Source: Basidiobolus meristosporus CBS 931.73 (lineage: Eukaryota > Fungi > Basidiobolomycota). Taken from it: a DNA stretch of 50,738 nt. This document shows positions 1 to 50,738 of this stretch, one piece after another (the first letter of the stretch is position 1; the number at the start of each line of letters is the position of its first letter). The DNA is taken from positions 1 through 50,738 of the forward strand of contig MCFE01000638.1 in the NCBI GenBank assembly GCA_002104905.1, read 5' to 3'. The notes under the pieces are model-generated. The model worked only from the letters and a program-made list of their open reading frames with translations. It searched no databases and was not told the DNA's origin. The position numbers and the translations under genes are program-made.

Positions 1-792
1 CTTTCTACAATGGAGTACATGTGTAGCCGGAGAGCTTCATCATGTTGGGGCGGAAAACCAGTTGCCATCCCAATCGCACGTGAATAGACTCTGCCCAACG
101 CCAGCGCAGAGTTCCATACAGAAAAGTGGATGGTGAACGAAATGAAGTGTCGATCATCCGGTCGGACAAGCATCCAAATGATGGACAAATTGCCAATTCA
201 ACGGGTACCGATGGAGCCGGTTTTGGGCGGATAGAGGTATGAAGATACCATCTCAAGTGGGGGACCACCAAATCTCCCCAAGGCTCATTTACTGCTGCTG
301 CAGATGCTGGAGTGAAATGACTTTGGCTAACTAGGCTTGGCTAGATTGGTTCATTCCGAGTGACTCAAACCCGCCAAGTATCCACTCCAAGGAATCCACC
401 ACTAAGCAACCAATCAATGTGAAGTAGTGGCGGTGGAAGTTCCATTTCAGATTATGATCAAGCGATGGAAAGAGATATAGTACAGGTCATCTCGTAGTCA
501 AACAGACCCCCGACACCGAGGGACACACATGGTACTTTCATTTAATTCGAAAGTGTTTTGTGGCAATGTGAATACAACGAGGATGAGGACATTTTGGACA
601 AGTATTGTGTGGGTGTTGGCGTGTGTTCAAAGAAATCGTTGAGAGATTTTGCAAGTATATCACATAAGAGTCGGTTCGGTTGTGTTGAGGAAATAAACAA
701 TGTTGGGAGGTGGGTCGGTGTTCAGAGAAGACGGGAGGGTAGGGGAACGGAGGATACAAAACCAAAATAAACAGCTGAAAGTATGGGTTTTT

Positions 793-2234
793 CTATTCAC
801 GGCACTGAGGTCTCTTTGCGCGGTGCCGGCCCAGCGCGTCCATTCTGGAGAACTTTTTACCACAGTGATCACAATTGAACGGCTTCACGCCGGAATGAAT
901 CTTGTAGTGACGTTTTAAATCATGGTTCCGACTGAATGTCTGATCACACTTGTCGCAAGCAAAGGGTCGGTCGTCAGTATGAGTCCGGTAATGCGATTTG
1001 AGGTTGTACAGACGAGTGAAGGCTTTCCCACAGGATGGAAACTCGCAAGTGTAAACTGCAATGGATTCGTCCGACTCGGGGGTATCCATGCTCTCTGTAA
1101 CACTCTTTTTCCGAGAGTTTTTCGGCACTGGGGACTTTGAATACTTTTTGGCCGTGTCTCTAGATGGGGATGCCTTGCTGCAAGCAGCACCTTTGACCGA
1201 ATGTGAATCAGCAATATCCTCCGTGCTTGATGACGAGATGCTTGAGCGCCTGCTGCTAGGGGGCGTGTAATCAGAATCTATATCCTCTTTATCCGGTGTT
1301 CCCTCACTACTCTCTGTGTCTAAGAACTCACTCAGCATACCGGTGATATGGTTGGGATGGCCTGTCGCCGGAACCTCTCCGCAGTCAGTGTCTGCTGCTA
1401 CCAGGTCGCTGAATAATTCTTCAAATACGAACTGATTCCCAACATCGAATTCGGCGAAGCGATCACCTTCCTTAACAAGCCCTTTTTGTTTCTTGTTTGA
1501 GAGGAAGAGATCTACACCGATGCTATGGCGCTTGGTAGTTGTGCTAGTATTACATTGCTCGGATTTCTCCACTGAGTTGGATGCACTGAGCGGTTTTGTG
1601 AAGGAGTCATCGTTGAACTCCAAAATGTCACAAGGCCTGCAGAGGGAGGTTGGATCGATCGCGAGAGAATTTTCGTAGATGGGAGTTATAAGAAAGGAGG
1701 TGGGTGTGGAGAGTGGAGAGGTAGTCGCTAGTGTGCTTGAATCTGAGAATGGAAAGGATGTGTGCTGAGGGTTGTCTGTGGCGAATGGTGGGTGGATTTT
1801 GTGGCCTCCTAGTGATGACTCTGAATAGGGGAGCCCAAGGATTGAGTCAAGACAGCCTTCCTGAAAGTCGTCACTTCTCACGGGCTGTTGGGAGTTTCCT
1901 AAACATCGTGAAGGGACAATACAAGTCAGTCAACCTTGCTCAGTATGGGTAGGAGTTGGGACAGTAACGTACCAAGTGGGGTCTGTACAAGAGTTGGTAC
2001 ATTAGTGAGCTCGTAGTCATTGGGCTGGACCAGGGACAGTGAATCGATGCTACAGGTCTCAACCGGAGAAAGTACAAAGTTGAAGTCCAGCATATCATTC
2101 GATTGTATAGACTTCTCCGAATGAAGATAATCATTCGACGATGGGAGCAGCTGTTCATCCAACAACAATCCGTCAGCATTGAATAAGAAGGAAGAGTCGA
2201 TGCTCATTCTTTCTAATTGTCCAATAGAGAGCAT
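793..2234 (-). CDS. C2H2 zinc-finger transcription factor with Crz1/CrzA-like triple finger; exons 2234(or further upstream)-1973 and 1898-793
   Basis: The C-terminus has three C2H2 fingers (CEFPSCGKAFTRLYNLKSHYRTHTDDRPF / CDKCDQTFSRNHDLKRHYKIHSGVKPF / CDHCGKKFSRMDALGRH) matching the Crz1-family pattern FTRxYNLxSH...RxHDxKRH...RxDALxRH. ORFs 1926-2288 and 793-1881 join in frame through a 74-nt phase-1 intron at 1972-1899 (GTACGT...CTGAC...TTTAG). The first in-frame ATG is at 2234; the 5' end is unresolved because a GTAAGA donor near 2334 hints at another upstream exon. Confidence 0.85.
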
Positions 2235-3153
2235 TGTATAGGTGGTGGGAGGGAGATCCAAAGCTGATATATAGTTGACAATTGACACTCGATATTTAGA
2301 AGAGACTAGGGTTGAACAATGGACGATATCTTACTGGGACAGCTAATATTATTGAACCAGGATAAAGATGAGAGCCAGACTGTGGAGTATTTATAATGTC
2401 ATCAAGCCAGTCACACAAGGGGACACTGCAATGAATCATTGGAGGAAATGATGGAAGCTCACCACGCAACATTGGACAAAATAAGGAGGAAATCAGAATC
2501 CCAATCATATGGTTCATTTCTGGGGGAATCATTCGGTGTATTTTCAGGTGAGAATTTCATCGGGAATAGGTTCGAGAAGTCGTCTCAGAAGCGCTAATAA
2601 AGCAAGACAAAGGCGAAACCAAGGCACAGCTCTGTATCCCCAACCTAATTTATTGGGAATATATGTAGTTCAGATGGCGAGCGACTTTCTTTCCGGTGTG
2701 CGGCTAGAATCAATCAAGGATCCACAAGGCTTATACTAAATTGGACGCACCACTCTTTCGACCAGACCATTCAACTCGTGCATGCGAACGTACAATACAA
2801 ATCTAGGAATTAAAGGAAGAAACAAGTTTATACCACCATGCACTCCTTCCTTACTTTAGGTCAAGCAGCAAGTTGATGCTCCACTAATCAACGGCCTTGA
2901 CCCAGAGTAGGGACCTAGATAGAGCCTCACCCCTGCTCTTTCTCCACATACTCCATTAGCATACATATGGTATGGTGTGATTGCTTTGAGAGCATACACA
3001 TTGTCCAATCACCACATCCTTATTTTAACACAACCTTTTACTCAACATTTACGCAATCCCGAGTCGCTGTGTTTTAAGCTAGACTGATGCAACGAAATGA
3101 TACATTTCTTGTTTAAAATGGGCTCATCATAAATGCCATACCACATGGTGATC

Positions 3154-3233
3154 GAATCCCATACCTGGCCATTGTTCTGAATCCCATACCTGGCCATTGT
3201 ACTGAATCCTATACCTGACTATCGTACTGAATC
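3154..3233. repeat. 25-bp minisatellite, about 3.2 degenerate copies
   Basis: gaatcccatacctggccattgttct / gaatcccatacctggccattgtact / gaatcctatacctgactatcgtact / gaatc. Confidence 0.85.
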
Positions 3234-4052
3234 ATGGACTTGACCATCAGTGTGTTTAGCATGAATCATGCTCCATTGTACATGATAGTCTTTTGGTATT
3301 GCTGGCTTAACGGCTTGCGTACCACTTTGTACTACATCGCAATGTTTTGATTGAGGTGTTTGAATTGGGAAAGGCAAGAACTCAATCTATGCTTCATATT
3401 CCCAATTCTCACAGAAGCTCACCTCCCTGGGATTTTTCAACCCAAGTTACAAAACTCGAGGATGAGCAGGTGGTATCATTCCATGGTTAAATTGACCATG
3501 TATTGACATAGGGGATCTGCATGAAAGCCCTGTAGCTATCTACCAAGTTTCATCTCAGCCAGTCGCTGCTAAGCCACCCAATAGTTGATTATCAAAATCA
3601 AAGAACATCCAGAGACATTAATACAATATGCTATTGCAGTAAAGTTACCGTATTCCAGCCTGACATCCCATAACTGAGCGTCGCGAGGATGGAGCGAGTG
3701 GAATTGTCACAAGCCTCGAGAATTCCTTCCACATTTCTAAATGAATGGGTGAGCTCTTAGACCTCCTGACATCCAGGTCATGTTACTATCTTGGTGGAGC
3801 CCACTACCATCACTATGGGCTATGTCCGAATTCACCCGATATGGACGCTCGTCATTAGCACTCAAGTTGGTTGATGGAGGATCTAGATATCGAGGAAAAT
3901 CGTATCAAGCAAACCTGTTCCAATGAGGCCCATATCTCTTGCATAATAATTGAAGCCAGGCGTTATTGGACATTTCTGTAGTACATAATCAGCGAACTTC
4001 CATTTCTGGCCTTACCGACAATAAAAATATGTTGATCAAGCTCGAACTATTC

Positions 4053-4061
4053 ATGACTCAT
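4053..4061. promoter_or_regulatory. Gcn4/AP-1-type palindrome ATGACTCAT (contains the Bas1-type TGACTC) upstream of ADE12
   Basis: Exact ATGACTCAT about 280 bp before the ATG. Yeast ADE genes are controlled through TGACTC(A) sites; function here is inferred. Confidence 0.4.
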
Positions 4062-4284
4062 AATGGAAGGTGGATACTGAAAAAAAATTGCTCGCAAACT
4101 AATCAGAGGACGGAATCACCATCCACTTGTAAGAGCCGCTCATACCGAATGTTCTTTTCATGGTTACATTTAGGCCATTCATTCGCCACTTGGTACTGCT
4201 TTTGCTTCTGCTGGGGGTCATCTCGGGGGATCCCCATTTTTGCACAATCCGTACAAAAGCCCACCGAAGTTCAACTGAAAAAAG

Positions 4285-4341
4285 GTTTGTGACTCCGCTC
4301 AAATTTCCTTACTCTTTTACACTCTTTTGTTATCTTTATAG
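4285..4341 (+). other. Probable 5'-UTR intron of ADE12, ending immediately before the ATG
   Basis: AAG|GTTTGT donor, pyrimidine-rich body and TTTATAG acceptor directly followed by ATG. An in-frame TGA upstream of the donor shows the preceding exon is not in the ADE12 frame. Confidence 0.6.
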
Positions 4342-5674
4342 ATGACTGTCGATAACAAGGTTACCGTTGTGTTAGGTGCCCAGTGGGGTGACGAAGGCAA
4401 AGGAAAACTGGTTGACCTTCTTGCCGCCGATATTGACCTCTGTGCCCGTTGCCAGGTATAGTACACCCGTTTCTTCCGGCATGTGATCACCACTGACTCC
4501 GCAATAGGGTGGTAACAACGCTGGCCATACTATCGTCGCCAATGGAGTCAAGTATGATTTCCATATGCTTCCTTCCGGCTTGGTGAACCCCAACTGCTAC
4601 AACCTTCTCGGAAACGGTGTTGTCATCCACCTGCCAGCTTTCTTCCAGGAGCTGGAGACCCTCATCAACAAGGGTCTCGACTGTGAGAAGCGCATCTTCG
4701 TCTCCGACCGTGCCCACCTTGTCTTGGATCTTCATCAAATTGTTGATGGTTTGAAGGAGCTTGAGCTTGGACGTGGTAGCATTGGTACCACCAAGAAGGG
4801 TATCGGGCCAGCTTACTCTTCCAAGGCTAACCGTGACGGTATCCGTGTTCACCACCTTTTCAACGAGGAGGAGTTCAACAACAAATTCCGCGCCTTGGTG
4901 GAGAAAAAGCACAAGCGTTATGGAGACTTTGAGTATGATGTCGAGGCTGAATTGGCCAGATACAGACAATTGGCCGAAAAGATTAAGCCTTTCGTTGTTG
5001 ATGGTGTTTCCTTCATCCACAAGGCCCTCAACGAGAACAAGAACATCTTGATTGAAGGTGCCAACGCCATCATGCTTGACATCGATTTCGGTACCTACCC
5101 ATATGTCACCTCATCTAACACTGGTGTTGCTGGTGTTTGCACCGGTCTTGGTATCCCTCCCAGAAGCGTCGGTAAGGTTATTGGTGTTGTCAAGGCTTAC
5201 ACCACTCGTGTTGGTGGCGGTCCATTCCCTACTGAGCTTCACGATGAAGATGGCGAGCGTCTTCAAACCATTGGTGCTGAGGTTGGTGTCACCACTGGTA
5301 GAAAGAGACGTTGCGGATGGTTGGATCTTGTCGTCCTCAAGTACTCCCACATGATCAACGGATACTCCAGCATCAACATCACCAAGCTCGATGTTCTTGA
5401 TACCTTCCCCGAGATTAAGGTTGCCACGGCATACAAGCTCAACGGCCAAGTATTGGAATCCTTCCCCGCTGATCTCGGAACCCTCGGACAAGTCGAGGTG
5501 CAGTACGATGTTCTTCCTGGCTGGCAAAGCGACATCTCGAACTGCCGTAAATTCGAGGAGCTTCCAGTCAACGCTCAGAAGTATGTTAAATACATTGAGA
5601 ACTTCCTTGGTACCAAGGTTGAATGGATTGGTGTGGGTGCCAGCCGTGATGCTATGATTCACATTCCTTTGTAA
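4342..5674 (+). CDS. ADE12: Adenylosuccinate synthetase, 426 aa; exons 4342-4455 and 4508-5674
   Basis: Contains the P-loop [16 protein letters not shown], then RCQ|GGNNAGHT across a 52-nt phase-0 intron (GTATAG...CTGAC...TAG), plus [37 protein letters not shown] and TKLDVLD motifs. Confidence 0.98.
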
Positions 5675-7374
5675 ATCTTCACACTCCATAGACAGAACTT
5701 TAAGCCATCTCTCACCCTCCCCTTACTCCATCAGAAGCTTATTTATTTTGAAGCGAAGTCGTGGTCAACCACTTCATTTGTTTATAAACTTGAAATCCGG
5801 TGTTACGTCTCGCACGAAATTCTAAATAAAGGATAATATGTACCATACTCGTGATGGCCAATACCCAATCTGGTTCCCCACCCACCAACCCTGCAAACGG
5901 TACAATCAGTGATGGAACCCTCCAGGTTACCATGTGTCCCTGTCAACAATTGCTTAATTTGGCCTTTGGCAAGTGCGACGCACGACGTACGCCAGTTGAC
6001 TCATGCTGGCAGCTCTACGCCATATATGACTATATTTAGCGTGTAGTCATAACGAGCGCTGGTGGTCAAATCCGCTTAACCCTTGTGTGGAAATTGAGTC
6101 ATGGCGAAAATCCACGCTGGTGCCCAATTGTACCTACGCCCTATTCCTATCAGGGAGATGTGATTGGATGAAGGGCCGTTACGATACATGGGGGACTTGT
6201 CAAATTTTCCGAGGCCCACCCAACCCGCTTCTGTGGACACGTTGCTCAAGCACGATGATAACGACGGTGGTTGGGGGAAGGGAAGATCTCATATTCTCGA
6301 GCAAATTCAGTGAAGCTTACAAGCGCTTCCAGTCCTCAGGTTGCCGATATAGCTTACGGAGTATTTGCATTTACCCGAATGGATCACTCAGCCAAATTTA
6401 TTACACAACAATCTTGACCAAAGCCATTCCATGGATCCCATTGAATCGAGATAATCTTATATGCTTCGTTGGTACAGAAACAATGCTCAACGGTATGAAG
6501 CATCAGCAGTTTTAGTAAATGAAACTTCAGCAGTCATAGCAGTGATCTCCATCTAGGCAAAAGTCATCAGTTTTCAAGAAGAGTGAGTGGGAAATCCCAT
6601 ATTTTGAATTCTCTAGCTTGGCTCCAGAATGTCGGTAATATAATGTGTGCTAACTTGCAATGGTCAGAAACAATATGCCTACAGATGATCCACAGGAATG
6701 ATTGGCTTGCACGTCTATGGGTTCAGGCACCTCCAGTGTGTAGACTCGCTCGATTGCTCAATTCTTTTTGAGAGTCCACGCTTCCTTGAGACATTTCATA
6801 GTTTCTTAAAATGTGACTTGCTTGCCAGTATTGATCCGGTTACGGATAACAAGGGTAGTAGTATAATTATTTGTTGAGTATGGACTAAAGCAATTGAGAA
6901 TTCTTTGTAATAGATAAGCTGAAAGCTGACATTAGTACTATGCTCATTCAAACCTCCCAGAGCTTGGTGCCCAGCTTCCTATGCCTTCCTTAAAACACTT
7001 TAATTATCCCCCTTACTCCGCTTGACTAAAAATATAGTAACGTTTCCACCCCAGCTAATCAACATGTGAGAATCACATATTCCAGTGATTCCTAGTGACT
7101 TCCAGATATCAAAGCCTACATTGATAAGGTCTTCCAGTAGGGATCTCTATGGAAAATATCAAGCTTGGATATCAGATGATATTCTGCTAGTATTTTTCAG
7201 TAAATTTTTCAAGTGCAAACATCTCTGGAGTCATTGTGCTGGACATTTTTGGTATGAGGATTACTCACGCACAGCACTTTCTAGGTCATTTGTCTACTTC
7301 ACCTTAAGAAAACCAGCACTTCTGATATTGAAAGTTGTAACATGAAGGAAATTGGCGAATTGATGTTTGCAACC

Positions 7375-7950
7375 AGATATTTGTTGCAAGATTCTAGAGA
7401 GTATAAGCAATATGAGAACTCGAAAAATTGTATTGCATTTGCTTGTTACTCAATTGAGTTCAAACAAAGTATTTATACTTTTAGGAAAACTTTGTAGAGC
7501 TTATGAAATGAATACCGTCAGGAAGATCCCAGAAAGCTGAGTCCAAAGCTTGGGGACTTCTGTGCAAGTCAGAGAATATGGACAACCTCCAAGCCATTGT
7601 TGTGAATCTTGTAATTACACCTGAGTATTCACCTAGCTTAGTTGCTTGAGTCATAGTCTACAAATCTTGGTGAATTCTGGCCAAATTCCTTTTGGGATTT
7701 ACATGGAATATTTTCACCAAAATATCAGGTACCTAGAACACCAGAAATCTCAAAGATGTCCAAACAGCCCCAAACTTTGCACACGTGTCGCCTTTCTAAA
7801 CATATTTTATCTGTTTGTTTTGCCAAGATCCTGTAAAAGTATGAATACTACTTTTACATTCAATAAATCACCACGTGAAAACTGCTGTAAATTTTGTAAT
7901 TACACCTAAATATTCGCCTAACTTAGTCATCGAGCTCATGGTTTCTGAGT
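7375..7950. mobile_element. Degenerate copy of the foldback/MITE-like family also at 46861-47340
   Basis: Shares gtccaaacagccccaaactttgcacac, tactacttttacattcaataaatca and acacctaaatattcgcctaacttagtca with the 47 kb copy. Inverted arm remnants: gtatttatactttt near 7470 versus aaaagtatgaatac near 7836. Confidence 0.65.
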
Positions 7951-8279
7951 TCCTAACAATAATGTAAATATTAGACTAGAGCGCAAAGTCACAACTAAAT
8001 ACTCGATATTACTACTTGTTTTCACCAATCTCGCTAACGTATTAATTTGCGAGGAGGTTTTACTGAATACACCACTGGTTGATATATGAGAGGTTCAAAA
8101 ATGACCTACTGCCACGAGGTTTAAAAGACCCCGAGTTTCACGCACAACTTTCCGGCATTCTCCATGGCACATATCATTCAAAAAGAAAGAAAGCCGTCGG
8201 AAGGTTTGGAAATGGGGTTGTTTTTTAGTTTGTCTAGACTGTAACTCTTGCTGCATACATTGATGCGCATCTGATTAGC

Positions 8280-8750
8280 CGGTTCGGCTCGATTTCGTAC
8301 AGCTCGGTACTCACAACTCTATCTGCTACCTATGCTTGGTTGGCACGAAAAGGAGAAGCAACGTGGATGCGAAACACGTAGTCATGCTGAGTTTGGAGTT
8401 TTCTATACGCGGGTTTATGCCATTTCGGTTGATCCTGGTGAATCAGGATTCACATGGCTTTTGCACATTAGAATTGGAGGTAATATGGAAGGAATATTCT
8501 TCTCGAAACTGCCTGAGAACGGAGACGATGCTATTGGTGATATGGGTTCGGTGTTTGCTAACATTTTCAGCGCAGAAGGTTCTAATAGTCAATTTCCAGA
8601 TGTGATTGCTTCCCAAATTAGGGATTGGTGATGAAGATGTTTATTTCTTAATTTGATGGTTTGTTGGTTCTCTATGTATAATAATCATTACTAGTCTAGT
8701 TAAGTGACTCTAAAAAAATGGAGCGGATAAACCTCGTATGGTCTACCGTG
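8280..8750. repeat. 3' flank of gene A, duplicated at about 26735-27245
   Basis: Collinear diverged match, e.g. tactcacaactctatctg, cgtagtcatgct and ggataaacctc present in both copies; related to the flanks at 23516-23990 and 29180-29663. Confidence 0.8.
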
Positions 8751-8751
8751 C

Positions 8752-11700
8752 TCATACCCAATCACAAATAATGGATTGGCCAAGGGATTTACAGACAGTG
8801 CCGCTTGCGCAATGGTTTTGAATCAGACGTCCATTACTGCAAACAAAGAAGATTGGTGAGGCGCCAGAGTCAAGACAACTGTACTGCCCATTAGTGCAGC
8901 CTCCGCTATAAGTAGGTTTCGCCTGTTTTTCGTCATGCGTAACCGTAACTGTCTGGATATTGTGAAGTGTAACTGTCCGGATGTCTGTAACGGTAACTTG
9001 ACTGACGTCAGTCACTGAAACTACAACAGTAGCGGTAGCACATTGAGGAGCACATGTTAAACCGGTGGAAAGTGGAGGGAATTGGGATACTACTGCGGTG
9101 GCAGTTGGCTCTAGAACGATCGTGCTATCAACGACAGTATGTATACTACCATCATTCGCCGAAATAGTTGCGACATGGGCAACTGTCTCAGCGGTTACAG
9201 TGCGAGCTTTCCCCATGGATTTAGCAACTACAGATAGGGTAGGTTCAATAGTGACAGTACGGTCAACAACTGTGTGAATGTTGCCGTTGGATTCAGTCAC
9301 AGTGATGGTGCGATCACCGCTTTCATCAGAAATGGTAGGCTGAACAGTAACAGTGCGGTCAACAACAGTGTGAACATTGCCGTTGGACTCAGTCACAGTG
9401 ATGGTACGGGCATCACTTTCTACGGAAACGGTAGGCTGAACAGTGACAGTGCGGTCAACAACAGTGTGAACATTGCCGTTGGACTCAGTCACAGTGATGG
9501 TACGGGCATCACTTTCTACGGAAACGGTAGGCTGAACAGTGACAGTGCGGTCAACAACAGTGTGAACATTGCCGTTGGGTTCAGTCACAGTGATGGTACG
9601 GGCACCACTTTCAACAGAAACGGTAGGCTGAACAGTGACAGTGCGGTCAACAACAGTGTGAACATTGCCGTTGGACTCAGTCACGGTGATGGTACGGGCA
9701 CCACTTTCAACAGGAATGGTAGGCTGAACAGTAACAGTGCGGTCAACAACAGTGTGAACATTGCCGTTGGACTCAGTCACAGTGATGATACGGGCACCGC
9801 TTTCTACAGCAACGGTAGGCTGAACAGTAACAGTGCGGTCAACAACAGTGTGAACATTGCCGTTGGACTCAGTCACAGTAATGGTGCGAGCACCACTTTC
9901 AACAGAAATGGTGGGCTGAACAGTAACAGTGCGGTCAACAACAGTGTGAACATTGCCGTTGGACTCAGTCCCGGTGATGGTACGGTCACCGCTTTCAACA
10001 GAAACGGTAGGCTGAACAGTGACAGTGCGGTCAACAACAGTGTGAACATTGCCGTTGGACCCAGTCACAGTAATGGTGCGAGCACCACTTTCAACTGAAA
10101 CGGTAGGCTGGACAATAACAGTGCGGTCAACAACAGTGTGAACATTACCGTTGGATTCAGTCACAGTAATGGTGCGAGCACCGCTTTCCACAGAAACGGT
10201 AGGCTGAACAGTAACAGTGCGGTCAACAACAGTGTGAACATTGCCGTTGGACTCAGTCACAGTGATGGTGCGAGCACCACTTTCAACAGAAACGGTAGGC
10301 TGAACAGTGACAGTGCGGTCAACAACAGTGTGAACATTGCCGTTGGACTCAGTCACAGTGATGGTACGGGCACCACTTTCAACAGAAACGGTAGGCTGAA
10401 CAGTGACAGTGCGGTCAACAACAGTGTGAACATTGCCGTTGGACTCAGTCACGGTGATGGTACGGGCACCACTTTCAATAGAAATGGTAGGCTGAACAGT
10501 AACAGTGCGGTCAACAACAGTGTGAACATTGCCGTTGGACTCAGTCACAGTGATGGTACGGGCACCACTTTCAACAGAAACGGTAGGCTGAACAGTGACA
10601 GTGCGGTCAACAACAGTGTGAACATTGCCGTTGGACTCAGTCACGGTGATGGTACGAGCACCGCTTTCAACAGAAACGGTAGGCTGAACAGTGACAGTGC
10701 GGTCAACAACAGTGTGAACATTGCCGTTGGATTCAGTCACGGTGATGGTACGAGCACCACTTTCAATAGAAACGGTAGGCTGAACAGTAACAGTACGGTC
10801 AACAACAGTGTGAACATTGCCGTTGGACTCAGTCACAGTGATGGTACGGGCGCCACTTTCAACAGAAACGGTAGGCGCAACAGTAACAGTGCGGTCAACA
10901 ACAGTGTGGATATTGCCGTTGGACTCAGTCACAGTGATAGTACGGGCACCGCTTTCAACAGAAACGGTAGGCTCAACAGTAACAGTGCGGTCAACAACAG
11001 TGTGAACATTGCCGTTGGACTCAGTCACAGTGATGGTACGGGCACCACTTTCAACAGAAACGGTAGGCTGAACAGTGACAGTGCGGTCAACAACAGTGTG
11101 AACATTGCCGTTGGACTCAGTCACGGTGATGGTACGAGCACCGCTTTCAACAGAAACGGTAGGCTGAACAGTGACAGTGCGGTCAACAACAGTGTGAACA
11201 TTGCCGTTGGATTCAGTCACGGTGATGGTACGAGCACCACTTTCAATAGAAACGGTAGGCTGAACAGTAACAGTACGGTCAACAACAGTGTGAACATTGC
11301 CGTTGGACTCAGTCACAGTGATGGTACGGGCGCCACTTTCAACAGAAACGGTAGGCGCAACAGTAACAGTGCGGTCAACAACAGTGTGGATATTGCCGTT
11401 GGACTCAGTCACAGTGATAGTACGGGCACCGCTTTCAACAGAAACGGTAGGCTCAACAGTAACAGTGCGGTCAACAACAGTGTGAACATTGCCGTTGGAC
11501 TCAGTCACAGTGATGGTACGGGCACCACTTTCAACAGAAACGGTAGGCTGAATAGTAACAGTGCGGTTAACAACAGTGTGAACATTGCCGTTGGACTCAG
11601 TCACGGTGATGGTACGGGCACCACTTTCAATAGAAACGGTAGGCTGAATAGTGACAGTGCGGTCAACAACAGTGTGAACATTGCTGTTGGACTCAGTCAC

Positions 11701-14700
11701 GGTGATGGTACGAGCACCACTTTCAACAGAAACGGTAGGCTGAACAGTGACAGTGCGGTCAACAACAGTGTGAACATTGCCGTTGGACTCAGTCACAGTG
11801 ATAGTACGGGCACCGCTTTCAACAGAAACGGTAGGCTGAACAGTGACAGTGCGGTCAACAACAGTGTGAACATTGCCGTTGGACTCAGTCACAGTGATAG
11901 TACGGGCACCGCTTTCAACAGAAACGGTAGGCTGAATAGTAACTGTGCGGTCAACAACAGTGTGAACATTGCTGCCGGATTCTGTGATAGTCACTGTTGG
12001 TTTTGTGGCTGTTACATCGACTGATGTCTCGGGGCGGATCGTAATATAAGCTGACGGCTTTTCGGTCACTGTATGCTTGTCGGTTACCGTTTGCTTAGTG
12101 GTCGTTACTATAGGTTCAGTTATAGTGATAGCAATCGATTCATCGTGTTGAACAGTCACCTCTTCGGAATTACTCTTGGTAACAGAGTGCTTATAGGTTA
12201 CGGTAGGCTCGGTAATTGTTACCGGTGGCTCAGTGATTGTTTCATCAAATGTAGACTTGTGCTGAATGGTCACCTTGCTCGATGGCATATCTGTTACAGA
12301 ATTTCTGTATGTTACTGTTGGCTTAGTGATGGTTACGGTTGGTTCGTTAGCAGTAATATTGACAGTGGTGTCATGTTGAACCGTGACTTGTTTTGAAGTC
12401 CCTTTCGTGACTGAGTGTGTATAGGTCACCTTAGGTTCTGTTACAGTTACAGTTGGTTCGGCAACTGTCACTTCGGCTGAAGTCAATCGTTCGATTGTCA
12501 CTTTTCTGGAAGGTGTCTCGGTCACGGAATGCTTGTTTGTAACAGTTGGCTCAGTGATTGTCATTGTTGGTTCAGTTATAGTAACATCTACTGATTTATC
12601 GTGTTGGATTGTCACCTCCTTTGATTCCGCTTTCGTAATCGAATGCTTATATGTCACGGTGGGTTCGGTTACTGTGACAGTGGGTTCGGTTACTGTCACC
12701 TCGACTGAGGTATCAGGCTGATTTGTTACCTCAATGGATGGCTTTTCAGTCACGGTATTCTTGTTTGTTACAGTTGGCTCAGTGATTGTCATTGTTGGTT
12801 CAGTTATAGTAACATCTACTGATTTATCGTGTTGGATTGTCACCTCCTTTGATTCCGCTTTCGTAACCGAATGCTTATATGTCACGGTGGGTTCGGTTAC
12901 TGTGACAGTGGGTTCGGTTATTGTTACCTCGACTGAGGTATCAGGCTGTATTGTTACCTCAATGGATGGCTTCTCAGTAACGGAATGCTTATGTGTTATA
13001 GTTGCCTCAGTAATAGTCATTGTTGGTTCAGTTATAGTAACATCTACTGATTTATCGTGATGGATGGTAACCTCCTCTGATTCCGCTTTCGTAATCGAAT
13101 GCTTATATGTCACGGTGGGTTCGGTTACTGTGACAGTAGGTTCGGTGACTGTTACCTCGACAGAGGTATCAGGCTGAATTGTTACCTCAATGGATGGCTT
13201 CTCAGTAACGGAATGCTTGTATGTTATAGTTGGCTCCGTAATGGTCACCACTGGTTCAGTAACAGTAATGCCAAATGAGGAATCATATCGAATTGTAACT
13301 TGCTTAGACGCCTCCTTGGTTACAGAGTGCTCATAGGTCACTGTAGGCTCCGTCACAGTGATTGTTGGCTCAGTGATGGTAACCTCACTCGAAAAAACCG
13401 GTGTTTGGGTCACATTGTGATGGGGCTTAATCGTTACAGAGTAATCCTTGGTGAATGTACGCTCAGTAACGGTTAGTGTTGGCTCTTTCTTAGTAACCTC
13501 GTCAGAGACAATAGGTTGAACAGTCACGCTATGTCCCTCCTGTGTAAACGTATGAGTTATAAATGTTGCAGATCCTGTAGAGGTCACTTGCGGTTCAGTA
13601 ACGGTGACATCAACAGAGATAGTAGGACGAACTGTTACTGCATCGAAAGAGGACTCTGGTGACTGAGACGATTTTTCAGACACGGAATGAACTGACTTCG
13701 AAGTAGACTTGCTGTGGTCATCATGCTTCGAGTGCGCACTTGGCTTCTTAGAATGTGACGATTCCATTGGTCTGTGCTCTGACTCCGAGTGAGTGGGCTT
13801 AACCGATGAGTCCATGTTGCTCTCACTGTGAACGTGCTCCGTTGGCTTATCAGATTCGGTGTGAACTGGCTTGGAAGACTTGCTGTGGTCATCAGTCTTC
13901 GAGTGTACACTAGGTTTCTCAGAGTGGGATGATTGCTTGGGTCTGTGCTCTGACTCCGAGTGGGTAGACTTAGCCGATGAGTCCATGTGGCTTTCACTGT
14001 GAGCGTGCTCGGTTGGCTTCTCAGAATGGGTTGACTTATCAGACTCGGTGTGAACTGGCTTCAAAGTAGACTTGCTATGGTCATCAGACTTCGAATGTTC
14101 ACTAGGTTTCTCTGAGTGTGGTGATTCCTTGGATCTGTGCTCTGTCTCCGAGTGAGTAGGCTTAACCGATGAGTCCATATTGCTTTCACTGTGAACGTGC
14201 TCTGTTGGCTTCTCAGCATGGGTTGACTTCACAGACTCGGTGTGAACTGGCTTGGAAGACATGCTGTGGTCATCAGGCTTCGAGTGTTCACTAGGTTTCT
14301 CAGAGTGTGATGATTCCTTGGGTCTGTGCTCTGACTCCGAGTGAGTAGGCTTTACCGATGAGTCCATGTGACTCTCACTGTGAGCGTGCTCGGTTGGCTT
14401 CTCAGAATGGGTTGACTTATCAGACTCGGTGTGTACTGGCTTCGAAGTAGACTTGCTATGGTCATCAGACTTCGAGTGTACACTAGGTTTCTCAGAGTGG
14501 GATGATTCCTTAGGTCTGTGCTCTGACTCCGAGTGGGTAGGCTTAACCAATGAGTCCATGTGGCTCTCACTGTGAACGTGCTCGGTTGGCTTCACAGAAT
14601 GAATTGACTTCTCAGACTCAGTATGAACTGGCTTGGAAGACTTGCTGTGGTTCTCAGACTTCGAGTGTTCACTAGGTTTCTCCGAGTGTGGTGATTCCTT

Positions 14701-17700
14701 GGGTCTGTGCTCTGACTCCGAGTGGGTAGGCTTAGCCGATGAGTCCATGTGGCTTTCACTGTGAGCGTGCTCGGTTGGCTTCTCAGAATGGGTTGACTTA
14801 TCAGAATCGGTGTGAACTGGCTTCAAAGTAGACTTGCTGTGGTCATCTGACTTCGAGTGTACATTAGGTTTCTCAGAGTGTGATGATTCCTTAGATCTGT
14901 GTTCTGACTCCGAGTGGGTAGGCTTAACCGATGAGTCTATATGGCTCTCACTGGGAGCGTGCTCGGTTGGCTTCTCAGTATGGGTTGACTTATCAGACTC
15001 GGTGTGAACTGGCTTGGAAGACTTGCTGTGGTCATCAGACTTCGAGTGTTCACTAGGCTTCTCAGAGTGGGATGATTCCTCAGGTCTGTGCTCTGACTCC
15101 GAGTGGGTAGGCTTAACCGATGAGTCCATGTGGCTTTCACTGTGACCGTGCTCGGTTGGCTTCTCAGAATGAATTGATTTCTCAGACTCGGTGCGGACTG
15201 GCTTGGAAGACTTGCTGTGGTCATCAGACTTCGAGTGCTCACTAGGTTTCTCAGAGTGTGATGATTCCTTGGGTCTGTGCTCTGACTCCGAGTGGGTAGG
15301 CTTAGCCGATGAGACCATGTGGCTCTCACTGTGAACGTGCTCGGTTGACTTCTCAGAATGGGTTGACTTTACAGAATCGGTGTGAACTGGCTTCAAAGTA
15401 GACTTGCCATGGTCATCTGACTTCGGGTGTACACTAGGTTTCTTGGACAGGGATGATTCCTTAGGTCTGTGCTCTGACTCCGAGTGAGTTGGCTTAACCG
15501 ATGAGTCCATGTGACTCTCACTGTGAACGTGATCGGTTGGCTTCTCAGCATGGGTTGACTTATCAGACTCGGTGTGAACTGGCTTGGAAGACTTGCTGTG
15601 GTCATCGGACTTCGAATGTTCACTAGGTTTTTCAGAGTGTGATGATTCCTTGGGTCTGTGCTCTGTCTCCGAGTGAGTAGGCTTTACCGATGAATCCATG
15701 TGGCTCTCACTGTGAACGTGCTCGGTTGGCTTCTCAGCATGGGTTGACTTATCAGACTCGGTGTGAACTGGCTTCGAAGTAGACTTGCTATGGTCATCCG
15801 ACTTCGAGTGTTCACTAGGTTTCACAGAATGGGTTGACTTCTCAGACACGATGTTAACTGGCTTCGAAGTAAACTTGCTATGGTCATCAGACTTCGAATG
15901 TTCACTAGGTTTCTCAGAGTGTGATGATTCCTTGGGTCTGTGCTCTGACTCCGAGTGGGTAGGCTTAGCCGATGAGTCCATGTGGCTCTCACTGTGAACG
16001 TGCTCGGTTGGCTTCTCAGAATGGGATGACTTTACAGAATCGGTGTGAACTGGCTTCAAAGTAGACTTGCTATGATCATCAGACTTCGAGTGCTCACTAG
16101 GTTTCTCAGAGTGTGATGATTCCTTGGGTCTGTGCTCTGACTCCGAGTGGGTAGGCTTAGCCGATGAGACCATGTGGCTCTCACTGTGAACGTGCTCGGT
16201 TGACTTCTCAGAATGGGATGACTTTACAGAATCGGTGTGAACTGGCTTCAAGGTAGACTTGCTATGGTCATCAGACTTCGAGTGCACACTAGGTTTCTCA
16301 GAGTGGGAAGATTTCTTAGGTCTGTGCTCTGACTCCGAGTGGGTAGGCTTATCCGATGAGTCCATGTGGCTCTCGCTGTGAACGTGCTCGGTTGGCTTCA
16401 CAGAATGAATTGACTTCTCAGACTCGGTATGAACTGGCTTGGAAGACTGGCTGTGGTCCTCAGACTTCGAGTGTTCACTAGGTTTTTCAGAATGAATTGA
16501 CTTCTCAGACTCGGTGTGATCTGGCTTGGAAGACTTGCTGTGGTCCTCAGACTTCGAGTGCTCACTAGGTTTCTCAGAGTGGGACGATTCCTTGGTTCTG
16601 TGCTCTGACTCCGAGTGAGTGGGCTTTACGGATGAATCCATGTGACTCTCACTGTGAACGTGCTCGGTTGGCTTCTCAGAATGGATTGACTTATCCGACT
16701 CGTTGTGAACTGGCTTGGAAGTAGACTTGCTATGGTCATCAGACTTCGAGTGTTCACTAGGCTTCTCAGAGTGGGATGATTCCTTAGGTCTGTGCTCTGA
16801 CTCCGAGTGGGTAGGCTTATCCGATGAGTCCATGTGGCTTTCACTGTGAGCGTGCTCGGTTGGCTTCTCAGGATGGGTTGACTTCTCAGACTCGGTGCGA
16901 ACTGGCTTGGAAGACTTGCTGTGGTCCTCAGACTTCGAGTGCTCACTAGGTTTCTCAGAGTGGGACGATTCCTTGGGTCTGTGCTCTGACTCCGAGTGAG
17001 TGGGCTTTACGGATGAATCCATGTGACTCTCACTGTGAACGTGCTCGGTTGGCTTCTCAGAATGGATTGACTTATCCGATTCGTTGTGAACTGGCTTGGA
17101 AGACTTGCTATGGTCATCAGACTTCGAGTGTTCACTAGGCTTCTCAGAGTGGGATGATTCCTTAGGTCTGTGCTCTGACTCCGAGTGGGTAGGCTTAGCC
17201 GATGAGTCCATGTGGCTCTCACTGTGAACGTGCTCGGTTGACTTCTCAGAATGGGATGACTTTACAGAATCGGTGTGAACTGGCTTCAAAGTAGACTTGC
17301 TATGGTCATCAAACTTCGAGTGTTCACTGGGTTTCTCAGAGTGTGATGATTCCTTGGGTCTGTGCTCTGACTCCGAGTGAGTAGGCTTTACCGATGAATC
17401 CATGTGGCTCTCACTGTGAACGTGCTCGGTTGGCTTCTCAGCATGGGTTGACTTATCAGACTCGGTGTGAACTGGCTTCGAAGTAGACTTGCTATGGTCA
17501 TCCGACTTCGAGTGTTCACTAGGTTTCACAGAATGGGATGACTTTACAGAATCGGTGTGAACTGGCTTCGAAGTAAACTTGCTATGGTCATCAGACTTCG
17601 AATGTTCACTGGGTTTCTCAGAGTGTGATGATTCCTTGGGTCTGTGCTCTGACTCCGAGTGGGTAGGCTTAGCCGATGAGTCCATGTGGCTCTCACTGTG

Positions 17701-20700
17701 AACGTGCTCGGTTGGCTTCTCAGAATGGGATGACTTTACAGAATCGGTGTGAACTGGCTTCAAAGTAGACTTGCTATGGTCATCAGACTTCGAGTGTTCA
17801 CTGGGTTTCTCAGAGTGTGATGATTCCTTGGGTCTGTGCTCTGACTCCGAGTGAGTAGGCTTTACCGATGAATCCATGTGGCTCTCACTGTGAACGTGCT
17901 CGGTTGGCTTCTCAGCATGGGTTGACTTATCAGACTCGGTGTGAACTGGCTTCGAAGTAGACTTGCTATGGTCATCCGACTTCGAGTGTTCACTAGGTTT
18001 CACAGAATGGGTTGACTTCTCAGACACGATGTTAACTGTCTTTGAAGTAAACTTGCTATGGTCATCAGACTTCGAATGTTCACTAGGTTTCTCAGAGTGT
18101 GATGATTCCTTGAATCTGTGCTCTGACTCCGAGTGAGTAGGCTTAGCCGATGAGTCCATGTGGCTCTCACTGTGAACGTGCTCGGTTGACTTCTCAGAAT
18201 GGGTTGACTTTACAGAATCGGTGTGAACTGGCTTCAAGGTAGACTTGCTATGGTCATCAGACTTCGAGTTTTCACTGGGTTTCTCAGAGTGTGACGATTC
18301 CTTGGGTCTGTGCTCTGACTCCGAGTGGGTAGGCTTAACCGATGAGTCCATGTGGCTTTCACTGTGAGCGTGCTCGGTTGGCTTCTCAGCATGGGTTGAC
18401 TTCTCAAACTCGGTGCTGACTGGCTTGGAAGACTTGCTATGGTCATCAGACTTCGAGTGCTCACTAGGTTTCTCAGAGTGTGACGATTCCTTCGGTCTGT
18501 GCTCTGACTCCGAGTGGGTAGGCTTAGCCGATGAGTCCATGTGGCTTTCACTGTGAACGTGCTCGGTTGGCTTCTCCGAATGGGTTGACCTATCAGACTC
18601 GGTGTGTACTGGCTTTGAAGACTTGCTACGGTAATCAGACTTCGAGTGTACACTAGGTTTCTCAGAGTGGGATGATTCCTTGGGTCTGTGCTCTGACTCC
18701 GAGTGGGTAGGCTTAACCGATGAGTCTATATGGCTCTCACTGTGAGCGTGCTCGGTTGGCTTCTCAGTATGGGTTGACTTATCAGACTCGGTGTGAACTG
18801 GCTTGGAAGACTTGCTGTGGTCATCAGACTTCGAGTGCTCACTAGGTTTCTCAGAGTGTGATGATTCCTTAGGTCTGTGCTCTGACTCCGAGTGGGTAGG
18901 CTTAGCCGATGAGACCATGTGGCTTTCACTGTGAACATGCTCGGTTGGCTTCTCAGAATGGGACGATTCCTTGGGTCTGTGCTCTGACTCCGAGTGAGTG
19001 GGCTTTACGGATGAATCCATGTGACTCTCACTGTGAACGTGCTCGGTTGGCTTCTCAGAATGGATTGACTTATCCGACTCGTTGTGAACTGGCTTGGAAG
19101 TAGACTTGCTATGGTCATCAGACTTCGAGTGTTCACTAGGCTTCTCAGAGTGGGATGATTCCTTAGGTCTGTGCTCTGACTCTGAGTGGGTAGGCTTATC
19201 CGATGAGTCCATGTGGCTTTCACTGTGAGCGTGCTCGGTTGGCTTCTCAGAATGAATTGATTTCTCAGACTCGGTGCGGACTGTCTTGGAAGACTTGCTG
19301 TGGTCATCAGACTTCGAGTGCTCACTAGGTTTCTCAGAGTGTGACGATTCCTTGGGTCTGTGCTCTGACTCCGAGTGGGTAGGCTTAGCCGATGAGACCA
19401 TGTGGCTCTCACTGTGAACGTGCTCGGTTGACTTCTCAGAATGGGTTGACTTTACAGAATCGGTGTGAACTGGCTTCAAAGTAGACTTGCCATGGTCATC
19501 TGACTTCGAGTGTACACTAGGTTTCTTGGACAGGGATGATTCCTTAGGTCTGTGTTCTGACTCCGAGTGGGTAGGCTTAACCGATGAGTCCATGTGGCTC
19601 TCACTGTGAACGAGATCGGTTGGCTTCTCAGGATGGGTTGACTTCTCAGACTCGGTGTGTACTGGCTTCGAAGTAGATTTGCTATGGTCATCAGACTTCG
19701 AGTGTTCACTAGGTTTCTCAGAGTGGGATGATTCCTTAGGTCTGTGCTCTGACTCCGAGTGAGTAGGCTTAATCGATGAGTCCATGTGACTCTCACTGTG
19801 AATGTGCACGGTTGGCTTCTCAGAATGGGTTGACTTCTCAGACTCAGTGTGAACTGGCTTCGAAGTAGACTTGCTGTGGTCATCGGACTTCGAATGTTCA
19901 CTAGGTTTCTCAGAGTGTGATGATTCCTTGGGTCTGTGCTCTGACTCCGAGTGAGTGGGCTTAACCGATGAGTCCATGTGACTCTCACTGTGAACGTGCT
20001 CGGTTGGCTTCTCAGAATGGGTTGACTTATTAGACTCGGTGTGAACTGGCTTCGTAGTAGACTTGCTATGGTCATCAGACTTCGAGTGTTCACTGGGTTT
20101 CTCAGAGTGTGATGATTCCTTGGGTCTGTGCTCGGACTCTGAGTGAGTAGGCTTAACCGATGAGTCTATGTGGCTCTCACTGTGAACGTGCTCGGTTGAC
20201 TTCTCAGAATGGGTTGACGTATCAGACTCGGTGTGAACTGGCTTGGAAGACTTGCTATGGTCATCAGACTTCGAGTGTTTACTAGGTTTCTCAATGTGTG
20301 ATGATTCCTTAGGTTTGTGCTCTGACTGCAAGTGAGTAGGCTTTAACGATGAGTCGATGTGGCTTGCACTATGAACGTGATCGGTAGGTTCTTCAGAATG
20401 GGTAGATTTATCAGACTCGGTGTGCACTTGCTTCGCACTAGAATTGCCATGGTTATCAGATTTTGAGTGCTCACCCGACTTCTCACCGTGTGACGATTCT
20501 TTGGGTTTGTGTTCTGACTCAGAGTGAGTAGGCTCTACAGATGAGTCCATTTTGCTTTCACTGTGGACTGGATGCTCTTCACTAGCTGATTTCTCTGATT
20601 GGCTCTTTGTGGTTTGTGAGTATGATGGTTTCAGTTCGGTTTTGGGAATGTGCTGAATGGTACTCTTGCCAGTCGCTGCTGGTGGTGTTGCCACCTTCGA

Positions 20701-22491
20701 ATCCGACATGATCGAATTCCCACTAGGTGGAGCTCCTGCGCAGGCCGGGCCGTTGGAAGTCATTAGGCAGACTTGGTTGCCACCACAACTGTATTTTTTG
20801 ATCACTCCATTGATACAGGCATTAACAACTCCAGTTTTACGTTCGCTTTCGCAAGTGGAATTTTGGCACTCAGGCTTTACAGGAGCGTGTGACATCGACC
20901 TGCTCTCGTGAGTTGAAGATTTACTTGCGGTAGATTCACTTGCGGTAGATTTACTTGCAGTTGATTTACCTGCAGTTGACTCATTTGGTTTGGACGTAGC
21001 GGTTTCTGATTTATGGCTACTCCTTATGTGTGTAGATGTAAACGTATTTGAGCTATGGCTACTTCCTTTACGAGATGAAGCACCTGTATTAGATTTGTCG
21101 CTATTTCCGGTGGCGGTAGTCTTAGCTGTGCCAGATTTATCACTATTTGTGCTATGAGTGGAAGTATCTGTGTCGGCTTTATCACTTCCTGTTGAGGTAG
21201 ACGAGTATGTAATTACTGAATCGATTGTTGGATGTGGGGTCTGGTTACCAGCGATTTGCAAAATACACTCAATTCCCTCCCACTGGCCACTCCAACTTAC
21301 CCAATCTACACATATCGATGTATCCTGGCAGTTGAACGGGACCATTTCTCCATTGATGCATTTCTTGAACTGTCGTCCCTGCCCTGGCAGGACACATTCG
21401 TATTCAGCTGGGCAGTTGTTTTTCTTTGAGACGGTCACTACAGCTGTTGATTCGGCCACCATATGAGTAACCACCTTGGTTTGGAGCACGACGCTTTGCA
21501 CAATATCTATGGATAAAGAGCTTGGCTCCATGGTACTCCTGGCTGTTATCCTTGTTGCTGTTGGAGGTACATATCCACTTGAATATGTGATTGGATTCTG
21601 AAAACATATACCTCCAGGCTCTCGGCAACTCCATCCTTCGGAACACATATGAATTATCCATGTACCATCTACGCACCATGCCGATACGTCTTCACCGGAA
21701 CAAGCCCACTGAAATGGAACGTCACATGCGCCACTCAATGGTTTAAACTTTTCTTCGCTACCACGATGTACACACCCGAGTTTATCCTTACATACTTGAT
21801 TTCCGCTACATGTTTTGGTGGTCGGGCTCAGACCATCGCTCGGGCAATACTGCATAGTGTTGTCGTCAATACAAGACCAAGGCTTGTTGGGATTGCAGTG
21901 GACTGGGGCGAAGGTTGCGGGTATTTGTTGGCAACTTGGCTTACTGTTTATCATTTGGCACTCGTACCCACTTGGACAGGCTGCTTCGGCAACATTTCCC
22001 TTGTAGCAAGTTAGATACCGATCTTTGCTTAAGCATTTGCCGTTGTAAGTGGACGGGCTGCACCCCATTGTTTCGACTGCCTGTGAGGTTTCCGCCGATC
22101 GGTGAACAGAAAGGGAGGTAACAGCGATCATGCCGGTTTTCAGTGCAGAAGCTTTCATTGGCAACTCGCACTGGGCCTCACCGGTACCAGAGGAAACGCA
22201 AACAAACTGTTGTTTGATTGGTTTGTACTGGGTCGGGCAGTCGAACACCACCCAATAGCCGTTGATACATTTTTTGTACCGGTGATGATTGTCAGGCATG
22301 CAATTGACCTGGCCGTCGTTACAACGCTGTGCTAATGTTGTAACTGCAGCTCCATGAGATAGCGTCGAAGTCAGCCCATGAATAGTATTGATTGAGCCTG
22401 CTTGAAATGTTTCTGTTTTCGGCGGCAAGTCAGACGCCCATACAGGCGCTAACAGAGCGAAGGAAACTGTCAACACAGCCCTGACCTTCAT
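8752..22491 (-). CDS. Gene A: giant secreted mucin/adhesin-like protein (about 4,579 aa) with CBM19-like chitin-binding modules and three repeat arrays
   Basis: Uninterrupted 13.8-kb ORF. MKVRAVLTVSFALLAPVWA is a signal peptide (second Met, 41 bp below a TATAAATA). Six Cys modules (about 22330-20710), His/Ser 63-64-aa repeats (about 20600-13660), 38-aa TEPTVT repeats (about 13400-12040), 32-aa repeats (about 12030-9235) and C-terminal CTNGQYSC...VCSNGRLIQNHCASGTVC...CDWV resembling the fungal chitinase CBM19 pattern. No hydrophobic C-terminal tail. Confidence 0.9.
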   Translation of the reverse strand: MKVRAVLTVSFALLAPVWASDLPPKTETFQAGSINTIHGLTSTLSHGAAVTTLAQRCNDGQVNCMPDNHHRYKKCINGYWVVFDCPTQYKPIKQQFVCVSSGTGEAQCELPMKASALKTGMIAVTSLSVHRSAETSQAVETMGCSPSTYNGKCLSKDRYLTCYKGNVAEAACPSGYECQMINSKPSCQQIPATFAPVHCNPNKPWSCIDDNTMQYCPSDGLSPTTKTCSGNQVCKDKLGCVHRGSEEKFKPLSGACDVPFQWACSGEDVSAWCVDGTWIIHMCSEGWSCREPGGICFQNPITYSSGYVPPTATRITARSTMEPSSLSIDIVQSVVLQTKVVTHMVAESTAVVTVSKKNNCPAEYECVLPGQGRQFKKCINGEMVPFNCQDTSICVDWVSWSGQWEGIECILQIAGNQTPHPTIDSVITYSSTSTGSDKADTDTSTHSTNSDKSGTAKTTATGNSDKSNTGASSRKGSSHSSNTFTSTHIRSSHKSETATSKPNESTAGKSTASKSTASESTASKSSTHESRSMSHAPVKPECQNSTCESERKTGVVNACINGVIKKYSCGGNQVCLMTSNGPACAGAPPSGNSIMSDSKVATPPAATGKSTIQHIPKTELKPSYSQTTKSQSEKSASEEHPVHSESKMDSSVEPTHSESEHKPKESSHGEKSGEHSKSDNHGNSSAKQVHTESDKSTHSEEPTDHVHSASHIDSSLKPTHLQSEHKPKESSHIEKPSKHSKSDDHSKSSKPVHTESDTSTHSEKSTEHVHSESHIDSSVKPTHSESEHRPKESSHSEKPSEHSKSDDHSKSTTKPVHTESNKSTHSEKPTEHVHSESHMDSSVKPTHSESEHRPKESSHSEKPSEHSKSDDHSKSTSKPVHTESEKSTHSEKPTVHIHSESHMDSSIKPTHSESEHRPKESSHSEKPSEHSKSDDHSKSTSKPVHTESEKSTHPEKPTDLVHSESHMDSSVKPTHSESEHRPKESSLSKKPSVHSKSDDHGKSTLKPVHTDSVKSTHSEKSTEHVHSESHMVSSAKPTHSESEHRPKESSHSEKPSEHSKSDDHSKSSKTVRTESEKSIHSEKPTEHAHSESHMDSSDKPTHSESEHRPKESSHSEKPSEHSKSDDHSKSTSKPVHNESDKSIHSEKPTEHVHSESHMDSSVKPTHSESEHRPKESSHSEKPTEHVHSESHMVSSAKPTHSESEHRPKESSHSEKPSEHSKSDDHSKSSKPVHTESDKSTHTEKPTEHAHSESHIDSSVKPTHSESEHRPKESSHSEKPSVHSKSDYRSKSSKPVHTESDRSTHSEKPTEHVHSESHMDSSAKPTHSESEHRPKESSHSEKPSEHSKSDDHSKSSKPVSTEFEKSTHAEKPTEHAHSESHMDSSVKPTHSESEHRPKESSHSEKPSENSKSDDHSKSTLKPVHTDSVKSTHSEKSTEHVHSESHMDSSAKPTHSESEHRFKESSHSEKPSEHSKSDDHSKFTSKTVNIVSEKSTHSVKPSEHSKSDDHSKSTSKPVHTESDKSTHAEKPTEHVHSESHMDSSVKPTHSESEHRPKESSHSEKPSEHSKSDDHSKSTLKPVHTDSVKSSHSEKPTEHVHSESHMDSSAKPTHSESEHRPKESSHSEKPSEHSKSDDHSKFTSKPVHTDSVKSSHSVKPSEHSKSDDHSKSTSKPVHTESDKSTHAEKPTEHVHSESHMDSSVKPTHSESEHRPKESSHSEKPSEHSKFDDHSKSTLKPVHTDSVKSSHSEKSTEHVHSESHMDSSAKPTHSESEHRPKESSHSEKPSEHSKSDDHSKSSKPVHNESDKSIHSEKPTEHVHSESHMDSSVKPTHSESEHRPKESSHSEKPSEHSKSEDHSKSSKPVRTESEKSTHPEKPTEHAHSESHMDSSDKPTHSESEHRPKESSHSEKPSEHSKSDDHSKSTSKPVHNESDKSIHSEKPTEHVHSESHMDSSVKPTHSESEHRTKESSHSEKPSEHSKSEDHSKSSKPDHTESEKSIHSEKPSEHSKSEDHSQSSKPVHTESEKSIHSVKPTEHVHSESHMDSSDKPTHSESEHRPKKSSHSEKPSVHSKSDDHSKSTLKPVHTDSVKSSHSEKSTEHVHSESHMVSSAKPTHSESEHRPKESSHSEKPSEHSKSDDHSKSTLKPVHTDSVKSSHSEKPTEHVHSESHMDSSAKPTHSESEHRPKESSHSEKPSEHSKSDDHSKFTSKPVNIVSEKSTHSVKPSEHSKSDDHSKSTSKPVHTESDKSTHAEKPTEHVHSESHMDSSVKPTHSETEHRPKESSHSEKPSEHSKSDDHSKSSKPVHTESDKSTHAEKPTDHVHSESHMDSSVKPTHSESEHRPKESSLSKKPSVHPKSDDHGKSTLKPVHTDSVKSTHSEKSTEHVHSESHMVSSAKPTHSESEHRPKESSHSEKPSEHSKSDDHSKSSKPVRTESEKSIHSEKPTEHGHSESHMDSSVKPTHSESEHRPEESSHSEKPSEHSKSDDHSKSSKPVHTESDKSTHTEKPTEHAPSESHIDSSVKPTHSESEHRSKESSHSEKPNVHSKSDDHSKSTLKPVHTDSDKSTHSEKPTEHAHSESHMDSSAKPTHSESEHRPKESPHSEKPSEHSKSENHSKSSKPVHTESEKSIHSVKPTEHVHSESHMDSLVKPTHSESEHRPKESSHSEKPSVHSKSDDHSKSTSKPVHTESDKSTHSEKPTEHAHSESHMDSSVKPTHSESEHRPKESSHSEKPSEHSKPDDHSMSSKPVHTESVKSTHAEKPTEHVHSESNMDSSVKPTHSETEHRSKESPHSEKPSEHSKSDDHSKSTLKPVHTESDKSTHSEKPTEHAHSESHMDSSAKSTHSESEHRPKQSSHSEKPSVHSKTDDHSKSSKPVHTESDKPTEHVHSESNMDSSVKPTHSESEHRPMESSHSKKPSAHSKHDDHSKSTSKSVHSVSEKSSQSPESSFDAVTVRPTISVDVTVTEPQVTSTGSATFITHTFTQEGHSVTVQPIVSDEVTKKEPTLTVTERTFTKDYSVTIKPHHNVTQTPVFSSEVTITEPTITVTEPTVTYEHSVTKEASKQVTIRYDSSFGITVTEPVVTITEPTITYKHSVTEKPSIEVTIQPDTSVEVTVTEPTVTVTEPTVTYKHSITKAESEEVTIHHDKSVDVTITEPTMTITEATITHKHSVTEKPSIEVTIQPDTSVEVTITEPTVTVTEPTVTYKHSVTKAESKEVTIQHDKSVDVTITEPTMTITEPTVTNKNTVTEKPSIEVTNQPDTSVEVTVTEPTVTVTEPTVTYKHSITKAESKEVTIQHDKSVDVTITEPTMTITEPTVTNKHSVTETPSRKVTIERLTSAEVTVAEPTVTVTEPKVTYTHSVTKGTSKQVTVQHDTTVNITANEPTVTITKPTVTYRNSVTDMPSSKVTIQHKSTFDETITEPPVTITEPTVTYKHSVTKSNSEEVTVQHDESIAITITEPIVTTTKQTVTDKHTVTEKPSAYITIRPETSVDVTATKPTVTITESGSNVHTVVDRTVTIQPTVSVESGARTITVTESNGNVHTVVDRTVTVQPTVSVESGARTITVTESNGNVHTVVDRTVTVQPTVSVESGARTITVTESNSNVHTVVDRTVTIQPTVSIESGARTITVTESNGNVHTVVNRTVTIQPTVSVESGARTITVTESNGNVHTVVDRTVTVEPTVSVESGARTITVTESNGNIHTVVDRTVTVAPTVSVESGARTITVTESNGNVHTVVDRTVTVQPTVSIESGARTITVTESNGNVHTVVDRTVTVQPTVSVESGARTITVTESNGNVHTVVDRTVTVQPTVSVESGARTITVTESNGNVHTVVDRTVTVEPTVSVESGARTITVTESNGNIHTVVDRTVTVAPTVSVESGARTITVTESNGNVHTVVDRTVTVQPTVSIESGARTITVTESNGNVHTVVDRTVTVQPTVSVESGARTITVTESNGNVHTVVDRTVTVQPTVSVESGARTITVTESNGNVHTVVDRTVTVQPTISIESGARTITVTESNGNVHTVVDRTVTVQPTVSVESGARTITVTESNGNVHTVVDRTVTVQPTVSVESGARTITVTESNGNVHTVVDRTVTVQPTVSVESGARTITVTESNGNVHTVVDRTVIVQPTVSVESGARTITVTGSNGNVHTVVDRTVTVQPTVSVESGDRTITGTESNGNVHTVVDRTVTVQPTISVESGARTITVTESNGNVHTVVDRTVTVQPTVAVESGARIITVTESNGNVHTVVDRTVTVQPTIPVESGARTITVTESNGNVHTVVDRTVTVQPTVSVESGARTITVTEPNGNVHTVVDRTVTVQPTVSVESDARTITVTESNGNVHTVVDRTVTVQPTVSVESDARTITVTESNGNVHTVVDRTVTVQPTISDESGDRTITVTESNGNIHTVVDRTVTIEPTLSVVAKSMGKARTVTAETVAHVATISANDGSIHTVVDSTIVLEPTATAVVSQFPPLSTGLTCAPQCATATVVVSVTDVSQVTVTDIRTVTLHNIQTVTVTHDEKQAKPTYSGGCTNGQYSCLDSGASPIFFVCSNGRLIQNHCASGTVCKSLGQSIICDWV
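9235..12030 (-). repeat. 96-bp (32-aa) coding tandem repeat, about 29 units, TVTVQPTVSVESGARTITVTESNGNVHTVVDR
   Basis: Period measured directly (aacaacagtg at 9361 and 9457). Confidence 0.97.
12040..13400 (-). repeat. 114-bp (38-aa) Thr/Val coding repeats alternating as a 228-bp dimer
   Basis: VTITEPTVTVTEPTVTYKHSVTKAESKEVTIQHDKSVD-type units alternate with EKPSIEVTIQPDTSVE-type units. Confidence 0.85.
13660..20600 (-). repeat. 189/192-bp (63/64-aa) His/Ser-rich coding repeat, about 35 units
   Basis: Consensus HVHSESHMDSSVKPTHSESEHRPKESSHSEKPSEHSKSDDHSKSTSKPVHTESDKSTHSEKPTE; some units are partial. Confidence 0.95.
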
Positions 22492-22531
22492 ATTTCGGGA
22501 GTGCTTCTCAGAACTCATGTTACTGTCCAGT

Positions 22532-22539
22532 TATTTATA
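22532..22539 (-). promoter_or_regulatory. TATA box (TATAAATA) of gene A
   Basis: 41 bp from the MKV start; the same motif lies 40 bp from the MKV start in gene B. Confidence 0.65.
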
Positions 22540-22601
22540 CTTCACCGCCGCGAACTTAATCTTCATAAGAATCTGTCATCAATACCTATTACTCCCAACC
22601 T

Positions 22602-22630
22602 CTCGATTAATCTTATCTCTTGTGCCATAG
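22602..22630 (-). promoter_or_regulatory. Conserved 29-bp upstream element containing a GATA core (AGATAAG) and a GATTAATC palindrome
   Basis: Matches 45720-45748 at 28/29 positions, both 63 bp from the TATA box, in otherwise diverged upstream DNA. Confidence 0.65.
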
Positions 22631-23515
22631 CGAAATCGGTATGGTACATGTGGCTATATTGAATCTGTTTGGAGGGTACCTTTGTCACTACTGACTAGGC
22701 TCTGATTAACCATATGCAGATTTCTCCCCATACTCAAAAGCTACAACCCAAGGGATGCATATACTCTGCCAACCTAGGCCTTTTTCGGTGGGTGGCAATA
22801 ATACTCAGACACTGCATTCCCCCTTTGATCGACTTGTTTGAATTGTAAGGCTGACAATGCTCGAGCCCACCAAACAAGCCATTGATTTGGATTGCGGCTG
22901 AAGCTACCATGGAATATTCGGACGGTGGAGTAATCTTATACGTAGGAAATCAATAAATCACAATGGCATCTTTTTAGACCAGGGCCTGTTCTATTTCTTG
23001 GTGCACTTGATCAAGGCTAATGAGGTATCGTATTTAATTTTCTTTAAGCATATATTTACATATATATCTTGGATCCATGCTTTCTTGGATTTAAAACAAA
23101 CAAGCAGCCAATGAGAAAGAGCCTATACATACAATGGTAATTTAATCCGAATTTCCGTTTCATCAGCAAGCTACCTCTTCGAAATATCAGTCATTCATCA
23201 AACCCCAAACCTCGCACTTCACCTTCCGTGATCTTCTGTAACATACTTTTTTAGTCAGATTTACAAAATATTGCATTAGTTTTACCCGCTTCACTTTAAT
23301 CCAGCAATGCTTCTTGGACAAAGGGTTTACTTTTTCCCAATGGTGGTACCCGTACTACTCTTGCCAAACTACCAGTAAGTCCTAATTCACCTTCAAATTG
23401 GTTATAACACTGCTAGCAGATCCATCCTTCTATTCTCTGCCTTATCTCGGTACACGAAACGGTCAACAGCTTCACAAATGGAAATTCTACATGTCGAATT
23501 CTGAAAAAGGAAGAG

Positions 23516-24271
23516 GTGTCAGCAGTTTTGCTTTACTGGCTCGGTTCAAGGTCCGACCTTCACAGCTATATTTAATTACATATTACCTGATCGATACCAA
23601 ATGAATTGGTATGGGTTGACACACGTGGTCTTACTAGATTAGGAGGAGTCCTGCATTGAGGGCCTGTCTATCGAGCTTCTTTACAGAAAGGTTAGATGAA
23701 TTTCGACTAATCCTGGTAAATCGGGATTCGGAGGCAAACATCTAGAAGAGCTCTTCACCATGGGCCCTCAGATAAGCCTCAGAGGTTGGGTGTGGCTTCT
23801 GGTGAAGGACAAACAACGATTAGGTATAACAGTGATGGCCACTTCCACAACTTGACTACATTCTTGATAGGGACTAGGGTGGGAGTTGACAAACTTTATG
23901 TTCACCATTTTAAATGGTAACATGGGTTGTCCGATAGCTCATCCATATTGAACGAATATGGATGCTATCTACGTAGATGGATTATGCTAATCATATCCGA
24001 TCACAAGAAATGGATTGGCCAAGGGATTTACACACCGTACCACTGGCTCAGTGGTTCTGAACCAGACGTTCATTACCGCAAACAAACAAGATTGACGAGG
24101 CTCCCGAGTCGAGTCTGCTGTATTGTCCGTTAGTGCACTCACTGCGGCAGGTAGGTTTCGCTAGTTTTTTGTCCCGCGCGACACGGACTGCATGAATGTG
24201 TGCAGTGTGGCTGTTTGGATTTTGGTCACGTACACTGAACCAACGTCAGTCACCGAGACAAATCAGTTACC
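23516..24271. repeat. About 760-bp direct duplication with 29180-29940 (3' gene end plus 3' flank)
   Basis: Collinear from gtgtcagcagtttt to gagacaaat(c/t)agttacc in both copies. Confidence 0.9.
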
Positions 24272-24720
24272 ATAATAGTAGGTTGGGTAATATAAGTGGT
24301 AGTCAATTACGGTGCAGGCATTGTCTTCAGACCCGGTTATGGCGATTGTACGAGCACCATTATTGACAGAAACTGTAGCATAGATGAAAGTGTGTTCAAC
24401 AGTAGTGGAGAAGTGCTTCCGTTAGATTCAGCCACAGTGACCATACTTGCGCTTTCAACAGATATTGTAGACTTCATAGTGACAACTAGGAAGTTTCCAC
24501 TGAATTCAGTTGCTGTGACACCAAGGGTACCATTTTCTATAGAAGAGCAGACCCCTTTGAAATTTCTACTGACTCTGAGTGTTTAGGTTTTTTGAATGAA
24601 TCAACATGACTTTCAATGTGGATGGGAGTCCCAGAGTAGTTGACTTACTTGGTGAGAGGATTCCTTAGATCTGTGTACTGATCCTAAGTGTTTGGCTTAT
24701 AAAGTCGAGTTATCGTTGCA
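23991..24720 (-). pseudogene. Psi-1: decayed 3' portion of the giant mucin family
   Basis: Reads FVSVTDVG...ECTNGQYSRLDSGASSILFVCGNERLVQNH*ASGTVCKSLGQSISCDRI* with a frameshift and a Cys-to-TGA change. Upstream are remnants of 32-aa repeats (VTVAESNGS, NNGARTIAITGS) and a His-repeat-like remnant (gattccttagatctgtg). Confidence 0.85.
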
Positions 24721-25449
24721 TTCACCATGAGCGCAGTTGACAAGCCTGTCAGATGAGAATGACTTCGAGAATCGATTTGAATTGGTTTTAGAGAGGGTTT
24801 ATCACGATCTTAGGGCTTGTAATGCTCAATACGTTTCACAAAGGGGGGCGACTCCATGCCATTTTAACATGCACTTGGCTAAAGTACATCACCACGAGCG
24901 GGAGCGTCTTGGGAAGCCATCACCAGCACCTACTATCCCTAGCCTCTTGATTATTGTAAGTGTGCATTTTACAAAGGTCACGTAAAAGTAAATATAATGC
25001 TTATGCATCCAATAAAGCATCAGGTGAAAACTGGTTTTAGAGTTTTGGAGATATCAGAAGTGTTCTGCATTTGGTATACATCCGTACCATGCCTCAAATG
25101 GAGTAGGATTCTAAAGTACTCAGCTGTAACTCCTATTTCTAAGGTACGCAGCAGTAGCAACTGATATCACTCAACAACCGCAGGATGATTTTTGATCATG
25201 GATCATGGATATGTTTGCACATTCTGGAGCACCATTTTGCTGTGGGGAGTATGGTGTGATAGTCTCTTGTTTTATCCTCTGAACTTTGCAAATGTGGGTA
25301 AAGAGTACTGAGGCATATTCTCTACCATTATCAAAGTGTATTTTCTTGATCTCTTCACCAGTTCCTCTCCCTCCTAATGCTTAAATTTGCCCAAGTTTAG
25401 AGAGTATATCTTCTGTACTTTCCGTGAATTAGACCCAGCTATATCTCTT

Positions 25450-25625
25450 GTAAATATTTAGTTTACACCTAGAGCATTCACATAACGAGAGATTCTACTT
25501 AGCTTATTGCCAAGTCATGAATTACTTGAGATTTTGTTCGTAAGATATTGGATAATTGAAGGCCCGGAAGTTGTCAGTATTCTCAAACTCATCCAAAAGC
25601 CCCCAAAATTTGCACACAGCATATT
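25450..25625. mobile_element. Internal fragment of the 7.4 kb / 47 kb foldback family
   Basis: tttacacctagagcattcacataac and tctcaaactcatccaaaagcccccaaaatttgcacaca resemble the internal segments of the other copies. Confidence 0.5.
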
Positions 25626-25894
25626 AGGATCATCTTTAAAACACCCATACCTAAGTGGTTCTCTAGGTCCATTCGTCCCGACCAAGTTCATGCTGGGTAT
25701 CTTGGTTGGCCACCAATGGTCAGATAGATAATTGTACGGAATTTACAAACTGCCGATTGATTCATAATGTTTCATAAGCTTTATGTTGATACTATAATTG
25801 GTGGCTCAATGTTGGTCCAATAACTAATCAACAATGAGCAAATATGGAGCTAGTGTTAAATATGAATCCTATCTATAAATAGGGTCTATCGTAG

Positions 25895-26440
25895 TCATCT
25901 CCAATCACAATAATGGATTGGCCAAGGGATCTACACCCGTACCACTGGCGCATGGTTCTGGATCAGATGTCCATTGCTACAAACGAAAAAGATTGGCGAG
26001 CTGCCTGAATCGAGGCATATGGGTTACTAATTCGGGCACTACCCGTTGTAGGTAGGTTGTGCATTGTGGCTGTCTCGATGTTAGCCACAGTGGCTTCGGC
26101 CACTGAGACAATCAGAGTGATGGTAGCGCATTCAGGTGTACATGTTGCATCATGACCTCGCTGGATGGCTTCCCAGCTGCAAAATACTTGTAGGTTACCG
26201 TTGGCGCAGCGGTGGCTAATATTGGTCTAGTCAGCGAGAGTTGGCTTAAAAAGTAATACCACTAGGAACAACTGGCCTTTGGATTACATTGTGATGAGGC
26301 TTGATCGTTACGGAGTGATCTTTAGTAGTTGTAGGCTCAAATCACGGTTATAGTTGACTCTTTGATAGCAATTCACTGTAGCATCACTAGCAGTGACATG
26401 TTGAGCTATTACACTGTGTCCTTCTTCAGTAAATCTACAT
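25895..26440 (-). pseudogene. Psi-2: decayed 3' portion of the giant mucin family
   Basis: ATCTPECATITLIVSV...CLDSGSSPIFFVCSNGHLIQNH/CASGT/CRSLGQSII/CDWR* with about three 1-bp deletions. A remnant of the KDYSVTIKPHHNV linker lies at about 26280-26330. Confidence 0.85.
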
Positions 26441-26734
26441 CGAAGCTCAATTCAGCCCCGATTCTAATGGTGGATTTTTGTTCACCAGTGTTGTAAGCAT
26501 CCATCTGTAATTATGCGTCATGACTATCATCATGCTATTGCTTCGAAGTTCAGCAACAGAACAAAATCCACCCAATTTCCATGACGCTAATGGGAATTTC
26601 AGATATTCCTGCCGAAATATGAATACTCTTCTATTATCAAGCAATATGCTTTTGGACCCTCACCTCCACTTGGATTCACCAACCTTGCTATTTATGTATC
26701 GTGTGCGAGGATTTCGTGTGGCTTTACCAAACTC

Positions 26735-27245
26735 GGTCGGTTCGTTTCGGTATAGATACTCACACTCTATCTGATACCTGTACTTGATTCGTATAAAAGC
26801 GGGAAGTAGCGTGAACATGAAATACGTAGTCATGCTAAATTTGGATCTTTCTATATGTGGTTTAATGGTATTTCGGCTGATTCCGGAAGATCGGGTTTCA
26901 AATGGGATTCGGAGGCAGTTATTTAGGACTATATGTCATGGGCCCATGGAAATGGGTGGCTTTTGAATCATAGGCAACATTTGTGGAATATTCCTCGCGA
27001 ATTTGCCTGGGAACGGGGACGGGATTTTTGGTGACAGGGGCTAGCCGGTTGCTAGCAACTCCGGTGCAGAAGGCTCTGATAGCCATTTCCACTATCCGAT
27101 CACTTCCATTCGAAGGCATTCGTGATAAAGATGATGTTTACTTCTTCAGCTGTTTATTCATGTGTTCGTTGAGTAAAATCATCTCCGTGATAATCAGGAG
27201 GCTATAGAAAAAGGGAACGGATAAACCTCCTGTGGGCTACGGTTA
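26735..27245. repeat. Duplicated 3' flank (homologous to 8280-8750)
   Basis: See the 8280-8750 entry; it lies directly 3' of psi-3, as the original lies 3' of gene A. Confidence 0.8.
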
Positions 27246-27840
27246 TCATATTCTATCACTGATCTTGGATTGGCCAAGGGATTTGCACACCGTGCTACTG
27301 GTGCAATGGTTCTGGATCAGCTGACCATTACTACCAACGAGGAAGATTTGCACTACCCGCAGCAGGTAGATTTTGCCGGTTTCTCGTTCCGCATGTCAGT
27401 GATTGCATGAATGTTGCGCATGGTGACTCTTTGGATGTTGATCTCGGTAACTTGATTAGCCCCAGTTACCAAGATGGCCACAGTGATGGCAGTGAATTGA
27501 GGTGCACAAGTTGCATCAATGGGGAAGAGGAACAGTGCCAGTAGCAGTTGATTTGACAATTACTGCGATATATGATAGTGCGTACATTACCATCATCCTT
27601 GGATACAATCGTAATATGGGAAACAGTCACGGCAGCAACAGTGTGAGTATCGACAGAAATGCTGTGATCAACAATGGTGCCTAATTTAGTAGCCGCCATA
27701 GAGTGAATACCGCCATTCATAGAAACAGTAGGTACATTAGCATGGCCGTTATCATTTGAGTCGATTAGAGTGACCGTACGAGCCTCACTTGAAGCAGTAA
27801 TAGGGTAGCCAACGACTGTGGTATGCGTCACTCAGTAGCT
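27246..27840 (-). pseudogene. Psi-3: decayed 3' portion of the giant mucin family
   Basis: EARTVTLIDSNDNG...VSHITIVSKDDGNVRTII, frameshift, ATCAPQFTAITV...MRNIH...AKSTCCG, an internal deletion in the CBM, then SNGQLIQNHCTSSTVCKSLGQS...DRI*. Confidence 0.85.
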
Positions 27841-29663
27841 TGTAGTTTCTTTTTCGTAATTTCCACACTATATTTTGATTACTGCCTCACCAAAACTAGC
27901 ACGTTATTGGAGTATATTTGTTCATGCGGTTGATTGAAATACATCAGATAGAATTTGTGAACTTACTAGCACACTAAGACGTTTATTCACTAGTACAGAT
28001 TTATAGAACATGCACTTGACTGTAGTCAAGATTTATCCAGGGATATAGCACAAGAGCAGCTAGACCTTGTCCAGCTAGTGGGAAATCTCTACGTGAGGGA
28101 AGAGGTAAACAGAGTTGGCATGACATATCACTGGGTATACACCAAAGGAGAAGAAACTTTGAAGTCATGCTTCTGAAGTGGTAGGTCGTACTAGAGCTAT
28201 TCATAAATTCCGCGGTAGCAGTAGGTAGCAATTTCACATATAAGCATGTGTATAGAGTTATACTTACAGGTATTAATTCGACACTGATGTTTCACAGGAA
28301 ATACGTCAACCAACAAACAGAAAGATTAAGGGCATTGTGGGTCTGGAATTAGGAAAATCTGAAGGGGATAGCAACAGCAACAAGAGAAATCTAATAAGAG
28401 GATCAGACTGAAATAATACTGCTTTGAGTAAACTTGTCTGTAGGATGTAGCGGCATTAAGGGGCTCGGTAAACATGCACTGCCCTAACTTCCCCTAATAG
28501 GATTCTTGGATGGGCACCCTCAGAATACGATATGAAAATCATCAACAATGCAACTTCGATGAAACTGACCACTCTTCAAGACACCGATTGAGGTACATAT
28601 CTGAGCATCATAATCTCAATTTTCTACCGTGCCATAGAGTGAGTTCCAATTCCAACCGAGCATCCCGAATATGGGGCAAGCATGAAATAAGAACGAAAGA
28701 ATGCTACGATGCCGAACTAATCTGTTTCCAGAAACTATAAAGCTTCTTTAACAAGTCGCAGTAGCTCCAACATATCAGCTTATTACATAACTGAGAAGTA
28801 TTCCTATATTTGTGTGGCTACATAGAACTAAACCAAGAACGGAGTATGCAAGGTCTGGAGCCATTTAGTTGACTTCAAAAATTTCGTCAATTCTAAGGAA
28901 TCGATATGTGCCAATCAAAATTAATCTCATCCAAATTACTATTTTAGCTGTTGATAACGTGTGGTCGAATATATGATCAATGAGTTGCGATACACATTCT
29001 TGGTGACATACTAAACGGCTCCCAATAGGCGCTGCTAGCGGTAGTTCTATGGAGAACCAGCAGAGAGTAGTCGGTAGATGTATCAAGTCTGTATTAAATT
29101 TTTGGCGTAACCATAACTCTTGCATTTTGAGCCGTGCACAGTTGCTTTCTGTGTCCGATAGAGCTTCCGACCATCTCGAGTGTCAGCAGTTTTTTATGAC
29201 TGGCTCGGTTCAAGGTCGGACCATCACAATCATGTTCAACTACATATAACCCGAGTAATACCAAAAAGGGAAGAGGTAGGGTCATGACACATGAGGTCTT
29301 ACTAGATTAGGAGCAATCCTGCATTGAACGTCTGTTTGTCGAGCTTCTGTACAGAAAGGTTAGAAGAATTTCGACTAATCCTGGTAACTCGGGATTCAAA
29401 TGGGATTCAGAAGCATATGACTGGAAGAACTCTTCTTTGGGTCCCCAGATAAGCCTTAGAGGTTGGGTGTGGCTTCTGGTGAAGGATAAGCAACGATCAA
29501 GTGTAACACGAACGGTTAATTCCATGGCTTGGTCACATTCCTGATAGGAGCTAGGTTTGATAAACTTTATGTCCATCACTTTAAATGGCAACATATGGGT
29601 TGTCCAATAGCTAATCCATATTGAACAAATATGGATGCTATCTAGGTAGATGGATTATGCTAA

Positions 29664-29940
29664 TTATATCCGATCACAAGAAATGGATGGGCCAATTGAC
29701 ACACCATACCACTGGCGCAGTGGTTCTGAACCAGACGTCCAGTACTGCAAACAAACAAGATCGGCGAGGCGCCCGAGTCGAGTCTGATGTGTTGAACATT
29801 GGTGCATTCCCTACTGCAAGTAGGTTTCCCTAGTTTTTGTCCCGCGTGACAGTGGCTGTATGAATGTTGTGCAGTATGGCTGCTTGGACTTTAGTCACGT
29901 ACACTGAGCCGATATCAGTCACGGAGACAAATTAGTTACC
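29664..29940 (-). pseudogene. Psi-4: decayed C-terminal CBM19-like end of the giant mucin family
   Basis: FVSVTDIGSVYVTKVQAAILHNIHTATVTRDK/GKPTCSRECTN...LDSGASPILFVCSTGRLVQNHCASGMVC with frameshifts; its closest relative is psi-1. Confidence 0.85.
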
Positions 29941-30163
29941 GTAAAAGTTGGGTTCAAGTGCAATAATTGAGCGTGTTGAACGAGAGTTGGCAGATAATCA
30001 TGGTCAATTTCATGATTTAGCTACCTTCCTAATAAAGACTGGGGATGTGGCTCGTTGGTGGTGAACTTTATTTTAATACTTTAATTGGCCATTGATGGGT
30101 TGTCCAATAGTTCATCAATAATAAGCAAACATGGTCGGTATCTATGGATATAGTCTATGCCAT

Positions 30164-33100
30164 TCATAGCCAATCACAAATAATGGATTGGCCAAGGGAT
30201 TTACACACCGTACCACTCGCGCAATGGTTCTGGATCAGACGTCCATTACTGCAAACAAAGAAGATTGGCGAGGCGCCCGATTCAAGGCAGCTATATTGCC
30301 CGTTAGTGCAGTCCCCACTATAAGTGGATTTCGCCTGTTTTTCATCACGTGTGACAGTGACTGTGTGAATATTGTGCAGTGTAACTGTATGAATGCTGGT
30401 CACGGTAGCTTGGCTAACATCAGTCACCGAGACAAACACAGTGGCCGTAGCACATTGAGGTGCGCATGTTCCTTCAATGGAAGGAGAGAACTGAGTAACA
30501 GTGGCAGTGATTGTTGGCTTGACAATGATAGTACGATCGATGATAGTGCGTACGCTACCATTACCCTCAGTCACAGTAGTAACGTGGGCAACAGTCTCCG
30601 CAGGTGCTTGGGTTTCAGCAGCAACAGTGCGGTCGCTAACAGAACTGGCATTACTGTTAGTCTCAATTACCGTTACGGTTGGTTCAGCAACATTGCTACG
30701 AACACCACTTTCCATTAAAGCAGTTGGTGAAATAGTGACGGAGCGTTCGACGATGCTGTAGCTCTGGCCAGGAAATTCAGTAACTGTGACGGCACTGGCG
30801 CTAGTAGCAGTTTCTGCAGGTTCAACAGTGACAGAGCGGTCAATACTAGTGTGCATGTTGCCAACAGCTGAGGTCACAGTAATGATACGAGTATTGCTTA
30901 CAGCCGATAACGAAGATTGAACAGTGACAGTGTGGTCTGCAACAGTACTAACTTTGCCTTGAGACTCATTTACCGCTATGGTGCGAGCACCACTATCAAC
31001 AGAGACTGTGGGCTGAATGGTAACAGTGATATCCTTGTCGTCAGACTGCGTTGCAGTGATGGAACGAACATCACTTCCAACAGAGACAGTTGATTGGATA
31101 GTGACGGTTCGGTCAACGATATTGTGAACCCTGTCATCAGTTTCAGTCGCAGTAGTGGTACGATCACCACTATCTATAGATACAGTAGGCTGAACAATGA
31201 CAGTGCGGTCAATAACAGTGTGAACGTTGCCGTTGGATTCAGTCACAGTAATGGTACGAGCACCACTTTCTACAGATACAATAGGCTGAACAGTAACAGT
31301 GTGGTCAACAACAGTATGAATATTGCCGTTGGACTCAGTCACAGTAATGGTGCGAGCACCACTCTCAATGGATGCGGTCGGTTGAACAGTTACTGTGCGG
31401 TCATCAATAGTGTGAACATTGCCGTTGGATTCAGTCACAGTAATGGTATGAACACCACTTTCAACGGAAACGGTAGGCGGAACAGTAACAGTGCGTTCGA
31501 CAACAGAGTGGACATTGCCTTCGGACTCGGTTACAGTAATGGTATGAGCACCACTTTCTACAGATACGGTAGGCTGAAGAGTCACTGTGCGGTCAACAAC
31601 AGTATGAGCGTTGTCGTTGGATTCAGTCAAAGCAATGGTGCGAGTACCACTCTCAATAGATACAGTAGGCTGAACAGTAACAGTACGGTCAACAATAGTG
31701 TTAATATTGCCGTTGGACCCAGTCACAGTGATAGTGTGAGCACCACTCTCAACAGATACGGTCGGTTGAACAGTTACAGTTCGGTCAACAACAGTATGAA
31801 CATTGCCGTCGGATTCAGTCACAGTAATGGTGCGAACATCACTTACAACAGATATAGTAGGTTGAACAATCGCTGTGCGGTCTACAACACTGTGAACGTT
31901 GCCATTGGATTCAGTCACAGTAAGGGTGCGAGCACCACTTTCAACAGAAACGCTAGGACGAACAGTAACAGTGCGGTCAACAACAGTATGAACATTGCCG
32001 TTGGACTCAGTCACGGTGATGGTACGAGCACCACTTTCAACAGAAACGGTAGGCTGAACAGTAACAGTGCGGTCAACAACAGTGTGAACATTGCCGTTGG
32101 ATTCAGTCACGGTGATGGTACGAGCACCACCTTCTACAGAAACAGTAGACTGAACAGTAACCGTATGGTTAACAACAGTATGAACATTGCCGTCGGATTT
32201 AGTCACAGTAATGGTGTGAGCATCACTTTCAACGGAAACGGTAGGCTGAACAGTCACTGTGCGGTCAGTAACAGTATGAACATTGCCGTTGGATTCAGTC
32301 ACAGTAATGGTGCGAGCACCACTATCAATAGATACAGTAGGTTGAATAGTCACTGTGCGGTCTACGATAGTGTGAACATTGCCGTTGGACTCAGTCACAG
32401 TAACGGTGCGAGCACCACTTTCAACAGATACGGTAGGATGAACAGTAACAGTGCGGTCAACAACAGTATGCACATTGCCGTTGGACTCAGTCACAGTAAC
32501 GGTACGAGCACCTCTCTCAATAGATACGGTAGGCTGAACAGTAACAGTGCGGTCAACAGCAGTGTTAACGTTGCCTTCGGACTCTGGTACAGTAATGGTA
32601 TGAACACCACTTTCAACGGAAACGGTAGGCTGAATAGTAACAGTGCGATCAACAACAGTGTGAACATTGCCGTTGGACTCAGTCACGGTGATGGTACGAG
32701 CACCACTTTCTACAGAAACGGTAGGCTGAACAGTAACAGTACGGTCAACAACAGTGTGAACATTGCCGTTGGACTCAGTCACGGTGATGGTACGAGCATC
32801 ACTTTCAACGGAAATGGTAGGCTGAACAGTCACTGTGCGGTCAATAACAGTATGAACATTGCCGTCGGATTCAGTCACAGTAATGGTGAGAGCACCTCTC
32901 TCAATAGATACGGTAGGTTGAATAGTCACTGTGCGGTCAACAACAGTGTGAACATTGCCGTTGGACTCAGACACAGTGATGGTACGGGCACCGCTTTCAA
33001 CAGAAATGGTAGGCTGAACAGTAACAGTGCGGTCAACAACAGTGTGAACATTGCCGTTGGACTCAGTCACAGTGACGGTACGGGCACCACTTTCTACAGA

Positions 33101-36100
33101 AACGGTAGGCTGAACAGTAACAGTGCGGTCAACAACAGTGTGAACATTGCCATTGGACTCAGTCACAGTGATGGTACGGTCACCGCTTTCTACAGAAACG
33201 GTAGGCTGAACAGTCACTGTGCGGTCAATAACAGTATGAACATTGCCGTTGGACTCAGTCACAGTGATGGTACGGGCACCACTTTCTACAGAAACGGTAG
33301 GCTGAACAGTAACAGTGCGGTCAACAACAGTGTGAACATTGCCATTGGACTCAGTCACAGTGATGGTACGGGCACCACTTTCTACAGAAACGGTATGCTG
33401 AACAGTAACAGTGCGGTCAACAACAGTGTGAACCTTGCCGTTGGACTCAGTCACAGTGACGGTACGGGCACCACTTTCTACAGAAACGGTAGGCTGAACA
33501 GTCACTGTGCGGTCAATAACAGTATGAACATTGCCGTTGGACTCAGTCACAGTAACGGTACGGGCACCACTTTCTACAGAAACGGTAGGCTGAACAGTAA
33601 CAGTGCGGTCAACAACAGTGTGAACATTGCCGTTGGACTCAGTCACAGTGATGGTACGGGCACCACTTTCTACAGAAACGGTAGGCTGAACAGTAACAGT
33701 GCGGTCAACAACAGTCTTAACATTGCCGTTGGACTCAGTCACAGTTATGGTGCGAGCACCACTTTCAACAGAAATGGTAGGCTCAACAGTAACAGTGCGA
33801 TCAACAACAGTGTGAACATTGCCGTTGGACTCAGTCACGGTGATGGTACGGGCACCACTTTCAACAGAAACGGTAGGCTGAACAGTAACAGTGCGGTCAA
33901 CAACAGTATGAACATTGCCGTCGGATTCAGTCGCAGTAATGGTGCGCGCACCACTCTCAATAGACACGGTAGGATGAATAGTAACAGTGCGGCCAACAAC
34001 AGTGTGAACATTGCCGTTGGGTTCTGTCACCGTGGTACGGGCACCACTTTCAACAGAAACGGTAGGCTGAACAGTAACAGTGCGGTCTATGATAGTGTGA
34101 ACATTGCCGTTGGACTCAGTCACGGTGACGGTACGGGCACCACTTTCTACAGAAACGGTAGGCTGAACAGTAACAGTGCGGTCAACAACAGTGTGAACAT
34201 TGCCGTTGGACTCAGTCACAGTGACGGTACGGGCACCACTTTCTACAGAAACGGTAGGCTGAACAGTAACAGTGCGGTCAACAACAGTGTGAACATTGCC
34301 GTTGGATTCAGTCACAGTGATGGTGCGAGCACCACTCTTGATAGATACGGTGGGTTGATCCGTAACTGTACGGTCAATAACAGTGTGAACAATGCTGTTG
34401 GACTCAGTCACAGTAATGCTGCGAGCACCACTCTCAATAGATACGGTAGGTTGAATAGTCACTGTGCGGTCTACGACAGTGTGAACATTGCCGTTGGACT
34501 CAGTCACAGTAACGGTACGAGCACCACTTTCAACTGAAACGGTAGGCCGAAGAGTCACTGTGCGGTCTACAACAGTGTGAACATTGCCGTTGGATTCAGT
34601 CACAGTAATGGTGCGAGCACCACTTTCTACAGAAACGGTAGGCTGAACAGTAACAGTGCGGTCAACAACAGTGTGAACATTGCCGTCGGATTCAGTCACA
34701 GTGATGGTGCGAGCACCACTATCAATAGATACAGTAGGTTGAATAGTCACTGTGCGGTCTACAACAGTGTGAACATTGCCGTTGGACTCAGTCACAGTAA
34801 TGGTGCGAGCACCACTTTCAACAGAAATGGTAGGCTGAACAGTAACAGTGCGGTCAACAACAGTGTGAACATTGCCGTTGGATTCAGTCACAGTAATGGT
34901 GCGAGCACCACTTTCAACAGAAATGGTAGGCTGAACAGTAACAGTGCGGTCAACAATAGTGTGAACATTACCGTTGGATTCAGTCACAGTAATGGTGCGA
35001 GCACCACTTTCAACAGAAATGGTAGGCTGAACAGTAACAGTGCGGTCAACAACAGTGTGAACATTGCCGTCGGATTCAGTCACAGTGATGGTGCGAGCAC
35101 CACTCTTGATAGATACGGTGGGTTGAACCGTAACTGTACGGTCAATAACAGTGTGAACAATGCTGTTGGATTCAGTCACAGTAATGCTGCGAGCACCACT
35201 CTCAATAGATACGGTAGGTTGAATAGTCACTGTGCGGTCTACGACAGTATGAACATTGCCGTTGGATTCAGTCACAGTAATGGAACGAGATCCGCGTTCT
35301 GTATATGTTAAATCTATTGAAGTCTCGGGTTGGATAGTCACCTTGCCGGATGGCTGGTCAGTCACGGAATGCTTGTAGGTTACTGTTGGTTCGGTGACGG
35401 TCTTAGTTGGTTCATTTATGGTAACTTCAATGGATGTATCATGCTGAATGGTAACTACTTCGGAAGCATCCTTAGTTATGTACTGCCTATGGGTTACTGT
35501 TGGTTCTGTTACAGTGACGGTTGGCTCGGTGATTGTTATATCTACTGAAGTCTCGTGTTGGATGGTCACCTCGCCGGATGGCTTGTCAGTCACGGAATGC
35601 TTGTAGGTTACCGTTGGTTCGGTGACGGTCTCAGTTGGTTCATTTATGGTAACTTCAATGGATGTATCATGCTTAATTGTGACTTCTTCGGAAGCATCCT
35701 TAGTTATGTAGTGCCTATGGGTTACTGTGGGTTCAGTCACAGTGACTGTTGGCTTGGTGAATGTTACATCTACTGAAGTCTCACGTTGAATGGTCACCTC
35801 ACCGGATGGCTGGTCAGTCACTGAATGCTTATGTGTTATCGTTGGCTCAGTGACTGTTATTGTTGGCTCAGTTATGGTAACTTCAATGGATGTATCATGC
35901 TGAATTGTGACTTCTTCGGAAGCATCCTTAGTTATGTAATGCCTATGGGTTACTGTTGGTTCAGTCACAGTGACGGTTGGCTCGGTGATTGTTACATCTA
36001 CTGAAGTCTCACGTTGAATGGTCACTTCGCCGGATGGCTTGTCAGTCACGGAATGCTTGAAGGTTACCGTTGGTTCGGTGACGGTCTCAGTTGGTTCATT

Positions 36101-39100
36101 AATGGTAACTTCAATGGATGTATCATGCTGAATGGTAACCTCCCTGGAAGCACTCTTAGTCACGTAGTGCCTATGGGTTACTGCGGGTTCAGTCACAGTG
36201 ACGGTTGGCTCGGTGATTGTTATATCTACTGAAGTCTCGCGTTGGATGGTCGCCTCGCCGGATGGCTTGTCAGTCACGGAATGCTTGTAGGTTACCGTTG
36301 GTTCGGTGACGGTCTCAGTTGGTTCATTTATGGTAACTTCAATGGATGTATCATGTTGAATTGTGACTTCTTCGGAAGCATCCTTAGTTATGTAGTGCCT
36401 ATGGGTTACTGTGGGTTCAGTCACAGTGACGGTTGGCTCGGTGATTGTTACATCTACTGAAGTCTCACGTTGAATGGTCACCTCGCCGGATGGTTGGTCA
36501 GTCACCGAATGCTTGTAAGTTACCGTTGGATCCGTAACGGTCACTGGCGGTTCAGTTATGGTAACTTCAACGGATTCATCATGCTGAATTGTGACTTCTG
36601 CTGAAGCCTCCTTTGTAACAAAGTGTTTTGAGGTCACCGTGGATTCAGTCACAGTCAGAGTAGGCTTGGTAATAGTAATATCGCTGAAAACAACTGGTCT
36701 TTGGGTCACATTGTGATGAGGCTTGATTGTTACGGAGTAATCTTTGGTAGAGGTACGTTCAGTCACGGTTATAGTTGGCTCTGTGATAGTAACATCACTA
36801 GACACAACAGGATGAACGGTGACCTTTCGTGCCTTTTCGGTATATGTATGAATTATAGTTTTGGAAGGCTCTGTTATAGTAACTTTGGGCTGGGTAATGG
36901 TGACATCAACAGAAATAGTAGGCCGGATTGTTGCTTCGTCGGAAGTAGAAATCTTCACTTGAGAAGAATCCATTGTCCTATTTTTCGAACTAGAACGAGT
37001 AGTAGAGTGCGGCGATACCTGGGATCTGTGCTCTGACTCCGAGTGAGTAGATATTTGCGATGAGTCAGTGCGGCTCTCACTGGAAACGTGCTCCGTTAGT
37101 CTCTCAGAATGGGATGATTTGTCGGAATCGGCGTGAACTGGCTTCGAAGTAGCCTTGTTGTGGTTATCAGACATGGAGTGTTCGCTAGACTCCTCAGAGC
37201 GAGTGGGCTTTACCGACGAGTCAATGCTGCTCTCACTGTGAACGTGCTCGGTAGGCTTCTCAGAATGGAATGATTTATCGGACTCGGTGTGAGCTGGCTT
37301 CGAAGTAGACTTGGTGTGGTCATCCGAATTCGGGTGTCCACTGTGCTTCAAAGAGTGAGACGAGCTTTTAGGTTTATGCCCTGACTCCGAATGAGCAGGC
37401 TTGGCCGATGATTCAGTGTGGCTCTCACTGTGAACGTGCTGGGTTGGCCTCTCCGAATGTGACAATTTGCCGGACTCAGTGTGAATTGGCTTCGAAGTAG
37501 GCTTGATGTGGTCTTCTGAATTCGAGTGTTCACTAGGCTTCTCAGAGTGTGACGACTCTTCATGTCTGTGCTCTGACTCTGGGTAAATGGACTTTACCGA
37601 CGATTCAGTGTGGCTCTCACTGGAAACGTGCTCAGTTGGCCTCTCATAATGGGAGGATGTGTCGGAATCGGTGTGGACCGACCTCGAAGTAGTCTTGTTT
37701 TGGTTATAAGACATGGAGTGTTCGCTAGACTTCTCAGAGCGTATTAATTCCTTGGATCTGTGCTCTGACTTCAAGTGAGTAGGCCTTACCGATGAGTCAG
37801 TGAGGCTCTCACTGCGAACACGCTCTGTTGGTTTGTCAGATTCGGTCGATTTGTTGGTCTCGGTGTGGACTGGCTTTGAAGCAGACTTGCTGTGTTCATC
37901 AGACCTGGAGTGTTCGCTAGGCTTCTCGAAGTGTGACGGCTCTTTGGATCTGTGTTCTGACTCCGAATGAGCAGGCTTGACAGATGAGTCAGTGTGGCTC
38001 CCACTGTGAACGTGCTCAGTTGGCCTTTCAGAATGGGACATTTTTCCGGACTCAGTGTGAATTGGCTTCGAAGTAGACTTGCCGCGATCTTCTGAATTCG
38101 AGTGTTCACTAGGCTTCTCAGAGTGTGGCGATTCCTTGGGTCTGTGCTGTGACTCCGAGTGTGCAGGCTTTGTCGATGAGACAGTGCGGCTCTCACTGTG
38201 AGCGTGCTCTGTTGGCTTCTCAGAACCAGTTAATTTATCGGACTCAATGTGAACTGGCTTCGAGGTAGGCTTGCTATGGTCATCAGACTTCAAATGTTCA
38301 TTAGAACTCTCAGAGTGAGACGAGTCTTGAGGTCTGTGCCCTGACTCCGAGTGAGCAGGCTTGGCTGATGATTCAGTGTGGCTCTCACTGTGAACGTGCT
38401 GGGTTGGCCTTTCAGAATGGGACATTTTGCCGGACTCAGTGTGAATTGGCTTTGAAGTAGGCTTGATGTGGTCTTCTGAATTCGAGTGTTCACTAGGCTT
38501 CTCAGAGTGTGACGACTCTTCATGTCTGTGCTCTGACTCTGGGTAAATAGACTTTACCAATGATTCAGTGTGGCTCACACCGGGAACGTGCTCAGTTGGC
38601 CTCTCATAATGGGAGGATGTGTCGGAATCGGTGTGGACCGACCTCGAAGTAGCCTTGTTATGGTTATCAGACATGGAGTGTTCGCTAGACTCCTCAGAGT
38701 GTGTTGATTCCTTAGACTGGGGCTCCGACTCAGAGTGAGTGGGCTTTACCGACGAGTCAATGCTGCTCTCACTGTGAACGTGCTCGGTAGGCTTCTCAGA
38801 ATGGAATGATTTATCGGACTCGGTGTGTGCTGGCTTCGAAGTAGACTTGGTGTGGTCATCCGAATTCGGGTGTCCACTGTGCTTCAAAGAGTGAGACGAG
38901 CTTTTAGGTTTATGCCCTGACTCCGAATGAGCAGGCTTGGCCGATGATACAGTGTGGCTCTCACTGTGAACGTGCTGGGTTGGCCTCTCCGAATGTGACA
39001 ATTTGCCGGACTCAGTGTGAATTGGCTTCGAAGTAGGCTTGATGTGGTCTTCTGAATTCGAGTGTTCACTAGGCTTCTCAGAGTGTGACGACTCTTCATG

Positions 39101-42100
39101 TCTGTGCTCTGACTCTGGGTAAATGGACTTTACCGACGATTCAGTGTGGCTCTCACTGGAAACGTGCTCAGTTGGCCTCTCATAATGGGAGGATGTGTCG
39201 GACTCGGTGTGGACTGACTTCGAAGTAGCCTTGTTGTGGTTATCAGACATGGAGTGTTCGCTAGACTTCTCAGAGCGTATTGACTCCTTGGATCTGTGCT
39301 CTGACTCCGAGTGAGTAGGCTTTACCGATGAGCCAGTGCGGCTCTCACTGCGAACACGCTCTGTTGGTTTGCCAGATTGGGTCGATTTGTTGGTCTCAGT
39401 GTGGACTGGCTTTGAAGTGGACTTGCTATGGTCATCAGACTTGGAGTGTCCGCTTGGCTTCTCAGAGTGCAACGGCTCTTTGGATCTGTGCCCTGAATCC
39501 GAGTGAGCAGGCTTGGCCGATGAGTCCATGTGGCTCTCACTGTGAACGTGCTCGGTTGACTTCTCAGCATGGGTTGACCTATCAGACTCGGTGTGAACTG
39601 GCTTAGGCTGGGGCTCTGACTCAGAGTGGGTGGGCTTTACCGACGAGTCAATGCCGCTCTCACTGTGAACGTGCTTGTTAGGCTTCTCAGAATGGAATGA
39701 TTTATAGGACACGGTGTGGGTTAGCTTTGAAATAGCAGTAGAGTGCGACGATCCCTGGGATCTGTGCTCCGACTCCGAGTGAGTAGGCATTGCCGATGAG
39801 TCCATGTGGCTCTCACTGTGAACGTGCTCGGTTGACTTCTCAGAATGGGTTGACGTATCAGACTCGGTGTGAACTGGCTTGGTAGTAGACTTGCTGTGGT
39901 AATCAGACTTCAAGTGTTCACTGGACCTCTCAGAGTGAGGCGAGTCTTGAGGTCTGTGCCCTGACTCCGAGTGAACAGGCTTGGCTGATGTCTTAGTGTG
40001 GCTCTCACTGTGAACGTGCTCGGTTGGCCTTTCAGAATGGGTCATTTTGCCGGACTCAGTGTGAATTGGCTTCGAAGTAGATTTGCCGCGATCTTCTGAA
40101 TTTGAGTGTTCACTGGGCTTCTGAGAGTGTGATGATTCCTTGGGTGTGTGCTTTGACTCCGAGTGCGCAGGCTTTGCCGATGAAACAGTACGGCTCTCAC
40201 TATGAACGTGCTCTGTTGGCTTCTCAGAACTAGTTGATTTATCGGACTCGATGTGAACTGGCTTCGAAGTAGTCTTAGTGTGGTCATCAGTCTTCAAGTG
40301 TTCACTGGACCTCTCAGAGTGAGACGACTCTTGAGGTCTGCGCCCTGACTCCGAGTGAGCAGGCTTGGGCGATGAATCAGTGTGGCTCTCACTGTGAGCG
40401 TGCTCTGTAGGCTTCTCAGAATGAGTTGATTTATCGGACTCGGTGTGGACTGGCTTCGAAGTAGACTTGCTATGGTCATCAGACTTGGAGTGTCCGCTTG
40501 GCTTCTCAGAGTGCAACGGCTCTTTGGATCTGTGCCCTGAATCCGAGTGAGCAGGCTTGGCCGATGAGTCAGTGTGGCTCTCACTGGAAACGTGCTCAGT
40601 TGGCCTCTCATAAGGGGACAATGTGTCGGGCTCAGTGTGTGGTGACTTCGAAGTAGCCTTGTTATGGCCATCAGGCTTGGAGTGTTCGCTAGGCTTCTCA
40701 GAGTGGGATGACACCTTAGGCTGGGGCTCTGACTCAGAGCGAGTGGGCTTTACCGATGAGTCAATGCTGCTCTCACTGTGAACGTGCTTGGTAGGCTTCT
40801 CAGAATGGAATGATTTATCGGACTCGGTGTGAGCTGGCTTCGAAATAGATTTACTGTGGTCGACTGACTCCGAGTGGTTACTGGGCTTTACAGAGTGTAC
40901 CGATTCCTTGGGTTTGCGCTCTGATTTCGAGTGAGCAGGCTTGACCGATGATTCAGCATGGCTCTCACTGTGAACGTGCTCGGTTGGTCTCTCATAACGG
41001 GACGATGTGTCGGACTCGGTGTGGAGTGATTTCGAAGTAGCCTTGCTGCGGTTATAAGACTTCAAGTGTTCACTGGGCTTCTCAGAGTATGATGATTCCG
41101 TAGGCTTATGCTCTGACTCCGAGTGAGCAGGCTTGGCCGACGAATCAATGTGGCTCTCACTTCGAACGTGCTCGGTTGGCCTCTCAGAATGAGGCGATCT
41201 GTCGGACTCGATGTGAACTGCCTTCGAGGTAGGCTTGCTGCGGTTATTAGATTTCAAGTGTTCACTGGGCTTCACAGAGTGTGGCGATTCTTTGGGTCTG
41301 TGCTCTGACTCCGAGTGTGCAGGCTTTGCCGATGAATCAGTGTGGCTCTCACTGTGAACGTGCTTGGTTGGCCTCTCAGAATGGGTCGATGTGTCGGACT
41401 CAGTGTGAACTGGCTTCGAAGTAGACTTGCTGTGGTCATCAGACTTCGAGTGTTCACTAGGTTTCTCAGAGTGTGATGATTCCTTAGGTTTGTGCTCTGA
41501 CTCAGAGTGATTGGGCTTTACCGACGAGTCAGTGCTGCTCTCACTGTGAACGTGCTTGGTAGGCTTCAAAGAGTGTGGCGATTCCTTGGGTCTGTGCTCT
41601 GACTCCGAGTGTGCAGGCTTTGCCGATGAATCAGCATGGCTCTCACTGTGAACGTGCTTGGTTGGCCTCTCAGAATGGGTCGATGTGTCGGACTCAGTGT
41701 GAACTGGCTTCGAAGTAGACTTGCTGTGGTCATCAGACTTCGAGTGCTCACTAGGTTTCTCAGAGTGTGACGATTCCTTAGGCTGGGACTCTGACTCAGA
41801 GTGATTGGGCTTTACCGACGAGTCAGCGTTGCTCTCACTGTGAACGTGCTTGGTAGGCTTCAAAGAGTGTGGCGATTCCTTGGGTCTGTGCTCTGACTCC
41901 GAGTGATTAGACTTTACCGATGAATGAGTGCTGCTCTCACTGCGAACGTGCTCTGTTGGTTTCACAGAATGAGCTGATTTGTCGGACTCGGTGTGGACTG
42001 GCTCCGAAGTAGACTTGCTATGGTCATCAGTCTTGGGGTGTTCGCTAGGCTTCTCAGAGTGTGTTGACACCTTAGGCTTGGGCCCTGACTCTGAGTGGGT

Positions 42101-45100
42101 GGGCTTTACCGACGAGTCAATGCTGCTCTCACTGTGAACGTGCTTGGTAGGCTTCTCAGAATGGAATGATTCATCGGACTCGGTGTGGGTTAGCTTTGAA
42201 GTAGACCTGCTGTGGTTATCGGACTTAGGGTGTTCACTAGGTTTTTTCGAGTGAGTAGGCTTTACCGGTGAGTAAATGCGGCTCTCACTGTGAGTGTTTT
42301 CTGTAGGCTTTTTTAAATGCGAAGAATTGGTGTACTCAGTGTGGACAGTCTTCGAAGTTATTTTATCGTGATCAGCAGATTTTGAGTGCTCCGATGAGTG
42401 AGGTACGGTGATGGAATTGCGCTCCGAGCCTTTCATTGAGGCGGTAACTGCAGGTGCGTCAGCATGCCTAACCATTGATGAAGCGAGGGGGACCTCACTG
42501 CGAGGGTGCTCAGAGGGCTCGGAGTGAGACACCTTAGATTTGTGTGCTGACTTTGCGGGTGTAGGTTTTGTAGAGAAGTTAAGGTGGCTCTCACTATCAG
42601 GATGCTTGGTTGACGCCCCAGATGCAGACGTCTCCATAGATTTGCTCGCTTGACTTTCAATGTGCGAATGCACTTTAGGCTTCCCAGATGGTGATTTTCG
42701 GTGATCAGCAGAATTGAAGGACTCGCTGGGCTTGTGCCCTGACTCTGAGTGAGTAGACTTCATAGATGGGCTAGCGTGGCTTTGACTGTGAGTCCTTTCG
42801 GAGGGCTTCTGAGAATGCGATGGTTTCTCAGACCCAGTGTTAACCGGCTTCAGAGGTAGCTTGTTGTGATCAGCGGAGTTGCTGTGTTTACTGGGCTTCT
42901 CAGATTGCAACGATTCTTTAGGTCTGTGCTCTGACGCCGAGTGTGTAGACTTTTCCGATGAATCAGTGTGGCTCTCAATGTGAACGTGCGCGGTTGGCTT
43001 CTTGGAATGGGTTGATTTATCAGACTCGGTGTGAACTGGCTTCGAAGTAGACTTGCTTTGGTCATCCGACTTCGAGTGTTCACTAGGTTTCTCAGAGTGT
43101 GATGATTCCTTGGGTCTATGCTCTGACTCCGAGTGAGTGGGCTTAACCGATGAGTCCATGTGGCTCTCACTGTGAATGTGCTCGGTTGGCTTCTCAGCAT
43201 GGGTTGACCTATCAGACTCGGTGTGAACTGGCTTCGAGGTAGACTTGCTATGATCATCAGACTTCGAGTGTTCACTAGGTTTCTCAGAGTGGGATGACTC
43301 CTTGGGTCGGTGCTCTGATTCCGAGTGGGTAGGCTTTACCGATGAGTCGATGTGGCTTTCACTGTGAACGTGCTCGGTTGGCTTCTCAGCATGGGTTGAC
43401 AGATCAGACTCGGTGTGAACTGGCTTCGAAGTAGACTTGCTATGATCATCAGACTTCGAGTGTTCACTAGGTTTCTCAGAGTGGGATGACTCCTTGGGTC
43501 GGTGCTCTGACTCTAAGTGAGTAGGCTTTACCGATGAGTCGATGTGGCTTTCACTGTGAACGTGATCGGCAGGCTTCTCAGAATGGGTAGACTTATCAGA
43601 CTCGGTGTGCACTCGCTTCGTAGTATACTTGCTATGGTCATCAGATTTCGAGTGCTCACGCGGCTTCTCACCGTGTGATGATTCCTTGGGTTTGTGCTTT
43701 GGCTCAGAGTGAGTAGGCTCTACAAATGAGGCCATGGTGCTTTCACTGTGTACTGGATGTTTTTCACTAGCTGATTCCTCTGATTGGCTCTTCGTGGTTG
43801 GAGAGTATGATGGATTAAGTTCGGTTTTGGGAATGTGCTGAATGGTACTCTTGCCAGTCGCTGCTGGTGGTGTTGCCGCCTTCGAATCCGACATGATTGA
43901 ATTCCCGCTAGGTGGTGCTCCTGCGCAGGCCGGGCCGTTGGAAATCATTAGGCAGACTTGGTTACCACCACAACTGTATTTTTTGATCACTCCATTGATA
44001 CAGGCATTAACAACTCCAGTTCTACGCTCGCTTTCGCAAGTGGATTTTTGACACTCGGGCTTCACAGGGACATATGACATCGACTTGCTCTCCGGAGTGA
44101 AAGATTTGCTTGGTATGGACATAGCTGCTTCTGATTTATCGCTACTGCTGATGTGCGAAGGAGTAACTGTGCCTAAGTGATCGCTGCTTCCTTTGAGAAT
44201 GGAAACACCTGTATCAGATTCGTCGCTATTTCTGGTGTTTGTGGTCGTAGCTGTGCCAGATTTATCACTATTTGTGCTATGAGTGGAAGTATCTGTGTCG
44301 GCTTTATCACTTCTTACTGAGGTAGACGAGTGAGTGATAGATGAATCGAGTGTTGGATGTGGGGTCTGGTTACCAGCGATTTGCAAAATACACTCAATTC
44401 CCTCCCACTGGCCACTCCAACTTACCCAATCTACACATATCGATGTATCCTGGCAGTTGAACGGGACCATTTCTCCATTGATGCATTTCTTGAATTGTCG
44501 TCCCTGCCCTGGCAGGACACATTCGTATTCAGCTGGGCAGTTGCTTTTCTTTGAGATGGTCACTACAGCTGTTGATTCGGCCACCATACGAGTAACCACC
44601 TTGGTTTGGAGCACGACACTTTGCACGATATCTATGGATGGTGTAGCTGGTTCCGTGGTATCTGGGGTTGATGTACTTGGTGTCACGGAAGGCACGTTTA
44701 CGTTAGAATTTTCGATTTGATTCTGAACACAGGCTTTACCCTCCTTACATGACGATCCCGAGGGGCAAAGCATGATTCTCCATTCCCCTTCTAAGCACCA
44801 TGCGGCTGCGTCTAAACTGGAACAAGCCCACTGAAATGGAGTGTCACAAGCGCCACTCAGCGGTTTATACTTTTTTTCGGTGCCAGGAACTATACACCCT
44901 AATTTGTCCTCACATATCTGATTTCCACTACAGGCCTTGATTTGCGCCGTACCAAAACTCGTGCAGTGCTGCATTGTTTTTTTGTCGAGACAAGACCAAG
45001 GGACGCTTGGGTCACATTGAATTGGAGTGTAGGTTACGGGTATTTGTTGGCAACTTGGCTTACTGTTTATCATTTGGCACTCGTACCCGCTTGGGCAGGC

Positions 45101-45610
45101 TGCTTCGGCAACATTTCCCTTGTAGCAAGTTAGATACCGATCTTTGCTTAAGCATTTGCCGTTGTAAGTGGACGGGCTGCACCCCATTGTTTCGACCGCC
45201 TGAGAGGTTTCCGCCGATCGGTGGACAGAAAGGGAGGTAGCAGCAATCATGCCGGTTTTCAGCGCAGAAGCTTTCATTGGCAACTCGCACTGGGCCTCAC
45301 CGGTACCAGAGGAAACGCAAACAAACTGTTGTTTGATTGGTTTGTACTGGGTCGGGCAGTCGAACACCACCCAATAGCCGTTGATACATTTTTTGTACCG
45401 GTGATGATTGTCAGGCATGCAATTGACCTGGCCGTCGTTACAACGCTGTGCTAATGTTGTAACTGCAGCTCCATGAGATAGCGTCGAAGTCAGCCCATGA
45501 ATAGTATTGATTGAGCCTGCTTGAAACGTTTCTGTTTTCGGCGGCAAGTCAGACGCCCATACAGGCGCTAACAGAGCGAAGGAAACTGTCGACACAGCCT
45601 TGACCTTCAT
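30164..45610 (-). CDS. Gene B: giant secreted mucin/adhesin-like protein (about 5,148 aa), paralog of gene A
   Basis: Uninterrupted 15.5-kb ORF with signal peptide MKVKAVSTVSFALLAPVWA, six Cys modules, His/Ser repeats (about 43760-37010), 38-aa repeats (about 36660-35310), about 44 32-aa repeats (about 35290-30950) and C-terminal CTNGQYSCLESGASPIFFVCSNGRLIQNHCASGTVCKSLGQSIICDWL. The ORF's first ATG (45649) abuts the TATA box, so it is unlikely to be the start. Confidence 0.9.
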   Translation of the reverse strand: MKVKAVSTVSFALLAPVWASDLPPKTETFQAGSINTIHGLTSTLSHGAAVTTLAQRCNDGQVNCMPDNHHRYKKCINGYWVVFDCPTQYKPIKQQFVCVSSGTGEAQCELPMKASALKTGMIAATSLSVHRSAETSQAVETMGCSPSTYNGKCLSKDRYLTCYKGNVAEAACPSGYECQMINSKPSCQQIPVTYTPIQCDPSVPWSCLDKKTMQHCTSFGTAQIKACSGNQICEDKLGCIVPGTEKKYKPLSGACDTPFQWACSSLDAAAWCLEGEWRIMLCPSGSSCKEGKACVQNQIENSNVNVPSVTPSTSTPDTTEPATPSIDIVQSVVLQTKVVTRMVAESTAVVTISKKSNCPAEYECVLPGQGRQFKKCINGEMVPFNCQDTSICVDWVSWSGQWEGIECILQIAGNQTPHPTLDSSITHSSTSVRSDKADTDTSTHSTNSDKSGTATTTNTRNSDESDTGVSILKGSSDHLGTVTPSHISSSDKSEAAMSIPSKSFTPESKSMSYVPVKPECQKSTCESERRTGVVNACINGVIKKYSCGGNQVCLMISNGPACAGAPPSGNSIMSDSKAATPPAATGKSTIQHIPKTELNPSYSPTTKSQSEESASEKHPVHSESTMASFVEPTHSEPKHKPKESSHGEKPREHSKSDDHSKYTTKRVHTESDKSTHSEKPADHVHSESHIDSSVKPTHLESEHRPKESSHSEKPSEHSKSDDHSKSTSKPVHTESDLSTHAEKPTEHVHSESHIDSSVKPTHSESEHRPKESSHSEKPSEHSKSDDHSKSTSKPVHTESDRSTHAEKPTEHIHSESHMDSSVKPTHSESEHRPKESSHSEKPSEHSKSDDQSKSTSKPVHTESDKSTHSKKPTAHVHIESHTDSSEKSTHSASEHRPKESLQSEKPSKHSNSADHNKLPLKPVNTGSEKPSHSQKPSERTHSQSHASPSMKSTHSESGHKPSESFNSADHRKSPSGKPKVHSHIESQASKSMETSASGASTKHPDSESHLNFSTKPTPAKSAHKSKVSHSEPSEHPRSEVPLASSMVRHADAPAVTASMKGSERNSITVPHSSEHSKSADHDKITSKTVHTEYTNSSHLKKPTENTHSESRIYSPVKPTHSKKPSEHPKSDNHSRSTSKLTHTESDESFHSEKPTKHVHSESSIDSSVKPTHSESGPKPKVSTHSEKPSEHPKTDDHSKSTSEPVHTESDKSAHSVKPTEHVRSESSTHSSVKSNHSESEHRPKESPHSLKPTKHVHSESNADSSVKPNHSESESQPKESSHSEKPSEHSKSDDHSKSTSKPVHTESDTSTHSERPTKHVHSESHADSSAKPAHSESEHRPKESPHSLKPTKHVHSESSTDSSVKPNHSESEHKPKESSHSEKPSEHSKSDDHSKSTSKPVHTESDTSTHSERPTKHVHSESHTDSSAKPAHSESEHRPKESPHSVKPSEHLKSNNRSKPTSKAVHIESDRSPHSERPTEHVRSESHIDSSAKPAHSESEHKPTESSYSEKPSEHLKSYNRSKATSKSLHTESDTSSRYERPTEHVHSESHAESSVKPAHSKSERKPKESVHSVKPSNHSESVDHSKSISKPAHTESDKSFHSEKPTKHVHSESSIDSSVKPTRSESEPQPKVSSHSEKPSEHSKPDGHNKATSKSPHTEPDTLSPYERPTEHVSSESHTDSSAKPAHSDSGHRSKEPLHSEKPSGHSKSDDHSKSTSKPVHTESDKSTHSEKPTEHAHSESHTDSSPKPAHSESGRRPQESSHSERSSEHLKTDDHTKTTSKPVHIESDKSTSSEKPTEHVHSESRTVSSAKPAHSESKHTPKESSHSQKPSEHSNSEDRGKSTSKPIHTESGKMTHSERPTEHVHSESHTKTSAKPVHSESGHRPQDSPHSERSSEHLKSDYHSKSTTKPVHTESDTSTHSEKSTEHVHSESHMDSSAMPTHSESEHRSQGSSHSTAISKLTHTVSYKSFHSEKPNKHVHSESGIDSSVKPTHSESEPQPKPVHTESDRSTHAEKSTEHVHSESHMDSSAKPAHSDSGHRSKEPLHSEKPSGHSKSDDHSKSTSKPVHTETNKSTQSGKPTERVRSESRTGSSVKPTHSESEHRSKESIRSEKSSEHSMSDNHNKATSKSVHTESDTSSHYERPTEHVSSESHTESSVKSIYPESEHRHEESSHSEKPSEHSNSEDHIKPTSKPIHTESGKLSHSERPTQHVHSESHTVSSAKPAHSESGHKPKSSSHSLKHSGHPNSDDHTKSTSKPAHTESDKSFHSEKPTEHVHSESSIDSSVKPTHSESEPQSKESTHSEESSEHSMSDNHNKATSRSVHTDSDTSSHYERPTEHVPGVSHTESLVKSIYPESEHRHEESSHSEKPSEHSNSEDHIKPTSKPIHTESGKMSHSERPTQHVHSESHTESSAKPAHSESGHRPQDSSHSESSNEHLKSDDHSKPTSKPVHIESDKLTGSEKPTEHAHSESRTVSSTKPAHSESQHRPKESPHSEKPSEHSNSEDRGKSTSKPIHTESGKMSHSERPTEHVHSGSHTDSSVKPAHSESEHRSKEPSHFEKPSEHSRSDEHSKSASKPVHTETNKSTESDKPTERVRSESLTDSSVRPTHLKSEHRSKELIRSEKSSEHSMSYNQNKTTSRSVHTDSDTSSHYERPTEHVSSESHTESSVKSIYPESEHRHEESSHSEKPSEHSNSEDHIKPTSKPIHTESGKLSHSERPTQHVHSESHTESSAKPAHSESGHKPKSSSHSLKHSGHPNSDDHTKSTSKPAHTESDKSFHSEKPTEHVHSESSIDSSVKPTRSEESSEHSMSDNHNKATSKPVHADSDKSSHSERLTEHVSSESRTDSSQISTHSESEHRSQVSPHSTTRSSSKNRTMDSSQVKISTSDEATIRPTISVDVTITQPKVTITEPSKTIIHTYTEKARKVTVHPVVSSDVTITEPTITVTERTSTKDYSVTIKPHHNVTQRPVVFSDITITKPTLTVTESTVTSKHFVTKEASAEVTIQHDESVEVTITEPPVTVTDPTVTYKHSVTDQPSGEVTIQRETSVDVTITEPTVTVTEPTVTHRHYITKDASEEVTIQHDTSIEVTINEPTETVTEPTVTYKHSVTDKPSGEATIQRETSVDITITEPTVTVTEPAVTHRHYVTKSASREVTIQHDTSIEVTINEPTETVTEPTVTFKHSVTDKPSGEVTIQRETSVDVTITEPTVTVTEPTVTHRHYITKDASEEVTIQHDTSIEVTITEPTITVTEPTITHKHSVTDQPSGEVTIQRETSVDVTFTKPTVTVTEPTVTHRHYITKDASEEVTIKHDTSIEVTINEPTETVTEPTVTYKHSVTDKPSGEVTIQHETSVDITITEPTVTVTEPTVTHRQYITKDASEVVTIQHDTSIEVTINEPTKTVTEPTVTYKHSVTDQPSGKVTIQPETSIDLTYTERGSRSITVTESNGNVHTVVDRTVTIQPTVSIESGARSITVTESNSIVHTVIDRTVTVQPTVSIKSGARTITVTESDGNVHTVVDRTVTVQPTISVESGARTITVTESNGNVHTIVDRTVTVQPTISVESGARTITVTESNGNVHTVVDRTVTVQPTISVESGARTITVTESNGNVHTVVDRTVTIQPTVSIDSGARTITVTESDGNVHTVVDRTVTVQPTVSVESGARTITVTESNGNVHTVVDRTVTLRPTVSVESGARTVTVTESNGNVHTVVDRTVTIQPTVSIESGARSITVTESNSIVHTVIDRTVTDQPTVSIKSGARTITVTESNGNVHTVVDRTVTVQPTVSVESGARTVTVTESNGNVHTVVDRTVTVQPTVSVESGARTVTVTESNGNVHTIIDRTVTVQPTVSVESGARTTVTEPNGNVHTVVGRTVTIHPTVSIESGARTITATESDGNVHTVVDRTVTVQPTVSVESGARTITVTESNGNVHTVVDRTVTVEPTISVESGARTITVTESNGNVKTVVDRTVTVQPTVSVESGARTITVTESNGNVHTVVDRTVTVQPTVSVESGARTVTVTESNGNVHTVIDRTVTVQPTVSVESGARTVTVTESNGKVHTVVDRTVTVQHTVSVESGARTITVTESNGNVHTVVDRTVTVQPTVSVESGARTITVTESNGNVHTVIDRTVTVQPTVSVESGDRTITVTESNGNVHTVVDRTVTVQPTVSVESGARTVTVTESNGNVHTVVDRTVTVQPTISVESGARTITVSESNGNVHTVVDRTVTIQPTVSIERGALTITVTESDGNVHTVIDRTVTVQPTISVESDARTITVTESNGNVHTVVDRTVTVQPTVSVESGARTITVTESNGNVHTVVDRTVTIQPTVSVESGVHTITVPESEGNVNTAVDRTVTVQPTVSIERGARTVTVTESNGNVHTVVDRTVTVHPTVSVESGARTVTVTESNGNVHTIVDRTVTIQPTVSIDSGARTITVTESNGNVHTVTDRTVTVQPTVSVESDAHTITVTKSDGNVHTVVNHTVTVQSTVSVEGGARTITVTESNGNVHTVVDRTVTVQPTVSVESGARTITVTESNGNVHTVVDRTVTVRPSVSVESGARTLTVTESNGNVHSVVDRTAIVQPTISVVSDVRTITVTESDGNVHTVVDRTVTVQPTVSVESGAHTITVTGSNGNINTIVDRTVTVQPTVSIESGTRTIALTESNDNAHTVVDRTVTLQPTVSVESGAHTITVTESEGNVHSVVERTVTVPPTVSVESGVHTITVTESNGNVHTIDDRTVTVQPTASIESGARTITVTESNGNIHTVVDHTVTVQPIVSVESGARTITVTESNGNVHTVIDRTVIVQPTVSIDSGDRTTTATETDDRVHNIVDRTVTIQSTVSVGSDVRSITATQSDDKDITVTIQPTVSVDSGARTIAVNESQGKVSTVADHTVTVQSSLSAVSNTRIITVTSAVGNMHTSIDRSVTVEPAETATSASAVTVTEFPGQSYSIVERSVTISPTALMESGVRSNVAEPTVTVIETNSNASSVSDRTVAAETQAPAETVAHVTTVTEGNGSVRTIIDRTIIVKPTITATVTQFSPSIEGTCAPQCATATVFVSVTDVSQATVTSIHTVTLHNIHTVTVTRDEKQAKSTYSGDCTNGQYSCLESGASPIFFVCSNGRLIQNHCASGTVCKSLGQSIICDWL
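30950..35290 (-). repeat. 96-bp (32-aa) coding tandem repeat in gene B, about 44 units
   Basis: Same consensus as in gene A; increasingly degenerate toward the C-terminal end. Confidence 0.95.
35310..36660 (-). repeat. 114-bp (38-aa) Thr/Val repeats with 228-bp dimer period in gene B
   Basis: Shadow ORFs recur 228 bp apart (36014 and 36242); units of type VTITEPTVTVTEPTVTHRHYITKDASEEVTIQHDTSIE. Confidence 0.9.
37010..43760 (-). repeat. His/Ser-rich about 192-bp repeat array of gene B, more diverged than in A
   Basis: Same HSES/HSEKP motifs, a degenerate stretch at about 42250-42950 and an internal 1536-bp-offset duplication. Confidence 0.9.
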
Positions 45611-45649
45611 ATTTCGAGAGTCCTTCGTAGGCCTCCGGGTACTGACCAT

Positions 45650-45657
45650 TATTTATA
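45650..45657 (-). promoter_or_regulatory. TATA box (TATAAATA) of gene B
   Basis: Same motif and spacing as in gene A. Confidence 0.65.
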
Positions 45658-45719
45658 TTACGCAGCGGTAAACCTAAACTTTTCGAAGAATTGTCATCAG
45701 CGCATGTTGCTTCCGAATG

Positions 45720-45748
45720 CTCGATTAATCTTATCTCTTTTGCCATAG
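45720..45748 (-). promoter_or_regulatory. Conserved 29-bp upstream element (paralog of 22602-22630)
   Basis: ctcgattaatcttatctcttttgccatag versus ctcgattaatcttatctcttgtgccatag. Confidence 0.65.
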
Positions 45749-46860
45749 AATTGGCCTTTTCGTATTTTGGGACAAATGTGTAACTATCAGAATATCGTGG
45801 AATTTTCGGGTCTGCAAATCCGATTCGGCCCTAGATCCTATCAAGAGTGATTTTCAGTTACCTCATTTTGTCTAGTTTGCTTCTGTCCTGGATCGCATAC
45901 CTTTTTAAGGTAAGTGATTTTGTATCTATTTCGAAATTACCTGGTGCTTTCTATCTTAATCAGTAAGGCCATTTTTTATATATTACTCTGTATTTCCCTG
46001 CTCCAAGATACCTTAATTAGCCGATGAGCAAGTGACGCTTTCTTCTGACCACTCCAAACCTTTGAATTCTAATGCTTAGGCTGCATCCCTCTTTTCGTTA
46101 GATTTTTACTTTTTTCAGCCTCCAATGCAATCATCAACTCGGATATATTTAACAGCTACGATGGTTGCTGAAAATCGTTTTTTTGGTAAATACGTGAATT
46201 CTGGCCAACGGGTCCGAGTACTGATTCCGCAAGTATGCCCTAAGTTTATAATATACACTTCGTCACCTGTGCATTGACAGCGACCATTGATGTTAGTTGT
46301 TTGCTTTGCATCTGTTGCCGGCAAAATGCTTATATTAACTGTTCAGTATACCATTTTGTCATCCTTCAATACTTGATGCCTCATGAGGTATGATTATTCA
46401 CTCTGAATCAAACAATCCTAGTGTTGCGTTGTTACTAACAACAGTAGCAGCAAACCGTACCTCATTCCTCAATTCCAAGATTTTGATGATATTGATGCTG
46501 CGAATTTTGTGTTCCCGCCTAAATACTCCGTTAGCTTAGCTATTTGGACCATAGCCCGTGAACTTTGCCATTTCATGCCGAATTATTAATGAGAATTTAC
46601 TAGGGTAATTATCATTGAGATGTTTAGCATGCAGATTGTGAGAATTCTCAATATAGCCCAAATGTGCCACACTTGAAGCATCTTTAGGGTAATAAATATT
46701 TGGTTTCACCTAAACAACTCATGTACCTCAGGCACATATCTCATAACCTAGAAATATGCAATCAAGAATTCCAAGCATCGGCTTGTGTGACAAAACTAAT
46801 TCTTCTAAATAGTGAAGACCTGAAAGCTATGAAGATATTCAGGCTCATCTAAAAGGCCCT

Positions 46861-47340
46861 TAACTTTGTTGTAAGAGTTTTGGAGATGTTTGATGTGATT
46901 GAGAGAACAAGAAGATATGAGATTTTCACATATCAATTTATGGAATATAAAAGCAGTATTTACACTTTTGGATGGTCTTGCCAAACAAAAACATGTAATA
47001 AGTGTTGTAAAAATTCGTATTTCCACCTAAATATTCACCTAACTTAGTCACTTATATCATCACCTTCAGATCCTAGAGAATACTGACCAAAATTCCTTGT
47101 TGGGATTTACTTAGAATATTTACCCAGAACATGAAAATTCTCAAAGTTGTCCAAACAGCCCCAAACTTTGCACACATGCTCTTGGGACCTTCCTTAGTCT
47201 ATTCTACATGTTTGCTATGCCAAGACCAGGTAAAAGTTTAAATACTACTTTTACATTCAATAAATCATTAAGTGAAAACCACAAAATCTACTTGTTCTCC
47301 AAATCATTTCCAATATCTCCAAGACTCTTACAACAGGTTA
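46861..47340. mobile_element. Foldback/MITE-like non-autonomous element with about 135-bp imperfect terminal inverted repeats and TA ends
   Basis: The reverse complement of 46861-46995 aligns with 47204-47340 (taactttgttgtaagagttttggaga versus tctccaagactcttacaacaggtta); no coding capacity. Confidence 0.75.
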
Positions 47341-47348
47341 CAAGCCCC

Positions 47349-48079
47349 ATGCTGTCACTCTCTGCAGTGTCTACTACTGCTATTACTGGAATTTTTCCCT
47401 CTGCTGAAAAGTTGGATGGATGTAACTACCAAGTGTGGAAGGTGAAGATGAAGATGCTGCTACAAGAAAGAGGTCTTTGGGATATTGTCATGGGAGAAGA
47501 ATGCCCTCCTAAAAACATGGGAGAGGAAGCCTTAAAGTACCAGAAGGAAGAACAAAGTGCCTTTAACTGCATTTGCCTCAATGTCAAGGACAAATTACTA
47601 ACTCAATGCTCAAGAGCAAAAACGGCAAAGAATGCCTGGAAGGCATTAGAAGACACCTACCAGTCATGTTCAGCTGCCAAGAAAATGTATCTGAGACAAA
47701 AATTCTTTACTACAAAGATGCTGCCAGGAGAAGAAATGAAAAATCTAATTAACAGAATTACCCTGCTGGTAGATGAGATGGAATCTGTGGGTGTACCAAC
47801 TACTGATGAGGATGTGATAGTTACCATCCTGAATAGCCTGAGAGACAGGTTTTAGGGCCTTGTATCAGCCCTAGAGTCCAGAACTGAAGATTTGACCTTA
47901 AACTATGTATATGGAAGGCTTCTGGATGAAGAATTAAAAAACTCAAGTGCCAATAAGAAGGAAGTAGAAAATGCTTTAACAAGCAATGATAACCAACAAA
48001 GGAGGTATCTAAGACCCTATAAAGGCAACAGAACCTGTTTTGCAACTACTGCAAAAGGAAAGGACTCACATCAGACCGG
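47349..48079 (+). pseudogene. Ty1/Copia gag pseudogene
   Basis: EKLDGCNYQVWKVKMKMLLQERGLWDIV...TAKNAWKALEDTY...KMYLRQKFFTTKM is a Copia gag (UBN2/Retrotran_gag-like) pattern. In-frame TAG at 47853-47855; frameshifted zinc-knuckle remnant CNYCKRKG cut off by an LTR at 48080. Confidence 0.9.
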
Positions 48080-48833
48080 TGTAGTGGGGTCACAGTGACA
48101 CCCACAGGCAGATGTGCTCATTCTCATACGTTCACTTCCCTAAAAAAGGATTACCCCCCCTATATTAGTATCATCCCACATTGCAATATTTTCTATTCTG
48201 TCTATGTGATTATTACTATGCAACCTGACAAACTATTTGTCACTATTAACCCATTGCACAAGCTATTCCTATTCCTTGCCAAGATGCCAAGATAAGATAG
48301 TTACCATATAAGGCAAGTACCACCAACAGTGCCCATGTCATGTGACCATCTTGGTTTCATAACCCTCCTATCCTACTACCATAAGAGGCAACCACATGAC
48401 ACAGGGGTTTCATATTACAACTACCTGATTGGCTAGGTGCTACTATGTCTCATGGAACAATCTGCCAAGAATTTGCACTATTTTTAGTACACAATCACAT
48501 GATTGGCTGTCTACTACCTTCTGGAAACTTCTGGAAAGTATTTTATAGCAAGAATTTGTGCAGCAAAAAAGTATATAAGGGAGGCTATCCCTTAAAATAA
48601 ATCATCCCTCTTCCAATATTCCAACTTATTGATTAGTGAGATCACCGCTGTGGTGGTGTATAAGTCCAAGGGAGAGATACGTCCAACACTTCTCAAGTGT
48701 TTTGTGTGTGGGGTGTTCACTGGGTGCGATAACCTCTGGCAAAAGCTTGCTAGGAATACTTGGGTTCTGTCTCTAATCTAATGTGAAGGGGAATAAAGCC
48801 ACAAGCTTGTCAAGGGAAAACTATTGAGCTACA
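48080..48833 (+). mobile_element. LTR (about 754 bp, TGTAG...CTACA) related to the adjacent Gypsy LTR
   Basis: Terminal TGTAG/CTACA; internal TATA block aaagtatataagggaggctatccct shared with the minus-strand LTR. No matching target-site duplication (accgg versus atccc). Confidence 0.8.
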
Positions 48834-48959
48834 ATCCCCAACTTAGTTGGCGTCTTAACAAAAGTATGTGCTGGGTTCAGCGTCCTTTGAGATGACAATG
48901 TACTAAAGCTTCCAAAGTCAAAACAACTGTAAACTCCACCAGCAGGGACTTGATAAGAA

Positions 48960-49719
48960 TGCAGCTTTGGTCAATAGTTACAAAGACAGAAAAGTATCTT
49001 TGCCTGTACAAGAACAAACTTGGGAAAGAATCAAATATAATAAAAGATACCTACTCTGAGTATTCCTCACAAGTAGTGCCTCCAAGGTCAGTTGGCTGTC
49101 AGCGCGGTTTCCTGGGAGTGTCCTGTGGTCTAGGGTTGGAAGTTCAGGTAGCAGCAGGTAGCAGTGATCACACTAATCAACAAGTCGGTATATTGATAAA
49201 AGGGATGATGATTTATTGTAGAGGGATAGCCTCCCTTATATACTTTTCTCACTGGCTAAGTGATTACTAATCATGGTGTTCCAGAAGGTTCCGGAGTTCA
49301 ATAGAAATCTTAATGACATCAGAATGACCTAAGAATGTTCTAAGTAGGTGCCGGAAGGTTCTAAGAGGCACAGCACATCCAACCAATCAGGAATCAGTAT
49401 TCTGAAACCTGTGTAACATGGGGATACCATATATGGTATGGAAATGGTAGGGATGGTGACACGGGTTGATCATGTGTCACGGGTACTGGCGCGGGTACTT
49501 GCCTAATATAGAAGCACTTGTAACTAGTAATCTTACATAAAGTGAGGGGTAACTTATGCAATAAGGTAAGCAGGTGTGATAGTCAACCGGCTTATGGGAT
49601 AGTACTGATTGGGTAAGACAAATGGGATAAAACTAAAATGAGTGTAGTAGGGATATAGGGAAGTAGAAAATAAGGGAATGAGCACATCTGTTAGTGGGTG
49701 TCACTGTCACCCCACTACA
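48960..49719 (-). mobile_element. 3' LTR of the Gypsy element (about 760 bp)
   Basis: Starts TGTAGTGGGGTGACAGTGACACCCAC immediately after the PPT. The end is placed at AACTATTGACCAAAGCTGCA by similarity to the other LTR's AACTATTGAGCTACA, so that boundary is approximate. Confidence 0.8.
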
Positions 49720-49733
49720 TCCACCCCCCTCTC
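49720..49733 (-). other. Polypurine tract GAGAGGGGGGTGGA
   Basis: Purine run between the integrase stop and the TG start of the LTR. Confidence 0.85.
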
Positions 49734-49758
49734 AGCTTTGAACTTGGGTCAAAGCAAA

Positions 49759-50738
49759 CTAATCTTGATGTGCGAAATTCCTATGCTTGAATAACTTAAG
49801 TCGATTTCCAGCAACAGGTGCTCTCAACTGGGTGTTGTCAAGCTCAGATATGTAATAACTTCCATTTCCAATCACTTTGGAAATGAGGTAGGGGCCAGTC
49901 CATTTGTTGTCAAACTTCCGACTCCATTGCTTGTCCAAGGTAGAATCGTAGAGTAATACTGGGTCTCCTAGTGATAGTGGTTTTGGTCTTGTTGGGTGTG
50001 ATTTGTCAAAGGGCACCTTGTTCTTTAGTCGTGTATCCTTAAGTTGTTCAGCAGCTCTGCTGATATTCAAGTCATGGTGATCAAGTTGCTGTATGCGAGT
50101 TGCAAGGAGGTCTTCAGTCTGCATATTGGATCTCCAATTCAATGAGTTCCAAGTGACTGTGTTTAACTCAACTGGTAGTATGCAGTCATGTCCATAGAGT
50201 AGCTTGAATGGCGATAATCCAGTTGTCCTCTTAGTAGTAATTCTATCTGCCCAGAGTGCTAGATGTAATTGCTGTGGCCACAGTGTTGTGTTATTCTCAC
50301 AGGTCTTGACAAGAGAGTTCACCAATGGTCCATGTCCTCTCTCTATCATTCCATTGGCTTGAGGGTGGTAAGCTGTTGTAAAAGCAATGTGTATCTTGTA
50401 CTTTGAGCACAACTCCTGGATCATTTGGGATGTCATCTCTCCTCTGTCAGCAACAAACTGTCGGATGCAGCCAAATCTGCAGATGATGTCTTCAAGTATA
50501 AATCTCCATATGGTATGGCTCTTGTTGTTGGGCAAGGCTCAAGCCTCTGCCCATCCACTAAGGTCATCTCTAGCAACAATCAGGTACTTTTTTGATCCAG
50601 CTGTTGGCATGTGGACAAGGTCAATACCAACCTTTTGCCATAGACAGATTGTGTAAGTAGGATGCAGTGGTTCTTCATAACGCTTTGAGGATCTCTTCTG
50701 GCAGGCTACACATGACTCAACAAAGTGTTGGATATCAT
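49759..50738 (-). mobile_element. Ty3/Gypsy integrase (3' end of pol, runs off the window) with one nonsense codon
   Basis: SCVACQ zinc finger, KVGIDLV, ARDDLSGWAEA*AL, ADRGE, AYHPQANGMIER and GPY/F module KWTGPY. Integrase is the last domain before the PPT and LTR. In-frame TGA at 50541-50539. Confidence 0.93.

Follow-up and report, generated by a model that had tools for sequence, protein, structure and literature searches.

A tandem pair of half-megadalton repeat proteins, candidate chitin-tethered matrix components, in Basidiobolus

Two open reading frames of 13.8 and 15.5 kb, in a 50,738-nucleotide stretch of the Basidiobolus meristosporus genome (the window), raise the question of whether frames so long and so repetitive are real genes and, if so, what proteins with cysteine-rich modules at both ends might do. 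Beyond the Dikarya, hardly any adhesins or wall-matrix proteins are known (PMC6023273).

Two giant reading frames and their surroundings

The original prediction of two paralogous, giant, single-frame genes sharing one block order was borne out: both are uninterrupted minus-strand frames, together free of internal stops across 4588 + 5161 codons, and their blocks match. In each, a signal peptide is followed by six modules of six cysteines, His-rich 64-aa repeats, Thr/Val-rich repeats of 76 aa and then of 32 aa, a CxxxC pair and a seventh six-cysteine module. The features are as follows.

8752..22518, minus strand: gene A, single open reading frame, 4588 aa, 499.6 kDa
22435..22518, minus strand: A, signal-like N-terminal peptide, aa 1-28, sequence read directly
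20734..22332, minus strand: A, six 6-Cys CBM19-like modules with conserved linkers, aa 63-595
13669..20601, minus strand: A, His/Ser/Glu/Lys-rich 64-aa (192-bp) repeats, about 2,300 aa
11973..13550, minus strand: A, Thr/Val-rich 76-aa (2 x 38) repeat region
9230..11972, minus strand: A, 32-aa (96-bp) Thr/Val array, 28.6 copies
8908..9229, minus strand: A, degenerate repeats, CAPQC pair and conserved Thr/Val linker preceding the last module
8755..8907, minus strand: A, C-terminal CBM19-like module ending CDWV, aa 4538-4588
27000..27831, minus strand: decayed remnant of the 3' end of an additional copy, lying between B and A and including Thr/Val repeats, a CAPQ segment and a frameshifted terminal module
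30164..45649, minus strand: gene B, single open reading frame, 5161 aa, 557.9 kDa
43919..45451, minus strand: B, six 6-Cys modules
37010..43792, minus strand: B, His-rich 64-aa repeats, more divergent than in A
35306..36613, minus strand: B, 76-aa Thr/Val repeats, 5.7 copies
31143..35289, minus strand: B, 32-aa Thr/Val repeats, 43.2 copies
30167..30319, minus strand: B, C-terminal CBM19-like module ending CDWL

The end originally assigned to gene B, 45610, is its second methionine (MKVK...), which immediately precedes the signal-like run of hydrophobic residues; the earliest ATG of the frame lies at 45649. Both N-termini are signal-like, with predicted cleavage between AVLTVSFALLAPVWA and the SD that follows it; in A the true start is probably Met10, and the -3/-1 rule places the cut after VWA. 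The expected lack of a membrane or glycosylphosphatidylinositol (GPI) tail also held, as no transmembrane segment or GPI signal was found in either protein, no 19-residue window reaching a Kyte-Doolittle value of 1.6, and the hydrophobicity scan found no hydrophobic C-terminal tail, the proteins ending ..GQSIICDWV and ..CDWL. As read from their sequences, A and B are thus paralogous giants, predicted to be secreted and anchorless, and are apparently intronless. Processing by Kex2 into peptides, as in repeat precursors of the Rep1 type, is unlikely given that KR/RR sites number zero in A and four in B.

Introns had been claimed for both neighbouring genes, which proved correct for only one of them. 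In the adenylosuccinate synthetase gene (4565-5674, plus strand), the P-loop exon lies in a different frame around 40-100 nt upstream, indicating an intron, whereas the opposite flank consists of copia-type gag/integrase debris.

Long near-identical repeats are hard to assemble, paralogue C (below) carries an in-frame stop and a decayed relic separates A from B, such that the two frames might be assembly errors or decaying pseudogenes left open by accident. This is highly improbable in view of the absence of stops, and of pN/pS values well below 1 in every repeat class. Purifying selection acts on all of these (pN/pS 0.18-0.41), with values between repeat units of 0.18-0.26 for the 32-aa and His-rich classes (0.22-0.26 for the His-rich units alone) and 0.30-0.41 for the 76-aa class; between A and B, the terminal 100 codons give 0.10. 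Short-read DNA contigs likewise have approximately double depth in stretches identical between A and B, and paralogue variants at half depth, matching the expectation for two real copies. RNA coverage argues in the same direction. A search for sequencing runs of RNA type returned none, and one for any type returned six, all labelled 'DNA?'; contigs from one of these, X3, cover only the coding parts of A's 5' region, leaving intergenic DNA uncovered, and X3 also contains a 76-nt GT..AG joint close by, meaning that this run behaves as RNA. Partial transcription of gene A is thereby established for its 5' coding part, from low-depth contigs spanning only about 1 kb of that region in a run whose library type is a guess. 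A and B are therefore real, selected, tandemly duplicated Basidiobolus genes. Modules 3 and 4 are exceptional in having a pN/pS of 0.49 and a pS of 0.51 between A and B, with a pS of 0.06 in their flanks; positive selection was rejected as the cause, since these values instead fit an old duplication and recent gene conversion at the 5' end.

Several giant paralogues are present within the B. meristosporus genome. Paralogue C (L003) has the block order of A and B across approximately 3,865 aa, with one in-frame stop, and paralogue D and genes of B. ranarum have the same N-terminal block and His-rich tails, although D and every B. ranarum copy are fragments cut by contig ends. The family appears to be restricted to Basidiobolus, comprising these B. 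meristosporus paralogues and the B. ranarum fragments. A collection of 5.8 billion clusters held no full-length giant of 2,500-8,000 aa with the A/B N-terminus, and no record matched protein A in an exact look-up; a genome-contig collection also gave no match, a blank that is uninformative for fungi because the collection comprises only bacteria and archaea. The suggestion that this architecture is not a described family agrees with the literature, as far as no description of it was found there.

Terminal modules and the repeats between them

Cysteine modules were predicted at both protein ends, and are indeed found there, but in an asymmetric layout, with six of them grouped at the N-terminus and a single one forming the very C-terminal end. 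Those at the N-terminus of A span aa 63-119, 150-198, 205-251, 262-307, 366-420 and 548-595, and the pattern C, C, C..G, C, C, C is invariant across all six. Between A and B, identity is 100% for modules 1 and 2 but only 56-60% for modules 3 and 4.

Their proposed likeness to family 19 carbohydrate-binding modules (CBM19) is supported by profile, profile-profile alignment and fold, but not as a direct Pfam match. The HMM search suggested as a check, using PF03427 and CBM14, failed at both termini: no module reached the gathering cut-off of CBM_19 (PF03427; 20.1 bits), the C-terminus of A scoring 14.0 bits (E 0.05) and the N-terminus of B 12.4, or that of CBM_14 (PF01607, peritrophin-A; 22.1 bits), where scores were 14.0 and 11.9 bits. 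By contrast, when the nearest outside relatives of the terminal module were compared with PF03427 over the same residues, they scored 26.3 (P0125), 21.8 (P0081) and 19.7 bits (P0045). Of 1.8 billion proteins searched with the module profile, 146 were retrieved; CBM_19 was present in 22 of the 86 that were scanned and CBM_14 in 16, and one was a GH18 chitinase. Using hhalign, the N-terminal modules aligned to 30 outside modules with a probability of 97.9% (E 4e-13), a set itself picked with the module profile and in which 12 of the 30 individually match CBM_19.

Modelled with AF2, the terminal module (pLDDT 91.8) finds its best AFDB matches among CBM19-named proteins (TM 0.93-0.78), followed by Rhizopus chitinase 1/2 (TM 0.77, 37% identity) and residues 504-554 of yeast Cts1 (TM 0.66), with AMCase and obstructor-E also matched. 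In the PDB, the closest structures are the CBM14 of CHIT1 (probability 0.97-0.98, Z 5.1), Der p 23 (Z 5.1), Avr4 (Z 3.7) and tachycitin, the modest Z-scores (<=5.1) being expected at 50 residues and not decisive alone. Sequence searches of the PDB with the module profiles yielded no more than an eggshell protein sharing the generic CxxGxxCxxxxxxC hairpin. Taken together, these comparisons indirectly support membership of the CBM14/CBM19 chitin-binding superfamily, with CBM19 the closest family. The aromatic residue after the invariant glycine, the W of the consensus CxxGxW, is present in two of the seven modules (1 and 4), so some of the modules may not bind chitin.

The spacer joining the terminal modules consists of a disordered His-rich polyampholyte, about 2,300 aa long, followed by 1,500-2,200 aa of Thr/Val-rich beta repeats. 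The 64-aa repeats contain 15% His, 28% Ser, 13% Glu and 12% Lys, and have zero Pfam matches; their computed charge changes sign near pH 6.5-7, passing from -1 per 100 aa at pH 7 to about +22 at pH 4. The first Thr/Val array was present as predicted, although its unit of 38 aa was not upheld by TRF score: the best period is 228 bp, or 76 aa (2 x 38; 88-92% matches), and the 114-bp, 38-aa period reaches only 63%. The 32-aa array of A is predicted, at low confidence, to be all-beta with three strands per unit (model pLDDT 55), a value too low for a fold search from the Thr/Val repeat model. Pfam hits to the repeats, namely tRNA_edit (2e-25), CARM1, CSD_RNase_II, SPP1_Dit and a beta-helical trimerisation domain, were rejected as artefacts, because zero stretches passed singly and whole-protein E-values sum many weak partial matches. 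Heavy O-glycosylation of both proteins is probable.

Possible roles of the proteins

From sequence we infer chitin binding, cross-linking, glycosylation, a pH response and a biological role as follows. The proteins would be secreted and then attach non-covalently and multivalently to chitin, most likely that of the fungus's own wall; as binding is proposed at both ends, they could bridge fibrils or surfaces, and their long spacers would make up an extended and hydrated layer at the surface, the charge of which would switch sign around pH 6.5-7. They would thus act like the peritrophin mucins of insects and the secrete-and-rebind adhesin BAD1. On balance, we consider it somewhat probable that A and B are chitin-tethered, anchorless proteins of the extracellular matrix and fungal analogues of peritrophin mucins, judging from sequence, models and analogy.

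The modules might instead have the CBM14/19 fold and bind another glycan or a protein, making A and B a generic mucin-like coat or adhesin. The sub-threshold Pfam scores, the loss of the consensus aromatic from five of the seven modules and the fusion of related modules elsewhere to non-chitinase domains (DPBB/expansin-like and GH16) all point this way, yet the nearest relatives in sequence and structure are overwhelmingly chitinase-associated or chitin-binding, leaving this reading unlikely. Another proposal would have the proteins serve as glue, either on the beak of capilliconidia or in another holdfast, one end being anchored in the spore wall, while an adhesive cured by pH or metal and made up of the His-rich and beta-rich parts would attach to arthropod carriers. 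Capilliconidia of Basidiobolaceae bear adhesive material on an apical beak (PMC13370150). The apparent limitation of the family to Basidiobolus fits such a role, the His-rich low-complexity repeats resemble coacervating marine adhesives and beak proteins (a resemblance only), and the 32-aa repeats are weakly like those of Als proteins, the Als cluster being the top match of the 32-aa array in a feature-space search (score 0.78, a lead only). In arthropod cuticle, however, the chitin is covered by the epicuticle, so chitin-binding modules would not obviously grip a carrier, and the run with A transcripts probably derives from a vegetative culture, judging by its inferred origin; a glue is accordingly an unlikely function.

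Protection of the wall is a further candidate, in which the proteins would coat the fungus's own chitin against chitinases in the guts of insect-eating amphibians and reptiles, and acid would give the His-rich spacer a strongly cationic character. Avr4, a CBM14 protein of about 10 kDa, protects Cladosporium against plant chitinases. The similarity in fold to Avr4, the calculated gain in charge towards pH 4 and the possession of several giant paralogues by a gut-passing fungus are consistent with a shield, but the case is purely circumstantial and, as Avr4 illustrates, a half-megadalton spacer is unnecessary for the purpose, making it distinctly unlikely. Alternatively, the His-rich domain could be the working part, capturing Zn, Cu or Ni or buffering pH through several hundred histidines per molecule, with the cysteine modules serving merely as wall anchors. 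The abundance of His over about 2,300 aa, its retention under purifying selection, and the His-rich tails of paralogue D and the B. ranarum orthologues would accord with this; given that the domain has neither the metal-binding motifs of known families nor a Pfam match, we regard it as very unlikely.

If chitin-tethered matrix proteins they are, A and B represent a concrete, testable candidate family in the Zoopagomycota, in which anchorless giants would use CBM19-type modules and not GPI or PIR links, and the conserved His-rich block could respond to pH or metals. The family is invisible in current annotations, where the gene models are either truncated or broken off at contig ends, and illustrates how short-read assemblies and gene callers hide giant repeat genes. 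More speculatively, and with little likelihood, Basidiobolus may have evolved its own half-megadalton chitin-anchored family, with a pH- and metal-switchable His block, as the material of the capilliconidial adhesive or of a gut-passage coat, convergent with the His-rich systems of squid beak and mussel and with insect peritrophic mucins.

Comparison with known systems

The module itself, and the principle of combining chitin-binding domains with a mucin-like spacer, are already known. Als and Flo adhesins similarly have long, Thr/Val-rich, beta-prone tandem repeats, of 32-38 aa in A and B. Those of Als are 36 aa in length. Unlike these adhesins, A and B lack a GPI signal, an N-terminal Ig-like or PA14 ligand domain and the Candida_ALS repeat (PF05792), none of these domains being matched in Pfam at E <= 10 for the N-termini or E <= 1 for the repeats. 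The Blastomyces adhesin BAD1 (WI-1) likewise carries a signal peptide and no GPI signal, and its tandem repeats number in the dozens; after secretion it rebinds wall chitin by way of a Cys-rich domain at its C-terminus (PMC6023273). It differs in its EGF-like domain, 24-aa Cys/Trp repeats and size of about 120 kDa, and is compared with A and B by function only (PMC6023273), sequence kinship not being expected.

The CBM19 modules of fungal GH18 chitinases, such as S. cerevisiae Cts1 and Rhizopus chitinase 1/2 (PF03427, CBM14 clan), share with those of A and B a length of roughly 45-55 aa, six cysteines in the pattern C..G..W....C..G..C.......C and the predicted fold (TM 0.66-0.77; 31-37% identity), and are also often C-terminal. 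By contrast, A and B have no catalytic domain, score below the PF03427 threshold and carry seven copies divided between the ends of a giant repeat protein.

In animals, proteins that join several chitin-binding domains to a mucin-like spacer are familiar, namely the peritrophins and insect intestinal mucins, where the spacer is thought to fix the distance between chitin fibrils (PMC3065741). In HaIIM86 and T. ni IIM, for instance, secreted, anchorless proteins have Thr-rich repeats flanked by six-Cys chitin-binding domains, of which the C-terminal one is distinct from those upstream. These are animal proteins of under 1,000-2,000 aa, with CBM14 proper and no His-rich polyampholyte, unlike A and B. 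The two fungal proteins reproduce the peritrophin-mucin architecture as a layout only, of signal peptide, chitin-binding-type domains and Ser/Thr-rich spacer without an anchor, and the likeness would best be read as analogy, or as very distant homology of the module alone.

Architecture and repeat arrays of the two giant genes

Two giant paralogous genes, A and B, occupy the minus strand of the window. The original prediction had given their coordinates and lengths correctly, apart from the choice of start methionine, and the block order that it described as identical was found in both.

8752-22518, minus strand: gene A, one uninterrupted ORF of 4588 aa
30164-45649, minus strand: gene B, one uninterrupted ORF of 5161 aa
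Block 1, A and B: signal-like N-terminus, with a hydrophobic run after the second Met and ..APVWA followed by SD, obeying the -3/-1 rule
Block 2, A and B: six modules (1-6) of six Cys apiece
Block 3, A and B: 64-aa (192-bp) repeats over ~2,300 aa; Ser 28%, His 15%, Glu 13%, Lys 12%
Block 4, A and B: Thr/Val array, best unit 76 aa (228 bp), comprising two 38-aa halves
Block 5: Thr/Val array of 32-aa (96-bp) units, repeated 28.6 times in A and 43.2 times in B
Block 6, A and B: brief degenerate segment bearing a CAPQC pair
Block 7: seventh six-Cys module, forming the C-terminus, with CDWV or CDWL as the last residues

The encoded proteins have computed masses of 499.6 kDa (A) and 557.9 kDa (B), a pI of ~6.2 and an extreme composition (Ser 17-19%, Thr 13-14%, Val 10-11%, Glu 9-10%, His 8-9% and Cys 1%). 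Neither contains a window of 19 residues at a Kyte-Doolittle value of 1.6, nor a hydrophobic tail, and therefore no transmembrane segment or GPI signal is seen, as had been anticipated. The 32-aa array was also described correctly at the outset; the proposed 38-aa array is better represented by the 76-aa unit.

No curated Pfam family matched the repeats. Hits of the Thr/Val arrays (9019-13521, minus strand) to tRNA_edit, CARM1 and other Pfam families, with whole-protein E-values as low as 2e-25, were rejected as summation artefacts because no single stretch passes alone, and caution is warranted when Pfam scores are summed over tandem repeats. The 32-aa units are predicted to be regular and all-beta with three strands apiece, at a pLDDT of only 55-68; in feature space they fall closest to the Als tandem-repeat cluster (score 0.78), which is no more than a lead, and PF05792 was unmatched by this array in the Pfam scan. 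The computed charge of the His-rich region per 100 aa shifts from ~-1 at pH 7 to +7 at pH 6 and +22 at pH 4. Processing of A and B as peptide precursors is disfavoured by the near-absence of dibasic sites (none in A, four in B).

Identity of the Cys modules

The modules had been likened to CBM19 on the basis of their Cys pattern. Direct matches to PF03427 or CBM14 were sub-threshold: relative to Pfam cut-offs of 20.1 bits (CBM_19) and 22.1 bits (CBM_14), the C-terminus of A scored 14.0 bits with each (E 0.05 for CBM_19), and the N-terminus of B scored 12.4 bits with CBM_19. The likeness is instead supported, indirectly, by module profile and fold. When 1.84 billion representatives were searched, the module profile retrieved 146 proteins, 27 with E <= 1e-10; among the 86 of these that were scanned, CBM_19 was present in 22 (best 3e-17) and CBM_14 in 16, and one (P0005) is a Massospora GH18 chitinase with several such modules. 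The nearest outside relatives of the terminal module likewise end in ..CDW, and expansin-like DPBB domains are fused to some of them. Over the terminal-module residues, PF03427 reaches or nearly reaches its cut-off in these nearest relatives (P0125 at 26.3 bits, P0081 at 21.8 and P0045 at 19.7). The profile of the six N-terminal modules aligned with 30 outside modules, a set picked with the module profile and not fully independent, with an hhalign probability of 97.9% (E 4e-13); 12 of the 30 matched CBM_19 as lone 50-aa pieces. The Trp of the family-consensus CxxGxW is retained in modules 1 and 4 only.

Modelled in AlphaFold2 from a 112-row alignment, the terminal module was predicted with confidence (pLDDT 91.8) to fold into five short strands. 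Among AFDB clusters the model resembled CBM19-named proteins (TM 0.93-0.78) as well as the C-terminus of a GH16 protein, and in AFDB Swiss-Prot it matched Rhizopus chitinase 1/2 (residues 359-408, TM 0.77, 35-37% identity), yeast Cts1 (504-554, TM 0.66), AMCase, obstructor-E and the C-termini of AA11 LPMOs. In the PDB it matched human chitotriosidase at its CBM14 (probability 0.97-0.98), along with Der p 23 and tachycitin. VIA-align Z scores were modest (CHIT1 5.1, Der p 23 5.1, Blo t 12 3.9, Avr4 3.7), with an unrelated fusexin domain at 5.4. Sequence and modelled fold together place the modules in the CBM14/CBM19 superfamily as divergent members, nearest to CBM19.

Expression, history and relatives

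Chance cannot account for an open frame that exceeds 4,500 codons. The ratio of pN to pS among repeat units is 0.18-0.25 for the 32-aa, 0.22-0.26 for the His-rich and 0.30-0.41 for the 76-aa arrays, and 0.10 between A and B over the final 100 codons (pS 0.54); the repeats evolve as protein. Contigs from two short-read DNA runs, X1 and X2, span genic and intergenic DNA; their depth about doubles over the stretches that A shares exactly with B, and variants found there at roughly half that depth fit B, the pattern expected from two true copies. A third run, X3 (contigs totalling 27 Mb), though labelled 'DNA?', behaves like RNA, because it lacks coverage over 1.7 kb upstream of A, its contigs match coding parts and one of them carries a spliced joint in the intergenic DNA that separates A from B.

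~24209-24468, minus strand: small spliced intergenic transcript without a long ORF, on an X3 contig; at the 24234/24311 joint 76 nt are skipped (24235-24310), with CT..AC ends, equivalent to GT..AG on the minus strand

Exact X3 matches to A lie at 20869-21110, 21536-21779 and 21916-22088, and one contig carries B-type variants at 22079-22421; no joints occur within the covered stretches. Transcription of the 5' coding parts is therefore indicated for A, and is probable for B.

Similarity between A and B is patchy, with identities of 100% in modules 1 and 2, 98% in module 5, 94% in module 6 and 56-60% in modules 3 and 4.

21598-21906 (A) and 44723-45025 (B), minus strand: divergent modules 3-4, within an otherwise 94-100% identical 5' region
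~27000-27831, minus strand: decayed 3'-end relic of another copy, between B and A

Diversifying or positive selection on modules 3-4 was considered and set aside, their pN/pS of 0.49, and pS of 0.51 versus 0.06 over the first 200 codons, fitting gene conversion instead. With pS of 0.54-0.60 at the 3' end, the comparison indicates an old duplication and recent, patchy 5' gene conversion. The relic retains degenerate Thr/Val repeats and a TCAPQ.. segment, its terminal module being frameshifted with loss of Cys, and points either to a third tandem copy that once existed or to a duplication that was only partial.

Other features of the window are as follows.

793-1881, minus strand: C2H2 zinc-finger ORF
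4565-5674, plus strand: adenylosuccinate synthetase; P-loop exon (..GDEGKGK..) at ~4340-4470 in another frame, pointing to a short intron at ~4470-4508
47208-50535: Copia-type LTR retrotransposon remnants flanking B (gag on plus, integrase fragment on minus strand)

The closest database proteins belong to Basidiobolus meristosporus CBS 931.73 and to B. ranarum.

L003, MCFE01000034.1 (GCA_002104905.1) 10001-21598: paralogue C, a single reading frame of ~3,865 codons that shows the A/B block order
P0016: paralogue D, with the A/B N-terminal block and a His-rich tail, ending at a contig edge
P0004 and P0014, on 2-7 kb contigs of GCA_040143965.1: B. ranarum N-terminal fragments, 33-37% identity, with His-rich tails
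P0045, P0071 and P0108, on 2-7 kb contigs of GCA_040143965.1: B. ranarum C-terminal fragments
L005, JASJQH010006955.1 3341-3961: P0118, a complete 206-aa B. ranarum protein with a CDW-type CBM19-like C-terminal module

Paralogue C has a lone in-frame TGA (codon 291, within module 4), which may be real and pseudogenising, allelic or due to a sequencing error, and the public annotation reduces the gene to a 454-aa fragment and invents introns. B. ranarum also encodes short complete proteins, such as P0118, in which a signal peptide is followed by a Thr/Val stretch and the C-terminal module; these suggest that the Thr/Val-plus-CDW-module part is a separate cassette. P0118 reproduces the C-terminal cassette of the giants in miniature. 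Public proteins of the family are 'hypothetical' fragments, some automatically named 'Chitin-binding type-2 domain-containing'; an exact look-up of protein A found it not on record, and a collection of 5.8 billion clusters contained no protein of 2,523-8,029 aa with an A/B-type N-terminus. The CBM module itself and the principle of the design are already known. No description of the half-megadalton size, conserved His-rich block, 6 + 1 layout or Basidiobolus restriction was found in the literature, in keeping with the original view of the architecture as undescribed.

Proposed mechanism and candidate roles

A and B are exported by way of a signal-like peptide, lack an anchor and carry CBM19-type modules at both ends of a selected repetitive core. 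Once secreted, they would bind chitin non-covalently and multivalently, the six N-terminal modules providing a strong hold and the C-terminal module a second, and might either bridge fibrils or surfaces, or form a long, glycosylated, pH-responsive layer standing off the wall. This general mechanism of secretion, multivalent chitin hold and bridging or stand-off is considered slightly better than an even bet. Several biological roles are candidates: a capilliconidial adhesive, the adhesive beak of capilliconidia having been described (PMC13370150); protection from the chitinases of the gut; a matrix that binds metals or buffers pH; or a scaffold within the wall. The proposed mechanism resembles those of insect intestinal mucins, thought to organise peritrophic chitin likewise (PMC3065741), and of BAD1, which returns to the Blastomyces wall in a similar manner (PMC6023273).
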